From: Flavobacteriales bacterium
GTDB lineage: Bacteria; Bacteroidota; Bacteroidia; Flavobacteriales_F; PHOS-HE28
Length of the DNA stretch: 64,000 bases
Assembly (NCBI GenBank): GCA_047601855.1
Contig: JASGIM010000002.1
Location: forward strand, 846,389 to 910,388
Direction of reading: 5' to 3'
A program made the position numbers and the translations under genes. This document shows positions 1-64,000 of this stretch, in pieces. The notes beneath the pieces were generated by a model. It had not been told where the DNA came from and made no database searches. It was given only the letters and a program-made list of their open reading frames with translations. Each line of letters opens with the position of its first letter. Position 1 is the first letter of the stretch.

Positions 1-580
1 GCCGGAGCTTTGCCCGTGTCCGCTGTCCGATGAGGCCGCCGCTCATGCGCAGGGCGAAGAGGGCCGGCCAGGTGCCGAGGGCGAAGCTGACCATGAACAA
101 GGCCCCTTGCGCCGGTCCTCCCAGGGTGACCGCGCCCAGGAGGGCCGCATAGACCAGCCCGCAGGGCAGCAGCCCGTTCAATGCGCCGGTGAGGAAGAGG
201 GCCTCGGGCGCTGTCCGTTTCAGGTTGTGGGCCAGTGTGCCGCGCAAGGCGCCCAGCGCCACGGTGAGGCGGCCTGATGGGTTCCAGCGCTTCAGTACCG
301 CCGGTGCGGCTACGGAGGCCAGGAGCAGGACGCCGGCCACGATGGAGACCCCTTCGCGCAGGCCCGCCAGCCGGAGGCCCTGTCCGAAGGTGCCGATGGC
401 CGCTCCCAACAGGCCGTACGTGGTGAGGCGGCCGGTGTTCAGGATCACGGTGCTGATGGCACGGCTCCGCCAACCCGGTGCGGGGGACGGCACGGCCAGG
501 GCGATCGGTCCGCACATGCCTATGCAGTGCGCGCTGCCGGCGATGCCGAGCACGAAGGCCGCTGGCAGCATCACGTTCAT
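1..580 (-). CDS. TauE/SafE (DsbD_2-like) family membrane protein, C-terminal part cut by window edge
   Basis: Own translation from ATG at 580..578: MNVMLPAAFVLGIAGSAHCIGMCGPIALAVPSP... with HCxxMCGP motif. Start overlaps the fixH stop (ATGA). Open to position 1, so absent from the ORF track. Usual gene after ccoG-ccoH in Bacteroidota. Confidence 0.6.
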   Translation of the reverse strand, partial: MNVMLPAAFVLGIAGSAHCIGMCGPIALAVPSPAPGWRSRAISTVILNTGRLTTYGLLGAAIGTFGQGLRLAGLREGVSIVAGVLLLASVAAPAVLKRWNPSGRLTVALGALRGTLAHNLKRTAPEALFLTGALNGLLPCGLVYAALLGAVTLGGPAQGALFMVSFALGTWPALFALRMSGGLIGQRTRAKLR

Positions 581-1014
581 GGCGCGATCAGCTTCTCTTC
601 CGTGTAGTAGGTGTCCTTGCCCACCCGCCATTCCAACGAAGCGTTGTACCGCCCGCTCAACAGGTCCATGTCGCCGGAGCTGAAGGTGCCGGAGGGATCG
701 GCCGTGATGGGAAGCACGCGATCGCGGTCCGGATCGTTCGGCCGCAGGAGGGTCAGCTTCCCAGTGATCGCCTGGCCCTTGAGCTCGGGTGGGAACGTCA
801 GGCGCAGGCCGCCATCGGCCATGGTGATGATCACCGGTGAGGAGAGAGCGTTCGCCCGCTGCATGTCGTCGATGCGGCCCTGGTAGGCCAGTTCCTGGTC
901 ATAGTAGTGCTCGGTCACCAACGGTTCCGGGCTCTGCGATGCCTTCACGACGAACCAGGCCATCAGCGCCGCGAAGGCGATCAGGGCCAGCGCCAGTCCA
1001 CGTCCCCAGTTCAT
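577..1014 (-). CDS. ccoH: FixH/CcoH family cbb3 oxidase biogenesis protein
   Basis: Last 145 aa of ORF 577..1617 from the internal ATG (MNWGRGLALALIAFAALMAWF..., one N-terminal TM helix). ATGA overlap with the ccoG stop. Position downstream of ccoG. Confidence 0.7.
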   Translation of the reverse strand: MNWGRGLALALIAFAALMAWFVVKASQSPEPLVTEHYYDQELAYQGRIDDMQRANALSSPVIITMADGGLRLTFPPELKGQAITGKLTLLRPNDPDRDRVLPITADPSGTFSSGDMDLLSGRYNASLEWRVGKDTYYTEEKLIAP

Positions 1015-2468
1015 GTGTGCTTGGTATTGATGGGTCCCAGGAAGGAAGTGCTCACTTTCTCCAGCAGGCGATCGCCGCTGTATACGCCGATGACCACCTT
1101 GGTCTTCAGCCCGTCCAATTGGTCCTGCGGCAGGATGAGGAAAAGCTCGCCTTGCCCGAGCGTGCCTGCGGGCAGCACCAGCGGACGGCCCACGAGCTGG
1201 ATCTCGCCGGTCACGTTCAGGAGCTCGAAGTGCAGCGCGAGGTCGTGGCGCGTCTTGTTCACCGTTTTGATCATGTAGAGGTTGCTGATGCGGCCGTCCG
1301 GACGGGTCTGGAACAGCATGCCGGGTGTCCGGAGCACGGTGGTGTCCGTGTCGGAGCGGAGCACGATGAGCGTTGAGAGCACCCCCACGAGCACGAGCAG
1401 CACGAGGGTGTAGGCCTTCATCCGGAGGTCGAAGCGGAAGGGCTGCTTGTCGGCGATCTCCGCCTCGCTCGCATAGCGTATGAGGCCCGGCGGCAGGCCC
1501 ACGCTGTGCATCATGTGGTCGCAGGCATCGATGCAGGCGGTGCAGTTCACGCACTCGAGCTGCGTGCCGTTGCGGATGTCGATGCCCGTGGGGCATACAT
1601 GCACGCAGGCCTTGCAATCGATGCAGTCGCCCTTTCCCGCCGAGCGCCGCTCTTCGCCCTTGCGGAACAGGCCCCGCGCTTCGCCCCGCACGTGGTCGTA
1701 GGCGATCACGATGCTCTTGCGGTCCAGCAGCACGCTTTGCAGGCGGCCGTATGGGCAGACGGTGGTGCAGGCCTGCTCGCGGAAGAAGGCGAAGTTCCCG
1801 TAGAACACGCCGCTGAACACGATCATGGCGATGAGACCGCCGGTGTGCTCGGCGGCGGGTTCGCGCAGGATGCGCAGCAGCTCGTCGCTGCCGATGATGT
1901 AGGCGAGGAAGGTGTTGCCGATGAGGAAGCTGATGCCGAAGAAGAGCGCGTGCTTCGCGGTCTTCTTCCAGGCCTTGTCCATGGTGAAGGGGCCTTTGTT
2001 CAGGGCCTGCTGCTGTTTCCAGTCCCCTTCAATGGCGTACTCGATCCGGCGGAACACGTGCTCCATGAACACCGTTTGCGGGCAGACCCAGCCGCAGAAG
2101 AGCCGCCCGAAGGCCACGGTGAAGAGGGCGATGAAGATGATGAAGGTGATGAAGCCCAGAACGAAGATCAGGAAGTCCTGCGGCCAGAAGACCTGGCCGA
2201 AGAACACGAAGCGCCGCTCGAGGAGATCGATCAGCAGCACCGGCTCGCCGCCGATGCGCAGGAACGGACCGGTGAACAGCAGCACGAGCAGGGCGTAGCC
2301 GACCCATTGGCGCCAGCGCGTGAACTTGCCGCTGGGCTTCTTGGGGTAGATCCAGATGCGCTTGCCCTGCTTGTCAACGGTGCTGATCGAATCACGGTAG
2401 CTCTCGTTCCTTCCCCCCGTAGAGCGGGCGGCAGCGTCGCGTGCGATGTGAGCGGGCTGCGGAGGCAT
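1011..2468 (-). CDS. ccoG: Cytochrome c oxidase accessory protein CcoG (polyferredoxin membrane protein)
   Basis: Start taken at MPPQPAHI, 2 nt after the ccoP stop; the longer ORF-track version overlaps ccoP. Two ferredoxin Cys clusters: CIDCKACVHVCP and CVNCTACIDAC. Several TM helices. Confidence 0.85.
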   Translation of the reverse strand: MPPQPAHIARDAAARSTGGRNESYRDSISTVDKQGKRIWIYPKKPSGKFTRWRQWVGYALLVLLFTGPFLRIGGEPVLLIDLLERRFVFFGQVFWPQDFLIFVLGFITFIIFIALFTVAFGRLFCGWVCPQTVFMEHVFRRIEYAIEGDWKQQQALNKGPFTMDKAWKKTAKHALFFGISFLIGNTFLAYIIGSDELLRILREPAAEHTGGLIAMIVFSGVFYGNFAFFREQACTTVCPYGRLQSVLLDRKSIVIAYDHVRGEARGLFRKGEERRSAGKGDCIDCKACVHVCPTGIDIRNGTQLECVNCTACIDACDHMMHSVGLPPGLIRYASEAEIADKQPFRFDLRMKAYTLVLLVLVGVLSTLIVLRSDTDTTVLRTPGMLFQTRPDGRISNLYMIKTVNKTRHDLALHFELLNVTGEIQLVGRPLVLPAGTLGQGELFLILPQDQLDGLKTKVVIGVYSGDRLLEKVSTSFLGPINTKHT

Positions 2469-2470
2469 CG

Positions 2471-3646
2471 TTACTTCGCCGGTATCGTATCGGCGCCAAG
2501 CTTGCCGGGCCCGGCGGTGCTGTCCGCGGCAGCGGTCCCTTCCTGCCAAAGATCGCCTTGCGGGGCCTTCTGGGTCGGGCCGCCCGTTCCCTGCAGGTTG
2601 AGCACGTAGCTGGTGAGGGCCGCGATCTCCGTGGGCTTCAGCTGGCTCTTCCAGCTGATCATGCCTTTCTCCGGCACGCCGTAGGTGATGGTGTGGAACA
2701 CGTTCTTCACGCCGCCGCCATGCAGCCAGTACGCATCCGTGAGGTTGGGGCCGACGGAGGTCTCGGAGCCGGCCGCGTCCGCGCCGTGGCAGGGCGTGCA
2801 GTTCTGTTTGAAGATCAGGCCCCCGGCGGCGAGCACGGCGGGATCGGTGCTTTGCTCCACGTTGTTCTCGTCCACGGTATGCTGCGTGGCCTTGTAGGCG
2901 GCCACATCGTTCCGGGCCTGCTCCATGCTCATGGCGTACTCCGTGCGTTGGTCCGGCACCACCTTGATCACATGCACGCTCACCAGGTAGATGATGCTCC
3001 AGATGATGGTGCCATAGAACATCCACACCCACCATGGCGGCAGCACGTTGTCCAGTTCCCGGATGCCGTCGTATTCGTGGTGGAGAACGATGTCCTGTTC
3101 CTTGTCCATCGCCACCTGCCGGGTAAGGCGGCGGGACAGGCGTTCCATCCAGGTGGGGCCCGCTGGCGCGGGTGCCGGTAGCGGCTGTTCCTCCTGTCCG
3201 GTCACGGCCTTCGTGATGCCACGGATCAGGCCGATCTGCACCAGGAGGATGATGAAGAGAAGCAGGTTGGTGCCGAGGAGCCACCAGAACAGGCGGTAGG
3301 TGCTCATGGTGTCCGCGTGGCCGACGTATGCCTGCGCGTGGGCGTCATGCGCGGCTAGGAACAGCAGGGGCGGCAGCAGCAGGGCCCGTCCGCCTTTGGG
3401 GCCGATCCCGCGCGCCCATGCGCCGGCGCCACCGAGCGTGCGCATGATGCTGGCCAGGGAGACGATGAAGATCACTTGCACCACCGCCAGCACGATAAGG
3501 GCATAGAGCAGGCTGTTGTCCACGTGGAAGAGCGGCGTGCCGGGGTCCTTCACCACAGGCGCATCCTGTGCCGATAGCCCGAGGGCGGCCGTGGTGGAGA
3601 GCAGGAGCGCGGTGGCGCGGATCAGGGCTGGGCGATCAAAGCGCAT
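2471..3646 (-). CDS. ccoP: cbb3-type cytochrome c oxidase subunit CcoP-like (membrane-anchored c-type cytochrome)
   Basis: ATG start. Signal/TM N-terminus, central TM segments, one CxxCH (FKQNCTPCHGADAAG). Sits after ccoNO and the ccoQ-like gene. Confidence 0.8.
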   Translation of the reverse strand: MRFDRPALIRATALLLSTTAALGLSAQDAPVVKDPGTPLFHVDNSLLYALIVLAVVQVIFIVSLASIMRTLGGAGAWARGIGPKGGRALLLPPLLFLAAHDAHAQAYVGHADTMSTYRLFWWLLGTNLLLFIILLVQIGLIRGITKAVTGQEEQPLPAPAPAGPTWMERLSRRLTRQVAMDKEQDIVLHHEYDGIRELDNVLPPWWVWMFYGTIIWSIIYLVSVHVIKVVPDQRTEYAMSMEQARNDVAAYKATQHTVDENNVEQSTDPAVLAAGGLIFKQNCTPCHGADAAGSETSVGPNLTDAYWLHGGGVKNVFHTITYGVPEKGMISWKSQLKPTEIAALTSYVLNLQGTGGPTQKAPQGDLWQEGTAAADSTAGPGKLGADTIPAK

Positions 3647-3839
3647 GGTCGCTGGTTTCGGTGGTGGAAGTGTGTTCGGCGAGCGGCAGGCCGGCCATAT
3701 GATCGATGTGCGCCCGGCCCACTTTGCGGATCCAGAGCAGCATCAGCAGGAAGAACCCGAAGAACAGCACGAAGGAGATGGCCGGGTAGATCCCGATGCC
3801 CGCGATCGTATCCAAGTGGTGCTTGATGAACTTCATCAT
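3636..3839 (-). CDS. CcoQ/FixQ-like small membrane protein
   Basis: 67-aa ORF with one TM helix (GIYPAISFVLFFGFFLLMLLWI) wedged between ccoNO and ccoP, overlapping the ccoP start by 11 nt. Confidence 0.55.
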   Translation of the reverse strand: MMKFIKHHLDTIAGIGIYPAISFVLFFGFFLLMLLWIRKVGRAHIDHMAGLPLAEHTSTTETSDHAL

Positions 3840-3845
3840 GGCCGT

Positions 3846-5984
3846 TCACTTCGAGGTGCCGTTCGTGCCTTCGATGTCCTTGCCCAACCGCTGGAGGTAG
3901 GCGATCACGGCGATGATCTCGCGGTCGCTCAGGGTCTCGATCTTCGCTTCACGCGCCAATCGGGCGCTGATGCTGTCGGCCTGTTCCATCAGGGCGCGAT
4001 TGGCCACGGCCGGGAAACCCGGATCGTAAGGCACGCCGAGGGTGATCATGGCCTCGATCTTCTTCCGCGTGGTGGTGGTGTCCAGGGCGTTCTCGATCAG
4101 GTGCGGGTATGCGGGCATCAGGGACCCGAAACTGGTGCTCCGGGGATCCAGCAGGTGCAGGTAATGCCAGCTGTCGGGCCGGTGCTGCGGCGACTTGGAG
4201 TTGCCCTCGCGCGCCAGATCGGGCCCGGTGCGCTTGCTTCCCCATTGGAACGGGTGGTCGTACACGAACTCCCCGGCCTTGGAATACTCGCCGTAGCGTT
4301 CGGTCTCGCTGCGGAACGGACGCACCATCTGGCTGTGGCAGGTGTAGCAGCCTTCCCGCACGTAGATGTCGCGCCCTTGCAGTTCCAGCGGCGTATAAGG
4401 ATGCACGCTGGAGATGGTGGGGATGTTGGTCTTCACGAGGAACGTGGGCACGATCTCCAGCACGCCGCCGATCCCCACCACGACCAGGCTCGCGAGGAGC
4501 ATCTGTATCGGCCGGCGCTCGATCCACCGGTGCCAGTGGCCGCTTTCCGTGGCGGCCGCCATCTTTTCCAAGGCGGGCGCTTCGGCATCTTCGTTCGCGA
4601 TCAACCGCCCCGCCTTCACCGTGCGCCAGACGTTGTATATCATGAGGATCACGCCGATGAGGTAGATGCTGCCGCCGAGCGCGCGCAGCCAGTAGGCATA
4701 CTTGATCGCCAGCAGCGTGTCCAGGAAGTTCTTGTAGACGAGGAAGCCGTCCGGGGTGAACTGCTTCCACATGCCGCTCTGCCAGAAGCCAGCGAAATAC
4801 AGGGGGATCGCGTAGAACACGATGCCCAAGGTGCCCAGCCAGAAGTGCGCGTTGGCGAGCTTGCGGGAGAACAGTTGCGTTCCGAACAGGCGCGGAACAA
4901 GCCAGTACACCATGCCGAACGTCATGAAGCCGTTCCAGCCGATGCCGCCGATGTGCACGTGCGCGATGATCCAATCCGTGAAGTGCGCGATGGCGTTGAT
5001 GGACTTGAGGCTGAGCAGCGGGCCCTCCAGCGTGGCCATGCCGTAGCACGTCACCGCCACCACGAAGAACTTCAGCACGGGATCCTCCCGCACGCGGTCC
5101 CATGCGCCGCGCAACGTGAGGAGGCCGTTGAGCATGCCGCCCCAGCTCGGCGCGATAAGCATGATGCTGAACACCGTGCCCAGCGACTGCGCCCAGTCCG
5201 GCAGTGCGCTGTAGAGCAGGTGGTGCGGCCCGGCCCAGATGTAGAGGAAGATCAGCGCCCAGAAGTGGATGATGGAGAGCTTGTAGCTGTATACCGGCCG
5301 GTTCGCCGCCTTCGGCAGGAAGTAGTACATGAGCCCCAGGTAGGGCGTGGTGAGGAAGAAGGCCACCGCGTTGTGCCCGTACCACCATTGCACCAGCGCG
5401 TCCTGCACGCCCGCATACCAGCTGTAGCTCTTGGTGAGCGAGATGGGCAGCTCGATGCTGTTCACGATGTGCAGCATGGCCACCGTGACCCACGTGGCGA
5501 TGTAGAACCAGATGGCGACGTAGAGGTGCCGTTCCCGCCGTTTCAGGATGGTGCCGAACATGTTGATGCCGAACACCACCCACACCAGCGTGATCGCGAT
5601 GTCGATGGGCCACTCCAGTTCCGCGTATTCCTTGCCGGTGGTCATGCCCAGCGGGAGCGTGATCGCGGCTGCCAGGATGATGAGCTGCCAGCCCCAGAAG
5701 TGGATGTTGCTCAGCAGGTCGCTGAACATCCGGGCCTTCAGCAACCGCTGCAGGCTGTAGTAGACGGCGGCGAAGATGCCGTTGCCCACGAAGGCGAAGA
5801 TCACGGCGTTGGTGTGCAGAGGGCGCAGGCGTCCGAAAGCGAACCAGGAGGCCAGGTTCAGGTCGGGGATCACCAATTGCAAGGCGATCAGGAGGCCGAC
5901 CAGCATCCCCACCGTTCCCCATAGGATGGTGACGAAGAGGAAGTTCTTGACGATACGGTTATCGTACTGGAAGCGCTCGATCAT
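3846..5984 (-). CDS. ccoNO: Fused cbb3-type cytochrome c oxidase subunits I and II (CcoN-CcoO)
   Basis: 712 aa. HCO signatures RPLHTNAVIFAF, WWYGHNAV, GPHHLLY and AHVHIGG. C-terminal monoheme CcoO part with CYTCHSQMVRP. Confidence 0.9.
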   Translation of the reverse strand: MIERFQYDNRIVKNFLFVTILWGTVGMLVGLLIALQLVIPDLNLASWFAFGRLRPLHTNAVIFAFVGNGIFAAVYYSLQRLLKARMFSDLLSNIHFWGWQLIILAAAITLPLGMTTGKEYAELEWPIDIAITLVWVVFGINMFGTILKRRERHLYVAIWFYIATWVTVAMLHIVNSIELPISLTKSYSWYAGVQDALVQWWYGHNAVAFFLTTPYLGLMYYFLPKAANRPVYSYKLSIIHFWALIFLYIWAGPHHLLYSALPDWAQSLGTVFSIMLIAPSWGGMLNGLLTLRGAWDRVREDPVLKFFVVAVTCYGMATLEGPLLSLKSINAIAHFTDWIIAHVHIGGIGWNGFMTFGMVYWLVPRLFGTQLFSRKLANAHFWLGTLGIVFYAIPLYFAGFWQSGMWKQFTPDGFLVYKNFLDTLLAIKYAYWLRALGGSIYLIGVILMIYNVWRTVKAGRLIANEDAEAPALEKMAAATESGHWHRWIERRPIQMLLASLVVVGIGGVLEIVPTFLVKTNIPTISSVHPYTPLELQGRDIYVREGCYTCHSQMVRPFRSETERYGEYSKAGEFVYDHPFQWGSKRTGPDLAREGNSKSPQHRPDSWHYLHLLDPRSTSFGSLMPAYPHLIENALDTTTTRKKIEAMITLGVPYDPGFPAVANRALMEQADSISARLAREAKIETLSDREIIAVIAYLQRLGKDIEGTNGTSK

Positions 5985-6147
5985 CGGTCACTTTGGTTTG
6001 CTCGGGAGGTGCGGGATCGTTGAGGATGCGGACGGCTGGTGAGCGGTCATCATCGTACTGCCCCTTGCGCACGGCCCAGATGAAGCCGACGAGGAACACC
6101 CCGGCCACCAGGGTGCTTGCTGTGAGCAGAAGGAAGATGACGCTCAT
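5959..6147 (-). CDS. ccoS: cbb3 oxidase maturation protein CcoS
   Basis: 62 aa with a single TM helix, then the WAVRKGQYDD motif typical of CcoS/FixS. Immediately upstream of and overlapping ccoNO. Confidence 0.65.
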   Translation of the reverse strand: MSVIFLLLTASTLVAGVFLVGFIWAVRKGQYDDDRSPAVRILNDPAPPEQTKVTDDRALPVR

Positions 6148-6197
6148 GTGACAACTCTTCGCGATGCGAAAGTGCCGGGGCGCGAACGGGTGGAAGG

Positions 6198-6209
6198 TGA
6201 CGGATGTCA
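6198..6209. promoter_or_regulatory. TGAC-N4-GTCA palindrome (GTGACGGATGTCAG), 51 nt upstream of the ccoS start
   Basis: Read directly. Coordinates anchored on the TTG start of ORF 6227. Confidence 0.6.
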
Positions 6210-6220
6210 GACGGATAAGA

Positions 6221-6232
6221 TGACTTTTGTCA
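6221..6232. promoter_or_regulatory. TGAC-N4-GTCA palindrome (ATGACTTTTGTCAG), 74 nt upstream of ccoS and 23 bp centre-to-centre from the first site
   Basis: Read directly and anchored on ORF 6227. Confidence 0.6.
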
Positions 6233-6371
6233 GGAAAGCCGTGTGCGCTTCTCCGACCTAGGCCGACCCATGTCCGCAGGTGGCCTTCGCCTTATCGGGT
6301 CTCAGCTCTCTTGTGCCGACCTCTCGTGTTGTGGGCATGCTCCGCCATGGCACGTGGCCTTATGCGAAGGG

Positions 6372-7348
6372 TCATGGAAAGGTGGACATCCTTTGGATGC
6401 GCTCTACGGTCCGTTCACCTTCCAGCATGGATCCCCGGCTTCTGCGCTGGCGGTCCCGGCGGCCCTTCACCAGATAGAAGGTGGTGAAGAACACCAACAG
6501 TCCGAGCAGCAGGCTGTTCTCCAGCCAGTGTTCGGTGGGATGGACCCAGACCTCGTGGAACAGGTTCCAGCGGCCCATGATCTCCACGAAGTCCCAGAAG
6601 ATCACCACCGTGGGGATGGCGTAGCGTACAGCATGATCGAAGGATCGGATGCGCAGCAGCTTGGAGAACAGGTGAACGCTCCAGGCCAGGATCCGAAAGC
6701 CACGATCCATGTGGTGGGGTGGCGGTCACCGGCGATCTGTTCGTCGTATACGATCAGCAGAACCAGGTAGAAGGTCCACATGAGTATGACCATTTCCATG
6801 AAGGCGATCATGGCCAAGGGACGCTGTGGGGCGGAGGAGATGGTCTTCCTGAGGAGACCGATGCGTTTCTGGATCCACCTGAAGAAGGGGCAGCGGGTGG
6901 GTGCGAAGATGTAGAGCATGAGCATGGTGCCCAGCAGGCCTAGTGAGCTGAGCATCACCAGGTATTCCGGTCTGGTCACTACTTCGCCGTTCTCCACCAG
7001 GGGCTGCACGCCCAACCTGCCTGCCACCCACACGAAAGTGAATTCCACCCATCCGGTCCATGTCAGCACGCCGCCCAGTGCCCCGAGCAAGGTGGCATGC
7101 AGATCGCGCCCCGGCCTTGCTACGCCCCACCACAGTAGGCCGATGCCCAGAGCGCCAATGAAGGTGGCGCTGATGAACACCGCGGTACCGAAGACGTGCT
7201 CCAGGAGCGCCATCAACGCATGGCCCAAGGGCATGAGCAGCAGCACGATCACGAAGGCCAACATGCCCGTGCCCCACCGCCGCCGGCCTCCCTGCATTAT
7301 GGCTTCCATGGCAGGCACAAGAATGACGAAGTCCATCACGAGGCGCAA
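6372..7348 (-). pseudogene. Polytopic membrane protein of unknown family; reading frame broken near 6716-6725 (true frameshift or assembly indel)
   Basis: ORF 6602..7348 is membrane-like up to ...LLIVYDEQIAGDRHP, then turns to Cys/Pro-rich nonsense. ORF 6372..6710 in the -1 frame continues as membrane-like text (MDRGFRILAWSVHLFSKLL...). The two ORFs overlap by 109 nt. A C4 run at 6716-6719 lies just after the TGA that opens the second frame. Confidence 0.5.
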
Positions 7349-7460
7349 TCCCCCGATCCGGGTAATTGGAGCTTGCTGAACAAGTTCCCAGCATGATACA
7401 GGCGCGGAGCCAGCTGCTCCTTCGCGTCAGCGGATCTTGGCTCACCGCAGCCGCGGGTCT

Positions 7461-7955
7461 TTATCGTGCCGTAACTTCAGCGGAGGCGGCCGCATTATCG
7501 AACACCACCTCCCCGTTGTACCGCACCTCCCACGTCACGGGCAATGCCTTCTTCATCATCGCGCTCACGCCGCAGATCTCGTGTTGCGAGCGTTGTACGG
7601 CGGCCAGCGTCGCATCGCGGTGGGCAGTGTCGCCGTGCGCATCGTAGACCAAGTGTACGCTGGTGTATACGATCGGCTTGGTCTTGCTGATCTCGCCGGC
7701 CACGTCCACGCCGAAGCGGTCCAGTTCGATGCCATCCTTGCGCAGCAACGCGATCACGTCCATGCCCGTGCAACCGGCCAGCGCGGTGAGCATGAACGGC
7801 TTGGGGATCGGTCCTTCATCGTCGCCGCCCACGTGCGGTGGCGCATCCATCACCAGCGTATGGCCGTTCACCAACGCGTTGAACTTCATCCGGCCCATCC
7901 AGAGGGCCTCCACTTTGTGCTGCATGGCGATCGAATTCAGGTGCAAGGTCCCCAC
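7461..7955 (-). CDS. OsmC/Ohr family peroxiredoxin-like protein
   Basis: 164-aa ORF with OsmC-type core (PKPFMLTALAGCTGMDV ... HEICGVSAMM, two conserved Cys). The true start may be the internal Met at 7925. Confidence 0.75.
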   Translation of the reverse strand: MGTLHLNSIAMQHKVEALWMGRMKFNALVNGHTLVMDAPPHVGGDDEGPIPKPFMLTALAGCTGMDVIALLRKDGIELDRFGVDVAGEISKTKPIVYTSVHLVYDAHGDTAHRDATLAAVQRSQHEICGVSAMMKKALPVTWEVRYNGEVVFDNAAASAEVTAR

Positions 7956-7982
7956 AGCACGGCGATCGGGAGGTGATGAATA

Positions 7983-8438
7983 TCACAGTGGCGGCGTGCC
8001 ATGCCGCTCATGCGTGTACTCCGCCCAGCTCGTTGCTGTTTCCTGAAGACGTGCATGCGCAAGGCATATGTCCGGTGGCAGTTGTTGCCGGATGCACTCC
8101 ACCATGTCCTTCAGCAGGTTCTCGCAGGTGGGTTGCCATGGCACGAAGACGGTCCGCGCGAAGAGCGGGTGTTCCACGGGGATCGCGGCGCGCTCGTCCG
8201 CATGCAGCACAAGGGCATGGTCGTAATGGGCAAGCACGGCGTGTTGCACGATCGCCTTCAGCACACCGAAGTCCATCACCATCCCTTCATCGGCATCGCC
8301 CACCGTGCCCAGCGCACCGCTCATGGCGACCTCCAGCACGTACGAATGCCCGTGAATGTGCCTGCACGGACCCGCATAGCCGCGCAGCGCATGGGCCATC
8401 TCGAAGGTGAAGCGTTTGGTGATCCGTAGTGGTTCCAT
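7983..8438 (-). CDS. queD: 6-carboxytetrahydropterin synthase / 6-pyruvoyl-tetrahydropterin synthase family
   Basis: 151 aa. FTFEMAHAL and CRHIHGHSYVLEV zinc/catalytic motifs typical of QueD/PTPS. Confidence 0.8.
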   Translation of the reverse strand: MEPLRITKRFTFEMAHALRGYAGPCRHIHGHSYVLEVAMSGALGTVGDADEGMVMDFGVLKAIVQHAVLAHYDHALVLHADERAAIPVEHPLFARTVFVPWQPTCENLLKDMVECIRQQLPPDICLAHARLQETATSWAEYTHERHGTPPL

Positions 8439-8479
8439 GTTTCGGGATGCAGCTCCTGCACTTCCTCACGTTCTCACTC

Positions 8480-9856
8480 TCACCCCACCGGCTCGAACCA
8501 CGCCGTGAAATGCCGCAGGAACTTCGGCTCCTTCACGATGCGGTAGCCGCGTATTTCCTTCCGTGCGCGCATGATCTCCTCGAAGGTCTCGGCCACGTAC
8601 TCGATGTGGCTTTGCGTGTACACGCGTCGTGGGATCGCCAGCCGCACTAATTCCATGCGGGCCGGGCGCAAACTGCCATCGTCGGTGTAGGTGCCGAACA
8701 TCACCGAGCCGATCTCCACGCTGCGGATACCCGCCAGCCGGTACAGTTCGCACACCAGCGCCTGACCCGGATACTCCGCCGGGGGAATGTGCGGGTACAA
8801 CTGCTTCGCGTCCACGTACACCGCATGGCCGCCAATGGGGCGCATGAGCGGCACGCCGAGCGCATGCAGCTTCTCGCCGAGGAAGGTGGTGCTGCGGATG
8901 CGGTAGTCGAGGTAGTGCGGATCGAACACTTCGTCGAGGCCGGCAGCGATGGCCTCCATGTCGCGGCCGCTGAGCCCGCCGTAGGTGGAAAAGCCTTCGG
9001 TGATGATGAGCAAGTTGGTGCATGCCTCGGCCAGCGCGCTATCGCGCAGGGCAAGGAAGCCGCCCATGTTCACCAGCGCGTCCTTCTTCGCGCTCATCAC
9101 GGCACCATCGGCCAACGCGCACATGCGTTGTGCGATGGCACGGTACGAAAGCCCTTCCATGCCCGCCTCGCGGTGCTTGATGAACCAGCTGTTCTCCGCG
9201 ATGCGACAGCAGTCCAGCAGGAAGGGTACGCCGTGGCGCTTGCAGATGCTCGATACGCCTTCGGCATTGGCCATGCTCACGGGCTGCCCGCCGCCGCTGT
9301 TGTTGGTCACGGTAAGGATCACCGCACCGACATGCCCCTTGTGTTCTTTCAGCAGATGGTCCAACGCGGCCACGTCCATGTTGCCCTTGAAGGGATGCTG
9401 TAGTGCGGGATCCTGTCCTTCGGCGATGGGGATGTCGATGGCCGTGGCGCCCGTGAACTCGATGTTGGCGCGGGTGGTATCGAAGTGCGTGTTGCTGATG
9501 AACACCCTGCCCGGCCCACCGAGGTGGCCGTAGATGATGCGCTCCGCCGCGCGACCTTGGTGCGTGGGCAGCACGTGCTCCATGCCGGTGAGCTCCTGCA
9601 TGGCCTCTTCCATGCGCTCCCACGACCGCGATCCCGCGTAAGCCTCATCGCCCTCCATCATGCCCGCCCACTGGCGTGCGCTCATGGCGCTGGTGCCGCT
9701 GTCGGTCATCAGGTCGATGATCACATCGCGCGAGCGCAGCAGGAAGGGGTTGTAGTGCGCGGCCTTCAGTTGTTCCACGCGCTCGGCCTCGGTGCTGATG
9801 CCGGTCGGTTCCACGCTCTTGATGCGGAACGGTTCGATGATGGTGCGGTGCTTCAT
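8480..9856 (-). CDS. tnaA: Tryptophanase-like beta-eliminating lyase (PLP)
   Basis: 458 aa, collinear from memory with E. coli TnaA. Motifs: DLMTDSGTSAMS, PTHQGRAAE, SNTHFDTT (TnaA-type), NNSGGGQPVS, PLP-Lys motif MSAKKDALVNMGGF, ELYRLAGIRSVEIGS. Confidence 0.85.
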   Translation of the reverse strand: MKHRTIIEPFRIKSVEPTGISTEAERVEQLKAAHYNPFLLRSRDVIIDLMTDSGTSAMSARQWAGMMEGDEAYAGSRSWERMEEAMQELTGMEHVLPTHQGRAAERIIYGHLGGPGRVFISNTHFDTTRANIEFTGATAIDIPIAEGQDPALQHPFKGNMDVAALDHLLKEHKGHVGAVILTVTNNSGGGQPVSMANAEGVSSICKRHGVPFLLDCCRIAENSWFIKHREAGMEGLSYRAIAQRMCALADGAVMSAKKDALVNMGGFLALRDSALAEACTNLLIITEGFSTYGGLSGRDMEAIAAGLDEVFDPHYLDYRIRSTTFLGEKLHALGVPLMRPIGGHAVYVDAKQLYPHIPPAEYPGQALVCELYRLAGIRSVEIGSVMFGTYTDDGSLRPARMELVRLAIPRRVYTQSHIEYVAETFEEIMRARKEIRGYRIVKEPKFLRHFTAWFEPVG

Positions 9857-10011
9857 TCTTCTTTGGGATGAACGGTCGTCTGCGTATGTGTACCTGTTGC
9901 GTTGACCCAGTTCCTCCGCGATAGCTTCAGCGAAGGCAGAATGGGCCGACCTGATCGGATTGCCGGGCCTGTGCTATGGATCTATCATGACCCTGAATGA
10001 GTGGGGCGTAG

Positions 10012-11823
10012 TCATCGTAATGCGCCGGGTATCGTCATTGCATGGAGCTCCCGGGTGGTGCATTCCAGTTCGTCGTGCATGCGATCCACATCGATGGATT
10101 CCAACGACCGCAGCTCCGGCAGCAGATCGATGTAATGGCGGATGCCCTCCAGCAGGTTGTTGCGGAAGGCAGTGAGTTGGCGTTGCTGTTTGGCCGTTGG
10201 CGCATGGACCATGCGTTCCAGTTCGCTGCGCAGGTGGTCCATGTAGAGTGAAAGCTCCTTGATGAACATGTGCGGACGGTCCACGCCCCGGAGCAGATCG
10301 GTGCGGCCGTGGATGTGGTCCACCATGGTGCGGAGGGACACCACCTTGTTGAAGTAGGCGGTGTTCGGGCCGGGGCAGATGGCCACGGCCTCCAGCTTGT
10401 GCGCGGGATGCAGTCCTGCCTTCAGCAGGGCCGATGCGCCCAGCCCTTCGCACAGGCAGTCCTTCTCGGTCACGGCGGCCACCTCGCGTTGCAGGGTCGC
10501 GTCATCCAGCCCGGCGGCTTCGAGCTGCGCCACCTTCAGTTTCTGGTACTGGCGCGAGGCGGTGCAGATGGGCTGCCCGGTGAACTCGGTGTTGCTGCTC
10601 AGGAACTTCTTATAGCACGGACTGCCGGGCCTGTTCTTGTCGATGCGCTTTTGCAGTTGCTGGTTCGATGTGCTCGGCCTGAAGTTGTGGAACGGCACGC
10701 CCAGCGGCGAGGCATGGCTCAGGTAGAAGTCCTCCGGCCGTGCGGCACACAGTTGCCGCAGCGTTCCATCGTCCACGTTGGTCGCCTCGGGCACCAGCAG
10801 GAAGGGACTGCCCCATCCGGTGCCGTCCACCCCGTAGTGCGCGCGCAGGAAGCGGTCCTCGGCAGCGGTGCCGATGCCGCCCTGTGCGGTGATGCGCTGC
10901 ACCGGCCGCACGGGGAACACCCACCTGCCCGCCTCGGCCAGCGCCGCATTGCAGGTGCGCCAGAGCTCATCGGCCAGCGACTCCCGTTCCTGCTGGAACG
11001 CTTTCAGGATCGGCCCCATCAGCAGGCCGTCGGTCGCAAAGGCGTGGCCGCCGCAGTTCAATCCCGACTCGATGCGGAACTCCGAGACCCACACGCCCTT
11101 CTTGGCAAGGATGCGCCCCTGCACCTGCGCGGACCGCAGATCGCTCGCTTTCAGGACCACGCGCTTGCGCAACCAGCCCTCCGCGTCGGGAAGGAAGTCC
11201 GGGAAGGTGGCGATGTAGGCGTAGAGCCTCGGATTGTAGCCGGCGCTAAGCACCACGGCCGTGTTCAACGTGCTGTGGGCGAACCCGCGGAAAGCGGCCA
11301 TGGCATCGCAGTACTCCGGTGGAAGGGCATTGCCATCCGCATCGTAGTTCACCGGGTCGATCTTCGCCATGATGTTCACATCGATCGCACCCGGAACGAT
11401 GGCCTTTCGCAGAGCGGCTTCGTACTGGTCGCGTTCATCGCCCGGTGGCATGTTCAGCAGGGCATGGTACCGTGCGCGTAGCGGCGAGCCTTCGGGAAGC
11501 AGTTCGAAGTAGAGCGCGCTTTCCGAGCCGGGCACGATGGGCGTATCGCGCACGCGGTGGGTGTTGCGGTCCACGAGGCGCTGGAGCAGGTCCAGATAGG
11601 CGGTGATCCGCTGCGCGCGATGGTCCGGCCCCGGCTTCGGTATGGGCACGTATGCTTCATCGTTCTGCAGTGCGTGGTGCTCCCGCATGCGTTCCACCAG
11701 CTCATCCTCGATGATGGATACCACCGATGTGATCCCCAGATGCGCCACTTTCAACGGGGTATCAATGGTGTACCCAAGCCCCATCACGGGGATGTGGAAA
11801 GTGTGCGGCGAGGAGACGTGCAT
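10012..11823 (-). CDS. Uncharacterised 603-aa protein with NMO/FabK-like FMN TIM-barrel motifs and a Cys-containing C-terminal extension
   Basis: Long ORF with coding-like composition. Three motifs resemble nitronate monooxygenase: HIPVMGLGY (cf HPIMQGGM), RIESGLNCGGHAF (cf DGFECAGHPG), and ITAQGGIGTAAEDRFLRAHYGVDGTGWGSPFLLVPEAT (cf [35 protein letters not shown]). Function not assignable. Confidence 0.8.
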   Translation of the reverse strand: MHVSSPHTFHIPVMGLGYTIDTPLKVAHLGITSVVSIIEDELVERMREHHALQNDEAYVPIPKPGPDHRAQRITAYLDLLQRLVDRNTHRVRDTPIVPGSESALYFELLPEGSPLRARYHALLNMPPGDERDQYEAALRKAIVPGAIDVNIMAKIDPVNYDADGNALPPEYCDAMAAFRGFAHSTLNTAVVLSAGYNPRLYAYIATFPDFLPDAEGWLRKRVVLKASDLRSAQVQGRILAKKGVWVSEFRIESGLNCGGHAFATDGLLMGPILKAFQQERESLADELWRTCNAALAEAGRWVFPVRPVQRITAQGGIGTAAEDRFLRAHYGVDGTGWGSPFLLVPEATNVDDGTLRQLCAARPEDFYLSHASPLGVPFHNFRPSTSNQQLQKRIDKNRPGSPCYKKFLSSNTEFTGQPICTASRQYQKLKVAQLEAAGLDDATLQREVAAVTEKDCLCEGLGASALLKAGLHPAHKLEAVAICPGPNTAYFNKVVSLRTMVDHIHGRTDLLRGVDRPHMFIKELSLYMDHLRSELERMVHAPTAKQQRQLTAFRNNLLEGIRHYIDLLPELRSLESIDVDRMHDELECTTRELHAMTIPGALR

Positions 11824-11852
11824 GGGTTATGGGAAATGCCTTGGGCTGGAGG

Positions 11853-11909
11853 GTGCGAGAGTGATGGAGGTGTGATGGTGTTGCGTGGCTTGCTCTTTCA
11901 CTCTTGCAC
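11853..11909. repeat. Inverted repeat GTGCGAGAGTGA ... TCACTCTTGCAC (11/12) in the spacer between tpl stop and the 603-aa gene start
   Basis: Read directly and anchored on ORFs 11603 and 11885. Same 10-mer as the nadA-nadB hairpin. Confidence 0.5.
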
Positions 11910-11923
11910 TCTCTCACGTATTC

Positions 11924-13309
11924 CTACCCCAACCGCTCGAACCTTGCCTGAAAGAACCGCAGGTACTTCGGCTCGTATACCATCTTCAGGCCGGTGATGG
12001 AAGCGCGGCGTTCGTACACGCGTTGCACGCTCTCGGCGATCACGTCCATGTGGGCCTGTGTGTACACGCGGCGGGGGATGGTGAGGCGCACCAGTTCCAA
12101 CTCCGGGTAACAGTGGTCGCCGGTGTCCTTGTCGCGACCCGCGCTCACGATGCCGCGTTCCATGGCACGTACGCCCGAATCGATGTACAGCTCGGCGGCC
12201 AGCGTCTGCGCGGGAAAGGCCGTCTGCGGAAGGTGCGGAAGGAAGGCCTTCGCATCGAGGAAGACCCCGTGCGTACCCACGGGTCTCACGATCGGGATGC
12301 CCATGTCCAGCAGCTTGTTTCCGAGGTAGAACACTTGCCCCACGCGGGCGCGGATGTGGTCGTCCTGCACGCTCTCCGCGATGCCGATCGCCATAGCTTC
12401 CATGTCGCGCCCGGCGAGGCCGCCGTAGGTGTGCAGGCCTTCGTACACCACCACCATGTTGCGGGCCTCCTCGAACACGTCCCACTCGTTGGTGGCCATG
12501 AAACCTCCGATGTTCACCAGCGCATCCTTCTTCGCGCTCATGGTGGCGCCGTCGGTGAGCGAGCAGATCTCCCGCACGATCTTCGCCACGCTGCGGCCGC
12601 GTTGTCCTTCTTCCAACTGCTGGATCATGTAGGCGTTCTCGGCCACGCGCGTCATGTCGTGGATGATGCGGATCCCGTGCTTCGTACACAGTTCGCGCAG
12701 CGCCTTCAGGTTGGCGAGCGCGATGGGCTGCCCGCCGGCCATGTTCACCGTGGTGGCGATGGACACGTAAGGGATCCTCTTCGCGCCATGCGTGTCGATG
12801 ATGCGTTGCAGCTTGGCGAGGTCCACGTTGCCCTTGAAGGGGAAGGTGCTCTGTGCGTCGTGGGCCTCGTCCACGATGATGTCCACGAAGGTGCCACCTG
12901 CCAGTTCCTGATGGAGCTTGGTGGTGGTGAAGTACATATTGCCCGGCACGATGTCGCCGGGCTTGATGAGAATGCGCGAGAGGATGTTCTCCGCGCCGCG
13001 CCCCTGATGCGTGGGCACGATGTACGTGTAGCCGTAGTACTTCTGGATCGCGGCTTCCAGATGATAGTAGTTGCGGCTGCCCGCATAGGCTTCATCGCCG
13101 AGCATCAGTCCCGCCCACTGGCGGTCGCTCATGGCGCTGGTGCCGCTGTCGGTGAGCAGGTCGATATAGACGCGTTCGGAAGGCAGCAGGAAGGTGTTGT
13201 TGCCCGCCTCGGCCATGGCCTGCTCGCGTTCGGCAAGCGTGGTCATGGTGAGGGGTTCCACCATCTTGATCTTGTAGGGCTCGGCCCATGAGGTGTGTGT
13301 CGCTGGCAT
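11924..13309 (-). CDS. tpl: Tyrosine phenol-lyase-like beta-eliminating lyase (PLP)
   Basis: 461 aa, closely collinear from memory with Citrobacter TPL. Motifs: GNMYFTTT (TPL-type), VNMAGGQPIALAN, MSAKKDALVNIGGF, VVVYEGLHTYGGLAGRDMEAMAIG, LTIPRRVYTQAHMDV. Confidence 0.85.
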   Translation of the reverse strand: MPATHTSWAEPYKIKMVEPLTMTTLAEREQAMAEAGNNTFLLPSERVYIDLLTDSGTSAMSDRQWAGLMLGDEAYAGSRNYYHLEAAIQKYYGYTYIVPTHQGRGAENILSRILIKPGDIVPGNMYFTTTKLHQELAGGTFVDIIVDEAHDAQSTFPFKGNVDLAKLQRIIDTHGAKRIPYVSIATTVNMAGGQPIALANLKALRELCTKHGIRIIHDMTRVAENAYMIQQLEEGQRGRSVAKIVREICSLTDGATMSAKKDALVNIGGFMATNEWDVFEEARNMVVVYEGLHTYGGLAGRDMEAMAIGIAESVQDDHIRARVGQVFYLGNKLLDMGIPIVRPVGTHGVFLDAKAFLPHLPQTAFPAQTLAAELYIDSGVRAMERGIVSAGRDKDTGDHCYPELELVRLTIPRRVYTQAHMDVIAESVQRVYERRASITGLKMVYEPKYLRFFQARFERLG

Positions 13310-13381
13310 GCACGGCCCGGGCTTGCGGATGGGGGTGCCGCCCGGCAGCGCGAAGTTCAGCGGATGGATCTGTCCGAATAA

Positions 13382-13393
13382 TGACGATGGTCA
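13382..13393. promoter_or_regulatory. TGAC-N4-GTCA palindrome (ATGACGATGGTCAG), 73 nt upstream of the tpl start
   Basis: Read directly and anchored on ORF 13293 (codons AAT AAT GAC GAT GGT CAG). Confidence 0.55.
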
Positions 13394-13508
13394 GGTAGCC
13401 CATCGGCAACAGTCCCTGGTTCCGTACCATGCGTGCCGCCACATTTGCCGCTTTCATCATGGCCTTGCTGTTGCTCGCTTGCGGCACATTCCGGTGAGTA
13501 CGTCCTTC

Positions 13509-15044
13509 TCACCTCCTTCCCCCGCTCACCCAATGTGTGCCCACGCTGTACGGCTCGGCCAGCGCGGTGTGCACGATGGCCCGCGCTGTGTCCACCATGT
13601 TGCGCAGCACGATCGCCTCGGAGGAATGGTCACCGGCCATCCATGCGCGCTCTACGGCCATGTGTACGCGCTCGATGCGGCGCAGGGCGGTGTGCAGGCC
13701 GTGGTCGCTGCGCAGGATCCCCGCGTGCATGGTCATGGTGCGGCGCAGGGCATCCATCATTTCGCCGTAGGCGGGTGAAGCGGCCTTCGGTCCCGCCTTG
13801 GCATTCACCTCGATCGACCGATCGGAGGAAGGGATGTGCTTGGGCGTGGTGCGCAGCATGTCCTTGGCGGCATGGCGCGGCAGCACCAGCGCTTCGAGCA
13901 GGGAATTGGAGGCGAGGCGGTCGGCGCCGTGCAGCCCGCTTCCGGCGCACTCGCCCAGCGCATACAGGCCGCTGAGCGCAGAGCGTCCGCTGCCATCGGT
14001 GCGGATGCCGCCGCAGAGGTAGTGCGCGGCGGGCATCACAGGGATACGGTCGCGGCCGCATGCGATGCCCCGTTCGCGGCAGTATGCCGCAATGGCCGGG
14101 AACTCCCGTGCGAAGCGGGAGGTGCCGATCGGTGCAGTGTCCAGCCACACGTGCGGCGAGCGGGTGCGCGCCATGACCCGCGCGATGGTGCGGGCCACCA
14201 CGTTGCGCGGCGCGAGGTCACCTTGCGGATGCACACCTTCCATCAACGGACGGCCGTCGGGACGAAGCAGCGTGGCGCCCGCGCCGCGTACGGCCTCGCT
14301 GATCAAAAAGGCGGTGCCCGTGGCACCGGTATATAACGCCGTGGGGTGGAACTGCACGAAGGCCATGTCCCGCAACGGTACCCTGGCGCGTGCGGCCATG
14401 GCGATGCCATCGCCCGTGGCACCCGGCGGATTGGTGGTGTGCAGATACACCTGTCCTGCACCGCCAGTGGCGAGCACCACCGCATGCGCGAAGCGGTCCG
14501 TTAGCCGCTCGTCGCGTGGATCGCGCGAGCGTATGCCGATGCAGCGATCATCCTCCACCAGCAGGTCCACGGCCTGTTCATCGATCAGGGTGATGCACGG
14601 CGAAGCCCGCACGCGCTGCTGCAACACGCGCACGATCTCGGCGCCGGTGCGGTCCAGATGATGCACCACGCGCGCCATGGTGTGGCCGCCTTCACGCGCC
14701 AGTGCGAGCTGTCCGGCCGCATCCGTGTCGAAGGCCGCGCCCATGCCCAGCAGCGCGCGCACCACCGCCGGACCTTCGCACACCACACGCCGCGCCACGG
14801 CGGGATCGTTGCGCCCTTCACCCACGGTGAGCGTGTCGCGCACGTGGCTGGCCGTGGAGTCGGCAGGATGCAACACCGCCGCCATGCCGCCCTGCGCTGC
14901 GTACGAGTTGCTGCCGCTCACCGCCTCTTTCGCGATGATGCGCATCCGCACCGGCCGCCCCGCCGCCTGCTCCGCCAACTGTACGGCACAGGCCATCCCG
15001 GCGATGCCGCCGCCGACCACGATCACGTCGAGCTGTGGTTTCAT
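13509..15044 (-). CDS. nadB: L-aspartate oxidase
   Basis: Start taken at MKPQLDVIVVGGGIAGMACA (FAD GxGxxG). Fumarate reductase/aspartate oxidase flavoprotein family throughout. Adjacent to nadA. Confidence 0.85.
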   Translation of the reverse strand: MKPQLDVIVVGGGIAGMACAVQLAEQAAGRPVRMRIIAKEAVSGSNSYAAQGGMAAVLHPADSTASHVRDTLTVGEGRNDPAVARRVVCEGPAVVRALLGMGAAFDTDAAGQLALAREGGHTMARVVHHLDRTGAEIVRVLQQRVRASPCITLIDEQAVDLLVEDDRCIGIRSRDPRDERLTDRFAHAVVLATGGAGQVYLHTTNPPGATGDGIAMAARARVPLRDMAFVQFHPTALYTGATGTAFLISEAVRGAGATLLRPDGRPLMEGVHPQGDLAPRNVVARTIARVMARTRSPHVWLDTAPIGTSRFAREFPAIAAYCRERGIACGRDRIPVMPAAHYLCGGIRTDGSGRSALSGLYALGECAGSGLHGADRLASNSLLEALVLPRHAAKDMLRTTPKHIPSSDRSIEVNAKAGPKAASPAYGEMMDALRRTMTMHAGILRSDHGLHTALRRIERVHMAVERAWMAGDHSSEAIVLRNMVDTARAIVHTALAEPYSVGTHWVSGGRR

Positions 15045-15073
15045 GCTACTGTGATGGACGGAGAGTACGAGGA

Positions 15074-15105
15074 TGCGAGAGTGCATGTGCTTTCGCACTC
15101 TCGCA
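15074..15105. repeat. 11-bp perfect hairpin TGCGAGAGTGC-N10-GCACTCTCGCA between nadA stop and nadB start
   Basis: Read directly and anchored on ORF 15073. No U-tract on the coding (minus) strand, so not a canonical terminator. Shares the 10-mer TGCGAGAGTG with 11854-11863. Confidence 0.6.
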
Positions 15106-15128
15106 CCCTCCTTCTTTTCTTCTCCACA

Positions 15129-17426
15129 TCATCCCAGTTCCAACATCCGCCGCAACGACCGTTCTGCCTCCTGCCGCACGTCCTCGGACAGTTCGATCGC
15201 AGGCCGGCCATCGCGCAGCGCGGTGTACATCTTGCGCACTGTGTTCCGCTTCATGTACGGGCACTCGCTGCATGCACAGGTGTTGCTGACATGCGCGGGC
15301 GCGGGGATCAGCATCTTGTGCGGCGTGGCCGCGCGCATGCGGTGCAGGATGCCCGCTTCGGTGGCCACGATGAAGGTGTGGCCCGGATCCCGCTGCACGA
15401 ACTCCAGCAGCGACGCGGTGGACCCTACATGGTCAGCGTCGGCGAGGATGTGCTCGGGACATTCCGGATGAGCGATGAGCTTCGCGTCCGGATGCTTTCC
15501 CATCAGCAGCTTCAGCTTGTCGGCGCTGATGTCCACGTGTACCTCGCAGGCACCATCCCACAGCACCAGTGACCGTCCGGTGATGCGCTGCACGTAGGCG
15601 CCAAGGTGCTTGTCGGGCGCGAAGATCACCGGGCGGTCCTTCGGTAGACTGTTCACTACACGCACCGCGTTGCTGCTGGTGCAGATGATATCGCTCATGG
15701 CCTTCACCGCAGCGCTGCAATTGATGTAGCTCACCACGAGGTGGCCGGGATGCGCATCGATGAAGGCACGGAACTTATCCGCCGGTGCGCTGTCGGCCAA
15801 GGAGCAACCGGCTTCAAGGTCCGGCAGTAATACCGTGCGCATGGGGTTCAGGATCTTCGCGGTCTCGGCCATGAAATGCACGCCGCAGAAGAGGATGGTG
15901 TCCGCGCCGGTGCGATCGGCGGCCTGTGCCAGCGCAAGGCTGTCGCCCACGAGGTCGGCCAGCTCCTGGATGTCGGGCGTCTGGTAGTAGTGCGCGAGGA
16001 TCACCGCGTTGCGTTCGGCCTTCAGCGCGAGCAACGCTTCGTGCAGGTCATGCTCGGAGATGTTATCAAGGCTGCTGGCGTCGTGGATCGATAGCTGCGC
16101 TGCGGGTTGCTCAGAAGAAGGCCGGGCGTTCCACAGGGCACGCGCAGCGTGGCGCACCAGCAATGTAAGGCCGGTGAACAGGCCGAGGCCGGACACCGCG
16201 AACCCCGCGATGAAGGGCCACGCCTTGTCCATGATGGGCTGGAAGGCCATGCCGGTGGTGACGGTGAGCCAGCCTTTCACCACACCTGCACCCACCAGGC
16301 ACAGCCAGAAGAGGAGCAACGAGGCATTGAAGATCCAGAAGCCTGCACGGGCCGTGCGATCCAGGGTGCTTCCGGCGATGAAGCATACCGACGCGAACAG
16401 GATGGTGGTGTTGATGCCGATGGTGCTGCCCATGGCGTGCGCCACGGTGATGTGCGTGCCATGCGTGAAGAGATTGATGGCCGGGATGCTGATCAGCAGC
16501 GCGAGGCCGAGGTTGAGGAACACCCATACTTCGCTGGCGAAGAGGAACCGATGCGTGAGCGAATGGCGCTGCTTCAAGCCTGCGTCCAACGTGGTGCGCC
16601 ACTGATGGATGATGCGCGCCAGGATGATCCATTCGGTCATGCTGATGGCATAGGCGAGGATCCGTACCCAGGATGCGGCGGGGACCGGATAGATGTGATG
16701 GGCCCAGCCGAAGAGCAGGTTGGTGAAGCCCAGCGCGAACAACAGGAAGGCCGTGCGCGACAGGGCCACTGAGCGGTCGCCGCTGATGCGTTCCATCACC
16801 ACCATGGAGGTGCCGTACACCAGCATGTTCCACGATCCGGTGAGCGCGCCGTAGGCCTTCCACTGCACGGTGAGGTCGCGTACTGCGTTGCCGCTGAAGA
16901 TGGGCAGCAGGTACAGATGCGCCTCGGCGAACGTGAGCAGGAAGAACACGATGCCCGTGGCCCACATCCACAGGTAGGCCGGCCATGGGCCTTTATGCTT
17001 TGTTGCTGTGCGGAAGAAATTGTACACCAATAGCAGCCAGCCCGCCGCGATCGGAATCCCCAGCACCGGCGGGAACTCCCAATACTCCCGTCCACCGAAG
17101 CGGCCCATGAGGTAGGAGCCGATGATGAGCAGGCCCGTGCCCATGAAGAGCACCAGATGCCACCACACCAGCCTCGGCGCGTGCAACGGTACACCGGTGA
17201 GCTGTGGCAGATAGTGGTACACGCCGCCTACGGCGCCCAGGAAGATCCACGCCACCACCAGTGAAACATGGAGCGGACGCGACTTCACGAAGGGGATGGC
17301 ATCCACCACACCAGGAATCACATGCTGCCAGGAACCGATCACGCCGAACATGGCGCCGCACCACAGGGCCAGCAACCCGGCCAACAGGAACAGGCGCGCG
17401 GGATCGCGATCAGCGGGCGTCCTCAT
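15129..17426 (-). CDS. nadA: In-frame fusion: divergent NorB-like heme-copper-oxidase membrane domain (about 17426-16140) + quinolinate synthase NadA (about 16075-15129)
   Basis: Start at ATG 17426 (MRTPADRDP), overlapping the norC-like stop by 17 nt. N-domain has 12 predicted TM helices with AIPFVKSRPLHVSLVVAWIFLGAVGGVYHYLP, GWAHHIYP and THGTHITVAHAMG. C-domain has RNAVILAHYYQTPDIQELADLVGDSLALAQ, FCGVHFMAETAKILNP and three Fe-S Cys contexts. No stop and no ATG/GTG in the junction. Confidence 0.7.
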   Translation of the reverse strand: MRTPADRDPARLFLLAGLLALWCGAMFGVIGSWQHVIPGVVDAIPFVKSRPLHVSLVVAWIFLGAVGGVYHYLPQLTGVPLHAPRLVWWHLVLFMGTGLLIIGSYLMGRFGGREYWEFPPVLGIPIAAGWLLLVYNFFRTATKHKGPWPAYLWMWATGIVFFLLTFAEAHLYLLPIFSGNAVRDLTVQWKAYGALTGSWNMLVYGTSMVVMERISGDRSVALSRTAFLLFALGFTNLLFGWAHHIYPVPAASWVRILAYAISMTEWIILARIIHQWRTTLDAGLKQRHSLTHRFLFASEVWVFLNLGLALLISIPAINLFTHGTHITVAHAMGSTIGINTTILFASVCFIAGSTLDRTARAGFWIFNASLLLFWLCLVGAGVVKGWLTVTTGMAFQPIMDKAWPFIAGFAVSGLGLFTGLTLLVRHAARALWNARPSSEQPAAQLSIHDASSLDNISEHDLHEALLALKAERNAVILAHYYQTPDIQELADLVGDSLALAQAADRTGADTILFCGVHFMAETAKILNPMRTVLLPDLEAGCSLADSAPADKFRAFIDAHPGHLVVSYINCSAAVKAMSDIICTSSNAVRVVNSLPKDRPVIFAPDKHLGAYVQRITGRSLVLWDGACEVHVDISADKLKLLMGKHPDAKLIAHPECPEHILADADHVGSTASLLEFVQRDPGHTFIVATEAGILHRMRAATPHKMLIPAPAHVSNTCACSECPYMKRNTVRKMYTALRDGRPAIELSEDVRQEAERSLRRMLELG

Positions 17427-17877
17427 GCATGGAACGATACGTGCCCCACGGCGTGAGGTCGATGTGACGGATGGGATAGGTGCCGGTGGCGTCCACCGCC
17501 TGCAGGAAGGCCACGACGTCATCGGCCTGTTGCTCGCTGAGGCCCAGCATGGGCATGCGCTGCGTGCCGTGCAGGATGATACCCTTGGCGAAGGCGGGAC
17601 CCTTGCCGGGTGTGCTCACCACGTTCGTAAGGTCCGGCCCCATGTAGCCGCCCAGCCCGTAGAACTGGTGGCACGCCGTGCAGTTGAACTCCCGGTAAAG
17701 CTGTGCTCCCCGCGTGGCGGCCGCATTGTAGCTCGCGCGTTCATCGCGCACCTCGGTCGCCGTGGTGTAGGTGATCGCCGATCCCGCCACGAAGAGCGCT
17801 ACGAGCCCGAAGAAGATGGCGCGGCGGTGGCGGGCACCGAAGGCCGATGGCTGCGTGGCGTTCATGCCGGCGTGCAA
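17410..17877 (-). CDS. NorC-like membrane-anchored monoheme cytochrome c
   Basis: 155 aa with an N-terminal TM anchor (AIFFGLVALFVAGSAI). REFNCTACHQFYGLGGYMGPDLTNVV resembles NorC NNCVGCHTLLGEGAYFAPELGNVV. LSEQQADDVVAFL resembles NorC LSEGQVDDLAEFL. Confidence 0.7.
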   Translation of the reverse strand: MHAGMNATQPSAFGARHRRAIFFGLVALFVAGSAITYTTATEVRDERASYNAAATRGAQLYREFNCTACHQFYGLGGYMGPDLTNVVSTPGKGPAFAKGIILHGTQRMPMLGLSEQQADDVVAFLQAVDATGTYPIRHIDLTPWGTYRSMHEDAR

Positions 17878-17911
17878 CGGTCGTCGCGTCGTTCGAGGCC
17901 ATGTACGGCAA

Positions 17912-17931
17912 GGGCGTCCTTGCGGACGCCC
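17912..17931 (-). terminator. 8-bp GC hairpin 56 nt after the fasciclin stop (terminator or processing site)
   Basis: GGGCGTCC-TTGC-GGACGCCC, anchored on ORF 17847. Weak or absent U-tract on the minus strand. Confidence 0.35.
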
Positions 17932-17986
17932 CTGTCGTCTTTCACCATTCCGCCAGCGGTCCGGTAGGAACAGTGCATGGCGGACG

Positions 17987-18547
17987 TTATTGGGGTAGCA
18001 GCACCTTGTCGATCACCACCACCAATCCATTGCTGGCGGGCACCGAGCCGAGCACCTTGGCATCATTGACCATCACCGTGCCGTCCTCCTTCACGGTGAA
18101 CCTCACGTTGCCGCCGTTGGCCATGCCCACGCTGCGGCCGTTGGTCATCTGCTCGGGCCGCATCACGCCGAGGGCCACGTGGTATTCCAGGATGTCCTGC
18201 AATGTGGCCTTGTTCTCCGGCTTCAGCAGATCGTCCAGCGTACCGGCGGGCAGTGCCTTGAACGCCTCATCGGTGGGCGCGTACACGGTGAAGGGACCGG
18301 CGTTCACCAGCACGTCCTCATACTTTACGTGCTGCACGGCGGCCACCAGCGTCTTATGGTCCGGCGAGGCCATCGCGATCTGCACCACGTTGCGCTGGGA
18401 CAGGTCGTCGGATACGGTGCTCTGGCCGGCGGCCGGCGTGGTGGCCGTGGCGCCTTGATCGGTGGCTGGTGCGGGTACGCCGCTACAGGCCATGAGGAGA
18501 GGCAGGGCAAGTGCGGCCAGCAAAAGGGGATAGGCAGTGGTCTTCAT
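17987..18547 (-). CDS. Fasciclin (FAS1) domain lipoprotein
   Basis: Start taken at MKTTAYPLLLAALALPLLMAC (lipobox). FAS1 motifs FTVYAPTDEAFKALP and NGLVVVIDKVLLP. Confidence 0.8.
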   Translation of the reverse strand: MKTTAYPLLLAALALPLLMACSGVPAPATDQGATATTPAAGQSTVSDDLSQRNVVQIAMASPDHKTLVAAVQHVKYEDVLVNAGPFTVYAPTDEAFKALPAGTLDDLLKPENKATLQDILEYHVALGVMRPEQMTNGRSVGMANGGNVRFTVKEDGTVMVNDAKVLGSVPASNGLVVVIDKVLLPQ

Positions 18548-18600
18548 GGTCGATGGTCCGTATATGCCGCGAACATATTCGGACAAATACATCCTATTCA

Positions 18601-18612
18601 TGACGACCGTCA
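18601..18612. promoter_or_regulatory. TGAC-N4-GTCA palindrome (ATGACGACCGTCAA), 54 nt upstream of the fasciclin start
   Basis: Read directly and anchored on the TTG start of ORF 17987..18613. Confidence 0.55.
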
Positions 18613-18623
18613 AGAAGACCGCC

Positions 18624-18635
18624 TGTTTTTTGTCA
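18624..18635. promoter_or_regulatory. Degenerate second site TGTT-TTTT-GTCA (2 mismatches), 23 bp from the 18601 site
   Basis: Shares the 11-mer TTTTGTCAGGA with the distal cco site at the same relative position. Confidence 0.35.
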
Positions 18636-18636
18636 G

Positions 18637-18805
18637 GAGGAGATGAGGGTGAGGAGAATGGAAGAAGGAGAATGGCGAATGGTCATTGATGAATGGGTGA
18701 CCTCCAGCCAGGTCGAACCTATCCATCGCCGCGAGTGGGCTGCCCATTCACCATTCGCTATTCACCAATAACCATTCACCGCCCTCTCTTCCTCATTTCT
18801 TCTCG
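18637..18805. repeat. Intergenic imperfect palindrome: GAATGG-rich left arm, CCATTC-rich right arm
   Basis: Left arm: GAGGAGAATGGAAGAAGGAGAATGGCGAATGGTCATTGATGAATGGGTGACC. Right arm: GCCCATTCACCATTCGCTATTCACCAATAACCATTCACCGCCCTCTCTTCCTC. Lies between the CopD-like stop and the fasciclin promoter and is AT-richer than its surroundings. Confidence 0.7.
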
Positions 18806-18807
18806 CC

Positions 18808-19245
18808 CTACGCTCCCGTCCGTATGAACGCCCCCATGTACAGCAAGGCCACGGCCATGATCGTCACCAGCGCCACGTGGACGGCCAGCAGCGGCATACG
18901 ACCGGGGGTGAGGCGGGGAATGACGCGCAGACGCGCATGCAGTCCCGTGAGCAAGGTGGCCAGCAGCAACAGCAGCTTGATCGCCACCGCACTGCGCAGC
19001 GGATCGCTGAAGGTGAAGGCAGACCATATCCCCGGCACATAACGGCTGGCAAGCCAGAGGCCCGTGACCGCCTGCACCAGCAACGCCGGTATGCCGATGC
19101 GCTCATACCCGTGCTCGAACCGCAGCACCGCCGCCGGGTCGCGCTCACGCAGCGCCTTCGGAAGAATGGTGAACAGCAGCACCAGATGCCCGCCCACCCA
19201 GATGCAGGCACCGAGGAGATGGAGGATGAGGATGGTGCGGAACAT
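18808..19245 (-). CDS. CopD-like small integral membrane protein (function uncertain)
   Basis: 145 aa with four predicted TM helices. N-terminus ILHLLGACIWVGGHLVL resembles the CopD/DUF-type copper-resistance family. Located directly after nosY. Confidence 0.45.
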   Translation of the reverse strand: MFRTILILHLLGACIWVGGHLVLLFTILPKALRERDPAAVLRFEHGYERIGIPALLVQAVTGLWLASRYVPGIWSAFTFSDPLRSAVAIKLLLLLATLLTGLHARLRVIPRLTPGRMPLLAVHVALVTIMAVALLYMGAFIRTGA

Positions 19246-19251
19246 GGGCTA

Positions 19252-19352
19252 GAGGTGAATGGTCAGTAGTGGTTGGCGAATGGGAAATGCGGCGCGCGTG
19301 GATCCGTCCCATTCACCATTCGCCACCGACCATTCGCTGTATTCATTCTCAC
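19252..19352. repeat. Intergenic imperfect palindrome of the same GAATGG/CCATTC family
   Basis: GAGGTGAATGGTCAGTAGTGGTTGGCGAATGGGAAATGCGG ... CGTCCCATTCACCATTCGCCACCGACCATTCGCTGTATTCATTCTCAC. Fills the spacer between the nosY stop and the CopD-like start. Confidence 0.7.
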
Positions 19353-20115
19353 AGGTCCTTCCTCCGGAACGCCCGGAACGCGGACCACGCCGGGATGGCC
19401 ACCCACAACGACAGGATCAATGCGGCCACCAGCATGCCCATGGTGCTGCCGAAGAAGTTCTTGTAGATGGCACCGCTATAGCCCATCATCGCGGCGAGGT
19501 CCACTTCCAGCATCACCAGGATGCGGGCGAGGTCGATGGGGTTGAGGCCGGCGAGCGGGACCACGAACGGTTCGATGGGGTAGTCGCTCAGGGCGAACAT
19601 CAGGCCCATCAGCAGGGCATCGTACACCAGCACGAAGAGCAGCCATACGGCGAGCGATAACCCCACGCCTCGTGCCTTCTCCCGCTGCCGCAGCGCGATC
19701 AACGCGCCGAGCGCCACGAAGACCAGCACCAGCGCCGAGCCCGCGAGGCTCAGTATCAGCGAAGCCATGGTGGGCGCGTGCAGCAGCAGGGGATCCCCAG
19801 CCCGATGGCCTGCGCCACCAACAGCGCCGCAGCCAGCGCCAGCAGCTGCCCGCCGAGGATGGAGCGCCGCGCGATGGGCTGCACCGCCAGCAACTGCGTG
19901 AACTCCTGGATGTCGTACAGGTATACCACCGTGAACACCAACGTGATCAGCGGCACCAATGCCAGCACCACCTGCACGAGGCTCAGCAGCGCCTTCATGG
20001 GATCGTCCTCCAGCATGAAGAGCCCTTGCGCGATCAGCAACATCAACGCCGCGTAGCCCAGCACGAAGCGGTTGCGAGCCAGGTCGAGGAGGGTGTATTT
20101 GAGGACCTTCAGCAT
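19349..20115 (-). pseudogene. nosY: ABC-2 permease NosY, frame broken near 19789-19798 (frameshift or assembly indel)
   Basis: ORF 19756..20181 (from MLKVLKYTLLDLARNRF at 20115) reads membrane-like to ...LVAQAIGLGIP, then CCCTRPPWLR-stop. The -1 frame continues PLLLHAPTMASLILSLAGSALVLVF... (ORF 19349..19768). Junction is GGGGATCCCC. Confidence 0.7.
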
Positions 20116-20215
20116 GGTTGCCGGGTTACGTGCTTCGTGTTTGGCATTCCCACGCCTCCAATACGCAACGCGCCAACCCATGACACACGAGCCTGTATCC
20201 CATATGTCCCGGATC

Positions 20216-20255
20216 CATGTTCATCATTCACCATTCCATATTCGTCATTCCTCCC
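20216..20255. repeat. Single-arm copy of the CATTCA/CCATTC repeat overlapping the nosF stop
   Basis: CATGTTCATCATTCACCATTCCATATTCGTCATTCCTCCC. On the minus strand it encodes the last nosF residues GGMTNMEW and the stop. Confidence 0.6.
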
Positions 20256-20981
20256 TCCAGCATCACCGGCAGTGCCTTCGCCAGCCGGTCCGTTCCGGTG
20301 GTTTCGAGGATCTCGCGCACAGGCAGCAGGAAACGAAGGACGCCATCCTCGAGGTAGGCCACGCGGTCGGCGAGCGACTCCACTTCCTCCATGAGGTGCG
20401 AGGTGATCAGCACCGTGCTACCGGCATCGCGCACACGGGCGGCTTCGGACAGCACGCGCCTGCTGCTGATGGGGTCCAGACCGGCAGTGGGTTCATCCAT
20501 CACGAGGATCGACGGGCGGGTGCGGAAGGCCAGCACGGCGCTCACCTTCTGGCGTGTGCCGCCGCTCAGGGTGCCGAGGCGCTTATCCCATTGCTTGTCC
20601 AGTCCCAGTTCGGCGATCAACGTATCGTCCGGCTCGCCGGGACTTAGGCTGCGCACGTCGGCCATCATGCCGAACAGTTGGCCGATGGTGAGCGACGCCG
20701 GGAACTGCGAGAATCTGCGGCATGTAGCCGAGCGCTTCGCGGTAGTGGGGATCCGGGGCATGTCCTTGTGCATCGATCACGGTGCCATCGACGGTGAGGC
20801 GTCCTTCCGTGGGATGCACCAATCCGAGCAGGCATTTGATCAACGTGGTCTTGCCGCTGGCGTTCGGGCCGATCAGCATCACCACTTCGCCCGCGTGGAA
20901 CGCACACTCCACACCACGCAGGGCCCACAGCTTGCCATAGCGTTTGCCTATGCCCGAGAAGAGGATGCGGGGTTCAGCCAT
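20228..20981 (-). pseudogene. nosF: ABC ATPase NosF, frame broken near 20710-20716 (frameshift or assembly indel)
   Basis: N-part (ORF 20583..21044, start MAEPRILF at 20981) has Walker A GPNASGKTT and reads to ...EALGYMPQI. The +1 frame (ORF 20228..20773) continues SQFPASLTIGQLF..., with signature LSGGTRQKV and Walker B ILVMDEPTAGLD. Confidence 0.75.
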
Positions 20982-21005
20982 GGTGCGCGGGGAACTGCGG
21001 GAAGG

Positions 21006-21120
21006 CCATTCAACATTCACCATTCGTCGTTCAACATTCAGCATTCACCGGTTTGCATTCTTTCTCGCTTCGCCCTGCGTGAATGAGAAATGATGAATGC
21101 TGAACGTCCAATGTTGAACT
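21006..21120. repeat. Intergenic/terminal imperfect palindrome of the same family (arms in opposite order)
   Basis: CCATTCAACATTCACCATTCGTCGTTCAACATTCAGCATTCACC ... GTGAATGAGAAATGATGAATGCTGAACGTCCAATGTTGAACT. Contains the nosD stop (21031) and lies just upstream of the nosF start (20981). Confidence 0.7.
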
Positions 21121-22371
21121 GGATACTGTGCGTTCCTTCCTTGCCGGTGGCCGCATGAGCGGATGTTCATCTTTCAGCGCTTCGGGGGAAAGGGATGGGA
21201 TCAAGCGCTCGGCGCGATCAAGGAGCGATACGAAGAGGCTGCGCGAGAACACCATGGCGTAGGGCATGCGTTCCACCAGCAGCGTGAAGAAGCCCAGCGG
21301 CCGGTGCGGCACATCGCCGCGGCCATCGCGGTCCAGGTCGTAGCCGGTGTAGCGGTCCCAGTAGTTGCCGCTCAAGGTGTTGGAAGCGAGGGATCCGTTG
21401 GTGCTCACGTCGAAGGTGTTCCCGCTGAAGGTATTGCCCGTGAGCACACAGGCGAAGGCATTGGCGAAGAGGCGCAGCGCCCAGCCGTTCATGCGGAAGA
21501 GGTTGTCCTCCACCCGGATCCGGTTGCAGCCGTCCACCATGATGCCGGTGGTGTTGTCCTCGAAGGAATTGTCCGCGATGACGCCGTCGTTGATCTCCTT
21601 CAGCAGCAGCCCGTAGGCGCTGGCGCCGCGGTTGGCGCGGAAGATGTTGCGGCGCATGGCGATCTCCTTGCTGAACATCACGGCCACGCCCGCGCCGTTG
21701 TCCTCGAAGTGGTTGTCCTCGTAGATGTCGCGGTGGCTGAACATGAAGTGCAGGCCGTACCGCTCGTTGTGCAGCGTGGTGTTGTGCGCGATGTGCGAGC
21801 CGGTGACGAACTCGAAGTAGATGCCATCGCGGTGGTATTGCACGGTGTTGCGGAGGATGGTCGCGTTGCTGCATTTCCACAGGTGGATGCCGTTGGCCAT
21901 CCGTTCCCGATCGTTGGGATCCCCGTTCACGCGATTGTCCTCCACCCGTGCATCGTTCGCGCCGCGGAGGTAGATGGCGAAGAAGCAGCGCTCCAGCGTG
22001 TTGCCCGCGATCACGGCGCGCTGGCACGCCTGCACCTTGATGCCCGCCAGGTCGTTCAGGTTGCTGTGCCGCGGGTTGCGGATGATGAGCCCGCGGATGG
22101 TGACGTCATCGGCCTTCACCCAGAGCACGTCGCCTTCGCCGCCGCCATCGATCACCGCGCCGGCCGCACCGATCAGGGTCAGGGGCTTTTCAATGGTGAT
22201 CGTGCCTTCCTGCACCGTGCCGTGGACCACGATGGTGTCTCCGGCCTCTGCCCGTTCCAGCAGCGCTTTGAGCGCGCCGTCCTTGCCCGCATGGAACGTC
22301 CGCTCGCGCGCCGTAACGCACAAAGACAGGGCCAGCAGCGGAAGGAGCGTGAAGGCGCGCAGCATCGCCAC
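21031..22371 (-). CDS. nosD: Periplasmic copper-binding beta-helix protein NosD
   Basis: 446 aa with a signal peptide. Repeated parallel beta-helix segments (NTLERCFFAIYL, NTVQYHRDGIYF, NHFEDNGAGVAVM, NSFEDNTTGIMV). Position between nosL and nosF. The last ~30 codons run into an intergenic repeat. Confidence 0.85.
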   Translation of the reverse strand: MAMLRAFTLLPLLALSLCVTARERTFHAGKDGALKALLERAEAGDTIVVHGTVQEGTITIEKPLTLIGAAGAVIDGGGEGDVLWVKADDVTIRGLIIRNPRHSNLNDLAGIKVQACQRAVIAGNTLERCFFAIYLRGANDARVEDNRVNGDPNDRERMANGIHLWKCSNATILRNTVQYHRDGIYFEFVTGSHIAHNTTLHNERYGLHFMFSHRDIYEDNHFEDNGAGVAVMFSKEIAMRRNIFRANRGASAYGLLLKEINDGVIADNSFEDNTTGIMVDGCNRIRVEDNLFRMNGWALRLFANAFACVLTGNTFSGNTFDVSTNGSLASNTLSGNYWDRYTGYDLDRDGRGDVPHRPLGFFTLLVERMPYAMVFSRSLFVSLLDRAERLIPSLSPEALKDEHPLMRPPARKERTVSSSTLDVQHSSFLIHAGRSEKECKPVNAEC

Positions 22372-22374
22372 GGA

Positions 22375-22809
22375 TTAGTGTGCCAGTTGCTTGCGCATCG
22401 CGTTCCAGTCCAGGGCTTCCACCCCATCGGTCTTCGCCTGGTCGCGCGCGTGCTCGTTCGCGAAGGCGGCCATGTCGCCACGCATGGGGCTGCGGAAGGC
22501 CGGGCCATGCAGGTAGAAGGCCGTGGTGGCATCGATCAGGGTGCCGGGCGCGGCGTGGTCGCACACCTGCCAGCTGGCCACCTGCTCTTCAGTCACGGTC
22601 CCCGTTCCCACGAAGTGGATCATGCACGCGATGTCATCGAACACGTACTGGCGTCCCTTCTGCGTGGTGAGGGCGGCGCCGAACTGCTTGTCCACCACGT
22701 TCATGCGGCAATTGGCGCACTCGGCCTTGCCGAAATCGATGGAAGGCGTGGACCGGCCGCAGGACGTGGGTCCGGTGACCAGGAGGGCGAGGATCAGGGT
22801 GCGTATCAT
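22375..22809 (-). CDS. nosL: Copper chaperone lipoprotein NosL
   Basis: Start taken at MIRTLILALLVTGPTSCG (lipobox), 144 aa. ECANCRMNV and SPMRGDMAAF motifs. 3-nt gap to the nosD start. Confidence 0.75.
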   Translation of the reverse strand: MIRTLILALLVTGPTSCGRSTPSIDFGKAECANCRMNVVDKQFGAALTTQKGRQYVFDDIACMIHFVGTGTVTEEQVASWQVCDHAAPGTLIDATTAFYLHGPAFRSPMRGDMAAFANEHARDQAKTDGVEALDWNAMRKQLAH

Positions 22810-23402
22810 GACAGGGATGTTCTGCGTTGTTTGCGCCGTGTGCGCATGTCGCGGATCTCGAGGAAGTACACGCCGGCCAGCAGGCCCATCACGCCGAAGA
22901 GGATCCAACCACCGGTGTCGGGCGTGGACCATGCATCGAAGTTGAGCAACTGCTTGTGACCGATCAGCGGCGGCTGGTAGGCCATGCCCTCCACCTTGAT
23001 CGCCGCGCGCGGATCGAGGTTGTGGCCGTACGCGTAGCCCCAGTCCCACATGCGCCATAGCGCCCATGCGCCAAAGAGCGAGAGGGTGATGAGCCCCGCC
23101 ACCAGCAGGATGCGACGCCCCCACAGTGCGGCCCCCACGCCCAGCACGGACAGCGCCACGAGCACTTTCGGCAGCAGCTGGAACTCGGGGAAGGTCTCGT
23201 TCCGGATGTGTGCCATGCCGATGTAGTGGTTCAGGCCGTTGACCCTCTCCACGTCACCCTCGAAGCGGTCGGCGAAGATCTGCAGGGAGAGGCCTTCAGG
23301 GTATTGCGGTGCGCTCAGGTCGATGCGCCAGATGGGCACGAAGAGCAACACCAGCAACGCCAGCGCGGCCAGTCCGATCATGACGCGGGAGATGGGTCTC
23401 AT
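22806..23402 (-). CDS. Clade II nos-cluster integral membrane protein (NosB-like)
   Basis: 198 aa with about four TM helices, directly downstream of nosZ as described for atypical nos clusters. Its stop overlaps the nosL start. Confidence 0.5.
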   Translation of the reverse strand: MRPISRVMIGLAALALLVLLFVPIWRIDLSAPQYPEGLSLQIFADRFEGDVERVNGLNHYIGMAHIRNETFPEFQLLPKVLVALSVLGVGAALWGRRILLVAGLITLSLFGAWALWRMWDWGYAYGHNLDPRAAIKVEGMAYQPPLIGHKQLLNFDAWSTPDTGGWILFGVMGLLAGVYFLEIRDMRTRRKQRRTSLS

Positions 23403-23403
23403 G

Positions 23404-23667
23404 GAGTGATGGGTGAGTGGCGGACGGTCAGTGGTGAGCGGGCTTGCGGGTGAGGGTTGGGATACGGGGTGGATGCTAGGTGAATGGCGAATGGTCGATG
23501 GTGAATGGTGCTGCTGTCCGTGGTGATCTCTTTGCCGCAGGTTTTATAGCGGACGGACACAAGCGCAAGCATCTCCCATCCACTATTCACCATTGCCCAT
23601 TCATCATGGATCATTGATCATTCATCATTTGTCATTCACCATTCATCATTCACCATTCATCATTCCC
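23404..23667. repeat. Largest copy: GGTGA(A/G)(T/C)GG-rich left arm, CATTCA(C/T)C-rich right arm around a ~60-nt core with its own hairpin
   Basis: Left arm: GTGATGGGTGAGTGG...GGTGAATGGCGAATGGTCGATGGTGAATGGTG. Right arm: CCATCCACTATTCACCATTGCCCATTCATCATGGATCATTGATCATTCATCATTTGTCATTCACCATTCATCATTCACCATTCATCATTCC. Core contains TGTCCGT...ACGGACA. Fills most of the 341-bp nosZ-nosB spacer. Confidence 0.75.
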
Positions 23668-23743
23668 CAAGAACGACCCGAGAAGTGGCGAGGATGGTCC
23701 ACAGCTTGCACCGCCTCCCATCCCCGCGCACGTTCATCGGTCA

Positions 23744-25738
23744 TCAGAGCTCCGCGTCCACGCTCACGGTTTGGGCGTTCAGCGGAACGTTGCTGCTGGC
23801 GGGGCTTACGCGCACGTATCCCTGCATCTCCTGGTGAAGGGCCGAGCAGAAGTCGGTGCAGTAGAAAGGCACCACGCCCACCTTGTCCGGTGTCCACTTC
23901 AGCGTCTGCGTTTCGCCCGGCATGATCAGCAGTTCGGCGTTCTGCGCGCCTTTGATCGCGAAGCCGTGCGGCACGTCCCAGTCCTGCTCCAGGTTGGTCA
24001 CGTGGAAGTACACGTCATCGCCCAGCTTCACGCCCTCGATGTTGTCCGGCGCGAAGTGCGAGCGGATGCAGGTCATGTACACGTGCACCTCCTTGCCCTT
24101 GCGCTCCACGTGCGCCTCCTTCTCGCCCTTGGTCACGTAGGGGTGCTGGTTCTCCTCGATCTTGAAGAACTTCACTTCGCGGGGCCTTACGAGGTCGGCG
24201 GGGATGGCCTGCGCATAGTGCGGCTCGCCCGTGGTGGGGAAGTCCAGCAGCAGCTCCATCTTGTCGCCGTCGATGCTGAACAGCTGCGCGCTCTGCGCCA
24301 GTTCGGGACCCGTGGGCAGGTAGCGGTCCTTGGTGATCTTGTTGTAGGCCACCACGTACTTGCCCCAGGGTTTCTTGCTGTCGCCGCCGGGCACCATCAG
24401 GTGACCGATGCTGTAGTAGGTGGGCACGCGGTCCACCACTTCGAGCTTCTCCACGTCCCATTTCACGATCTCGCTGCTCACGAAGAAGCTGGTGTAGGCG
24501 TTGCCGTTGGCGTCGAACTCGGTGTGCAGGGGCCCAAGGCCGGGCTTCTTCACCTCGCCGTGCAGCACGCTTTCATACTTCAGCACGGGGATGCCCGCGT
24601 AGTCGCCCTCCAGGTCCTTGGCGGCGATGGCGGCCTGCATCTTCTCGAAGCTGAACACGGGGATCAGCGCGGCCAGTTTGCCGCTGCCCACGATGTACTT
24701 GCCGGTGGGGTCCACGTCGCAGCCGTGCGGGCTCTTCGGGCAGGGCATGAAATACACCAGGCCGGGGTGGTCCTTGGGGTCGATCTGCAGCACGTCGTCG
24801 TACACGGTGGTCTCGGTGCTGTGCGTGTGGTGGTTCCACCAGTTGCTGTGGTGCTTGCCGGGCACGCGCTTGCCTTTGCCTTCCTTGGCGAGCTGTTCGG
24901 CCAGCTTCCAGTTCACGGCCATGATGAAGTCCTTGTCGCGCTGGCTGGCGTTCACCTCCAGCAGGCTGTACGCCTGTTCGGTGTTGTAGCAGCTGAAGAA
25001 GAACCAGCCCTCGCTCGGTCCCTTGCCCGCGTGGCTCAGGTCGAAGTCCACGCCCGGCGTCAGGATCTGGAAGGCGATGCTCATCTTGCCGCTTTCCGGG
25101 TCGGGGTGGATGAAGCTCACCGTGCCCTTGAAGTTCTCCTTGTAGGACTTGATGGGCACATCGCGCGCGGCGTCATCGCCCATGGGGATGCTGAAGCGCG
25201 TGCCGGCCACCACGTATTCGCTGTTGCCCGTGGTGAAGGGCGAGCTGTGGTTACCCGCGCTGTTGGGGATCTCGATGATGCTCTGCGTGCGGAAGGTGCC
25301 GAGGTCGATCAGGGCGATGCGCGGCGTGTTGTTGCCGTTGATGAAGCACCACTTCCCATCGGGCACGCCATCGGCCTGCGAGAGCTCGGCGTGGTGGCTG
25401 TCGTCCCAGGGCACGAAGCCGTGCGTGGTGGTGAGCATGCCCTTGGTCTCCTCGCTGTAGCCGTAGCCGCTCTCGGGGTCCACGCTGAACACGGGGATCT
25501 CGCGCAGCAGGCGCCCGCTGGGCAGGCCGTACACGGACATCTGGCCGCTGAAGCCGCCGCTCACGAGGTTGTAGAACTCGTCGTACTCACCCGGCTTCAC
25601 GTACACCTTGGAGGCTGCGTCGCCGGTGACGGCGGTCTTGGTGGTGGAGGGTTTGCATCCGGGCAGTGCGGACATCAGCAGGGCGGTGCCCGCGATGGTC
25701 GCAAGGCCGGCGCCTTTGCAGGCAAGGGAATGTTTCAT
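23744..25738 (-). CDS. nosZ: Nitrous-oxide reductase, Sec-dependent clade II type
   Basis: 664 aa. Lipoprotein-like Sec signal without a twin-arginine motif. Seven-bladed propeller region. C-terminal CuA site FYCTDFCSALHQEMQGY. Confidence 0.92.
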   Translation of the reverse strand: MKHSLACKGAGLATIAGTALLMSALPGCKPSTTKTAVTGDAASKVYVKPGEYDEFYNLVSGGFSGQMSVYGLPSGRLLREIPVFSVDPESGYGYSEETKGMLTTTHGFVPWDDSHHAELSQADGVPDGKWCFINGNNTPRIALIDLGTFRTQSIIEIPNSAGNHSSPFTTGNSEYVVAGTRFSIPMGDDAARDVPIKSYKENFKGTVSFIHPDPESGKMSIAFQILTPGVDFDLSHAGKGPSEGWFFFSCYNTEQAYSLLEVNASQRDKDFIMAVNWKLAEQLAKEGKGKRVPGKHHSNWWNHHTHSTETTVYDDVLQIDPKDHPGLVYFMPCPKSPHGCDVDPTGKYIVGSGKLAALIPVFSFEKMQAAIAAKDLEGDYAGIPVLKYESVLHGEVKKPGLGPLHTEFDANGNAYTSFFVSSEIVKWDVEKLEVVDRVPTYYSIGHLMVPGGDSKKPWGKYVVAYNKITKDRYLPTGPELAQSAQLFSIDGDKMELLLDFPTTGEPHYAQAIPADLVRPREVKFFKIEENQHPYVTKGEKEAHVERKGKEVHVYMTCIRSHFAPDNIEGVKLGDDVYFHVTNLEQDWDVPHGFAIKGAQNAELLIMPGETQTLKWTPDKVGVVPFYCTDFCSALHQEMQGYVRVSPASSNVPLNAQTVSVDAEL

Positions 25739-25774
25739 GGTATCCTTGGTCTTGATGGGTTCGTGGTGTCCTGC

Positions 25775-26233
25775 TCAAAGGGTGCGCATGAACTCGAGCA
25801 CGTGGCGGCCGTCGTCCTTGCTCAGGCTCTGGTTGGGCATGCGCACCAGGCATTTCTCCAGTTGCGCCTGCGCGTCAGGGTCGGTGTCCAGCATCACGTC
25901 CGGGGTCAGCATCATGTTCATGATCCATTCCGGCTTGCGGCGCTCGGTGATGCCCTTCCAGCCCGGTCCCACCACGCGGTTGGCGCCGAGGCTGTGGCAG
26001 GCCTGGCATTTCAGTTCGTAGATGCCCTTGCCGCCATCGACCATCTTCAGGTCGATCTCACCCAGGGTGATGTCGGCGGCGGTGATCATGCCCGGCGCGG
26101 TCTTGGCCTCGGCGGCGGGAGCGCTGGGCGGCGTGGCCTTGGCGCCGGGGGTGCCGTTGTTCGTGGCGCCACCTCCACACGCGGCCAGGGCCAGGGTGAA
26201 GGCGACAAGGCCGATGGTGATGTTCGTTCTCAT
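25775..26233 (-). CDS. c-type cytochrome lipoprotein of the nos cluster
   Basis: 152 aa. Lipobox LALAAC, low-complexity linker, CQACH heme motif and distal MPNQ Met. Immediately upstream of nosZ. Confidence 0.75.
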   Translation of the reverse strand: MRTNITIGLVAFTLALAACGGGATNNGTPGAKATPPSAPAAEAKTAPGMITAADITLGEIDLKMVDGGKGIYELKCQACHSLGANRVVGPGWKGITERRKPEWIMNMMLTPDVMLDTDPDAQAQLEKCLVRMPNQSLSKDDGRHVLEFMRTL

Positions 26234-26284
26234 GGCTTCGTGGTTTCAGTGCTCAAATATCATCGGACCATTTTATCCGTAATA

Positions 26285-26296
26285 TGACGGATGTCA
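26285..26296. promoter_or_regulatory. TGAC-N4-GTCA palindrome (ATGACGGATGTCAG) in the divergent nos / NnrS-like promoter
   Basis: 52 nt from the nos cytochrome c ATG (26233) and 51 nt from Met 26347. Same 13-mer TGACGGATGTCAG as the proximal cco site. Confidence 0.6.
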
Positions 26297-26346
26297 GTCG
26301 ATCGCATGATCCTTACGGGCTAGGTTCGCGGGCTCCTTCCCGCCCC

Positions 26347-27546
26347 ATGCGCCGCTGGTTCCAACTGTCCCTGCTGTTCTTCGCCGTGGCGGCCACCATC
26401 GGTGCACTGCTGCGGCTGATCTACGTGGTGGAGCTTCCCTGGCTCGTGTTCAAGCCCTGGCTGCATGCGCATTCGCACGTGGCCATGCTGGGCTGGCTCT
26501 TCCCCGGCCTGCTCATCGCCCTGCTGCGGCAGGACGACCGCCCCGCCCCGCGCCGCTTCCGCACCTGGATGACGCTTTCGATGGCCTTCGTGGTCGGCAT
26601 GCTGGTGAGCTTCCCCATCCAGGGGTACGGCCCCATCTCCATCGCCTGCTCACTGGCCCAGATGTTCGTGGGCTATGCGCTGAGCGTGCAGGTGTGGCGA
26701 CACACGTCGCGCTGGCCGGTGGCGGGCAGCCGCCTGCTGGTGCGGCTCGCGTTGCTGTTCCAGGCCATCAGCACCATCGGCGTATGGGCCATGGGGCCGA
26801 TCATGCACAGCGGCCTGGCGGGCAGCGAGTGGTACTACTGGAGCATCCAATGGTTCCTGCACTTCCAGTTCAACGGCTGGTTCTGGTTCGCGGCCATGGC
26901 CATCGGCAGCCGCTGGGCGGAGCGCCACGGCGTGGATGTGCAGCTGGACCGCCTTACGGTGTTCCTCTGGGTGATCGGCACGGTGCTCACGTTCGCGCTG
27001 GCCATCGCGTGGAGCGAACGGACCATCGGCGTGATCGCGGTGAACTCCGTGGGCGTGCTGGTGCAGGCGTGGGCGGCGTGGCGCACCCTGCGCGCCATGC
27101 AGCACGCGCGGCCGCAGGCGCAGGTGCGCACCACGCGCTGGATGCGCATCGTGATCGGCACCATGCTCATCGCCATGGCCGTCAAGGTGGCCGCGCAGGC
27201 CGCCGCGTCCATCCCCGCCGTGGCCGACATCGCCGTCACGCTGCGCAACTATGTCGTCGGCTTCGTACACCTCAACACGATCGGCGCCGCCACCATGGTG
27301 CTGATGGCCTTCGCGCTGGAACGCCGCTGGCTGGATGAAGCCTGCGCGCCGGTCCGCGCCGGACTGGCCTTGCTGATTGCCGGGTTCGCCTTCAGCGAGC
27401 TGCTGCTCTTCGGCCAGGGCACGCTGATCTGGATACGCTGGGGCATGCTGCCCGGCTACCATTGGATGCTGTTCGCGGTGAGCGCGATGCTGCCGATAGG
27501 GGTGCTGCTGCTGGTGGCGGGGTCGCGTTCCGGCGAGAACGTGTGA
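26347..27546 (+). CDS. Polytopic membrane protein, NnrS-like (assignment tentative)
   Basis: ORF 26284..27546. Start moved to MRRWFQLSLLFF because the upstream ATG lies inside the TGAC-N4-GTCA site. About 12 TM helices. WLHAHSHVAMLGW resembles the NnrS HAHxxxFGW motif. Divergent from the nos operon. Confidence 0.55.
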   Translation: MRRWFQLSLLFFAVAATIGALLRLIYVVELPWLVFKPWLHAHSHVAMLGWLFPGLLIALLRQDDRPAPRRFRTWMTLSMAFVVGMLVSFPIQGYGPISIACSLAQMFVGYALSVQVWRHTSRWPVAGSRLLVRLALLFQAISTIGVWAMGPIMHSGLAGSEWYYWSIQWFLHFQFNGWFWFAAMAIGSRWAERHGVDVQLDRLTVFLWVIGTVLTFALAIAWSERTIGVIAVNSVGVLVQAWAAWRTLRAMQHARPQAQVRTTRWMRIVIGTMLIAMAVKVAAQAAASIPAVADIAVTLRNYVVGFVHLNTIGAATMVLMAFALERRWLDEACAPVRAGLALLIAGFAFSELLLFGQGTLIWIRWGMLPGYHWMLFAVSAMLPIGVLLLVAGSRSGENV

Positions 27547-27666
27547 AGGCCGCACGGTCTTATTGGTGAGCACCGGCCATTGGTCGGAGCCTTGCGGGTC
27601 GGATCAGCGCGGGGTATGCTGAGTAAAATTTCGGATCATCAGTCGATCTATTAGCCATAATGCATC

Positions 27667-27707
27667 ATACATGAAGATCGGAAGTAGCGCTTCCGATCTT
27701 CATGTAT
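27667..27707. terminator. 18-bp perfect hairpin in the gap between convergent NnrS-like and DinB genes
   Basis: ATACATGAAGATCGGAAG-TAGCG-CTTCCGATCTTCATGTAT, anchored on ORF 27651. AT-rich flanks but no U-tract. Confidence 0.4.
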
Positions 27708-27925
27708 AGAGGTTGTCGGGCTTGATGGCGCTATAGAGGATGGTGCGGAGTGCGTGCCGGAGATCGGAGCGCTGGGGTGAGCGGCGTGTGCCCATGTGCT
27801 CATGCGACCATGTGCCCATTGACCCTCGCTCGGAGCACTACGGTGGAAGCGCTGCACCGACCTTGCCCGGAGCGGCATTCCATGCGCACATGGCCTTGTT
27901 GGCGTGGTGTTGGAACTTTTCTCTC

Positions 27926-28489
27926 CTAACGGAGATCGTCCGTGAAATGCCCGCCATGCGGTCCCCGGCTGAATTTCTCCTGGTTGAAACCGGAGGAACC
28001 TCCCCTGGGGATGGACAGACTTTCCCATGCGGCGCCTTTCAGCATGCGGCCCAGCAGCACGATCTGTCCCACGTGGTAGGCGTAGTGGCATAGCTGCCTG
28101 TTCACCGCGTCCACAATGGAATGGGCCTGGGCACGGATGTACACCGTGGTGCCGAAGTTGGTGGCCGTTACCGTGTCCAGGGCATCGAAGAGGCACTTCC
28201 ATCCTTCCTCCCACTGGGCCAGCAACTCGGCCCGGCTGCTCAACTCATCCTCGAACTCCCGGTCCCGTTCGCGCCACGGCTTCTCGCCATCGCTCGTGAG
28301 GAAGTCCGTCCACCGCGAACGCATGTTGCCCCACAGGTGGTGTACGATGATGGCGATGGAGTTGGCCTCCGGATCCGAGCGGTAGAACAGTTGGGTGTCC
28401 TCCAACTGCGCGAAGGTCTTTTCGCCAAGCCGCTTGTAGTAGGCGAACTGCTGCCGGGCGCTGGCGAGGTAGGTGGCGGAGATGTCCAT
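27926..28489 (-). CDS. DinB/DUF1572 family four-helix-bundle protein
   Basis: 187 aa with metal-binding His pattern (IIVHHLWGNM ... CHYAYHVGQIVLL) typical of the DinB superfamily. Confidence 0.7.
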   Translation of the reverse strand: MDISATYLASARQQFAYYKRLGEKTFAQLEDTQLFYRSDPEANSIAIIVHHLWGNMRSRWTDFLTSDGEKPWRERDREFEDELSSRAELLAQWEEGWKCLFDALDTVTATNFGTTVYIRAQAHSIVDAVNRQLCHYAYHVGQIVLLGRMLKGAAWESLSIPRGGSSGFNQEKFSRGPHGGHFTDDLR

Positions 28490-28556
28490 GGTGTGAAAGT
28501 GTGAAGGAAGATGGTCCCTTGATCGGATGCATGGATCGGACGCTGACCGGCACGGC

Positions 28557-31184
28557 CTACCCGCACTTCGTTCCCCCGCAGCTCCGGCACTTTAGGCAGC
28601 CCTCCTCATAGTACAGCCCTTCTGCGTCGCCGCAGTCGGCGCACTTGCGGCCGCTGGCGCTGGTGCCGTCGGGGATGTAGCGTTGCAGGCTGCGCACCAC
28701 GCCGTTCTTCCACGTGTTCAGCGTGGCGTCGAGCAGGTTCAGGTTCGCCACCACGTCCACCACCTGCGGCACGGGCATCCCCTGGCGCAGCATGCCGCTG
28801 ATCAGGATCGCATAGTTCCAGAACTCGGGATCGAACGTGCGGCTCAGGCCCTGCACGGTCACGCGGTAATCATCCTGATCCGCGTACTCCAGGTCGTAGC
28901 GGTTCTTGCCGCGCTTCTCGTCGCGGCGCTTCACCACCCAGCCTTTCGTCACCCACTTGGGCAGCTCGAAACCGCCGTTGGCCTTGCCGGTGAAGATCTC
29001 ATACGGCCTTCCCTCGAACAGGCCCACCACGGCCAGCCACGGTTCGGTGCCGTTGTTGAAACGGATCACGTCGGCCTCGAGGCGTTCGGGGCGGGCGATG
29101 TGGTGGTGTTCGGCCGCAGCGTCCCCACCGCCCTTGCCGTGTTCACCGGTGTTCGATACCAACACCCCACTGCGGCTGCCGTCCCGGTATACGGTGATGC
29201 CTTTCAGCCCATGCCGCCATGCTTCGAGGTAGATGCCGCCCACCTGCTCCACGGTGGCGGTGCCGGGCAGGTTGATGGTGCTGCTGATGGAGTGCGTCAC
29301 GTACTTCTGCACCACGCTCTGCATGCGCACGCGGCGCTGCCAGTCGATGTCGTTCGCGGTGGCGCCGTGGTAGGGGCTCTGCGCGGGGTCCTCCTTGCCG
29401 GTGGCCTTCATCCAATCCAGCAGGCGCGGGTGGTGTACGGTGAACTCCTCCCACTGGTCGCCCAGCTCGTCGGTGAAGCTCACCACGGCCTTGCTGTCGC
29501 CATGCACCACCTTGCGGCGGCGCGTGTAGCCCAGCATGAACACCGGCTCGATGCCGCTGCTGGTGCGGGTGAGCAGGCTCAGCGTGCCGGTGGGTGCCAC
29601 GGTGCTGATGCTCACGTTGCGGCGGCCGTAGCGCATCATGCGGTCGTGCACCTCCGGCAGTTTGTTCCCCAGCATGGACACGAACCCGCTGGTGCGCTCG
29701 ATGGCGGGGTCGAAGCCCTCGAAGGTCCCGCGCTCGATCGCCATGTCGATGCTGCTCTCGAACTCGGCGCGGCACTTGGTGCGCAGGATGGCCTCGGTGG
29801 CCTCCAGCGCGGGCTCCTCGTCGTATTTCAAGTTGAGCGCGGCAAGCGCGTCGGCCATGCCGGTGAACCCCAGCCCCGTGCGGCGGCCCTTGCGGCCGGT
29901 GTCGCGCAACAGCTCCCAGGTCTCGCGTTCCACGCGCTTCACTTCGCCGGGTTCGGGATCGCTGTCCACCTTGGCCAGGATGCGGTCCACGGCTTCGAGC
30001 TCCAGGTCCACGAGGTCGTCCATGAGGCGCTGTGCCTCGTAGGTGACGGCAGCGAAGCGTTCGTGATCGAACCACGCGTTCGGCGTGAAGGCGTCCTGCA
30101 CGAAGCTGTACAGGTTGATGGCGATCAGGCGGCAGCTGTCACCGCCCTGCATGGCGATCTCGCTGCACGGGTTGGTGCTCTCGTTCCTGAAGCTGGGGTA
30201 CACGCTGCTGGTGCTGTACGTGTGCTGGCGGTCCCAGAAGATCAGGCCGGGTTCGGCGGTGTTGTGGGCGCAGCTTACCAGCGTGTTCCACAGTTCGCGC
30301 GCCTTCACTTGTTTCGTTACCAGCGGCTCCTTCGCACCTGCCTTCGCTTGCTTCGGCAAGGCACTGTCAATGGGCCAGCGGTGCGTGTACATCGCGTCAT
30401 CGGCCACGGCTTGCAGGAACTCGTCGCTCACGCGCACGCTCACGTTGGCGCCGGTGACCTTGGTGAGGTCCTGCTTGATGGTGATGAACTTCTCCACGTC
30501 GGGGTGGGCGATGTCCATGGTGAGCATCAGCGCACCGCGGCGGCCTTTCTGGGCCACTTCGCGCGTGGTGTTGCTGAAGCGCTCCATGAAGCTGACGGCG
30601 CCGGTGCTGGTGCGCGCGGCGTTGCTCACGGCGGCGCCTTCGGGGCGCAGGCTGCTCAGGTCGAAGCCCACGCCGCAGCGGCGTTTGAACAACTGCGCCA
30701 GTTGCTGGTCGTTGCGGAAGATGCCGCCGTAGCTGTCCAGCGGGGCGGGGATCACCACGCAGTTGCTCAACGAGGCCAGCCGGTAGGGATCGCCGAGCGA
30801 GGCCATCACGCTGCCCTGCGGCACCACGTCGCGGAACCCATCGAAGAGGGCGAAGATGCGCTCCTCGGTGAGGGGTTCTCGTTCGCGGCCGTAGGTGCTC
30901 AACAGCTTCTGCTTGGCTGCGGAGGCGCGTCCGTACTTCGCCTCGATGCGGGCGAATTCGCGGGCCATGCGCAGGTGCATCGCGGCGGGGGTGCCCTCCA
31001 GCAATTCGCCTTCGGCGTTGCGCAGGGCGTACTTGTTCACCCACGTGGTGGCGGCCAGTTCATCGCCCTTGAAGTAGGTCAGCGATCGCTCCACGGCCTC
31101 CTCCTTGGTGAAGGTGGCGTTCGCGGGTCCATGGGTGTTCTTCTTCACGGTCTGGCGTTGTTCAAGGGTGGCGTTCGCTGGCAT
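28557..31184 (-). CDS. nrdJ: Adenosylcobalamin-dependent (class II) ribonucleotide reductase
   Basis: Start taken at MPANATLEQ. Active-site loop STNPCSEIAMQGGDSCRLIAINL. C-terminal redox/zinc tail CADCGDAEGLYYEEGCLKCRSCGGTKCG. About 875 aa. Confidence 0.88.
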   Translation of the reverse strand: MPANATLEQRQTVKKNTHGPANATFTKEEAVERSLTYFKGDELAATTWVNKYALRNAEGELLEGTPAAMHLRMAREFARIEAKYGRASAAKQKLLSTYGREREPLTEERIFALFDGFRDVVPQGSVMASLGDPYRLASLSNCVVIPAPLDSYGGIFRNDQQLAQLFKRRCGVGFDLSSLRPEGAAVSNAARTSTGAVSFMERFSNTTREVAQKGRRGALMLTMDIAHPDVEKFITIKQDLTKVTGANVSVRVSDEFLQAVADDAMYTHRWPIDSALPKQAKAGAKEPLVTKQVKARELWNTLVSCAHNTAEPGLIFWDRQHTYSTSSVYPSFRNESTNPCSEIAMQGGDSCRLIAINLYSFVQDAFTPNAWFDHERFAAVTYEAQRLMDDLVDLELEAVDRILAKVDSDPEPGEVKRVERETWELLRDTGRKGRRTGLGFTGMADALAALNLKYDEEPALEATEAILRTKCRAEFESSIDMAIERGTFEGFDPAIERTSGFVSMLGNKLPEVHDRMMRYGRRNVSISTVAPTGTLSLLTRTSSGIEPVFMLGYTRRRKVVHGDSKAVVSFTDELGDQWEEFTVHHPRLLDWMKATGKEDPAQSPYHGATANDIDWQRRVRMQSVVQKYVTHSISSTINLPGTATVEQVGGIYLEAWRHGLKGITVYRDGSRSGVLVSNTGEHGKGGGDAAAEHHHIARPERLEADVIRFNNGTEPWLAVVGLFEGRPYEIFTGKANGGFELPKWVTKGWVVKRRDEKRGKNRYDLEYADQDDYRVTVQGLSRTFDPEFWNYAILISGMLRQGMPVPQVVDVVANLNLLDATLNTWKNGVVRSLQRYIPDGTSASGRKCADCGDAEGLYYEEGCLKCRSCGGTKCG

Positions 31185-31237
31185 GGTGATCGTGCGATGG
31201 ATGATGAGAGGAAGACAAAGTTCCATGCCACATCAGC

Positions 31238-31249
31238 TGACCATCGTCA
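31238..31249. promoter_or_regulatory. TGAC-N4-GTCA palindrome (CTGACCATCGTCAG), 54 nt upstream of the nrdJ start
   Basis: Read directly and anchored on ORF 31105. Confidence 0.55.
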
Positions 31250-31520
31250 GTTGCAACGATCGATCTCCACCGCCTTGTCAACGATCCTGAAAGGCTTTCT
31301 GGGCGCGGGTCATAGGAGCTTTACGCCCTGCGGCGGAGCGTGTCCGGGAGGTGTGCGCCGCCGCCTCCATCCCCTCGCGGGAAAGCGGGCCGCGATGCCC
31401 GGGAACGCATGGGGAACGGGCGTGTCCGACGCGTTCGCTGCGCGGGCCATGGCCTGTGGCGGCGGAACGCTTGTTGGAAGCCGGGACCGCATCCCCTGAT
31501 CGAGGTATCCGGCCGGCCGG

Positions 31521-31553
31521 AAAAGGAAAGGGCGTGGATCCGGTCCACGCCCC
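31521..31553 (-). terminator. Rho-independent terminator after gdh
   Basis: 9-bp GC stem GGGCGTGGA/TCCACGCCC (31530-38 / 31544-52) with a 5-nt loop. Followed on the minus strand by CTTTCCTTTT. Lies 27 nt past the gdh stop. Confidence 0.7.
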
Positions 31554-31578
31554 TTTTTCGGTGTTCGTTCCTTCCGGC

Positions 31579-32868
31579 CTAGGGGAAGATGCCGCGTTCC
31601 TTGTAGGCCTTCTCCAGGCGCCGCAACGCCACGATGTAGGCGCTCGTACGCCAGTCCGTATCGAACTCGCCGGCGGTGTTCACCACGCTGGTGAAGGCGG
31701 TGCTGATCTTCTCGTGGATCATCCGGAGCACCTCCTCGATCTTCCAGTACTCGGCGCGCTTGTTCTGCAACCACTCGATGTAGCTGCCGATAACGCCGCC
31801 GCTGTTGCACAGGATGTCGGGGATGATCTCCACGCCTTTCTCCCGGAGGATGGCTTCGCCTTCCGTGTCCGTGGGGCCGTTGGCGCCCTCGGCCACCACC
31901 TTCGCCTTGATGCTGCCTGCGTTCTTCGCGGTGATCTGGTTGCCCAACGCCGCGGGCACCACGATGTCGCAATCGATGCCGAAGAACCCGGCCGGGTCGA
32001 TGGCCGTGGCCCCTTTGAAGCCCGCCACGCTGCGGTTGCTCGCCTCCACGTGGCTGTTCAGCTGCTCGGGGTCGATGCCGTCGGCGTTGTACAGGGTGCC
32101 GCTGGCATCCTGCGTGCCCAGCAGGATCGCCCCTTCCTTCGCCATGAAGTGGGCCGTCCAATACCCCACGTTGCCGAAGCCCTGCACGATGTAGCGCTTG
32201 CCTTTCAGGCTTTCGTTGCGGCGCTCGGCCCAGGCCTTCAGCGTCACCACCACGCCGTAGCCCGTGGCGCGGTCGCGGCCTTCGAGGCCACCCGCGCCCA
32301 GCGGTTTGCCGGTGACCACGTGCAGGTTGCTGAAGCGCGTGCTCGGCGACTTCGTGCTGCTGAACGTGTCGGCGATCCACGCCATGATCTGCGCGTTCGT
32401 GTTCACGTCCGGGGCGGGGATGTCCAGGTCCGGGCCGATGTTGTCACCCAGCGCGTAGGTGAAGCGGCGCGTGATGCGCTCCAGTTCGCCCTTCGAGTAC
32501 TGCTTCGGATCGATCTGGATCCCGCCCTTGCCGCCGCCGTAGGGCAGGCCGGCGAGCGAGGTCTTCCACGTCATCCAGATCGCCAGCGCGCGGGCCGAAT
32601 CGATGTCCACCGTGGGGTGGTAGCGCAGGCCGCCCTTGTAGGGTCCGAGCGCGTTGTTGTGCTGCACGCGATAGCCGGTGAACACCTCGATGGTGCCATC
32701 GTCCAGCTTCACCGGGAAGTGCACCACGATCTCGTTGTTCGTCTGGCCCAGGATCTTGCGGACACCCGCATCCAGGCCCATCACATCGGCGGCGCGTTCG
32801 AACTGGTCCATCACCACCTTGTACATGCCTTGTCTGCTCTGCGCCTTCTTGGCGCCTTCTGCTTCCAT
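31579..32868 (-). CDS. gdhA: Glutamate dehydrogenase (Glu/Leu/Phe/Val dehydrogenase family)
   Basis: Start taken at MEAEGAKK. Catalytic Lys motif LPYGGGKGGIQIDP. NAD(P) fold VQGFGNVGYW. About 429 aa. Confidence 0.85.
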   Translation of the reverse strand: MEAEGAKKAQSRQGMYKVVMDQFERAADVMGLDAGVRKILGQTNNEIVVHFPVKLDDGTIEVFTGYRVQHNNALGPYKGGLRYHPTVDIDSARALAIWMTWKTSLAGLPYGGGKGGIQIDPKQYSKGELERITRRFTYALGDNIGPDLDIPAPDVNTNAQIMAWIADTFSSTKSPSTRFSNLHVVTGKPLGAGGLEGRDRATGYGVVVTLKAWAERRNESLKGKRYIVQGFGNVGYWTAHFMAKEGAILLGTQDASGTLYNADGIDPEQLNSHVEASNRSVAGFKGATAIDPAGFFGIDCDIVVPAALGNQITAKNAGSIKAKVVAEGANGPTDTEGEAILREKGVEIIPDILCNSGGVIGSYIEWLQNKRAEYWKIEEVLRMIHEKISTAFTSVVNTAGEFDTDWRTSAYIVALRRLEKAYKERGIFP

Positions 32869-32986
32869 TGTCAGGTTTTTTGGTTCCCCCATGCAAGGGG
32901 GCGCAAAGTTGGGGTGCTTTCTTTCACTTATGGAGGTCCGGGGCGTTCCCTTTTTTATCGCAGGATTGCATTCCGACCCAGAACGC

Positions 32987-35401
32987 TCATCCGGATGCCG
33001 GGGTCTTGCCACGTGAGGCCACCCACACCGCTAGGGTAACGAACCCCACCACGCTGATGCTGCTCAGCGGCATCAGGACGGCGGCGATGAGCGGTGTCAT
33101 GTGCCCCGCCACGGCCAGGGAAACGCCGGTGATGTTGTAGCACAGCGAGATGCCAAGGCTGGCCACCACGATGCTGCGCGCGCGCCGGGCCATGCGCAGG
33201 AACTGCGGAAGGCCGGCGATGGCATCGGCGTCCAGGATGGCGTCGCTGGCGGGCGTGAGGGCGGCGCTGGTCTCGGTAACGGTGATGCCCACGTCGGCCT
33301 GGGCCAATGCCCCGGCGTCGTTGAGGCCGTCGCCCACCATCAGCACGCGATGGCCCTGGTCCTGAAGGTGGCGGATGGCCTGCTGCTTGTCCACCGGTGA
33401 ACACTGGGTGCGCACCTCCTCTTCGGCGAAGGCTACCGCGAGCTCCGGGTCCACCTGGGCATCTCCGGTGAGCAGGGCCATGCGCAACCGTTTCCGCAGG
33501 CGCGCCACGGCGTGCACGATGCCGCCGCGCGCGCGCTTGCGGATGGCGAAATGCCCGCGGTACAGGCCATCGATGGTCACATGCACGTGCGCTTCCCCGC
33601 TGCCGCGCGCTTGTTCCTCCGCGCCACAGAACGATGCTGATCCGATGCGCACCGCGTGGCCCTCCACGGTGCCAATGATGCCTTGGCCGGGGTGCTCCCG
33701 TACTTCGGCATCGGGTGGCGCATGTTCCCCTTCCGGTGCCCGATCGGCGCCCTTCAGTTCCCGCGCCAGCACCACGCTCAGCGGGTGGGTGCTGCTGCGC
33801 GCCAGGCCGCGCACCAGCGCGCGTTCCCCGGTGTCCAACGCCCTGCCGTGCCATTGCACCTCGTGCGCCTCGCGCGCGGTGAGCGTGCCGGTCTTGTCGA
33901 ACACCACGGTGTCCACGTGGGCCATGCGTTCCACCACCTCGGTATCGCGCAGGAAGAGGCCGCGCCTGCCCAGCAGGCGTACGGTGTGGCCGTAGGCGAA
34001 AGGCATGCTCAGGGCCAGCGCGCAGGGGCAGGCCACAATGAGCACGGCGGTGACCACGGGCCACACCTGCGCGCTGTCCTTGCCCCACCAGTAGAGCCCG
34101 GCGCCGAGGGAGATCAGCAGCACCGCCACGGTGAAACGCCGGGCCACGTTGTCGATCATCCGCGGCATGGCGGGCCGCTCGTGGGCGGGGTCCTGCTCGG
34201 CCCATAGCTGCTTCAGGCGGCTGTCGGCGAAGGTGCGCAACACCTCCAGCTCGATGGCCGCGCCGCGTTGGCGGCCGCCGGCCTTGATGGTATCGCCCGC
34301 GTTCTTGCGCACCGGCAGCGGTTCCCCGGTGATGAAGCTGTTGTCGATGTGCCCGGTGCCCGCGCGCAGCACCGCGTCCACGGGCACCAGTTCCTGGTCG
34401 CGCACGATGATGCGGTCGCCGGGCCTCAGGTCGGCCACCTTCACCGGTTCTTCATGGGCGCCTTGCTTGCGCAGCACCACCAGCGGCAGGAAATCCTCCA
34501 GCGCCCGGTCGAAGCGCAACGCCCGGTACGTATGGGCCTGGTACCACCGGCCGATCAGCAGGAAGAAGAGCAGCCCCGCGAGCGAATCGAAATAACCCGG
34601 CCCCGAGCCGCTGATCACGTCGTGGAGGCTGCGGGTCCACAGTGCCACGATGCCCAAGGCGATGGGCTGGTCGATGTTCACCAGGCGGCTGCGGATGCCC
34701 GCCCAGGCGCTGCGGAAGAAGTCGGTGCTGAGGAAGAAGACCACCGGGATGGAGAACAGCACGATGAGCCATTGGAACCCCGCCTTCAGGCCGGCCTCGT
34801 TGTTGGCCCCCAGGTATTCGGGGAAGCTCAGCATCATGGTGTTGCCGAACACGAAGCCCGCCACCCCCAGCCGGATGTACAGCATGCGGGGGATCTCGGC
34901 GCCCTTGCTCCGTGCCGTGGTGTTCGTGAGCTGTGGGCCGTAGCCGATGCGGCGCAGCAGCTTCACCAGGCCGGCCATCGGAAGGCGTTCCTCGCGGAAG
35001 GTGACGGTGAGCTCCTTGTTCGCGAAGGATACCCGCGAGCGCATGATCGCCGGGTCCAGCCGGTGCAGGTTCTCCAGCAGCCAGATGCACGAGCTGCAGT
35101 GCATCTGCGGCACGCTGAAGCGCACCCGCGTGATGCCCGCCTCGCTGAACTCCACCAGCCGCGTGCGGACCTCCTCCAGGCCGAAGAGCTCCGTGCGTTG
35201 CTCGTCCACCGAGGCCTGCTGCTTCGTGCCCGGCCGCTCTTCCATGGTGTAGTAGTCGCACAGCCCGCTTTCCTTCAGCAGGCCGTACACCACCTCGCAG
35301 CCCTGGCAGCAGAAGTCGTGGCCGTCCTGCTTGCGGTGCTCTTCCGCGCAGGGATCCCCGCAGTGGAAGCAGGTGACGGCGATCGGGTCCTGGACCTTCA
35401 T
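32987..35401 (-). CDS. ccoI: Heavy-metal (copper) P1B-type ATPase of the CcoI/FixI type
   Basis: 804 aa. N-terminal CFHCGDPC...FCCQGCEVVYGLL metal-binding domain typical of FixI. CPC (ACPCALAL), DKTGTLT and GDGLNDA motifs. Confidence 0.85.
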   Translation of the reverse strand: MKVQDPIAVTCFHCGDPCAEEHRKQDGHDFCCQGCEVVYGLLKESGLCDYYTMEERPGTKQQASVDEQRTELFGLEEVRTRLVEFSEAGITRVRFSVPQMHCSSCIWLLENLHRLDPAIMRSRVSFANKELTVTFREERLPMAGLVKLLRRIGYGPQLTNTTARSKGAEIPRMLYIRLGVAGFVFGNTMMLSFPEYLGANNEAGLKAGFQWLIVLFSIPVVFFLSTDFFRSAWAGIRSRLVNIDQPIALGIVALWTRSLHDVISGSGPGYFDSLAGLLFFLLIGRWYQAHTYRALRFDRALEDFLPLVVLRKQGAHEEPVKVADLRPGDRIIVRDQELVPVDAVLRAGTGHIDNSFITGEPLPVRKNAGDTIKAGGRQRGAAIELEVLRTFADSRLKQLWAEQDPAHERPAMPRMIDNVARRFTVAVLLISLGAGLYWWGKDSAQVWPVVTAVLIVACPCALALSMPFAYGHTVRLLGRRGLFLRDTEVVERMAHVDTVVFDKTGTLTAREAHEVQWHGRALDTGERALVRGLARSSTHPLSVVLARELKGADRAPEGEHAPPDAEVREHPGQGIIGTVEGHAVRIGSASFCGAEEQARGSGEAHVHVTIDGLYRGHFAIRKRARGGIVHAVARLRKRLRMALLTGDAQVDPELAVAFAEEEVRTQCSPVDKQQAIRHLQDQGHRVLMVGDGLNDAGALAQADVGITVTETSAALTPASDAILDADAIAGLPQFLRMARRARSIVVASLGISLCYNITGVSLAVAGHMTPLIAAVLMPLSSISVVGFVTLAVWVASRGKTPASG

Positions 35402-35455
35402 GGGGTGAACGTGGATGGATCGGACCGGCGCATGTCCGATCCTCTTCGGTGTGGA

Positions 35456-36262
35456 CTAGTCGCGTTGTTCCAGTACCAGCAGTGGGTGATGCCCGTCCAG
35501 CGCCAGTTCCTTCGCCATGCTCGCATGGAAGAGCCGGCCCAGGAACCCGGTGTGCCTGTGGATCACGGCGATCATGTCCGCCCGCTCTTTCTGAGTGGAG
35601 CGCAGCAGTGCATCGGCGATGTCCCGGCCGTGGGCTTCGATGAACCGCAGCGGAACGCCCGACAGCCCGGTCCCATAGATGCCATTGCTCCAATGGTCGG
35701 CGCCCTCCTGCATCGATACGGGGACGTGGGCCACCACGACCTCCGCGGCGGTGTGCAAGGCGATGGAGCGGAGCACGGCCAGGTCCTTCGGGGCCACCAC
35801 GTCGTGGTCGTCCGCCAGCAGGACCCGTTGCAGCGGGCGGATGGCGGCGTTCTCCGGCACGGCCAGCACCGGTATGGGGCTGTTCTTGATCATGGCCGTG
35901 GTGTTGGTGCCGAACAACGGGTTCTGGTGCTTGCCGCGCTGGCCCATCACCACCAGATCGCCCCCGTGTTCGAACGCGAAGGCGTCCAAGGCCACGGGCA
36001 ATGGGCCCAGGAGCAGTTCCTGGCTTGCGCCTTGGATGCCCGTGCGTTCCCGGAACGCCGTGAGCGTATCCTCCAAGGCGATCCGGGTGGTTTCGAGCAG
36101 CTCGGGCACGTAGGCCTGGACCATGGGGTCGGCATAGCCGGTCTCGAAATGGGCATGCACGAACACATAGGACACATCGTCCCGGCCGAATACGCGCGAA
36201 GCGTACAGGGCGGCGTGCATGGCACTGTCGCTGAAGTCGGTGAGCAGGAGGATGCGCATCAT
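35456..36262 (-). CDS. Tandem universal stress protein (UspA) domains
   Basis: Start taken at MMRILLLTDFS. Two Usp halves, each ending in a G-x2-G-x9-G(S/T)-like ATP motif region (VVMGQRGKHQNPLFGTNT; VIHRHTGFLGRLFHASM). Confidence 0.7.
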   Translation of the reverse strand: MMRILLLTDFSDSAMHAALYASRVFGRDDVSYVFVHAHFETGYADPMVQAYVPELLETTRIALEDTLTAFRERTGIQGASQELLLGPLPVALDAFAFEHGGDLVVMGQRGKHQNPLFGTNTTAMIKNSPIPVLAVPENAAIRPLQRVLLADDHDVVAPKDLAVLRSIALHTAAEVVVAHVPVSMQEGADHWSNGIYGTGLSGVPLRFIEAHGRDIADALLRSTQKERADMIAVIHRHTGFLGRLFHASMAKELALDGHHPLLVLEQRD

Positions 36263-36343
36263 CGCGGATCGTCTTTTATGGAACGTACCGCGAAGCAGCC
36301 CCATCCCGGGGATCGGCGGCATGAGCGAAGTCGGTCTTCCGCC

Positions 36344-36355
36344 TGACGATCGTCA
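36344..36355. promoter_or_regulatory. TGAC-N4-GTCA palindrome (CTGACGATCGTCAG), 50 nt upstream of the CDO-like/kinase/regulator operon and 82 nt from divergent usp
   Basis: Read directly and anchored on ORF 36219. Confidence 0.55.
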
Positions 36356-36404
36356 GTTATCGCGCTGGGCCCCTCCGATACGTTTGGACCCCAGCGTGCC
36401 CATC

Positions 36405-36917
36405 ATGCCGGACAAGCCCATCACATCCATCCACGAACTCGTGCAGGAGCTGTTGCGGCATCGCGATCCTTCCCTGTATGCGGGTATCCTTGCGCGCTAT
36501 GCCGTGCCTGGCCAGGACCTCGAGCCCTATTTCCGCTGGAACACGCGGCATTACACCCGCACGTGCATCCAACGCAACGATGCCTTTGAACTGTTGCTGA
36601 TCTGCTACGAGCCCGGGCAGATCACCAGCATCCACGACTACGACAGCCAGATGGCCTGGATCCATCCCGTCATCGGGGAGGTGGTGGAGGAGCGGTACGC
36701 CTTGACCCCGGAGGGGGCCTTGAAGCGGGTCGGGGAACTGCACCTGCGCCCCGGCATGGACGACCGGTTCACGGACACCCACTCGATCCACCGCTTCCTG
36801 AACAGGGGGCCGGGGCGGGCCGTCACCTTGAACCTGTATGCGAAGCCCATGCGGAAGTGGCGGGTGTACAACGGGGCTGCGGGAACGTCGTCGATCGCGC
36901 AAGCGGGGCCTGCGTGA
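36405..36917 (+). CDS. Cysteine-dioxygenase-like cupin (tentative)
   Basis: Start taken at MPDKPITSIHEL, 170 aa. Cupin core LICYEPGQITSIHDYDS...WIHPVIGEVVEERY...THSIHRF resembles bacterial CDO type I, but reads HDY where CDO has HDH. Its stop overlaps the kinase start (TGATG). Confidence 0.45.
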   Translation: MPDKPITSIHELVQELLRHRDPSLYAGILARYAVPGQDLEPYFRWNTRHYTRTCIQRNDAFELLLICYEPGQITSIHDYDSQMAWIHPVIGEVVEERYALTPEGALKRVGELHLRPGMDDRFTDTHSIHRFLNRGPGRAVTLNLYAKPMRKWRVYNGAAGTSSIAQAGPA

Positions 36918-38161
36918 TGCCGCTGCCAAGGGATCGCGCTGGTTATCTTGCCCGCATGGGCACAAGCACGGGTGGTGCGTTCGGCGGCGCCGACATCGCA
37001 CGGGTCAGCGAACTCCTGTTCTCCACGGCCGCGGAAGGCCTGGTGGTGGTGGACGGCAAGGGCACCATCCTCATGCACAACCCGCGGCTCAACGCCATGT
37101 TCGGTTACAGCGAAGGGGAGCTGGTGGGCACCTCGATCGAGGAGCTGCTGCCCGACGCGGCGCGCGCGCGGCATGCCCAGCACCGTGCGGCCTATGCCCA
37201 GCGCCCGGTGCAGCGGTCCATGGGCATCGGCATGGATCTCTGGGGCAAACGCAAGGACGGAACGGTGCTGCCCGTGGAGGTGAGCCTGAACCACTTCGAG
37301 GTGGACGGCGTGCGTTACGTGATGGGCCTTGTTACCGACATCACCTTGCGGCGCAAGGTCGAAGAGGATCTGCAGCGCACCAACCAGGAACTGGAGGACC
37401 GCGTGGAGCAGCGCACCGCAGCGCTGCGCGCCGCCGAGCACAGTGTGCGCGAGGCCCTGGAAACGGAAAAGGAACTGCACGCGCTGAAAAGCCGCTTCGT
37501 GTCCATGGCGAGCCACGAGTTCCGCACCCCGCTCAGCACGATCATGAGCAGCGTGGACCTCATCGGGCGCTACACGGAAAGCGCGGCGGACGAACGCGTG
37601 GGCAAGCACGTCGCGCGCATCCGCGGAAAGGTGCGGGAGATGACGGCCATGCTCAACGAGTTCCTTTCGCTGGAGCGGATCGAGCAGGGCCTTGTTGTTT
37701 GCAGCCCGGTGGAACTGGACGTCGTACACCTCTGCATCGGGCTGCTGGAGGAGTTGCGCCCGCTCGCCAAGCCCGGCCAGGCGATCGATTACGATCACCA
37801 GGGCGAGGAGCGCAACGTGACGCTGGACCAGCAGATGTTGAACAGCGTGATCTCCAACCTGGTCACCAACGCCGTGAAATATTCCCCGGAAGGCAGGCGC
37901 ATCGAGCTGCGGACCTCCATCAGCGGCGGCCGGCTCGGCATCGTCGTGAAGGATGAAGGCATCGGGATCCCGGAGGAGGACCAGCAGCACCTGTTCCAAC
38001 GCTTCTTCCGCGGAGGCAACGCCACCACGATCCAGGGCACGGGCCTCGGGCTGAACATCGTAACGCGCTACCTCGACCTGATGAGCGGCACCATCCGCTT
38101 CACCAGCCGTCCGGGCGCGACGGTCTTCACCGTGGACCTGCCCCAACACCTGACCACATGA
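36917..38161 (+). CDS. Soluble PAS sensor histidine kinase with FixL-like (heme-type) PAS domain
   Basis: No TM helix. PAS core LLPDAARARHAQHRAAY...MGIGMDLWGKRKDGTVLPVEVSL. Coiled linker. H-box MASHEFRTPLS. N and G boxes (NLVTNAVKYS, GTGLGLNIV). Confidence 0.8.
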   Translation: MPLPRDRAGYLARMGTSTGGAFGGADIARVSELLFSTAAEGLVVVDGKGTILMHNPRLNAMFGYSEGELVGTSIEELLPDAARARHAQHRAAYAQRPVQRSMGIGMDLWGKRKDGTVLPVEVSLNHFEVDGVRYVMGLVTDITLRRKVEEDLQRTNQELEDRVEQRTAALRAAEHSVREALETEKELHALKSRFVSMASHEFRTPLSTIMSSVDLIGRYTESAADERVGKHVARIRGKVREMTAMLNEFLSLERIEQGLVVCSPVELDVVHLCIGLLEELRPLAKPGQAIDYDHQGEERNVTLDQQMLNSVISNLVTNAVKYSPEGRRIELRTSISGGRLGIVVKDEGIGIPEEDQQHLFQRFFRGGNATTIQGTGLGLNIVTRYLDLMSGTIRFTSRPGATVFTVDLPQHLTT

Positions 38162-39219
38162 GGACGATCCTGCTCATCGAGGACGACGCTGACATGCGTG
38201 AGAACACCGCCGAGATCCTCGAGCTTGCGGACTACCGCGTGCTGAAGGCGGAGAACGGCCGGCGGGGCGTGGAGATCGCCCGCAAGGAAGTGCCGGACCT
38301 GGTGCTTTGCGACATCATGATGCCCGAGCTCGACGGCTACAGCGTGCTGCACCTGCTCAGCCGGAACCCGGCCACCGCCGAGGTCCCCTTCATCTTCCTC
38401 AGCGCGAAGGCCGAGCGCGGCGACGTGCGCAAAGGCATGGAGCTCGGCGCGGACGATTACCTCACCAAGCCCTTCGAGGAGAGCGAACTGCTCAACGCCA
38501 TCGAGGGCCGCCTGAAACGCAGCGAGCTTTTCCGCAAAGGGTTCAACAACGGGTTCGATGGGCTGAACAAGTTCATGGACCAGGCCCGCGGACTGGAGAC
38601 GCTGAAGGACATCGGCCGCGACCGCAAGACGCGGAAGGTGGCCAAGAAGGGGACGCTCTTCCACGAAGGCGATGAGCTGCGCCACGTGCCCTACCTGGTG
38701 AGCGGCAAGGTGCGGACCTACAAGGTCAACAACGACGACAAGGAGTTCGTGACCGGCCTGCACAGCGCAGGCGATTTCATCGGCTACATGGGCCTCCTCG
38801 AGGATGGCCATGCGATGGAAACGGCCGAGGCACTGGAGGATTGCGAGGTGGCCCTTGTGCCGCGCGAGGACCTGCTTGCGCTGCTCTACCGCGATCGCGA
38901 CGTGAGCATCCGCTTCATCAAGATGCTGGCGCGCGACGTGAAGGAGAAGGAGCAGCACCTGTTGCACCTGGCATACGCCAGCGTGCGGCAGCGCGTGGCG
39001 CAATCACTGCTGCGGGTGCATGAGCGCTATGCGAAGGCGCAGTCCGCGGACCTCGGCGTGCGCATCAGCCGCGATGACCTCGCGAGCATCGTGGGCACCG
39101 CCACCGAGTCGCTGATCCGCTGCCTCACGGACCTGAAGGAGGACGGCCTCATCGATACGCAGGGCCGCGAGATCCGCATCGTGGACAAGGCCCGGCTGGA
39201 GCGCCTGGCGAACGGCTGA
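38158..39219 (+). CDS. Hybrid response regulator: REC + cNMP-binding + Crp/Fnr-type HTH
   Basis: 353 aa. Receiver with DLVLCDIMMPELDG and LTKPF. Crp effector domain (GTLFHEGDELRHVPYLVSGKVRTY). C-terminal HTH ISRDDLASIVGTATESLIRCLTDL. ATGA overlap with the kinase stop. Confidence 0.8.
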   Translation: MRTILLIEDDADMRENTAEILELADYRVLKAENGRRGVEIARKEVPDLVLCDIMMPELDGYSVLHLLSRNPATAEVPFIFLSAKAERGDVRKGMELGADDYLTKPFEESELLNAIEGRLKRSELFRKGFNNGFDGLNKFMDQARGLETLKDIGRDRKTRKVAKKGTLFHEGDELRHVPYLVSGKVRTYKVNNDDKEFVTGLHSAGDFIGYMGLLEDGHAMETAEALEDCEVALVPREDLLALLYRDRDVSIRFIKMLARDVKEKEQHLLHLAYASVRQRVAQSLLRVHERYAKAQSADLGVRISRDDLASIVGTATESLIRCLTDLKEDGLIDTQGREIRIVDKARLERLANG

Positions 39220-39273
39220 CTCGATCGCAACGGCTGCCGGCAGGCAGCGGGATGATCCACCTTCACCCCATCC

Positions 39274-40005
39274 ATGCTCCCCTTCTTCCTTCTGCTGCTG
39301 GCCGCTGAGATTATCGGCACCATCGGCGGCTTCGGCTCCTCCATGCTGGTGATGCCGCTCGCCGGGTGGTTCCTGCCTTTCGACCAGGCGTTGGGCCTCA
39401 CCGCCGTGTTCCACGTGTTCAGCAACGCGGCGAAGATGCTGCTGTTCCGCACGGGCGTGTCGCGGCGCCTGTTGCTGTGGCTGGGCATCCCCGCGATCGC
39501 CGGGGTGATCGTCGGGGCGCGGCTCACCGTGCATCTGGATGAACGCGTGCTCTCCGTGGTGCTGGGCCTGTTGCTGGTGGTGCTTGGCGCCCTGCTGCTG
39601 TGGAAGAACGAATGGCACCTGCGCGCGACCAATGCGAACGCGGCTGCCGGTGGCACGCTCAGCGGGCTGATCGCGGGCCTCGCCGGCACGGGCGGCGCCA
39701 TCCGTGGCATCACGCTGGCGGCCTTCGATCTGGAAAAGGTGGCGTTCGTGAGCACCAGCGCGTGGATCGACATGGGCGTGGACCTGAGCCGCAGCATCGT
39801 GTATGCCGCGCAGGGCTTTGTCACGCCCCAGGTATTGGCCTACCTGCCCGCCATGGCCGTGGCCAGTTTCGGCGGCAGCTGGATCGGTCGCAAGCTGCTC
39901 CTGCGGATCCCGCAGCAGATGTTCCGCCGCATCGTGCTGGTGCTGGTGGTCCTCATGGGGATGATCGTCCTGTTCCAGGGGTGGTCCTCCTTTCGGGCAA
40001 CGTGA
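39274..40005 (+). CDS. Sulfite exporter TauE/SafE family membrane protein
   Basis: 243 aa with about seven TM helices and the internal duplication typical of TauE (GTIGGFGSSMLVMPL ... GLAGTGGAIRGITL). Confidence 0.75.
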   Translation: MLPFFLLLLAAEIIGTIGGFGSSMLVMPLAGWFLPFDQALGLTAVFHVFSNAAKMLLFRTGVSRRLLLWLGIPAIAGVIVGARLTVHLDERVLSVVLGLLLVVLGALLLWKNEWHLRATNANAAAGGTLSGLIAGLAGTGGAIRGITLAAFDLEKVAFVSTSAWIDMGVDLSRSIVYAAQGFVTPQVLAYLPAMAVASFGGSWIGRKLLLRIPQQMFRRIVLVLVVLMGMIVLFQGWSSFRAT

Positions 40006-40137
40006 GGGGGCTGTGCCTTAGCATGATGGAAGGGGTTCGATCAGATGATCAGAAAATGAGAGGATCAGATGATGGACGCATGCGGGCGTTGTATATTTCA
40101 CCGTATTGGATCCCATAGCATAACCACTCCTATCCCC

Positions 40138-41487
40138 ATGCAACGGACACTCTCACAACGAACACTCTCCGCCTTCCTCGCGATCATCGCTTCCCTGCTT
40201 CTGCAAGCCCAGCCGCCTAATGTGCCGTGGACGGCGCTGGGTGGTGGCACGGACAAGAAGGTGCAGGCCTTGTTGCGCTTATCCAACGGCGACCTGCTGG
40301 TGGCGGGTCAGTTCACCATCGCGGGCGGTGCGGCCCACAGCCGCGTGGCGCGCTGGGACGGCGCCACCTATACGGCGCTGCCGGGGTTCCCGGAGCAGTT
40401 CGAGATCAGCAGCGCGGCTGAACTGAACGGTATCGTTTACGTGGGGGGCAAACCGACCTTCCAATCACCCTATAAGGACCTCATGAAGTGGGACGGCAGC
40501 GCATGGACGGGAGAGGACGTGTTCCGTGGCAAGAACCCCCTGAGCGGTATCCAAGCCCTTTTCGTGCATGATGGCATGCTTTACGCCAGCGGTGATATCA
40601 CTGGCATCGTGGGCACCGACTACGATGTGCTGCGCCTGAACGGGGCATCTTGGGAACTGGTGGGCGGGCCGATGAACCATTACATCCGGTGCATCGGCTA
40701 CTTCGATGGGCACTTGGTGTGCGCAGGCGAATTCACCAGCAGATACCTCTCCACCGCAAACGAGATCCAGCACGTGACTTATCTCGACGGCAATACCTGG
40801 GTCCAATTGGGCGATGGCCTCGATGGCACGGTATACGACCTGCTGGTAGAGGGCAACACCCTGTATGCCACCGGGGACATGCTGACCCCGACGGATGCCT
40901 ATTTCGGCCTGGCGCGCATCACCCCGGATGCCACCACCTGGGAGCAACTGATGCCGAACATCAGGGATTATGTCCGCACGCCGGTGAGCGGCATGATGTC
41001 AGGGCAGTCCATGGTGGCGCACAATGGTGAGCTCTACATCGGCGGAGAGTTCCTCATCGGTGGTGCGACGGTGGGCCGCGGCGTGGCCGTGTTCCACGGT
41101 GCGCCGGATGAGGTGGAGGCCTACTGCGATTTCGGAGGCCCGGTGCAGGCCCTTGCGCTGATCAACGATCACGAGCTGGTGATCGGCGGCACATCCAGCC
41201 GCTACCAGCACATCGCCAGCACGGACCTGCTCGCCAACGGCATCACCGATCCCGCTGCGCGAGCATCCTTCACCGTATCGCCGAACCCCACCACGGGTCT
41301 TCTCCTGGTGGAGCATGCCACCGCGTCCACGGCCCATGTGCTGGACATGGCGGGGCGCGTGGTGCTGGCGATACCGTTGCACAAGGGGACGAACACCGTG
41401 GATGTGCGCACGCTCACCGACGGCTGCTACCTGCTGCGCATGGCGGACGGCGACGCGGTGCGCATGGCGCGGTTCGTCAAACAGTAG
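40138..41487 (+). CDS. Secreted repeat (beta-propeller-like) protein with T9SS type A C-terminal sorting domain
   Basis: Start taken at MQRTLSQRTLSAFLAIIASLLLQAQ (signal peptide). Recurring G-x-F/V-x-x-AGG-type blades. C-terminus VSPNPTTGLLLVEH...GCYLLRMADGDAVRMARFVKQ matches the Por_Secre_tail pattern. Confidence 0.7.
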   Translation: MQRTLSQRTLSAFLAIIASLLLQAQPPNVPWTALGGGTDKKVQALLRLSNGDLLVAGQFTIAGGAAHSRVARWDGATYTALPGFPEQFEISSAAELNGIVYVGGKPTFQSPYKDLMKWDGSAWTGEDVFRGKNPLSGIQALFVHDGMLYASGDITGIVGTDYDVLRLNGASWELVGGPMNHYIRCIGYFDGHLVCAGEFTSRYLSTANEIQHVTYLDGNTWVQLGDGLDGTVYDLLVEGNTLYATGDMLTPTDAYFGLARITPDATTWEQLMPNIRDYVRTPVSGMMSGQSMVAHNGELYIGGEFLIGGATVGRGVAVFHGAPDEVEAYCDFGGPVQALALINDHELVIGGTSSRYQHIASTDLLANGITDPAARASFTVSPNPTTGLLLVEHATASTAHVLDMAGRVVLAIPLHKGTNTVDVRTLTDGCYLLRMADGDAVRMARFVKQ

Positions 41488-41527
41488 ACCTCTTTCGTGA
41501 TCCGTCCCGATGCCCATCGCGCAATGC

Positions 41528-41563
41528 CCCGGTGAGCTTGCCCGGTCCGGCAGGCTCACCGGG
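41528..41563. terminator. Hairpin between convergent T9SS cargo and TonB receptor genes (candidate bidirectional terminator)
   Basis: 10-bp stem CCCGGTGAGC/GCTCACCGGG with a 16-nt loop. No clear U-tract. Confidence 0.45.
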
Positions 41564-41598
41564 ACACTTCTGGGGAGTTATGAAGAGTGTCCATGCCT

Positions 41599-43795
41599 TC
41601 ATCCGAACCGGAACAGCAGGCTCAGGTTGATCACGCGGCCATCGATCGGTGCCCACAGCGGCGCGAACACCGGCCGCGACGATGTTCCGGATACGATGTC
41701 CTCCCAGCGGGTCTGCCGCGTGTCGGTGATGTTCTCTCCGTTCAAGGCCAGGGTCCATCGGCCATTGGCGTAGCTCACCATGGCGGCCATGAACGGTTGG
41801 GCGCGTGTGAGCGAGCCGTCGGTGCGCGCCTGGCGTCCGCTCCAGGAGGCCTCGACGCCCGCACGCCAATGTTCCCCGAACTCCCGGCTGAGCGTCATCG
41901 CCGCGCGGTGTTTCGGGGTGTAGGCCACGATGGAAGTGTTGCCGCCCGCGCGCAGTTCCGGCAAGGTATAGGTGTAGCCGAGGTAGAGCTCGGCATGGCC
42001 ATGCTTGAGGCGCACGTAGTTGTCGATGCCGCGCGTGAGCATGGTGCCACGGGCGTTGGACAGGATGGCCGTGCCGCTCCCGTCCATCGTTACCGCGAGC
42101 GGATGATCGATGTGCGTGGCGAAGAAGGTCTGGTCCACGAAGAGGAACGTGTGTTCGCCAAGGGCTTTCTTCCACGTCCATTCCACCGTGCCGCCGGTGG
42201 AGCTTTCCGGCTTCGTGCCGGGCGCCAGGCCGCTGGCGATGACGCCTTCGGTGACCAGGCCGTAGTTGCGTGAACGGTCCGGCAGTTGGTAGCCGGTGCC
42301 GGCATTGGCGCGCAGCGTGACGGTGGAGCTCAGCTTGTACATCGCCGCGATGGAGGGGAGCACCTGCGGGTCGTAGCCTCGGGGCTGGTCCACGCGCAGG
42401 CCGATGTCGATCTCCGGCCAGCGCTTGCGGTGCAACGCCAGTTGCGCGAACGCACCAACGGTCGACAGGTCCTGTGCCCGCATGCCGTCACCGTTCATCC
42501 GGCTGCCTACGTAGCTGCCTCCGAACACCCACGTGCGGCGCGCGGACGATTGGCTCCAGTAGGCTTCGGCGTACCGGTTCGTTTGTTCGCGCTGCACGCG
42601 GCCGAGGTTGGTGCGGTCGTGCTGCGCGTAGTCGTTCAGCGTTCCCTTCGCCACCAGTTTGGAGGTGCTGTCCAGCGTGGCCTCGTAGCGCAGGTCGATG
42701 CCTTTGCGTTCGCCGGTGGTGCGCAGGAAATAGCGCGCGGTATCGGCGGGCGCGCCGAGCGCGTCCATCCGGCCGCCGGTGCGTTCATCGTGCTGGTAGA
42801 GGCCGCCGATGCGCAGTTCGCTTTTCGCTCCGGGCCTGATGAACACCTGCGGGTGGAGCACGTTCGTGCGGATGGTGCCGAGGTCGGAATACCCGTCCTT
42901 GTTCACGTCCACCGCGTCCTGCAGGGTGCTGCCGCCGAACAAGGTGAACCCGGTCTTGCCGATGGGACCGCTCGCGTAGATGTTCACGTTCGTTTCGCCG
43001 AGCGAGGCGCGGTTCAGCAGCACCAGCCCGCTCAGGCTGTCCGTGGGGGCCTTGCTCACGAAGTTGATGGCGCCGGCGATGGCCCCACCGCCATTGAAGG
43101 TGGAGGAGGGCCCCTTCAGCAGTTCCACCCGTTGCAGGTCCAACGGCGGGATCCGCAGCAGGTCGAAGCCGCCGCTCAGGCCGCCGAACGCGGGCATGCC
43201 GTCGCGCAGGAGCAGGGTGTACCGGCCGTCCAGCCCTTGCATGCGCACCGTGCTGGCGCCGCTCACGGCGCTGGTCTGCTGGATCTTGCACACTGCTGAT
43301 GTCGCCGATCATGCTGGCGATGTTGCCGGGCTTCAGGGAGCTTTCCTCCTGCAGTTCCTCTTCGCCCAGCACTTCGATCTTCTGCGGCGCATCGTCGATG
43401 CGGCTATTGGTGCGCGTGGCGCTCACCACCACTTCGCCCAGCTCCCCGCCTTCACCGGCAGGCCGCAGGGTGAGCAACGTGTCCGGGCCGGGCAACCGGA
43501 TGGTGCGCTCCAACGCGCGATAACCCATCCCCACCAGGCGAAGCCGGTGTTCCCCATCCGGCACCTGCCGGATGACGATCCGTCCATCCAGGTCCGAAGT
43601 GCCGCTGCGGGCGGTCCCCACCACGAGCGCGCTGGCGCCGATCACCGGTTCGGCGGTGGTGCTGTCGAGCACCAGCAGATGCACGGTGTTCTGGGCGCCT
43701 GCGGAGAGCGCGCACGCGAGCAGCGGCCCGCAGAGGACCGTTCGCCACCATCCCCTGCGGGCTCCGCCTGCTCCTTCAATCCTCATCCCCGCCAT
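41599..43795 (-). pseudogene. TonB-dependent receptor with CarboxypepD_reg-like N-domain, frame broken near 43285-43291 (frameshift or assembly indel)
   Basis: ORF 42785..43795 reads signal peptide, Ig-like domain and plug start up to ...NIASMIGDISSVQ. The +1 frame (ORF 41599..43293) continues IQQTSAVSGASTVRMQGLDGRYTLLLRDG... through the barrel to a C-terminal aromatic. One extra nt in AGTGTGCAAGATCC. Confidence 0.75.
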
Positions 43796-44237
43796 CCTTC
43801 CCGTTCTCCGTCCTGCTCCGGATCAGTGTGCCGCTGGGGGAGAAGACCACTTCCATCTCCTCGCCCCCTTTCTTCAATTCCACTTCGTACGCGGTGCCCG
43901 TGGGCAGGTCCGCTTGTTCGGCCTCCTTCACTTTGTGGCCGGCGTAGTTCGTGGCGATGGCGTTCTGCACGGCCGCCGGGAGGTCCTCCTGCTTGATCGT
44001 GTGTTCGGTCCCGCGCCATTCACCCGTGGGGGTGAACACGGCGGACCAGTGGATGCCGTCTTGGGAGAAGTTCGCTTCAAGGTCCTTTCCATCCTCCAGT
44101 TCCCACTTCACCGCCTGGGCGTTGGGGAACTGCTTTTGGAAGGCGGCCTTCACCGCCGCAGGCACATCGGGTGTCCCGACATGTTGCCCGCAGGCGCTGA
44201 GCGCGAGCAGGAAGAGGGATGACAGTGCGTATCGCAT
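43776..44237 (-). CDS. PepSY-like (putative beta-lactamase-inhibitor-like) lipoprotein
   Basis: Start taken at MRYALSSLFLLALSACG. Two PepSY-like halves (VPAAVKAAFQKQFPNAQAVKWE; LPAAVQNAIATNYAGHKVKEAE). Commonly paired with a TonB receptor and a two-component system. Confidence 0.6.
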   Translation of the reverse strand: MRYALSSLFLLALSACGQHVGTPDVPAAVKAAFQKQFPNAQAVKWELEDGKDLEANFSQDGIHWSAVFTPTGEWRGTEHTIKQEDLPAAVQNAIATNYAGHKVKEAEQADLPTGTAYEVELKKGGEEMEVVFSPSGTLIRSRTENGKDGGDED

Positions 44238-44320
44238 GGATCGGGCGCCGTAGCCCGGCGCAGGCATTGGTGTGTCAGCAAAGCGAACACCCGATCCTGT
44301 GCGCAACCTGGATCGCTGCG

Positions 44321-45577
44321 CTAGTCTTCGTTCACCACCAACGTATGCAGGCCGCCGGCGTACTTGTAGGTCAGCTGCAACCCCGCACCGTCGGCGATCT
44401 CCTTCACCAGGCTGAGGCCGAGCCCTGTGGATGGGCTGGATGGATCGTTCTTGACGAAACGTCCGAACAATTGCTCCGGTTCCACGGACAGCGCAGGGCC
44501 GGTGTTGGTGATCGTGAACCCCTTCGCCCGCACCACCACCTCGATCGATCCGGAAGGGATGTTGTGCTGCACGGCGTTGCGCAGCAGGTTGCCCACGAGC
44601 ACGTCCGCGAGCAGCGGGTGCAATTGGATCCGGCAGGGCTCTTCGGTGCGGATCGTGGTCCGTAGCTGCTTCTCTTCGATCAGGTCCGCGAGGAGCGTGC
44701 GTTGTTCCTCGAAGAGCGCGGTCCAGTCGATAGGGCCTGGAACGAACCGCTGGTTGCCGATGCGCGCGAGCAGGAGCATGTCCGCCACCGTGCGCCCCAT
44801 CCGTTCGCGGGCCCGCAGGAGGCCGTGGATCAGCACCGCTTCACGCTCGCCCATGGCGGGGGATTGGATCAGCTGGTCCAGCCGGCCCTGCATCACCGCC
44901 AGCGGGGTCTGCAGTTCGTGCGCGGCCTGTTCGGTGAACCGCTTCTGCGCGGTGAAGTCGGCGCGCATCTTGGCCATCAAGCGGTCGAGCGTCCGGTTCA
45001 TCGCGGTGAACTCACGGACGTCCGTGGCGGGCAGCGGCGCAGGCGGCGGCCCATCGATGCGGAAGCGCTCGAGCTCCCCCAACGTATCATGGAAGGGCCG
45101 CCAGAGCCTGCGCGCCAGCCACCGGCCCACCAGCACGTTGCCCAGCACCACCAGCACGAGCAGCGCCGTCATGCTCAGGGCGATGCCCGAGACCAGGTCC
45201 TCCGTTTCCAGCAGCAGGCGCCCCACGGTGATGGTGCATGGCGATCCATCAGGGAAGCGGGCCGCGAACCGGCCGATGCGCCAGGGCATCGCGTCGCCGT
45301 TGTCCTCGGGATCGGGCATCACGGTGTCCTTCAGCAGTTCCGTTGGCCCGGCGGCGCCGGGAGCGACCTGGATGAAGAAGCTGGAGATGCCGGTGGGGAA
45401 GGAGCGCTGCCCGCCGAGCACTTCCCGCGCGACCTGTTCCGCTTGGAACGAGAGCTGCTCGTCCGCTTCCTCGGTGACCACGGCGCGCACCAGCCAGTAG
45501 CCGATGGCCGTGCCGATGAGCACCATGGGCACGGCGAGCGCCAGGTTGTAGAGGAACGAGCGTTGCAGCAGGTTCAT
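44321..45577 (-). CDS. Membrane sensor histidine kinase (HAMP + HisKA + HATPase)
   Basis: Start taken at MNLLQRSFLYNLALAVPMVLIG (ATGA overlap with the regulator stop). Two TM helices. H-box AAHELQTPLA. N box LLRNAVQHN. G box GLGLSLVKEI. Confidence 0.8.
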   Translation of the reverse strand: MNLLQRSFLYNLALAVPMVLIGTAIGYWLVRAVVTEEADEQLSFQAEQVAREVLGGQRSFPTGISSFFIQVAPGAAGPTELLKDTVMPDPEDNGDAMPWRIGRFAARFPDGSPCTITVGRLLLETEDLVSGIALSMTALLVLVVLGNVLVGRWLARRLWRPFHDTLGELERFRIDGPPPAPLPATDVREFTAMNRTLDRLMAKMRADFTAQKRFTEQAAHELQTPLAVMQGRLDQLIQSPAMGEREAVLIHGLLRARERMGRTVADMLLLARIGNQRFVPGPIDWTALFEEQRTLLADLIEEKQLRTTIRTEEPCRIQLHPLLADVLVGNLLRNAVQHNIPSGSIEVVVRAKGFTITNTGPALSVEPEQLFGRFVKNDPSSPSTGLGLSLVKEIADGAGLQLTYKYAGGLHTLVVNED

Positions 45578-46254
45578 GCGCCGGTGCTCAGGCGGTAGCC
45601 CAGGCCGTAAACGGTGCGGATGCGGTCCTGCCATCCTTTCTCCACCAGTTTCTTCCGCAGGTTCTTCATGTGTGAATAGAGGAAGTGGTCGTGGTCCATC
45701 CGTTCCGCGAGGTCGCCCCATACGTGCTCCACGATCGCTCCGCGCGACAGCACGCGGTCCTTGTTCATCACCAGGAACAGCAGCAGGTCGAACTGCATCA
45801 CGGTGAGGTCCACCCGCTGCCCGTTCACCTCCACCAGTTTGTCCTCGGGCACGATGCGCAGTTCGTCCAGCTCGATGGCCCGGTTACCGTCGAAGTGCTT
45901 GCGGCGGATGAGCGCGCGGAGGCGGGCCACCAGTTCGGGCAGGTGGAAGGGCTTGGTGAGGTAATCGTCCGCGCCGAGGCCGAGCCCGCCGATGCGGTCG
46001 TCCAGCCCTCCCTGGGCCGAGATGATGATGATGCCGGTGGACGGGTGCCGGCCGTGGAGCTCGCGCACCACTTCCAGGCCGCTGCCCTTGGGAAGCAGGA
46101 GGTCCACCAGCACCGCATCGTAGGTGTGGGATCGCGCCTTCTCCATGGTCGATGGCAGGTCATTGGCCGATTCCACCAGGAACCCTTCCTCCTGTAAGTA
46201 TGCGCGGATGGAACGCCGCAGCTCTGGTTCATCCTCGATCAGCAGCACTTTCAC
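45574..46254 (-). CDS. OmpR/PhoB-family response regulator
   Basis: 226 aa. Receiver (MKVLLIEDEPELRRSI, VLVDLLLPKGSG, LTKPF) plus winged-helix output (RVLSRGAIVEHVWG...IRTVYGLGYRL). Confidence 0.85.
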   Translation of the reverse strand: MKVLLIEDEPELRRSIRAYLQEEGFLVESANDLPSTMEKARSHTYDAVLVDLLLPKGSGLEVVRELHGRHPSTGIIIISAQGGLDDRIGGLGLGADDYLTKPFHLPELVARLRALIRRKHFDGNRAIELDELRIVPEDKLVEVNGQRVDLTVMQFDLLLFLVMNKDRVLSRGAIVEHVWGDLAERMDHDHFLYSHMKNLRKKLVEKGWQDRIRTVYGLGYRLSTGA

Positions 46255-46403
46255 GACCCGAAATTACCGGCACGATCCTGTGCGGATCCTGTACGTTCCA
46301 CGCGTTGGGTTCCCGCGAACATGGGCGTGTGTGAAACCTGCTTCCGTGCCCTCCATGGCCCCTTGGGCACCCCTCTACCTTCGGCGCAGCCCTAGGCGCG
46401 CCC

Positions 46404-47411
46404 ATGCCGAAACCTCCCAGCCGCGCATTCTCCCTGCTGCTCATCGCCCTTGCCGCGATGCTGCTGGCCGGTGCCGCGCATGCCCAACCGCCCAACGCCA
46501 GCTGCGCCGGCGCGCTCACGCTCTGTGCCGCACAGCCGCGCACGGGCAACAATACCGGGGCGGACCTGGTGACCCCCGGCTTCTGCCCGGGCACCGCCGC
46601 CACGCTCTGGTACACCTTCACCACCAACAGCGTGGGCGGCGTGGCGAACGTGTCGGTGACGGGCATCGACTGTCCCGCCCTGGCCGGAAGGGGCAAGGAA
46701 CTGAACGTGGTGGTGCTGAGCGGCGATGGCTCGTGCGCGTTCAATTCGTTCCATTCCGTTTCGCCGTGCGCGCGGGATACCTCCGCGATCGCCGTGACGA
46801 CGGACCCGCTGTCGCCTTCGGCCACTTACTGGCTGCTGATATCAGGCGTGGCCGGTGGCGGTGCCACGCAATTCGCGCAGTGCGGGTTCTCGGTATCGGT
46901 GAGCGGCCCCGGCGTGGACGTGGTGAACGTGGATTTCGATGCGGGCCCTGACCTGCAGATCGCGGAAGGGCAGAGCGTGGCGCTGAACGCCACGGGCGGC
47001 ACCACCTACCTGTGGACGCCGAACTCGGGCCTGAGCGGCGACAACGTGCCCGATCCCATCGCGCAGCCGCAGGAGACCACGGTGTACACCGTGGGCACCA
47101 CCATCGGCAACTGCGCCTACTTCGACCAGGTGACGGTGGAAGTGGTGCGGTTGATCCAGCCCATGAACATGTTCACGCCCAACGGCGACGGCATCAACGA
47201 CGTGTGGGAGATCCCCGGCATCGCCACCTATCCGCAGGCGGATGTAAGCGTGTATGACCGTTGGGGCCAGCGCGTGTACCACGACGTGGGTTATCGCGTG
47301 CCCTTTGATGGCCACGGCCTGCCCGCCGCCACCTATTACTGGCACATCGACCTGAACCGGCTGAACGGCCGGTCGGCACCCTATACGGGCTACCTCACCC
47401 TTGTGCGTTGA
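46404..47411 (+). CDS. Secreted protein with T9SS type B (gliding-motility-associated) C-terminal domain
   Basis: 335 aa with a signal peptide. C-terminus MFTPNGDGINDVWEIPGIATYPQADVSVYDRWGQRVY...YYWHIDL...GYLTLVR matches the CHU_C/type B CTD pattern. Confidence 0.75.
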   Translation: MPKPPSRAFSLLLIALAAMLLAGAAHAQPPNASCAGALTLCAAQPRTGNNTGADLVTPGFCPGTAATLWYTFTTNSVGGVANVSVTGIDCPALAGRGKELNVVVLSGDGSCAFNSFHSVSPCARDTSAIAVTTDPLSPSATYWLLISGVAGGGATQFAQCGFSVSVSGPGVDVVNVDFDAGPDLQIAEGQSVALNATGGTTYLWTPNSGLSGDNVPDPIAQPQETTVYTVGTTIGNCAYFDQVTVEVVRLIQPMNMFTPNGDGINDVWEIPGIATYPQADVSVYDRWGQRVYHDVGYRVPFDGHGLPAATYYWHIDLNRLNGRSAPYTGYLTLVR

Positions 47412-48349
47412 TGCGTTCGCTGCTGTTCCCCCTCCTTGTTCTGCTGGCCGCGCAGGTGCCGGCCCAGCAGACGGCGCAATACACGCAGTACGTGTTCAAC
47501 ATGTTCAGCATCAACCCGGCGGTCGCGGGCAGCAAGGATTGCCTGGACGTGCGCATGGGCTTCCGCAACCAATGGACCGGCTTCGACGGCGCGCCCACCA
47601 CGGGCTGGGCCTCCCTGCACGGGAGCATCCGCAGGAAAGGCAAGCAGTTCCGCGCCGATCGCCACGGCTTCGGCATGACGGTGGAGGCCGACAACACCGG
47701 CGCGCTGGGTTACACCTCGGTGAACCTGGCCTACGCCTACCACATCCAGACCGCGCGCGACTATTTCGTGGCGCTGGGGCTTTTCGCCGGTGTGCAGCAG
47801 GAGAAGCTGGACATCGGCGGCGTGAACGTGTCGAACTACAACGACCCGGTGCTCGCGGGAAAGGCCAGCGTGCTGCTGGTCCCCAACATCAGCCCGGGCA
47901 TCCAGATCTACAGCAAGACGTCGTGGCTGGGGCTCACCATCCACCAGGCGCTGGGCAACAAGTTCAAGGACCTGGGCACGGACAGCCGCCTCAACCGCCA
48001 GTTCTTCCTCACGGGAGGCAAGCGCTTGCGCATCAGCAAATACATGAGCGCGGTGCCCAGCACGCTGATGAAGATCGCTCCAGGTGCGCCGCTGGCGCTG
48101 GACCTCAACGTGATGCTGGAGTACCGTCGCAAGCTCGGCCTGGGCATGAGCTACCGCAACCAGGACGCGGTGGCCTTCATGATCAAGCTGCCCTTCCTGA
48201 AGTTCTTCACGCTCGGCTACAGCTATGACGTGACCACGAGCCGCCTGCGCGTGGCCAGTTCCAACACCCATGAGATCATCCTCGCCATCTATCCGTGCGC
48301 GGCCGAGGATCCCAACAAAGCCATTGTGCGATGCCCGATCTTCGAATGA
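47408..48349 (+). CDS. PorP/SprF family T9SS outer-membrane protein
   Basis: 313 aa with a signal peptide. Hallmark QQTAQYTQYVFNMFSINPAVAGS. C-terminal SYDVTTSRLRVASSNTHEIIL. ATGA-type overlaps with both neighbours. Confidence 0.8.
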   Translation: MMRSLLFPLLVLLAAQVPAQQTAQYTQYVFNMFSINPAVAGSKDCLDVRMGFRNQWTGFDGAPTTGWASLHGSIRRKGKQFRADRHGFGMTVEADNTGALGYTSVNLAYAYHIQTARDYFVALGLFAGVQQEKLDIGGVNVSNYNDPVLAGKASVLLVPNISPGIQIYSKTSWLGLTIHQALGNKFKDLGTDSRLNRQFFLTGGKRLRISKYMSAVPSTLMKIAPGAPLALDLNVMLEYRRKLGLGMSYRNQDAVAFMIKLPFLKFFTLGYSYDVTTSRLRVASSNTHEIILAIYPCAAEDPNKAIVRCPIFE

Positions 48350-51300
48350 CCCGACCCCAGCGTCCGTACCGTGCAGTGCTGCTGCTCTGCGCCGCGCTGC
48401 TTTCCCTCGGCTCCTTCGCGCAGCAGGTCAGATACTGGGTGGGCGGCGCAGGCGAATGGGATGATGCGCGGCATTGGTCCGCCACGCCGGGCGGCCCTGG
48501 CGGCGCGGGCGCTCCGCGCGCGGATGAGCGCGCGGTGATCGAGGGCCCTGCGCGCGTGCACGTGGGTGTGAACACGCAGCACGCAGGCCTTTCCCTGGAC
48601 GGCACGAACGGCGAGGTGGCTGTCACCGGCGATGCGCAACGGATGCGCGTGCGCGGCGGCATGGCGATGCGCGGCGCCGTGCGTTGGTCGCTTGCGGGAA
48701 CGATCGAACTGGATGGGGATGCGCAGGCGGTGAACGAGCTTGACCTGCGCGGCATCCCGCTCGCCAGCGATGTGCGCCTCGTGGGCGGTACCTGGTCCAT
48801 GAAGAGCGATTTCGTGCTTTCGGATGCGCGCACGCTCACGCTGGTGCAAGGAGACCTTTCCTCCAACGGCAACCTGGTCCGCGCCGGTGGGCTGCGCACG
48901 GAGGGCCGCCGCCCGCACCGCTTGATCGCGGGCGCGTCGGTGGTGATGCTGGAACAGCCGTTGAGCGGCGCGGAGGCCTTCGTGGAGCCGGGCGCTTCGC
49001 GGCTGGTGGTGGACGGTGCCGCGCGCGAGTGGGGCGGCGCCGCAGCCACCGCGCGCGCTGCCGATCGCAACATCAACATCTGCGGCACGGGCGCGGGGCA
49101 GACGCTCTTCACGATCGACGCGCAACTGATCAGCAACTACAACGGCTTCGGCGTGTCGTGCCACGGCGTGTGCAACGGCCGCGTGCAGGTGACGGTGTCG
49201 GGCGGTGTCGGGCCTTTCACCTACAGCTGGATCGGCGGCCCCACCACGGCCACCTGGAACAACGTATGCCCCGGCAACCAGATCGTGATCGTGACGGACC
49301 GGGGCCAGGGCGTGAGCTGCGCCACCACCGTGCAGGTGACCGATCCCGCGCTGCTGAGCGTGATCTTCTTCGGCAACCAGCCGCCCACCTGTTCCACCGT
49401 GTGCAACGGCTCGTCCAACGCGCTGGCCGTGGGCGGCGTGCCCGGCTACACCTACAACTGGAACAACGGCGCGGGCTCGGGATCGTCCTTCAACCAGCTC
49501 TGTCCGGGCTCGAACACGCTGCACGTGACGGACGCGAACAACTGCGCGTTCGACACCACGTTCCTCTTTCCGATCCAACCCATCTCGCCGCACCTCACGG
49601 TAACGAACGCCCACTGTTCCGGCAGCTGCGATGGAACGGCCGTCGCCGCGCCCACCGGTGGAACGGGCACGTACAACTACAACTGGCAGCCTGCCCCGGG
49701 TAGCGGCCAGGGCACCGCCACGGCGAGCGGCCTGTGCCCCGGCGCTTACAGCCTTACGATATCCGACGTCAACGGTTGCGACACCACCGTGCAGTTCCAG
49801 ATCACGGCGCCGCCGTCGATCCTGCCCAACGCGACGCACGTGAACGCGACCTGCTCCGGCCGCTGCGATGGCCGCGCTTCCGTCGCGCCCACGGGCGCTA
49901 CGGGGCCGTTCACCTACCTCTGGACACCCGCACCCGGCGGTGGTCAGGGAACGGCGGCCGCCACTGGCCTGTGCGCCGGTAGCTATACGGTGAACATCCG
50001 GAATAACGCGACGAACTGCGACACCACGGTCACCATCGTCATCACTTCGCCGCCCGCCATCATTCCCGGCCCGGCGCATACCGACCTCACCTGCGCGAAC
50101 GCCTGCGACGGCACCGCGTCGGTCGCGCCCACCGGTGGAACGCCCGGTTATTCCTATGTCTGGACCCCGCTTCCGCCTGTCGGCCAGGGCACGCCCAACG
50201 TGCTCCAGCTCTGCGCCGGCACGTGGGCCGTTCGCATAGCGGATGCCGCCGGTTGTGACACCACGGTGCGGATCGCCGTGCAACAACCGCCGCCGCTCGA
50301 TCCGCATGGCTCGTTCACGGACATCACCTGTTCCGGCCAATGCAATGGCACCGCCTCCGTGGCGCCCACGGGCGGAACGGGCGCATACACCTATCAATGG
50401 GCGCCGAACCCTCCTGCGGGCCAGGGCACGCCGAACGCGTCCCAGCTCTGCCCCGGCAACTGGCGCGTGACCGTGCGCGATGCCGCAGGCTGCGATACCA
50501 CCATCACGTTCGAGCTGATGGCCCCGCCTCCTTTGCAAGTGACGCCGGCGCACACCAACGTCACCTGCGGGCCGCGCTGCGATGGCACGGCATCCGTGGC
50601 CGTTACCGGCGGCACGCCGGGCTATACCTACAGTTGGAGCCCTGCACCTCCGGGTGGCCAAGGCACGGCGAACGCCACGGGCCTGTGCGCGGGAACGTGG
50701 ACGGTGACCGTTACCGACGCGAAAGGTTGCACCCGGTCGCAGGCCTTCAACATCCTGCCTGCCGTGCCCTTGCGATTGTCGCTGCAAGTGATCCCGGCCA
50801 CCTGCCCGAACGTGTGCGATGGCCGTGCGGGAGTGATCGTTACGGGTGGAAGCGCTGCATACACCTATGCCTGGTCGCCTGCTCCGGGTGCCGGCCAGGG
50901 TACGGCGAACGTGACCGGCCTTTGCCCGCGTGCCTATTCACTGAAGGTGACCGATGCGTTGGGTTGCGACACCACCATCAGCTTCACGGTGAATGCGCCG
51001 TTGCCGATCGTGCCGAACGGAACGGTGAACGATGCCTCCTGCCACGGCGCCTGCGATGGCCGGATCACCCTGGTGCCCGTGGGAGGTAGTGGAAGCTTCA
51101 CGTACCAATGGACCCCCGTTCCCCCGAACGGCCAGGGTACGCCGACCGCCACGGGCCTTTGTGCCGGCAGCTACCGGGTAAGGATCGCCAGCGGCGCCTG
51201 CGACACCACCGTCACGTTCCAAGTGCAGGAGCCTCCGGCGATCCGGGTGGCGATGACCGTGACGCCCACCAGTTGCGCCCGTGCATGCAATGGCTCCGCC

Positions 51301-54300
51301 TCGGCGAACGCCAGCGGTGGCACGCCTGCCCTCACGTACACGTGGAGCCCCGCACCCGGCGCTGGTCAAGGCACGCCGACCGCCACGGGCCTTTGCCCCG
51401 GTGACTACACGCTCACCGTTGCGGATAGGGCCGGTTGCGACACCACGCTCACCTTCACCATCACGGCACCGCCGCCGATCCAACCGCGCCTGACCACCAC
51501 CAACGCGAGCTGCGGCGGCGGCTGCGACGGAACGGCATCCGTGGCGCCCACGGGGGGGACGGGCGCGTTCGCTATCCGTTGGAGCCCTGCACCCGGCGCT
51601 GGTCAAGGCACACCGAACGCCACGGGCTTGTGCGTGGGCGCATACACGGTAACGCTGACGGATGCCGCAGGTTGCGATACCACGTTGCAGTTCAACATAG
51701 CCACGCCGAGCCGCATCGTCGCCATGCCCTCATCCACGGATGCATCGTGCGCGAACAGTTGTGACGGAGCCATCGGCCTTGCGACGAGCGGAGGCTTGCC
51801 GCCATACACCTATGCCTGGTCACCTGCTCCAGGTGCGGGTCAGGGCACGCCGAACGTGACCGGCCTTTGTCCGGGTGATCGGACGGTGACGGTGAAGGAT
51901 GCCGCCGGTTGCGACACCACGCTGGTAGTCACCATCCACGCGCCCACGCCGATCACGCCGAACGGCAGCTTCACGAACGGGACCTGCAACGGGCCGTGCG
52001 ATGGCACGGCCACGGTGGCGCCCGCTGGTGGGAGCGGTGGCTATTCGTTCAACTGGGCACCTGCACCTGCCACAGGACAGGGCACGAGCACGGTGAGCGG
52101 CCTGTGCCCGGGTAACTGGCGCGTCACCATCACCGATGCAGCGGGTTGCGACACCACGTGGGCTTTCACCGTTCTGCCTGCGGTGCCGATTACCGGAACG
52201 ATCACCGCGCAACCCACGCCATGCGCGGGCACGTGCGGTGGCACGGCCACGGTGAGCGCCAGTGGTGGCACGGGCGGATACACGTACCAATGGTCGCCGG
52301 CACCGGGTGGCGGACAAGGCACCGCCACGGCCACGGGGCTGTGCGTCGGGGCGTACAGCGTTACCGTGACGGATGCGGTGGGTTGCAACACGGTGTTCAC
52401 GGCCACCGTTGGTGGCGCGGCGCCGATCGCCGTGGCCTTGACGATCACGGATGAGGATTGTTCCGCCGCTTGCACAGGCACCGCGACCGCTGCGGTCACC
52501 GGAGGTAGCGGTACATACACCTTCGCTTGGCAGCCGTCGCCGGCCACGGGCCAGGGCACGGGTAGCGTGACCGGTCTGTGCGCGGGCACGAACTATACGC
52601 TGACGGTGACCGACGCGAACGGTTGTAATACCACGGTGGCGGTCAACGTGCAGGCTTTCGACCCGATCCGTCCCAACGCGACAATGACCCCGCCGACCTG
52701 CGCCACGCGTTGCGATGGTGCCATCGGCCTGGCGCCGTCAGGCGGAACGGCCCCCTATACCGTGATCTGGTCACCGATCCCACGGGAAGGGCAAGGCACG
52801 CTGACGGCCACGGGCCTCTGTGCGGGTGATCACGAGGTCACCATCACCGATGCACATGGCTGTGATGTGCAGGTGACCTTGTCGGTCGTCGATCCGCCGC
52901 CGGTGATCGCGACCGCGGTGGTCCAGGACCTGCATTGCAACAGCGTTTGCGATGGCCGCATCGACGTTACCGTGGCCGGTGGTCCCGGTGGTGCCTTCAG
53001 CTACACCTGGAGCCCTGCGCCACCGGCGGGCCAGGGCACGCCGAACATCAGCGGCCTGTGCGCGGGTGATTGGCACCTGACGATCGGCACGCCGAACGGC
53101 TGCGATACCACGATCACATGGACCGTGAACGCGCCGCCTCCGCTCACGGCGGCGGCGGACATCACGCCGAGCCATTGCACGGTATGCGATGGCAGCATAT
53201 TCGTGCATGTGAGCGGTGGAACGCCGGGCTATACGTTCGCCTGGGGGCCGCCCTCGAACACCACGACGACGGACAGCCTGATCACCGGGCTCTGCGCCGG
53301 CATCCATTCCCTCACGGTGACCGATGCAGCGGGGTGTGCCGCGAACTTCTCCTACGCGATCAGCGACCCGAGCGGGGAGCGGTTGACGATGACCGATGGA
53401 TCGACGTCGTGCCCGAACCGGTGCGATGGGCAGGTGTCCGTGGCATTCGCCTGTTCCGCTCCGGCCTGCACGATCGCCTGGTCCGATGGTACGGGTACCG
53501 ACCTCGGCCGGAACAGTAACGACCTCGACGGCCTGTGCGCGGGCATCTACCTCGCGCGGGTGATGAACGGCGATGGCTGCATGACGATCGATACCGCCAC
53601 GGTGGCGGCGCCACCGGCGATCACCACCGGCATCAGCAGCACGCCGGTGAGCTGCGCGGGGGATTGTGATGGCACGGCCACGGTGGGCATCTCCGGTGGA
53701 ACGGCACCGTTCACGCTGACGTGGACCCCCGCGCCGGGCGCGGGCCAGGGCACGCCGCACACTTCGGGCCTATGCCCCGGACCGTACGACATCCACATCG
53801 CGGATGCGGCCGGTTGCGACACCACCTACAGCGTGTTGATCCTGGCGCCGTTGCCGGTCGCCGCCAATGCCACCGTTACGGACATCAGCTGTGCGGGGCA
53901 ATGCGACGGCCGGATCGACCTGCATGTCACCGGTGGGACCGGGGCGTTCACCTACCTGTGGTCCCCGCCGCCGCCGAGCGGGCAGGGCACCTCCACGGCC
54001 TCCGCGCTGTGCCCGGGCACGTATGATGTGCTCCTGCGCGATGCGAACGGTTGCGATACCACGCTCACGTTCACGCTGACCGATCCATCGCCGATCGTGC
54101 TCACGCCGTCCACCACGCCGAGCCAGTGCGCCGCCTGCAACGGCGCCGCCGCCGTGGCCGTGGCAGGTGGAACGGGTCCGGTGAACGTGACCTGGACCAA
54201 TGCATCGGGCACCGTGGTGGGCACGGGTGATACGATCGGTGGCTTGTGCGCCGGCCTCTATACCGCGCGTGCGCAGGACAGCCATGGTTGCGCGGTGAGC

Positions 54301-57300
54301 GTGGTCGTGGCGGTCGGCGACCTCAATGGCGAAGCGCTCACGATGATCGATGGCCGAACGCTTTGCGCCACCGCATGCGACGCGCAGGTGGGCGTCACGT
54401 TCACCTGCACCACCGGACCCTGCACCATCACGTGGTACGATGCCGATGCGCACAGCATCGCGCAGAACACGTTCACGGTGACCGATCTCTGCCCCGGCCT
54501 CTACATCGCCGAGGTATCGAACGCCGCGGGATGCACCAGCATCGATACCGCGATGGTCACGCCGTCGAACGCGATCCGGCCGAACCTGAGCACTACGGCG
54601 GCAAGCTGCGCGGGCGCCTGCGATGGCACCGCCACGGTCGGCCCCGTCGGTGGCGTGGCTCCCTATACCTACGATTGGTCGCCGGATTCCGCCCGCAGGG
54701 GATGGCACGCCGCACGTCACCGGGCTCTGTCCGGGTGTGTATGAAGTGCACATCGCGGATGCGACCGGTTGCGATACTACGGTCTCCGTGCTGGTCCTCG
54801 GGCCACCGCCGCTGGTGGTCTCCGCGCAACTGCGGATGGTCACTTGCAACGGTGCTTGTGACGGCAGCATCGTGGTGACACCGGCCGGTGGGAACGGCTT
54901 CTACGGCTTCACGTGGTCCCCTGTGCCACCGAACGGACAGGGCAGCAACGGCGCGTTCAACCTCTGCCCCGGCGACTGGACAGTGACCGTGGCCGACGTG
55001 AACGGCTGCGACACCACGATCACGTATCTGATCACCGAACCGCCGGTGCTCACGCTCGGTCCCACGTCCACGCCAAGTACGTGCAGCGTGTGCTCCGGCA
55101 CCGCCGCTGTGCAGCCTTCCGGTGGAACGCTCCCGTACGCCTATTCCTGGACGCGCGACGGCAGCGTGTTCGCCACGGATAGCGCACTCACAGGCCTTTG
55201 TGCGGCGCTCTATGGCATCACGGTGACCGATGCCAATGGCTGTAGCGCGCAAGCGCCGGTGCCGGTGAACGATGCCGATGGCGAAGTGGTGACAACGACC
55301 GGTGATGTCGTCACCTGCCCCGGTGTGTGCGATGGGGACGTGTCCGCCTCGTTCAATTGCGCGGTCCCGGCATGCACCGTTGCCTGGTTCGATGCCGGTG
55401 GAACGGACCTCCACCAAAGCGGCACCGCTTTGCAGGACCTCTGTGCGGGCACCTACTTCGTGCGGGTGACGAACGGTGATGGCTGCGTGACACAGGAGCC
55501 CGCCGTGGTGAGCGAGCCGGACCCGATTGTGGCGAACCTAAGCACCACCCCGGTCACGTGTTCCGGTGCATGTGATGGCACGGCCACCGTAGGCCCCACC
55601 GGTGGCGCGGGCGGCTATGCCTTCGATTGGGAGCCCGACCCCCCGAACGGCGATGGCGGTCCGCAGGCCACCGACCTCTGTGCGGGGACCTATCAGGTCA
55701 CCATCACCGATGCCGCCGGTTGCTCGATCGTGCAGGGCGTGATCATCCTTGGGCCCACGCCGATCACCGCTGTGGCGGTGGTGGGGCCGATCACCTGCAA
55801 CGGTGCCTGCGACGGCAGCATCACCGTGAACGCACAAGGTGGCAACGGCGGCTTCACCTATGCGTGGTCACCCGGGCCGATCACGGGCCAGGGCACCAGC
55901 ACCGTGTCGCAGTTGTGCGCGGGTGATCGGACCCTCACCATTACGGACCTGAAGGGGTGCGACACCACTTTCACCGTGCCGGTGGCGGAGCCTCCCGTGT
56001 TGCTCACCGACCTGACGACCGCGGACAACGCATGCTTCGGCGATTGCTCGGGCACGGGCCACATCGATGTGAGCGGAGGCATCGCTCCCTACGCGATCGC
56101 CTGGGTGAACGCCGCCGGTGATACGCTCGCGCGGAACACCGCCGATGTCGGCAACCTCTGCAGCGGGGATTACAGCGTGACCGTGGCGGACGCGAACCGC
56201 TGCGTGCGCACGTTGCCGTTCATCATCGCTCCGGGCGTGGCGATCGAAGCGAACCTCTTGTTCACCAACGAAACATGCCAGGGCCCCTGTGACGGCACGG
56301 CGAGCATCGCTCCCACCGGTGGTTCGGGCATGTACACCATCACGTGGTCACCGGAACCGGCCACGGGCCAGGGCACACCTACGGTGACCGGCCTCTGTGC
56401 GGGGAACAACCGGGTGACCATCGCCGATGCCGCGGGCTGTGACACCACGATCACGTTCACGGTGCTGCCGTTCCAGCCGATCGTACCGAACGCCGTGGTG
56501 CAGAATGTCACCTGCAATGGCGCATGCAATGGTTCCGTGACGCTGGCGCCGGCCGGCGGCAACGGCCCGTATACCTATGTGTGGTCGCCGGAACCGGCCA
56601 CAGGCCAGGGCACGGGAACGGTCAGCGGCCTCTGCGCCGGTGACATCACCGTCACCATCACGGACGCTACGCGCTGCGACACCACTGTCACCTTCACCAT
56701 CACGGAACCGCCTGCGTTGGCGGTCACGGTGGATGATGCGATCGACGCCAGTTGCAACACGGCGGCGGATGGATCGATCGCCATCTCGATCAGCGGTGGT
56801 GTTCCGGGCTATGGTGTCTCGTGGAGCGGCCCGGGCGGCTTCTCGTCCACCGATGAGGACATCACCGGACTGCTACCCGGCGTGTACGACGTAACAGTGA
56901 CGGATGCGAACAGCTGCACCACCACCCTGCAAGTGACCGTTGGCGCGCTGAACAGCGTGGTGGCGGATGCCGGTCCTGCTTTCAATGACTGTGCAGGCAT
57001 GCCGATCACACTGGACGGCAGCAACAGCCAGGGTGCCACAGCTTATCAATGGACCGATGGCGACAACAACGTGGTGGGCACCGGTGCGGTGGTGCAAGTG
57101 GGCGGTCTTCCGCCGGGCATCCACACGTTCACGCTGACCGTGAGCGATGGCCCATGCTCCGCCACGGACGACGTGCAGGTGACAATCTTCCCCAGCCCCG
57201 TCGCGGATGCTGGTCCGGACCAGAGCGTGTTCGTGCAGGGCACGGTCACCTTGGGCGGACAGCCGAGCGGTCCGTTGGGCAGCACGTTCGCGTGGGCGCC

Positions 57301-57703
57301 GGACAGCCTCCTGGACCACGCGGATGCGGCCAATCCTGCGGCGACGGTACACCGGACCACGTGGTTCGTGCTCACCGTGGTGGGCCCCGATGGTTGCGTG
57401 GACACCGATTCGGTGCTGGTGACGGTGATTCCCGAGGTGAAGGTGCCGAGCGGCTTCTCGCCCAATGGCGATGGCTACAACGACACGTGGCAGCTGGACT
57501 TCATCGACCTCTTCCCGGACTGCGAAGTGGAGATCTTCAACCGCTGGGGTGAACCGCTGTTCAAGAGCGTGGGCTACCGGACGCCGTGGGACGGCCGGTA
57601 CAAGAACGGGTTCGTGCCGGTGGGCACCTACTACTACGCCATCAACCTGAACGACCCGCGGTTCCCCGAGGCGCTCACCGGGCCGCTTACCGTGATCCGT
57701 TAA
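48346..57703 (+). pseudogene. Giant (about 3118 aa) SprB-repeat adhesin with T9SS type B CTD; single frame break near 54685 (frameshift or assembly indel)
   Basis: Start MTRPQRPYRAVLLLCAALLSLGSFAQQ overlaps the PorP stop. About 33 modules of the form C-x-G-x-C-D-G-T-A-x-V-x-P-T-G-G-T-x-x-Y-T-Y-x-W...GQGT...GLC-x-G-x-Y-x-V-T-V-T-D-A-x-G-C-D-T-T. ORF 48295..54744 ends YTYDWSPDSARRG... ORF 54623..57703 continues IPPAGDGTPHVTGLCPG. C-terminus FSPNGDGYNDTWQLDF...YYYAINL...LTVIR. Confidence 0.75.
49140..56945 (+). repeat. About 33 tandem coding modules (about 228-237 bp each) of SprB-repeat type inside the giant adhesin
   Basis: Counted from the recurring module-start motif C-x2-3-C-(D/N)-G...GG in the two ORF-track translations. 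Confidence 0.8.
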
Positions 57704-57706
57704 CAC

Positions 57707-58628
57707 ATGGCCACCATGCGACACCTTCCCGTGATCCTGCTCGCCGCGCTCCTTGCCGATGGGGTTGCCGCGCAGCAATTGCCGCAGCTGAGCCAATACA
57801 CCAGCCAGGACTACCTGTACGACCCGGCCATCGCTGGCAGCCGTCCGTGGTTCGAACTGCGCAGCGCCCACCGTTACCAATGGGTCGGCATCCAGGACGC
57901 TCCCCGCACCTTCACCCTCAGCGCCACCGCGCCGGTGGGCAACCGGATGGGCCTGGGCGGTTACATCTTCACGGACAACGTGGGGCCCTCACGCCGGACC
58001 GGCGTTCAGTTCAGCTATGCCTACCACTTGCAGTTGACGGACGACATCAAGCTGGGCATGGGCCTGTCTTTCGGCCTGCTCCAGTTCCTGATCGACGGGT
58101 CCAAGATCACGTTCCACGATGGCTACGACCCCACGATGGACAACCAGCTGCGCGGCTCGCTCGTGCCCGATGCCACCTTCGGCATCTACCTCTATCACGA
58201 GAACTGGTGGTTCGGCGCCACCGCGCCGCAGCTGTTGCGCAACAAGACTCTGGTTCTACGACGACCAGGCCGAGACCCTGAGCCGGCTGGCCTCCCATTA
58301 CTATGCGATGGGGGGATACCGGTTCCACCTGGGCGAGGACCTGCGCTTGGAGCCATCGTTCCTGCTGAAGTACGTGGACCCCGTGCCCCCGAAATGGGAC
58401 CTTACGGCCACCCTGCGCTACCGCGACATGGTATGGATCGGCGGCACCTACCGCACGAACGACGCCATCAGCCTGATGGTGGGGTACTGGCTGAAGAAGA
58501 CCTTCCAGTTCGGATACAGCTACGACCTCACCACCACCAGGCTGCGGAACTATACCTCCGGCACCCACGAGGTGATGCTGGCCGTGACCTTGGGCCGTGA
58601 GGCCCAGGGACCTGCCGTTACCCCCTGA
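57707..58628 (+). pseudogene. PorP/SprF family T9SS membrane protein, frame broken at about 58247 (frameshift or assembly indel)
   Basis: ORF 57707..58600 is PorP-like (QQLPQLSQYTSQDYLYDPAIAGS) up to ...ATAPQLLRNK. The +1 frame (ORF 58119..58628) continues LWFYDDQAETLSRLASHYYAMGGYRF...SYDLTTTRLRNYTSGTHEVML. One extra A after AAG at 58244-58246. Confidence 0.7.
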
Positions 58629-58800
58629 GGAGCGGCCCCTTGCCGTGCCCCCGCCTGCCTGGGGCGCATCCGACGCCTGAAGAGCGCCGTTGCGCGACCC
58701 GTACGCCGGATCGGGCGATCGGTGCCCCCATGAACTGGCGTCGCACCCGGCATTCTCGCTATCTTGGCGGGCTTTTATCAACAACGCTATCAACAGCCCC

Positions 58801-61800
58801 GTGGACTTGCGTCAAGCCCCTGGACGGACCCTCCTGACCCTCAAGTTGTCAGCCCTGTTCGCCCTCCTCGGCCCGATCCCATGTGCCGCGCAGGTGTTCA
58901 ACATGACCGATGGCGCGGTGTGGAACAGCTGCACCGGCAACTTCTACGACAGCGGTGGTGCGGCGGGCAACTACGGCAACAACGAAACGATGGCCGCCAC
59001 GCTGTGCCCGGCCGGCGGTTCCGGCTCAGGCCCTGCCACCAGCCTGGTGTTCAACGTGTGGAACGTTTCCCCGGCGGCCCTCGCGGACCAGCTGGTGATC
59101 CACGATGGCGCCACGCTGGCCGGTACCGTGCTCGGCACCGGTAGCGGCCTGGCATCGATCCAAGGCCAGACGTTCACGTCCACCGACCCGACCGGCTGCC
59201 TCACCTTCGAGTGGACCAGCGATGCGTCGGTGGACCAGCCGGGTTGGGCGGCCAGCATCCTCACCGGCCCGGATGCCGGTACGAACGGCGCTGTGACCCT
59301 TTGCCGCACCAGGGCCTCCGTGGACCTTGCCACGTACCTCGGCGGTACGCCGGATGCGGGCGGCACGTGGACGGCCCCCGGTGGCTCCAGCCACGGCAGC
59401 ACCTTCAACCCCGCCAGCGACGTGGCCGGCGTTTATACCTATACCGTTGCCGGAACGGGTTCCTGTCCGAGCGCATCGGCCACCGTCACCGTTACGGTGA
59501 ACGATCCCCCGAGCGCAGGGACGAACGGTACCCTGTCCGTATGCAGCAACGGGACCGCGGAGAACCTCTTCACGCGCTTGGGCGGCGTGCCGGATGTGAA
59601 CGGGGCCTGGACCTTCGCCGGTTCGCCGGTGAGCAACCTCTTCACGCCGGGCACGTCCACGCCGGGCACCTACACCTATACGGTGAACGGCACCCCGCCA
59701 TGCACCAATGCTTCCGCCACGGTGACGGTGACGCAGGTGGCCGCCCCGGACGCCGGGACCTCCCGCAGCATCACGGTCTGTAGCAACGAGGCCTCGTTCA
59801 GCATGCACAGCCGGTTGGGCGGTACGCCTCAGGCCGGTGGCACATGGACGGGGGGACGGTCGGATACCTTCGACCCGGCCACCGGGACCGGCGGCACCTA
59901 TACCTACACGGTACCGGGCACGGCGCCTTGCGCCGACGCCACGGCCTCGCTCACCATCACCGTGCGCACGGCCCCGAACGCGGGGACCAATGGAGCGCTC
60001 ACGGTCTGTAGCACCGATGCCGACCTGGACCTGGCCGCGTCCCTCGGTGGCACGCCGGATGTGGGCGGCACGTGGACGGCACCGGGTGGCGCGGCCCATT
60101 CCAGCCAGTTCCAGCCCGGGGTCGACCCCAACGGCATCTATACCTACACGGTTGCCGGCCAGGCGCCCTGCGCGGCGGCCACCACCACGGTGACGATGAC
60201 GGTACGCACCGCGCCGAACGCCGGTACGAGCTCCGCCGTGGTGAAGTGCTCCAATGCGCCCAGCTTCTCGCTCTTCTCTCTCCTTGGCGGTACGCCGCAG
60301 GGCGGCGGCCAGTGGAAGGACCCTTCCATGGTGGACCACTCGGCCACCTTCGTGCCGGGCACGGATGCCCCGGGTCTGTACACCTATATCGTCCCAGGCA
60401 CGGCGCCCTGCGCCAACGCCCAGTCCACGGTGAACGTGACCATCGTGCCAGCGCCGAACGCCGGTACGAACGGCACCAACACGGTCTGCAGCACTGCGCC
60501 TGCCTTCAGCCTCTTCTCCCGCCTGGGCGGTACGCCCAATACCGGTGGTACATGGACCGCTCCGGGTGGGGCGGTGCTCCCGAGCGGCACGTTCACGCCG
60601 GGCACATCCACGCCGGGTGTCTACACGTATACGGTGACGGGTACGGCGCCCTGCGCCAACGCCCAGTCCACCGTCACGGTCATCGTGGTCCAGGCGGCGG
60701 ATGCGGGCACGAACGGTTCGGTGACCCTGTGCAGCAACAGCCCTTCGGAAGCCCTCTTCGGGCACTTGGGCGGCACACCCGACCCAAGCGGCACCTGGAC
60801 CAAGCCGAACGGCTCCTCCTTCAACGGCACCTACAACCCGGCCGATCCCACCCATCCGGCCGGCAACTACACCTACACGGTGGTGGGCACGAGCCCTTGT
60901 CCCAATGCTTCCGCCGTGGTGCAGGTGATCGAGAACAAGGCCCCCAACGCTGGCAACAACACCAGCTCGGCCACGTGCAGCACCAATGCGCCGTTCCAGC
61001 TGTTCGGCCTCATCACCGGGAGCCCGGACGCGGGCGGCACCTGGCGTAACGCGGGCGGGCAGACGGTGAGCGGCACCTTCACGCCCGGCACCAGCCCGGC
61101 CGGGGCCTATCGCTACATCGTTCCCGGCCTTACGCCTTGCGCCAACGACACCGCCACGGTGACGATAAGCGTGAACACCGCGCCGAACGCCGGTACCAAC
61201 GGCAGCACCAGCATCTGCAGCGACGCGTCCTCCTTCAGCCTGTTCGGTCTGCTCGGCGGGACCCCGGATACCGGCGGTTCGTGGCGCGATCCGGACAACC
61301 AGTCCGTCAACGGCACGTACGTCCCCGGCACCAGCCGCGGAGGGGCCTACCTCTATACGGTGATCGGCACCCCGCCTTGTGCGAACGACATCAGCGTGGT
61401 GACAGTGAACGAGGTGCGCAAGCCGGTCGCGGGCACGAACGGCACCTTGCAGGTGTGCAGCACCGATGGCCCGGTGGACCTGTTCACGCGGCTCGGTGGC
61501 ACGCCGGATGTCGGCGGCACGTGGACCGCACCGGGCGGCGGCACGAGCAGTGGGGTGTTCATTCCGGGCGCGAACCCGGCGGGGATCTACACCTATACCG
61601 TTCCCGGCACGTCGCCCTGCCCGAACGCCACGGCCACGGTGACCGTGACGGTGAACCAGGCGCCGAACGCCGGTACCGACGGCCACCTGACGGTATGCGG
61701 CGATCAGACCTCGGTGGACCTGATGACCGGCCTGGGCGGTACGCCGGATGCCAATGGCACTTGGACGGACAATGGCAACACCGGCCACATGAGCGGCCAG

Positions 61801-64000
61801 TTCTTCAGTCCGTTGGGCATGCCGCCGGGACAGTATGGCTTCACCTATACCGTGGCGGGCAACGGCCAGTGCGGCGATGCCGACGCTACTGTTACCGTGA
61901 CGATCGTTTCGCAGCTCGAGGCCGGTTCGGACGGGTCGATCTCCGTATGCCGCTCCAACACCCAGGTGGACCTCTTCACCGGCCTGGGCGGCTCGCCGCA
62001 GCAAGGCGGTGTATGGGTGGACCTGGACCACACGGGTGCGGTGGGCGGGCACACGTTCAATGCCAGTGCCGTGGCACCGGGCACCTATCATTTCCGGTAT
62101 GAGCTCACCGGCACACTGTCCTGCGCGAGCGACCAGGCCCAGGCCACGGTGACGGTGGTGCGCGCGCCGAACGCAGGCGTGGACGGCCCGGCCGTGTTCT
62201 GTAGCGATGGCCCGGCCACCGCGCTGATCGGGTACCTCGGGGGCAACCCGGATGCCGGTGGCATCTGGCTTCGTCCGAACAACGTGTCGTTCTCGGGTAC
62301 CTACAACCCCGTGCTGGACTCGCCCGGTGTGTACAAGTACCGGGTGACCGGAACGCCACCGTGCCCGGCCGATACCGGCTTCGTGACGGTGGCCGAGGTC
62401 ACGGCGCCCAATGCGGGCCAGCCGGCGGCCATCACCATCTGCGCGAACGACGCTCCCTTCAACATGACCGCGCGGCTGGGGGGCTCACCCTCGTCCACGG
62501 GCACGTGGACGAGCCCCAACGGGCAGAACCACGGCGCCGTCTTCACGCCCGGCCTGGATGCGGGCGGGGTGTACATCTACACGGTCACGGGCACGTTCCC
62601 CTGCACCAATGCGATCGCCACGCTGACGATCACCGTGAACACGCCGCCCTTCGCGGGCAACGACGTGAGCATGACGGTATGCAGCAATGCTGCGCCCTTC
62701 CTGCTCTTCGGAGTGCTCACCGGCGGTCCGCAGAACGGTGGCAGCTGGCGGGATCCGCTGATGATCCCGTTCCCTAGCGGCATCTACGTGCCGGGCACCA
62801 GCCGTACGGGCACCTATACCTACCGGGTGAGCGGGCAGTCGCCATGCAGTTCGGCCCAGGCCACGGTGACGGTGTTCGAATCGCCCGCGGCCGACGCGGG
62901 CATCAGCGCCAGCATCGTGCTCTGCTCCAATGGCGGAGCCGTGAACCTCTTCGATGCCCTCAATGGCCATCCGGCCCCCACGGGCACCTGGCGGAGCCCC
63001 GGTGGCGGCAACTTCAGTGGGATCTTCGTGCCGGGCACGAACACGCCGGGCAACTACAAGTACATCGTTCCCGGGGTCGCTCCCTGCGTGAACGATACCG
63101 CCACGGTGACGGTGGTGGTGAACGCTCCGCCGGATGCCGGTACGAGCCGTAACGTAATCAAGTGCTCCAGCGATCCGGCGTTCGCGTTGGTGAGCATGTT
63201 GGGCGGATCCCCGGCCCTGAACGGAACGTGGCGTGATCCCGACGGCCATCCCCACAACGGGATCTTCACCCCCGGCATGAGCCAGCCCGGCGCTTACACC
63301 TACACCGTCGCGGGCACGTCCCCCTGCGCACCGGCCACGTCCACGGTGACCGTGACGGTGAACCCGGCCCCGAACGCGGGCACCAACGGAAGGATCACCC
63401 TGTGCTCCACCAGCGGCGCGGTGAACCTGTTCAATTCGTTGGGCGGCACGCCGCAACCCGGTGGCACCTGGACAGGGCCCGGGAACGTACCCAGCAATGG
63501 CACCTTCCTGCCTTCCGTGAACACACCGGGCGGGTATACCTATACGGTCACGGGCCTGTCTCCATGCACCAATGCGTCGGCCACGGTCACCGTGGTGGTG
63601 AACCAGGCGCCCCATGCGGGCAGCAACGGCCTGCGCACGGTGTGCAACAACGAATTCCCCTTCCCGCTGCTGAACGTGTTGAGCGGGAACCCGGGCCTTA
63701 ACGGCCAGTGGACAGGGCCCGAGGGCCAGATGTCCGGGATCTACGTACCGGGCGTGAGCCCCCCTGGGACCTATACCTACACGGTGATCGGCCAGACCCC
63801 TTGCGCGAGCAGCAGCGCCCAGGCCACCATCATCGAGAACGTGGCACCGAACGCCGGTGGCGATGGCGTGGTGAGCGTGTGCAGCAACCAGCCGTCGTTC
63901 CCGCTCCTCGATCGCTTGCAGGGTAGCCCGAATGCCACGGGTTCCTGGCTCACGCCAGCCGGTCAGCCGTTCAGTGGCACGTTCATTCCGAGCTCCTCGC
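58801..64000 (+). CDS. Giant secreted repeat protein: CUB-like head plus at least 20 tandem 80-aa modules; 3' end beyond the window
   Basis: Own translation in the frame of position 58801; the frame is open from 58681 to 64000, so it is not in the ORF track. Putative GTG start gives MDLRQAPGRTLLTLKLSALFALLGPIPCAAQ. The head is VFNMTDGAVWNSCTGNFYDSGGAAGNYGNNE...DQLVIHDGATLAG...LTFEWTSDASVDQPGWAASI. The repeats are AGTNG-x3-VCS-x6-LF-x2-LGGTPD-x-GG-x-W...G-x-YTYTV-x-G-x2-PC-x5-A-x-VTVTV. Start codon uncertain (TTG 58807 also possible). Confidence 0.75.
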   Translation, partial: MDLRQAPGRTLLTLKLSALFALLGPIPCAAQVFNMTDGAVWNSCTGNFYDSGGAAGNYGNNETMAATLCPAGGSGSGPATSLVFNVWNVSPAALADQLVIHDGATLAGTVLGTGSGLASIQGQTFTSTDPTGCLTFEWTSDASVDQPGWAASILTGPDAGTNGAVTLCRTRASVDLATYLGGTPDAGGTWTAPGGSSHGSTFNPASDVAGVYTYTVAGTGSCPSASATVTVTVNDPPSAGTNGTLSVCSNGTAENLFTRLGGVPDVNGAWTFAGSPVSNLFTPGTSTPGTYTYTVNGTPPCTNASATVTVTQVAAPDAGTSRSITVCSNEASFSMHSRLGGTPQAGGTWTGGRSDTFDPATGTGGTYTYTVPGTAPCADATASLTITVRTAPNAGTNGALTVCSTDADLDLAASLGGTPDVGGTWTAPGGAAHSSQFQPGVDPNGIYTYTVAGQAPCAAATTTVTMTVRTAPNAGTSSAVVKCSNAPSFSLFSLLGGTPQGGGQWKDPSMVDHSATFVPGTDAPGLYTYIVPGTAPCANAQSTVNVTIVPAPNAGTNGTNTVCSTAPAFSLFSRLGGTPNTGGTWTAPGGAVLPSGTFTPGTSTPGVYTYTVTGTAPCANAQSTVTVIVVQAADAGTNGSVTLCSNSPSEALFGHLGGTPDPSGTWTKPNGSSFNGTYNPADPTHPAGNYTYTVVGTSPCPNASAVVQVIENKAPNAGNNTSSATCSTNAPFQLFGLITGSPDAGGTWRNAGGQTVSGTFTPGTSPAGAYRYIVPGLTPCANDTATVTISVNTAPNAGTNGSTSICSDASSFSLFGLLGGTPDTGGSWRDPDNQSVNGTYVPGTSRGGAYLYTVIGTPPCANDISVVTVNEVRKPVAGTNGTLQVCSTDGPVDLFTRLGGTPDVGGTWTAPGGGTSSGVFIPGANPAGIYTYTVPGTSPCPNATATVTVTVNQAPNAGTDGHLTVCGDQTSVDLMTGLGGTPDANGTWTDNGNTGHMSGQFFSPLGMPPGQYGFTYTVAGNGQCGDADATVTVTIVSQLEAGSDGSISVCRSNTQVDLFTGLGGSPQQGGVWVDLDHTGAVGGHTFNASAVAPGTYHFRYELTGTLSCASDQAQATVTVVRAPNAGVDGPAVFCSDGPATALIGYLGGNPDAGGIWLRPNNVSFSGTYNPVLDSPGVYKYRVTGTPPCPADTGFVTVAEVTAPNAGQPAAITICANDAPFNMTARLGGSPSSTGTWTSPNGQNHGAVFTPGLDAGGVYIYTVTGTFPCTNAIATLTITVNTPPFAGNDVSMTVCSNAAPFLLFGVLTGGPQNGGSWRDPLMIPFPSGIYVPGTSRTGTYTYRVSGQSPCSSAQATVTVFESPAADAGISASIVLCSNGGAVNLFDALNGHPAPTGTWRSPGGGNFSGIFVPGTNTPGNYKYIVPGVAPCVNDTATVTVVVNAPPDAGTSRNVIKCSSDPAFALVSMLGGSPALNGTWRDPDGHPHNGIFTPGMSQPGAYTYTVAGTSPCAPATSTVTVTVNPAPNAGTNGRITLCSTSGAVNLFNSLGGTPQPGGTWTGPGNVPSNGTFLPSVNTPGGYTYTVTGLSPCTNASATVTVVVNQAPHAGSNGLRTVCNNEFPFPLLNVLSGNPGLNGQWTGPEGQMSGIYVPGVSPPGTYTYTVIGQTPCASSSAQATIIENVAPNAGGDGVVSVCSNQPSFPLLDRLQGSPNATGSWLTPAGQPFSGTFIPSSS
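59270..64000 (+). repeat. At least 20 tandem coding modules of about 240 bp (80 aa), continuing past the window
   Basis: The module-start motif (A/D)AGTNG...C(S/R) recurs at about 59271, 59511, 59751, 59976, 60216, 60456, 60700, 60948, 61185, 61425, 61665, 61920, 62170, 62410, 62650, 62890, 63130, 63370, 63610 and 63850. Confidence 0.8.

Follow-up and report, generated by a model that had tools for sequence, protein, structure and literature searches.

Which regulator adjusts the respiration of Bacteroidota to low O2 is a question raised by a stretch of DNA of 64 kb from a Flavobacteriales bacterium (hereafter the window), in which one short palindrome, TGAC-N4-GTCA, recurs upstream of operons for a cbb3 oxidase and for N2O reduction. 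Bacteroidota play a major part as degraders under aerobic and micro-aerobic conditions and, through clade II nosZ, are important sinks of N2O. Transcriptome analysis of F. psychrophilum showed that cbb3 is induced under O2 limitation, and no regulator was named for this induction (PMC9723704). Likewise, our literature search found no named O2-responsive regulator for the cbb3 oxidase or the nos genes of Bacteroidota. We consider it probable that the palindromes are operators of a dimeric activator of the CRP/FNR superfamily, most likely a receiver-fused protein encoded in the window itself (REC-Crp), which together with a haem-PAS kinase would govern a low-O2 regulon.

Exact palindromes and their background frequency

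A scan of the window with TGACNNNNGTCA gave exactly seven matches, at 6198, 6221, 13382, 18601, 26285, 31238, and 36344, which are the same coordinates as those in a preliminary description of this DNA. All seven are intergenic, as had been claimed, on a gene map constructed with GC3 and Pfam by which approximately 90% of the window is coding and approximately 10% non-coding, and the exact motif is absent from coding DNA. The chance expectation of about one match was reproduced by dinucleotide shuffles (mean 1.01, sd 0.99, maximum 4), none of 100 of which reached seven. One-mismatch variants were background-like, with 11 of the 13 in the window lying in coding and two in intergenic DNA. An eighth, relaxed box of the type TGAT-N4-ATCA (TGATGAATATCA) lies at 7974–7985, 5′ of an OsmC-like gene, and a degenerate distal half-site, TGTTTTTTGTCA, at 18624–18635. 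All eight boxes share an invariant TGA...TCA core and a 5-4-5 inverted-repeat geometry (TGA-N6-TCA).

The flanks of the sites are mutually non-homologous and the longest strings that they have in common are the boxes themselves, because of which a repeated or mobile element was rejected as their source. No family was matched in an Rfam scan of the window, and therefore no riboswitch or small RNA accounts for the intergenic conservation. Judged by these properties, the TGAC-N4-GTCA palindromes are predicted to be real binding boxes.

Family-wide, the consensus of the box is MTGAY-N4-RTCAK. Its outermost base among 108 half-sites across loci is C in 50, A in 40, G in 10, and T in 8, and on the promoter-distal side in the window it is C at six of the eight sites. 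The likeness to FNR/FixK boxes with changed flanking bases that had been drawn earlier holds for the 5-4-5 geometry and the TGA core; the outermost base is C or A with T avoided, in departure from the outer T of the FNR consensus (TTGAT).

A fixed distance to the −7 promoter box

Start-codon distances of 50–54 and 73–74 nt had been described previously, and ours agree once the counting convention is allowed for. Measured from the box edge, the ATG of ccoS (6147) is 50 nt from the box at 6198 and 73 nt from that at 6221, while the nearest plausible start codon lies 72 nt from 13382 (at 13309), 53 nt from 18601 (at 18547), 53 nt from 31238 (at 31184), and 49 nt from 36344 (at 36405); the box at 26285 is 51 nt from the start codon at 26233 and 50 nt from that at 26347. 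Scanning the DNA upstream of cco for sigma-70 promoters gave no match, as expected for Bacteroidota, and we therefore looked for the −7 box instead. A Bacteroidetes −7 box (TAnnTTTG-like) was found 3′ of the palindrome at seven promoters served by six boxes, with a spacer of 23 nt (24 nt at one promoter). It is this spacing, rather than the offset to the start codon, that is strictly fixed, and the near-fixed start-codon distance follows from it. The composite of box, 22–24 nt, and nAnnTT[TC]G occurs six times in the window against 0.025 expected from Markov simulations; a seventh composite promoter, that of the box at 7974, has a −7 box of the TTGC type. One-mismatch boxes with a −7 box behind them added no further promoters in the window.

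In flavobacteria the −7 box covers −12 to −5 (PMC9723704), and a 23-nt spacer therefore puts the palindrome centre at a predicted position of approximately −41.5. Given these predicted start sites, the boxes would stand exactly where an activator touches RNA polymerase. For CRP/FNR-type activators, −41.5 is the classic class II position. A −33 element (TTTG or TTG) beside the box is absent at all seven composite promoters, and the 5′UTRs predicted from the −7 boxes are 13–37 nt long.

Promoters and operons behind the boxes

Two palindromes (given, as all boxes here, without strand) precede the ccoS-ccoNO-ccoP-ccoG-fixH operon. The proximal box TGACGGATGTCA at 6198–6209 has a predicted centre at −41.5 and the distal box TGACTTTTGTCA at 6221–6232, 23 bp further upstream, one at approximately −64.5, and the −7 box CACTTTCG (6167–6174, minus strand) predicts a start at approximately 6162 with a 5′UTR of approximately 15 nt. 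The relaxed box of the OsmC-like gene is followed after a 23-nt spacer by the −7-like GACCTTGC at 7943–7950. The box at 13382–13393, with the −7 box GAACTTCG at 13351–13358, belongs to an operon of lyase2, a 603-aa gene, lyase1, and PTPS, and the box at 18601–18612, with the −7 box TATGTTCG at 18570–18577, to an operon that encodes a fasciclin protein, a cytochrome c, a NorB-like::NadA fusion (its N-terminal half distantly NorB-like), and NadB. At 26285–26296, a single box is common to the divergent nos operon (cytochrome c-nosZ-..., minus strand) and a gene for a 399-aa membrane protein (plus strand), with the −7 boxes GATATTTG at 26254–26261 (minus) and TAGGTTCG at 26321–26328 (plus, the promoter with the 24-nt spacer).

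The box at 36344–36355 stands 23 nt from a perfect −7 box, TACGTTTG, at 36379–36386 and would be autoregulatory, as the operon behind it contains the putative regulator. Its first gene encodes a CDO-like cupin (36405–36917, plus strand; Pfam CDO_I) that is present only in close relatives according to synteny, followed by a soluble histidine kinase (36917–38161, plus; PAS, HisKA, and HATPase domains in Pfam) and the response regulator (38158–39219, plus; REC, cNMP-binding-like, and HTH_Crp domains in Pfam). The usp gene is divergent on the other side of this box, as had been pointed out, but the proposed pairing of the two is geometrically weak, since the usp promoter in the window lacks the 23-nt geometry. 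Similarly, a box does precede nrdJ (31238–31249), but the −7-like GAACTTTG at 31216–31223 follows after only 14 nt, not 23 nt. Its centre is accordingly predicted at approximately −32.5, unlike that of the 23-nt promoters, which makes this site a misfit with class II activation. The same 14-nt geometry recurs at nrdJ in another locus (L010).

The earlier gene labels were confirmed for the fused ccoNO, ccoP, ccoG, FixH, NosZ, NosD, NadA, NadB, the two beta-eliminating lyases, NrdJ (which exceeds its NCBIfam cutoff), Usp, the CDO-like protein, the PAS kinase, and REC-Crp, whereas ‘NnrS-like’ found no support in Pfam or NCBIfam. NCBIfam has no specific model for the regulator or for the CDO-like, 399-aa membrane, 603-aa, and 198-aa nos-cluster proteins.

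Conservation of the boxes in relatives

All the computational checks that the preliminary description had named supported it. One of these, phylogenetic footprinting, showed that relatives ranging from close MAGs to members of other Bacteroidota orders keep boxes ahead of operons that are orthologous or equivalent in function. The genes concerned are cco, the nos cytochrome c, nadA, usp, fasciclin, osmC, the 603-aa gene, and the regulator operon, and at the cco, nos, nadA, usp, osmC, and fasciclin genes the MTGAY-N4-RTCAK boxes keep the same spacing. Comparison of the box sequences showed that the arms are kept while the N4 spacer is variable. The tandem architecture of cco is retained in L001, L007, and L016, in the last with an identical distal box (TGACAAAAGTCA), and across orders in the distant loci L012, L029, L032, L042, L056, L065, L066, and L077. 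Boxes also precede a stand-alone nadA (L005, L010), the fasciclin gene (L010, L064, L070), the nos cytochrome c gene (L070, L073, L074), and the 603-aa gene (L005 and L064, as well as a composite box 482 nt upstream in L074), and L072 has a composite site upstream of an OsmC homologue.

The regulator operon is itself among the conserved targets. An autoregulatory box occurs approximately 1.8 kb upstream of REC-Crp in L001, L003–L011, and L016, where the N4 varies, the 23-nt spacer is kept, and the arms read TGAC/GTCA, TGAC/ATCA, or TGAT/ATCA. Exact boxes ahead of the kinase operon were found in 41 of the 66 loci, not in all, and a box precedes the regulator operon even in Bacteriovoracaceae, there with sigma-70-type −10 elements. 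In 68 distant loci (1.14 Mb), 38 composite sites lie near REC-Crp genes against 0.45 in simulations, an 85-fold excess, and the genes behind them, where nameable, included ccoI, ccoS, ccoNO, the nos cytochrome c, usp, osmC, and the 603-aa gene.

A receiver-fused Crp protein and a FixL-type kinase

The protein encoded at 38158–39219 belongs by its predicted domains to the CRP/FNR superfamily, with a cNMP-like beta-barrel (cNMP_binding, E = 3e-19) followed by a C-terminal Crp-type HTH (HTH_Crp_2, 1.4e-16; Crp, 1.7e-5). Its residues 159–340 align with E. coli CRP, which is the best PDB match of the two C-terminal domains (E ~1e-20). Residues 4–116 match Response_reg, and the phospho-acceptor pocket (E8, D9, D52, T/S82, and K104, invariant among 81 sequences) together with the adjacent kinase gene mark it as a two-component response regulator. 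In the recognition helix, E317 and R321 are invariant in the 81 sequences. The helix T-E-S-L-I-R corresponds to R180-E-T-V-G-R185 of CRP, with Glu and Arg kept and R180 lost, as in FNR-type proteins, and the Ser of the FNR motif E--SR is replaced by Ile in 67 sequences and by Asn in 5, with Ser in 9. The outer base of the box did not covary with this residue (Ile, Ser, or Asn; the FNR Ser212 position), T being avoided in both the Ile and the Ser groups, the latter represented by only 10 sites. The cAMP contacts R82 and S83 of CRP are M and E in REC-Crp. Identity with FNR proper was rejected, as the N-terminus is a receiver domain and the N-terminal Cys cluster with which E. coli FNR (Cys20, 23, 29, and Cys122) ligates an O2-labile [4Fe-4S] cluster is absent (the only three Cys, C51, C229, and C322, are scattered). 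Identity with FixK proper was likewise rejected, since FixK lacks a sensory input and is controlled through its transcription by FixJ or FxkR, whereas REC-Crp has its own receiver with an intact pocket; with the NCBIfam model for FixK it reaches 85 bits, the cutoff being 300.

A genome scan found at least 589 REC-Crp loci in species-representative genomes. The PAS kinase gene lies directly upstream of REC-Crp in ~75 of 80 species and overlaps its start codon in the window, a cco operon is found no more than 10 kb away in ~35 of the 80, and nos is nearby in five. From this phylum-wide co-localisation and the conserved autoregulatory boxes, we infer that REC-Crp is the most likely binder of the boxes.

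The longest reading frame of the kinase starts at 36857, but its likely start is the ATG at 36917, which overlaps the stop codon of the CDO-like gene. In a phmmer comparison with the PDB, its PAS domain matched the haem domains of B. japonicum FixL over 120 residues (E = 1e-18), and the proximal His (His200 of B. japonicum FixL) is aligned (RARH against RSRH), a His being present in 70 of 72 aligned family members. The domain is therefore assigned to the FixL haem type, and we infer that it binds haem.

The switch that we propose would begin with low O2, at which the kinase, through its single FixL-haem-type PAS, would phosphorylate Asp52 of REC-Crp. The activated dimer would then bind MTGAY-N4-RTCAK boxes centred at approximately −41.5, just 5′ of the sigma-A −7 box, and recruit RNA polymerase in class II fashion to promoters without a −33 element. 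A second box 22–23 bp upstream would reinforce the cco and the fasciclin/nor-like/nadAB promoters, and the box before its own operon would place REC-Crp under positive autoregulation. The predicted regulon comprises the cbb3 oxidase operon, the clade-II-type nos cluster with the divergent membrane protein, the regulator operon, the NorB-like::NadA fusion with NadB (O2-independent NAD synthesis), the OsmC-like protein, the two beta-eliminating lyases with the conserved 603-aa protein and PTPS, and, with its atypical geometry, nrdJ.

Signal, binder, and direction of control

An unlikely yet serious alternative accepts the protein pair and the boxes as proposed but makes the signal NO, CO, or redox and the gene set a denitrification or nitrosative-stress regulon. 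In B. japonicum FixL, Arg220 and Arg206 of the distal pocket link O2 binding to inhibition of the kinase, and Arg220 stabilises bound O2. The window kinase has Met and Ala at these two positions, and across the family only 28 kinases carry Arg at position 220, compared with 23 that carry Met and 14 that carry Leu. Discrimination of O2 by the window kinase is therefore not guaranteed, and nosZ and the NorB-like protein in the regulon would suit such a cue. However, the cbb3 oxidase operon is the most frequent and most conserved target, and the regulon holds the O2-independent substitutes nrdJ and nadA/nadB, both of which fit O2 limitation. In addition, all eight Sphingobacteriales kinases have Arg220 and a near-complete FixL pocket that includes Arg206.

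It is improbable, in our estimate, that the boxes are genuine but bound by another paralogue encoded outside the window, such as a Cys-cluster FNR or a Dnr- or HcpR-like NO sensor, with REC-Crp regulating something else or sharing only some of the sites. Several Crp/Fnr paralogues with overlapping boxes are common in many bacteria. FixK and FnrN, for example, overlap in their boxes (PMC7888657). Our view spans 64 kb of the genome, so that an FNR, Dnr, or HcpR paralogue elsewhere could bind or share the sites, and nos and nor-like genes are typical Dnr/NnrR targets. Against this reading, REC-Crp co-localises with cco and nos, the 85-fold excess of composite boxes was found around REC-Crp itself in 68 distant species, its own operon carries a box even in Bacteriovoracaceae, and the invariance of E317 and R321 in its helix suits that of the TGA core.

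A much smaller probability is given to repression, by which the boxes would be operators at which the protein shuts off the promoters in oxic conditions. The box does overlap the place of a −33 element, and the nrdJ box at approximately −32.5 occupies a typical occlusion position, but the lack of a TTTG/TTG −33 element at seven of seven composite promoters is what activator-dependent promoters would show. CRP/FNR proteins that activate in the class II and class III modes characteristically do so from a −41.5 register and from a tandem box at approximately −64.5. The strict register and the tandem position predicted in the window are of this kind, and a fixed helical phase would be needless for repression.

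That the palindromes are short and intergenic could suggest chance, repeat remnants, or small hairpins and terminators instead of protein sites, but this is effectively refuted by the shuffles (0/100 reaching seven), the six composite sites against 0.025 expected, the mutually unrelated flanks and the empty Rfam scan of the window, the inability of 4-bp arms with a 4-nt loop to form a stable terminator, the position 5′ and not 3′ of genes, and the conservation in relatives of the arms but not of the N4.

Comparison with known systems

The proposed operator shares with the FNR/Anr/FixK anaerobox (TTGAT-N4-ATCAA) the 5-4-5 palindrome and the invariant TGA...TCA core, and its promoters share with FNR-type class II promoters the predicted centre at −41.5, the absence of a −35/−33 element, and an optional second upstream site. 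The predicted targets are also of the kind found in FNR/Anr/FixK regulons, namely a cbb3 oxidase (fixNOQP/ccoNOQP), nos, and O2-independent isozymes, and the helix of REC-Crp retains the Glu and Arg of E--SR without the R180 of CRP. In contrast to the FNR system, the outermost base of the box is C or A (T in 8 of 108 half-sites) and the fifth base is C in this high-GC genome, Ile occupies the Ser212 position, a receiver domain replaces the N-terminal Cys cluster, and the downstream element is the Bacteroidetes −7 box TAnnTTTG and not a sigma-70 −10 hexamer. E. coli CRP is a likeness by its PDB match and as the paradigm of a dimeric class II activator, but its R82, S83, and R180 are not kept and its box is TGTGA-N6-TCACA, compared with TGAY-N4-RTCA here.

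The rhizobial FixL-FixJ-FixK cascade and its variant hFixL-FxkR-FixK (PMC7888657, PMC6710368) likewise have a FixL-type haem-PAS kinase at the top, as in the low-O2 induction proposed here, and a Crp-family activator at the bottom, with an FNR-like box at cbb3 and denitrification genes. Unlike in these cascades, a single polypeptide combines the receiver with the Crp-type activator, which leaves no FixJ/FxkR step and no transcriptional relay to fixK; furthermore, Arg220 and Arg206 are missing from the distal pocket of the window kinase, and the hosts are Bacteroidota and Bacteriovoracaceae instead of alpha/beta Proteobacteria. The two-component hypoxia switches DevSR/DosSR and NmpRSTU of Myxococcus (PMC11841059, PMC5638771) resemble the proposed one in leading from a haem- or O2-linked kinase to a hypoxia or oxygen-utilisation regulon with cbb3, but their outputs are of the NarL/LuxR or NtrC type with other operators, and none is of the Crp type.

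Neither a REC-Crp regulator nor a FixL-like kinase from Bacteroidota nor the box was described in the literature that we searched, and the fusion of REC to a whole Crp module is, as far as that search showed, an uncharacterised response-regulator architecture. The meta-regulon paper in mSystems describes the Crp homologues of Flavobacteriales as MalR-like carbon sensors and leaves receiver-fused forms unmentioned.

Implications

On balance, we lean towards a broader reading, in which this undescribed kinase and REC-Crp hypoxia switch would be the master regulator of micro-oxic respiration in aerobic Bacteroidota and in Bacteriovoracaceae. One phosphotransfer step would replace the FixL-FixJ-FixK relay, acting from MTGAY-N4-RTCAK boxes at −41.5 of −7-only sigma-A promoters on the cbb3 oxidase, the N2O reductase of clade II, and isozymes that work without O2, among them NrdJ and NadA/NadB. 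If the assignment holds, it would give the low-O2 response of cbb3 in Bacteroidota a concrete sensor and regulator together with an operator and a promoter geometry, and would provide the first example of class II-type activation at their unusual −7/−33 promoters. Regulons could be predicted from sequence in hundreds of species, given the at least 589 loci in species-representative genomes, and with them, on the same condition, the timing at which N2O reduction is switched on. The gene set further suggests a coherent programme for low O2, by which pathways that require O2 would give way to the O2-independent NrdJ and NadA/NadB.

Distribution of the palindrome in the window

Scanning the window with TGACNNNNGTCA returned exactly seven matches, which are named here by their first coordinate (boxes 6198, 6221, 13382, 18601, 26285, 31238 and 36344), compared with 1.01 ± 0.99 matches (maximum 4) in dinucleotide-preserving shuffles of the window, none of 100 of which contained seven or more. 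All palindromes reported in the preliminary description were thus recovered, and their reported intergenic position was borne out by a gene map based on third-position G+C, Pfam and NCBIfam, in which about 90% of the window (65% G+C) is coding and the coding fraction contains none of the exact boxes (7/7 intergenic). One-mismatch variants, by comparison, were spread like background (n = 13; 11 coding, 2 intergenic). The near-fixed distances of 50–54 and 73–74 nt to the start codon were reproduced almost to the nucleotide: the nearest plausible start lies at 72–73 nt for boxes 6221 and 13382 and at 49–53 nt for the remaining sites. The original list was correct for its seven exact sites and lacked an eighth, relaxed-arm (TGAY/RTCA) box, TGATGAATATCA, at 7974–7985 in the intergenic region upstream of the OsmC-like gene (likely ATG at 7925), where it lies over the stop codon of the PTPS gene. 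An origin of the boxes as a dispersed repeat is ruled out, since their flanks are unrelated to one another.

Promoter geometry

Activators of the CRP and FNR type occupy position −41.5 at class II promoters. When the boxes are oriented towards their downstream genes, a Bacteroidetes −7 box (nAnnTT[TC]G) starts exactly 24 nt past the palindrome, leaving a 23-nt spacer, on the minus strand at boxes 6198 (CACTTTCG), 13382 (GAACTTCG), 18601 (TATGTTCG) and 26285 (GATATTTG) and on the plus strand at box 36344, where it is a perfect TAnnTTTG (TACGTTTG). Box 26285 has another −7 box on the plus strand after 24 nt (TAGGTTCG), and the relaxed box at 7974–7985, in front of the OsmC-like gene, has a TTGC-type −7 box (GACCTTGC) at a spacing of 23 nt. 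Composites of box, 22–24-nt spacer and −7 box occur six times in the window versus 0.025 times in Markov simulations. As the TAnnTTTG box of flavobacteria is located at −12 to −5 (PMC9723704), the 23-nt spacer would place the palindrome at −47 to −36, with a predicted centre at −41.5. No −33 TTTG adjoins the box at these promoters in the window, which fits the expectation for activator-dependent promoters, and the predicted 5′UTRs are 13–37 nt long. Transcription starts are accordingly predicted 36 nt past the box edge, at about 6162, 7938, 13346, 18565, 26249, 26333 and 36391. The boxes are very probably CRP/FNR-type activator sites.

Box 6221 is a second, distal box situated 23 bp upstream of box 6198 (predicted centre about −64.5), and the promoter with box 18601 has a degenerate counterpart, TGTTTTTTGTCA, at 18624 with the same 23-bp offset. 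The nrdJ promoter (31216–31249) has only 14 nt between the palindrome and a −7-like box; the resulting predicted centre, about −32.5, is a misfit with class II activation, and the same geometry is kept in a close relative (locus L010, about 19640–19680). Repression or some other mode of control may apply at this promoter. No clear box geometry was seen for usp in the window, but the usp genes of relatives (L001–L003) do carry boxes.

Genes downstream of the boxes

According to Pfam and NCBIfam, a minus-strand run of operons occupies the region between 26.3 and 0.6 kb and comprises the nos operon for N2O reduction (cytochrome c, nosZ, nosD, nosF, nosY and a CopD-like gene), a group with fasciclin, cytochrome c, a NorB-like::NadA fusion (797 aa) and NadB, a cluster of two beta-eliminating lyases, a 603-aa protein and PTPS, the OsmC-like gene with two hypothetical genes, and the cbb3 oxidase genes ccoS, fused ccoNO, ccoP, ccoG and fixH. 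To the right of the nos region are nrdJ, which exceeds its NCBIfam equivalog cutoff, and a usp-ccoI-gdh run, and also the plus-strand sensor operon. The latter starts with a CDO-like cupin (36405–36917), followed by a PAS-HisKA-HATPase histidine kinase (36917–38161) and a response regulator with REC, cNMP-binding and HTH_Crp domains (REC-Crp; 38158–39219); a TauE/SafE sulfite-exporter homologue (39274–40005, plus strand) comes after the regulator gene. CDO-like cupins have the thiol dioxygenase fold of an O2-using enzyme, and the presence of this gene together with TauE/SafE may point to a link from cysteine to sulfite or to an accessory role in O2 sensing. Only close relatives have the cupin gene at the head of the sensor operon.

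The fusion ORF (15129–17522, minus strand) combines a haem-copper-oxidase domain that distantly resembles NorB (PDB 3o0r, E = 4e-12) with a full C-terminal NadA quinolinate synthase. NadA is unfused in relatives L005 and L010 with the same box upstream, so the fusion seems specific to the lineage of the window. Both nosY (19349–20181) and nosF (20228–21030) are interrupted by a single frameshift that divides the coding sequence between two frames; in nosF, the Walker A portion is encoded in another frame than the remainder. Either the assembly is wrong at these points or the two nos accessory genes are real pseudogenes. Divergently from nos runs a gene for a 399-aa membrane protein (26347–27546) that matches no model in Pfam or NCBIfam, which lend no support to its former label “NnrS-like”; weak homologues (32% identity) adjoin nos in L044 and L073.

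The 603-aa protein (10012–11823, minus strand) likewise has no match in Pfam or NCBIfam. It is conserved with 50–65% identity across orders of Bacteroidota, is encoded about 3.5–7 kb from the regulator in L005, L044, L064, L073 and L074, and has a box upstream in L005 and L064. The flanking lyases (8480–9856 and 11924–13309) belong to the tyrosine phenol-lyase/tryptophanase family and are 44–47% identical to each other (tblastn); both share their box-preceded operon with the PTPS/QueD-like gene, and this synteny is kept in L005 and L008. Elsewhere in the window, type IX secretion markers point to Bacteroidota, and two plus-strand ORFs of 2149 and 1026 aa (48295–57703), located after CHU_C and PorP/SprF type IX secretion genes, probably encode large secreted or surface proteins.

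Conservation in relatives

When the regulator protein was used as query against species-representative genomes, at least 600 stretches matched, and at least 589 of them encode a relative. The best 80 of these loci (handles L001 onwards) were examined together with as much as 10 kb of sequence at either end: 12 from close relatives (68–85% identity) and 68 from distant ones (46–54% identity), which include Chitinophagales, Cytophagales, Sphingobacteriales and Crocinitomicaceae. The closest homologues (75–88% identity) are encoded in MAGs of uncultured, high-GC “Flavobacteriales”; cultured carriers include Daejeonella lutea DSM 22385, Hymenobacter koreensis JCM 17924, Mucilaginibacter psychrotolerans, Spirosoma utsteinense and Pseudoflavitalea rhizosphaerae. 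Among these best 80 loci, cco genes lie within 10 kb of the regulator in about 35 species and nos adjoins it in five.

The operon of CDO-like cupin, kinase and regulator is kept across the 12 close relatives with reshuffled neighbours: five loci have cco nearby, two have the lyase cluster, and L010 has nadA-nadB, nrdJ, fasciclin and nos. Eleven of these 12 carry an autoregulatory box about 1.8 kb ahead of the regulator gene, the sequence of L002 being too short upstream. The N4 spacer of this box varies, its arms are TGAC/GTCA, TGAC/ATCA, TGAT/ATCA or TGAT/GTCA, and a −7-like box follows after 23 nt at the eight loci inspected by eye. The cco promoters of L001, L007 and L016 have the box in the same tandem arrangement as the window.

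In the 68 distant loci, 38 composites were found in 1.14 Mb versus 0.45 in simulations, and the nameable genes downstream are ccoI, ccoS, ccoNO, the nos cytochrome c, usp, osmC, the 603-aa gene and the regulator/kinase genes. Two boxes 22–23 bp apart occur at eight distant cco promoters (L012, L029, L032, L042, L056, L065, L066 and L077), the proximal one lying 23 nt away from TAnnTTTG, and boxes are also present at the nos and fasciclin promoters of L064, L070, L073 and L074. The footprint thus covers cco, nos, nadA, usp, fasciclin, osmC and the regulator operon. Members of the Bacteriovoracaceae (Bdellovibrionota) also carry the kinase/REC-Crp pair with a box upstream of the kinase gene (L015, 2394–2405; L022, 8735–8746), here separated by 22 nt, an equivalent distance, from a TTATxx −10-like element that takes the place of the Bacteroidetes −7 box. 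Pooling of 108 half-sites gave MTGAY, with C (50) or A (40) as the usual outer base, in agreement with the (A/C)TGAC form proposed earlier; G occurs 10 times and T only 8 times, indicating that T is avoided.

The candidate regulator

Pfam scans of 40 ORFs found no other Crp-type protein in the window, and a well-placed box precedes the regulator's own operon in the window and in relatives. In the recognition helix, T-E-S-L-I-R, the Glu and Arg with which CRP and FNR contact the TGA core are retained. Neither residue (Glu317, Arg321) varies among 81 sequences, in keeping with the invariant TGA core of the boxes. The receiver has an intact and invariant phospho-acceptor pocket (E8, D9, D52, T/S82, K104), and the cAMP-contact residues of CRP are not conserved, so that the middle, cNMP-binding domain is probably structural. 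Taken together, the REC-Crp protein is likely to bind the boxes under control of the adjacent kinase.

CRP differs in having R180, which is absent here as in FNR-type proteins. FNR proper is ruled out because the regulator has no Cys cluster and goes with boxes that avoid the outer T of TTGAT; the Ser of E--SR is Ile here, while 9 of the 81 sequences have Ser at this position. A FixK is excluded by the regulator's own receiver and by a score far below the NCBIfam FixK cutoff. The protein is, as judged from its domains, a two-component response regulator with an entire Crp module as output. NCBIfam has no model for it, homologues are annotated only as “response regulator” or “CRP-like”, and no description was found in the searchable full-text literature, mostly outside subscription journals; the architecture appears new as far as that literature shows.

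Kinase, signal and proposed regulon

The kinase gene overlaps the start codon of the regulator gene, and a kinase is encoded directly upstream in about 75 of the best 80 of at least 589 loci. Its only PAS domain aligns over 120 residues with the haem-binding PAS domain of Bradyrhizobium japonicum FixL (E = 1e-18), and no other PAS family in PDB matches it comparably. The proximal His of FixL is aligned in the window kinase and is kept by 70 of the 72 family members in the alignment, and Sphingobacteriales kinases have a near-complete FixL pocket. The window kinase has Met and Ala at FixL Arg220 and Arg206, so its ligand could differ from that of FixL.

Expression of cbb3 is reported to be induced under O2 limitation in F. 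psychrophilum (PMC9723704). The high-affinity oxidase, N2O reductase, B12-dependent RNR and NadA/NadB in the putative regulon point to O2 limitation, and O2 is more likely than not the signal. In its proposed mode of action, the system resembles FNR, Anr and FixK acting at class II promoters, and also the relay formed by FixL, FixJ and FixK. The low-oxygen interpretation first given for these boxes appears right overall and to hold for relatives across the phylum, through which the module of box and regulator is predicted to extend. Within it, from general biochemistry, NadA/NadB and NrdJ would stand in for O2-requiring routes in an O2-independent manner.

Follow-up and report, generated by a model that had tools for sequence, protein, structure and literature searches.

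Gene organisation of the locus

The 64-kb stretch of DNA analysed here (the window) contains a cassette of three genes that encode a cupin, a sensor histidine kinase as well as a hybrid response regulator. The cassette and its immediate neighbours are as follows.

32987..35401, minus strand: ccoI-type P-type ATPase (Pfam E1-E2_ATPase and ATPase-cat_bd)
35456..36262, minus strand: universal stress protein gene usp, divergent from the cassette (Pfam Usp; start read as MMRILLL)
36405..36917, plus strand: cupin of the CDO fold that heads the operon, 170 aa, with a degenerate metal triad, H77-D78-Y79 (Pfam CDO_I)
36917..38161, plus strand: soluble sensor histidine kinase, 414 aa, with a candidate FixL-type haem-PAS domain (approximately residues 30-150), HisKA and HATPase_c (Pfam)
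38158..39219, plus strand: hybrid response regulator, 353 aa, with REC, long linker helix, cNMP-like beta-barrel and HTH_Crp_2 (Pfam)
39274..40005, plus strand: TauE/SafE-family anion exporter (Pfam, 118.6 bits), possible fourth gene of the operon

All domains of the three cassette proteins exceed the Pfam cut-offs. The first-pass annotation described the three genes as translationally coupled, and both overlaps are indeed present. The cupin stop codon TGA (36915-36917) shares a base with the kinase ATG (36917-36919), giving TGATG, and the regulator ATG (38158-38160) and the kinase stop codon (38159-38161) overlap as ATGA. Start and stop codons of the kinase and regulator genes overlap in the related locus L082 too. 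The TauE/SafE gene starts 54 nt past the regulator gene, and the first terminator-like site is at 40075; a gene of this family is found 3' of the regulator gene also in L002-L004. On the other side, usp and the gene of the ccoI-type ATPase are probably co-transcribed.

At least 589 species genomes have the kinase-regulator pair; most are of Bacteroidota and some of Bdellovibrionota, and cultured carriers include Hymenobacter, Spirosoma, Mucilaginibacter and Daejeonella. A set of 80 related loci was analysed, with the sequence within +/-10 kb of the regulator gene; the kinase gene lies directly 5' of the regulator gene in 74 of them, each from a different species. We found no published characterisation of this pair. 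It is common across Bacteroidota and apparently unstudied. The possibility that it is a peculiarity of one locus was rejected, as the two-gene module forms a large and widespread family. Among the parts of the cassette, the cupin alone is clade-specific.

Candidate regulatory sites and promoters

The seven TGAC-N4-GTCA sites of the first-pass annotation were recovered, against 1.01 expected in the window; this number was reached in none of 100 shuffles. All seven sites are intergenic, and six of them lie approximately 49-53 nt ahead of a start codon. The candidate sites (unstranded) and associated features are listed below.

6198..6232: two boxes in tandem (TGACGGATGTCA, TGACTTTTGTCA; spacing 23 bp) upstream of ccoS (5959-6147, minus strand) and ccoNO-ccoP-ccoG (CcoNO: NF011053, 1258 bits, over cut-off)
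13382..13393: box 72 nt upstream of the tyrosine phenol-lyase gene (11924-13309, minus strand; TIGR02618, 754.5 bits, cut-off 720.7)
18601..18635: box TGACGACCGTCA with a weaker partner, TGTTTTTTGTCA, at a spacing of 23 bp, upstream of a gene for a fasciclin-domain lipoprotein (17987-18547, minus strand)
23744-25738, minus strand: clade II nosZ, then nosL and nosD, next after the cytochrome c gene (Sec-dependent NosZ: TIGR04246, 927 bits, over cut-off)
26285..26296: box 51 nt upstream of the cytochrome c gene (25775-26233, minus strand)
31238..31249: box upstream of nrdJ (28557-31184/31226, minus strand), which encodes the B12-dependent ribonucleotide reductase (NrdJ_Z: TIGR02504, 480 bits, over cut-off)
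36322..36333: degenerate partner box TGAGCGAAGTCG, centre 22 bp from the strong box at 36344
36344..36355: FNR-type box TGACGATCGTCA / cTGACGATCGTCAg, 49 nt before the cupin ATG, common to the divergent usp and cupin promoters
36379..36386, plus strand: exact Bacteroidota -7 promoter element TACGTTTG, last G 36.5 nt from the box centre

The box at 36344 is the one that had been noted some 50 nt upstream of the operon of the regulator itself. The identical box with identical spacing is found in the relatives L001, L003, L007, L011 and L081, and usp of L081 has a box 51 nt upstream. Elements resembling the -7 element occur at 36.5 nt from the cytochrome c-nosZ box at 26285 (GATATTTG) and, by hand count, from the tyrosine phenol-lyase box at 13382 (GAACTTCG). 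The predicted targets in the window are ccoS-ccoNOP-ccoG, usp-ccoI, cytochrome c-nosZLD, nrdJ, the genes of tyrosine phenol-lyase and the fasciclin lipoprotein, and the cassette operon. They include typical FixK/FNR targets, namely cco, nos, nrdJ and usp.

The association of the box with the cassette extends beyond the window. Of 65 orthologous loci, 37 (57%) have a box 5' of the kinase-regulator operon, compared with 8.2% of background windows. The loci with such a box span four Bacteroidota orders and the Bdellovibrionota copies L015 and L022; in lower-GC relatives the box has the form TGAT-N4-ATCA. Across the 80 loci, TGAY-N4-RTCA occurs at two set distances from TAnnTTTG, at positions of roughly -41 and -63. 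The distances between the box centre and exact TAnnTTTG form two sharp peaks only, at 58.5 nt (37 of 75) and 36.5 nt (16 of 75), the latter being the spacing observed at the cassette promoter. Among 64 palindromes of the same form, TGA...TCA alone peaks, and the 63 controls have no distance peak, with a maximum of 2. As a rule, boxes in related loci come in tandem at a spacing of 22 bp. The outer positions avoid the FNR-specific T and A (T at -1 in 8 of 64, A at +12 in 3 of 64), which agrees with the earlier description of the box as an FNR TGA core with different flanks. In other loci, genes behind promoters of this design encode FixS/CcoS, Usp, Hsp20, D-2-hydroxyacid (lactate-type) dehydrogenase, Pyridox_ox_2 and hemerythrin/ScdA.

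The sensor kinase

The kinase has Pfam matches above cut-off to PAS/PAS_9, HisKA and HATPase_c, and its H-box (SHEFRTPL) and ATPase domain are intact. It was expected to be soluble, and indeed it has no N-terminal hydrophobic segment, the PAS domain beginning near residue 30. The similarity of this domain to FixL, proposed in the first-pass annotation, holds in alignments: 120 residues align without gaps with the BjFixL haem-domain structures 2cmn, 1dp6 and 8js5 (E 1.2e-18 to 6e-18). As had been claimed, RARH of the kinase is aligned with RSRH of BjFixL, which contains the proximal His; GIGM faces GIGR, placing Met at the position of the O2-contacting Arg220. The next-closest solved relatives are those of DosP (E 4e-8), and the 14 best matches among solved PAS domains are all FixL or DosP haem-PAS entries except one kinase entry (10jx). 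The match to the NCBIfam FixL model covers precisely its haem-PAS segment (model positions 129-254); the whole kinase scores 97.8 bits against this equivalog model, far under the 850-bit cut-off. Judging by sequence, the PAS domain is a homologue of the FixL/DosP haem-PAS domains, and the kinase core beyond it is not FixL-like but a generic HisKA.

The proximal His is present in all 68 kinase orthologues, which otherwise diverge down to approximately 30% identity. The Arg220 position varies (R in 26, M in 24, L in 14), and Arg206 is likewise not conserved. The position of BjFixL His214, a propionate contact, is occupied by Arg in 63 of 68 orthologues. The invariant His and the Arg at the His214 position are consistent with a domain that would bind haem.

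In FixL, bound O2 is stabilised by Arg (PMC4263535). Since Arg220 is replaced by Met and Arg206 is not conserved, the kinase may differ from FixL in its ligand or in how it is switched. One possibility is that the same architecture and regulon serve a haem-PAS domain that senses NO, CO or the redox state of the haem iron rather than O2. The Met of this lineage, together with Met or Leu in 38 of the 68 orthologues, would agree with this, as would nosZ in the regulon and the ScdA/RIC-type and hemerythrin genes elsewhere, which are associated with nitrosative stress. A parallel is given by Ec DOS, where Met95 is an axial haem ligand (PMC4263535); the distal Met might be a displaceable sixth ligand, like Met95 of E. 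coli DosP. However, the core targets are classic low-oxygen genes (cbb3 oxidase and its maturation, nrdJ, usp, hsp20, lactate-type dehydrogenase), and the 26 orthologues that keep Arg have the same partner regulator and boxes. Moreover, the Met of the kinase presumably falls not at Met95 of DosP but at Arg97, two residues after this axial ligand. A signal other than O2 is thus somewhat unlikely, and O2 is the preferred candidate.

The regulator

The regulator has Pfam matches above cut-off to Response_reg, cNMP_binding and HTH_Crp_2. In agreement with the first-pass annotation, its sequence is that of a complete receiver fused to an FNR-like Crp module. Among 120 diverse relatives (alignment A1), each of the receiver residues D9, D52 and K104 is kept by 90% or more. 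The cNMP-like barrel lacks the cAMP-binding Arg-Ser. The recognition helix, TATESLIRCL, contains the ESLIR reported earlier and retains the E...R pair of Crp/Fnr proteins (in A1, E317 in at least 90%, R321 invariant); its Ile presumably sits where FNR has Ser212. The AlphaFold model has a pLDDT of 91, and structural matches in PDB entries were found for the Crp part only; the arrangement of the domains in the model is uncertain (pTM 0.64, linker pLDDT 50-77).

The system had been proposed to be a collapsed circuit in which one protein replaces FixJ plus FixK. As a functional analogy this is retained. A literal fusion of FixJ and FixK was rejected, as OmpR/PhoB-type models, not FixJ, give the receiver its highest scores, and the kinase is FixL-like in its PAS domain only.

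The regulator is the sole Crp-family ORF in the window. A further Crp/Fnr paralogue may be encoded in the genome outside this region.

The regulator is the best candidate for the protein that binds the box, its binding being predicted. Alternatively, the boxes could belong to another Crp/Fnr regulator elsewhere, such as an Fe-S FNR, and the hybrid regulator, with other targets, would merely be co-located with them. Recognition helices with E...R are common to many Crp/Fnr proteins, and the sequence covered comprised 64 kb here and +/-10 kb in the other genomes. However, the box is ahead of the kinase-regulator operon itself far more often than in the background, a second Crp-like ORF occurs within 10 kb of the regulator gene in just two of the 80 loci, and the avoidance of outer T and A by the boxes fits a helix with Ile in place of Ser212 of FNR. 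Hence we consider binding by another regulator unlikely.

The cupin

The cupin matches Pfam CDO_I with 47.8 bits (cut-off 23), and its AlphaFold model (pLDDT 85) has Foldseek matches to rat and human CDO with TM of 0.83-0.86. The previously noted HDY in place of the HDH of CDO is evident from the alignment of SIHDY with SIHDH of human CDO and is a feature of the family: the second iron-ligand His is replaced by Tyr or Phe in 24 of 25 aligned homologues. L001, a closer genomic relative, has HGH. The third His is replaced by Arg in three of the 25 relatives. The substrate-binding Tyr-Thr-Arg, the first His, the Tyr157 equivalent and two invariant cysteines are kept. The family comprises 238 clusters; among the 120 matches listed, those with a named source are all Flavobacteriales or Bacteroidetes MAG. 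The cupin is present in 11 of the 80 loci, every one in the Flavobacteriales clade nearest the window. It is a lineage-specific and probably non-dioxygenase partner, co-translated with the kinase.

The cupin could also contribute actively to sensing or be the primary sensor, as an O2- or thiol-dependent modulator of the kinase, or an enzyme of sulfur metabolism that acts with the TauE exporter. Such a role would be comparable to that of thiol-dioxygenase O2 sensors or of the inhibitor FixT, for which accessory control of FixL is described (PMC7078487). It would be in line with the translational coupling to the kinase, the CDO fold and the retained residues listed above, the TauE gene in the same operon, and the YgaP-rhodanese genes with a box in L081. 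However, since the cupin occurs in so few loci, the system works without it elsewhere, and the degenerate 3-His site, with Arg as the third residue in some relatives, argues against dioxygenase chemistry. Such an active role seems quite improbable.

Proposed mechanism

We suggest that the kinase and the regulator are likely to form a two-component hypoxia switch, a FixL-FixJ-FixK analogue with one phosphotransfer step instead of two transcriptional tiers, which probably turns on low-oxygen respiration genes directly, including that of nitrous-oxide reductase. The soluble kinase would bind a b-type haem through the conserved PAS-domain His. It is very unlikely that this domain binds no haem and has another ligand or serves dimerisation only, the kinase answering an unrelated cue: sequence cannot prove a bound cofactor, and both Arg206 and Arg220 vary, but the closest solved domains are almost all haem-PAS entries, the haem-ligating His is invariant among highly diverged orthologues, and the His214 position is nearly always Arg.

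In the hypoxia switch, the haem ligand would be lost at low O2, leading to autophosphorylation of the kinase and transfer of the phosphoryl group to Asp52 of the hybrid regulator. Phosphorylation of the receiver would release or dimerise the attached Crp/Fnr-like module. The module would bind (A/C)TGA(C/T)-N4-(A/G)TCA(T/G) boxes centred approximately 41 bp and, often in tandem, approximately 63 bp ahead of start sites at TAnnTTTG promoters. From these positions the regulator would act as an activator rather than a repressor, like class II and class I Crp/Fnr activators, and the cassette operon would be under positive autoregulation.

Comparison with known systems

The closest analogy is with FixL-FixJ-FixK and hFixL-FxkR-FixK of rhizobia and Caulobacter, where FixL controls, via FixK, fixNOQP (PMC7888657) and nos (PMC5582078). 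Both there and, as predicted, here, a histidine kinase with a PAS domain of the haem type and the same proximal His is linked to a Crp/Fnr-type, autoregulated output on TGA-N6-TCA-type boxes, with the cbb3 oxidase genes (fixNOQP/ccoNOQP, fixGHIS/ccoGHIS) and nos among the targets. However, the cassette has no separate FixJ/FxkR or FixK; receiver and Crp module are joined directly in one protein, and thus the transcriptional relay step is absent. Other differences are the OmpR/PhoB-type receiver, the generic HisKA core, Met for the distal Arg220, the outer box positions A/C and T/G instead of T and A, and the Bacteroidota TAnnTTTG promoters.

With FNR, ANR and FnrL the regulator shares the cNMP-like barrel without cAMP ligands, the E...R helix of the HTH domain and, by prediction, the TGA-core palindrome with N4 between TGAY and RTCA, boxes near -41.5 and -61.5, and a regulon with cbb3 oxidase, O2-independent RNR and usp. 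Unlike these proteins, it has a phospho-receiver at the N-terminus, without the N-terminal Cys cluster or Fe-S sensing, and the signal would be supplied by a separate haem kinase. The residue taken to correspond to Ser212 of FNR is Ile, and the boxes disfavour outer T/A.

The DosS/DosT-DosR (DevSR) system of Mycobacterium is similar in its logic, with direct activation by a single response regulator that receives its phosphoryl group from a haem-based kinase. The DosR regulon is of the dormancy type, rich in Usp, Hsp20/alpha-crystallin, class II RNR and PNPOx-like proteins, and in this too it resembles the regulon predicted here. However, the haem of DosS and DosT is bound in GAF domains, DosR has a NarL/LuxR-type HTH, and there is no homology to the cassette in the sensor or output domains. 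DosP of E. coli (Ec DOS), the second-closest group of solved PAS domains, also has Met in the distal pocket, but its output is a c-di-GMP phosphodiesterase.

Finally, the cupin shares with type I CDO and bacterial thiol dioxygenases (MDO) the fold, Tyr-Thr-Arg, the first His and the Tyr157 equivalent. It differs from them in the second iron ligand and in the third, which is not invariant, and in its position inside a signalling operon, the family being confined, among the matches listed, to one Flavobacteriales clade.

Organisation of the cassette

The three genes of the cassette lie on the same strand, in a window with a G+C content of 61-68%:

36405-36917, + strand: cupin (CDO_I)
36917-38161, + strand: kinase (PAS/PAS_9, HisKA and HATPase_c)
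38158-39219, + strand: regulator (Response_reg, cNMP_binding and HTH_Crp_2)

The domains of all three proteins score above the curated Pfam cut-offs, in agreement with the first-pass annotation. The gene ends overlap as described there, with TGATG at 36915-36919 (cupin and kinase) and ATGA at 38158-38161 (kinase and regulator). In the gene call of an 86%-identical relative the kinase likewise has 414 residues and shares 4 nt with the cupin gene and 4 nt with the regulator gene. A TauE/SafE exporter gene lies 3' of the regulator after a gap of 54 nt, and no terminator-like site was observed before position 40075. The divergent upstream neighbours, identified by Pfam, are a universal stress protein gene and a ccoI-type P-type ATPase gene. 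A second two-component pair of ordinary type, 5 kb downstream (44321-46254, - strand), combines a HisKA/HATPase kinase with an OmpR-type regulator and is unrelated to the system considered here.

The predicted haem-PAS kinase

The kinase had been described as soluble. Indeed, it has no N-terminal hydrophobic segment, and its sole hydropathy peak, at residues 259-277, falls within the catalytic core, in the stretch that connects HisKA to HATPase_c; thus this peak was rejected as a membrane segment and the kinase is considered soluble.

The proposed similarity to the haem-binding domain of FixL is borne out by a gapless alignment of approximately 120 residues with the haem domains of Bradyrhizobium FixL. 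These domains are the best PAS matches among all solved structures (2cmn, 8js5, 1dp6 and others, E 1.2e-18 to 4.5e-17), followed by Sinorhizobium FixL (1d06), the kinase entry 10jx, and E. coli DosP. The PAS domain of 10jx/10jy, deposited in PDB as a 'multi-sensor signal transduction histidine kinase', matches with E 2.8e-12, between FixL and DosP. RARH of the kinase is aligned with RSRH of FixL, and therefore the haem-ligating histidine is present. This position on the F-alpha helix is invariant in all 68 orthologous PAS domains from other species.

The distal pocket is more variable. As stated in the first-pass annotation, the position of Arg220 is occupied by methionine (GIGM aligned with GIGR of B. 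japonicum FixL). Among the 68 orthologues this position is R in 26, M in 24 and L in 14; the Arg206 position is also variable, and the His214 position is arginine in 63. The PAS domains of Sphingobacteriales are the most FixL-like and retain both arginines. In FixL, the distal arginine stabilises bound O2 by a hydrogen bond and couples O2 to inhibition of the kinase (PMC4263535). Since it is replaced by methionine in the lineage considered here, the ligand of the haem-PAS domain is uncertain.

The kinase is not equivalent to full-length FixL. Its score with the NCBIfam FixL model NF041777 is 97.8 bits at a cut-off of 850, and the match is confined to the haem-PAS segment of the model, positions 129-254. 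The kinase core scores higher with cores of the WalK/PhoR type (91 bits) than with the one that YF1 (4gcz) derives from FixL (36 bits). Together, the low score, the match restricted to the haem-PAS segment and the generic HisKA-like core mean that this is homology at the level of the domain, not orthology with FixL.

The REC-Crp regulator

The receiver domain of the regulator (Response_reg, 102.8 bits) is complete, with the acidic pair, Asp52, Ser82 within FLSAK, and Lys104. D9, D52, K104 and P105 each reach at least 90% conservation among 120 relatives with identity down to approximately 35%. In some distant relatives (P0193, P0243, P0250) Asp52 is replaced by Lys, Gly or Asn, and thus Asp-less, pseudo-receiver versions of the REC-Crp architecture exist.

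The remainder of the protein is of the Crp type, with cNMP_binding at 69.2 bits and HTH_Crp_2 at 60.6 bits, both above the cut-offs. Foldseek comparison with CRP, GlxR and FNR yields TM scores of 0.82-0.90 relative to the target. The recognition helix retains the E...R pair of Crp/Fnr proteins, with E317 conserved in at least 90% of the 120 relatives and R321 invariant. The Arg82-Ser83 site, which contacts the cAMP phosphate in CRP, corresponds to A-M-E-T here and to Y-x-E-x-A in the family consensus, as judged by hand alignment with the E. coli CRP sequence; because of the family glutamate at the Arg82 position in this alignment, binding of cAMP was rejected. Cysteines occur solely at positions 51, 229 and 322, and the N-terminus is the receiver, so that there is no FNR-type [4Fe-4S] cysteine cluster. 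None of the NCBIfam equivalog cut-offs was reached: the scores are 94.7 (cut-off 266) for CRP, 85.2 (300) for FixK (NF050806), and 83.6 (228) for Fnr. The FixK match is restricted to the C-terminal 194 residues.

The first-pass annotation had considered the regulator a collapsed FixJ plus FixK. The fusion of a receiver to a Crp module stands; however, OmpR/PhoB-type models score best for the receiver, and the 60 best solved matches include no FixJ structure. Thus a literal fusion of FixJ and FixK was rejected.

The AlphaFold model is confident within domains (mean pLDDT 91), and the arrangement of the domains relative to each other is of low confidence (pTM 0.64, linker pLDDT 50-77). PDB partners were found solely for the Crp two-thirds of the protein, with at most approximately 230 aligned columns and TM scores relative to the query not exceeding 0.56. 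Neither sequence nor fold search found a PDB chain spanning both the receiver and the Crp part. The system would demonstrate how a receiver can control a Crp-fold dimer, an arrangement without a PDB structure.

The cupin

The cupin family is small, with 238 clusters at 90% identity. Among the 120 matches listed, all those with a named source come from Flavobacteriales or Bacteroidetes MAGs, under the name 'cysteine dioxygenase family protein'. The cupin matches CDO_I with 47.8 bits at a cut-off of 23, and its model (pLDDT 85) has the CDO fold, with TM scores of 0.83-0.86 to rat and human CDO. In alignments with solved CDO and among 25 relatives, the first histidine, the Tyr-Thr-Arg motif and the tyrosine equivalent to Tyr157 are invariant, and so are C54 and C67.

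In mammalian CDO, Fe(II) is bound by a facial triad of His86, His88 and His140, whereas the cupin does not have this triad. HDY in place of HDH, noted in the first-pass annotation, is seen in the alignment of SIHDY with SIHDH, and the second ligand is replaced by tyrosine or phenylalanine in 24 of the 25 aligned homologues. The third ligand is replaced by arginine in three of the 25. The exception is a closer genomic relative, the regulator locus L001, where a separate locus alignment shows that His-x-His is kept (HGH). It follows that the 3-His iron dioxygenase site is not conserved.

We regard the cupin as a lineage-specific accessory. One possibility is that it modulates the kinase, by analogy with FixT, which provides a precedent for accessory control of FixL (PMC7078487). 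Instead, it may be tied to sulfur-related neighbours, TauE here and the YgaP-rhodanese genes in the L081 locus of the 86%-identical relative.

Candidate binding sites in the window

The palindrome TGAC-N4-GTCA, suggested earlier as the target of the regulator, occurs seven times in the window at an expectation of 1.01, and none of 100 shuffled sequences reached seven. The relaxed form TGAY-N4-RTCA occurs nine times (expected 1.5). All seven exact sites are intergenic:

6198 and 6221: ccoS (5959-6147), followed by ccoNO, ccoP and ccoG
13382: tyrosine phenol-lyase
18601: fasciclin lipoprotein, probable start 18547
26285: cytochrome c, followed by Sec-type (clade II) nosZ, nosL and nosD
31238: nrdJ
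36344: between usp and the cassette

Six of the seven boxes lie 49-53 nt upstream of a plausible start codon. The regulator is the sole Crp-family ORF of the 64-kb window, and a second Crp-like gene is present within 10 kb of the regulator in only two of 80 loci retrieved from other species.

Two additional TGAT-type boxes, TGATGAATATCA at 7974-7985, in the 3' end of the 6-pyruvoyl-tetrahydropterin synthase gene, and TGATGGCGATCA at 30116-30127, inside nrdJ, are probably chance occurrences or non-functional. Two paralogous beta-eliminating lyases are encoded approximately 2 kb apart (8480-9856 and 11924-13309, both on the - strand). One of them matches only the tryptophanase subfamily model, and the other passes the equivalog cut-off for tyrosine phenol-lyase. 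The box is carried by the phenol-lyase gene alone, an unexpected member of a low-oxygen regulon.

Promoter geometry in related loci

Palindromes upstream of the kinase-regulator operon were counted blindly in 65 loci. TGAT-N4-ATCA ranked first (13 loci) and TGAC-N4-GTCA joint third; by itself the exact TGAC form is a modest signal (9 of 65 upstream regions). With the motif relaxed to TGAY-N4-RTCA, TGAT emerged as the more frequent form in genomes of low GC content. The relaxed box is present in 37 of the 65 regions, compared with 202 of 2,476 background windows (8.2%).

The boxes are positioned rigidly relative to TAnnTTTG, the '-7' element of Bacteroidota promoters described in the Bacteroides and Flavobacterium literature. 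Measured from the box centre to any exact downstream TAnnTTTG, the distance is 58.5 nt in 37 of 75 pairs and 36.5 nt in 16, with a few pairs one base off. When all 64 palindromes XXX(T/C)-N4-(A/G)xxx were considered as a control, those with non-TGA cores peaked at two pairs or fewer. Many related promoters combine a strong distal box with a weaker proximal box 22 bp apart. This design recurs in the window. In the cassette promoter an exact -7 element, TACGTTTG, lies at 36.5 nt, and 22 bp upstream of the box there is a degenerate partner box. The cytochrome c-nosZ, fasciclin, phenol-lyase and ccoS promoters contain weaker -7-like elements at exactly 36.5 nt, counted by hand for the latter two. 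The tandem boxes of ccoS (6198/6221) and fasciclin (18601/18624) have a centre-to-centre spacing of 23 bp, compared with 22 bp at the cassette promoter and in most related loci.

If the last G of the element is near -4, the box centres would be near -41 and -63, which correspond to the class II and class I sites from which Crp/Fnr activators classically act. The outer positions of the box are preferentially A/C and T/G, with T at -1 in 8 of 64 and A at +12 in 3 of 64, unlike the outer T/A of the FNR consensus TTGAT-N4-ATCAA. A standard sigma-70 scan of 35300-40300, which does not cover Bacteroidota promoter types, found no match.

Distribution

The closest homologues of the regulator (75-88% identity) come from Flavobacteriales MAGs, where they are named merely 'response regulator'. 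An exhaustive profile-free search at E <= 1e-30 yielded 2,709 representatives of 50%-identity clusters, the best 150 of which are almost all approximately 350 residues long. When one genome per species was scanned, at least 589 carried the regulator. Carriers include Flavobacteriales, Chitinophagales, Cytophagales (Hymenobacter, Spirosoma, Rudanella, Dyadobacter), Sphingobacteriales (Mucilaginibacter, Daejeonella), Bacteriovoracaceae and Halobacteriovoraceae. Daejeonella lutea DSM 22385, Mucilaginibacter psychrotolerans, Hymenobacter koreensis and Spirosoma utsteinense are examples of carriers in culture. A PAS-HisKA kinase of the same type is encoded directly upstream of the regulator on the same strand in 74 of the 80 retrieved loci, and the cupin in just 11, all from the clade nearest the window. 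The regulator loci often adjoin a ccoI-type ATPase gene or an entire cco operon.

The predicted regulon

In other species, promoters with the fixed geometry precede FixS/CcoS genes (six loci) and, in Sphingobacteriales, D-2-hydroxyacid dehydrogenase genes directly 3' of the regulator (six). Further genes behind such promoters encode Usp, Hsp20, Pyridox_ox_2, hemerythrin, ScdA-type and YgaP-like proteins and acetyl-CoA hydrolase. The presence of a tandem-box, fixed-distance promoter at the LdhA-like gene of Sphingobacteriales suggests that hypoxic fermentation belongs to the regulon. This gene, for a D-isomer 2-hydroxyacid dehydrogenase, is the next after the regulator in L037, L044, L064, L067, L073, L074 and L080 (at approximately 11040-11110 of the retrieved loci), and in these Sphingobacteriales loci the distal box is exactly 58.5 nt from TAnnTTTG.

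In L081 (6238-6831), genes for a YgaP-like membrane protein and a rhodanese are flanked by the cco operon and usp, and the box TGACGATCGTCA precedes them. Considered alongside the CDO-like cupin and the TauE exporter, these genes give a hint that part of the regulon is related to sulfur.

The content of the predicted regulon resembles the DosR dormancy regulon of mycobacteria. Several Usp, Hsp20, class II ribonucleotide reductase, PNPOx-like proteins and a P-type ATPase form a close parallel. The sensor and output domains are unrelated to those of the DosR system, and thus the parallel looks like convergence.

A single uninterrupted ORF at 15129-17522 (- strand) encodes a COX1-like membrane domain fused to a complete quinolinate synthase NadA. 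The 12-helix haem-copper-oxidase-like domain matches Pfam COX1 at residues 42-424 (E 7e-25), and NadA occupies residues 490-796, above the NCBIfam cut-off; nadB is directly downstream. The attachment of a membrane-oxidase-like domain to an O2-sensitive Fe-S enzyme is unusual. A stand-alone NadA-like gene lies behind a fixed-geometry box promoter in the regulator locus L005. Beside the nosZ promoter, the region 26300-27900 (approximately 1.6 kb), divergent from the nos cluster, contains long ORFs at 26284-27546 (+ strand) and 26650-27573 (- strand); no Pfam match was found for them.

Discussion

We consider a hypoxia-responsive two-component system the most economical reading. The FixL-type haem-PAS kinase would phosphorylate the receiver, the phosphorylated receiver would gate the Crp/Fnr module, and this module, the predicted binder of the box, would directly activate the low-oxygen regulon and its own operon.

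More broadly, we tentatively propose, and rate as slightly short of an even chance in its entirety, that the kinase and the REC-Crp regulator constitute the master regulator for low-oxygen conditions in aerobic and facultative Bacteroidota, among them Flavobacteriales, Chitinophagales, Cytophagales and Sphingobacteriales, and in some Bdellovibrionota; that the regulator represents a new output class of response regulators, acting from fixed sites near -41 and -63 on TAnnTTTG promoters and directly setting cbb3 oxidase and clade II nosZ; and that a CDO-derived pseudo-dioxygenase serves as co-sensor in one clade. If so, a Crp/Fnr module would be gated by phosphorylation and not by a small ligand or an Fe-S cluster, and control over expression of the cbb3 oxidase and of the N2O sink enzyme, clade II NosZ, would be direct. 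Since organisms with clade II NosZ are N2O sinks, such an O2 switch would matter for N2O mitigation in wastewater and soil.

To our knowledge, the sensing of O2 and the switching-on of high-affinity oxidases and N2O reduction in Bacteroidota are largely unknown. A metagenomic study describes nos gene regulation as poorly known outside Proteobacteria (PMC6264515). Receiver-fused members are not mentioned in the surveys of the CRP/FNR family PMC3590769, PMC12531629 and PMC8510549, and no description or characterisation of a REC-Crp regulator or a Bacteroidota FixL-like kinase was found in a full-text corpus that lacks most subscription journals. The REC-Crp sequence family itself is not new, as databases contain thousands of proteins with this architecture. 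Sensor type, DNA-binding type and regulon logic are likewise known. Here these parts come together in a class of response regulators that is still uncharacterised, with a promoter architecture of unusual rigidity, in a phylum with poorly understood oxygen regulation. The analysis yields a candidate regulator from hundreds of species, of which several are in culture and amenable to genetics, together with a defined DNA box, a strikingly rigid promoter geometry, and a predicted regulon of cbb3 oxidase and its maturation genes, clade II nosZ, NrdJ, Usp, Hsp20 and a lactate-type dehydrogenase. A possible use is a compact two-protein O2-responsive switch for synthetic biology of Bacteroidota.

The cognate regulator of FixL is of the FixJ type (REC and LuxR/GerE HTH) or the FxkR type, whereas the partner here consists of REC, cNMP_binding and HTH_Crp_2. 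Thus the system of the cassette is similar to FixL-FixJ-FixK and to FNR in its predicted working, but belongs to neither family.
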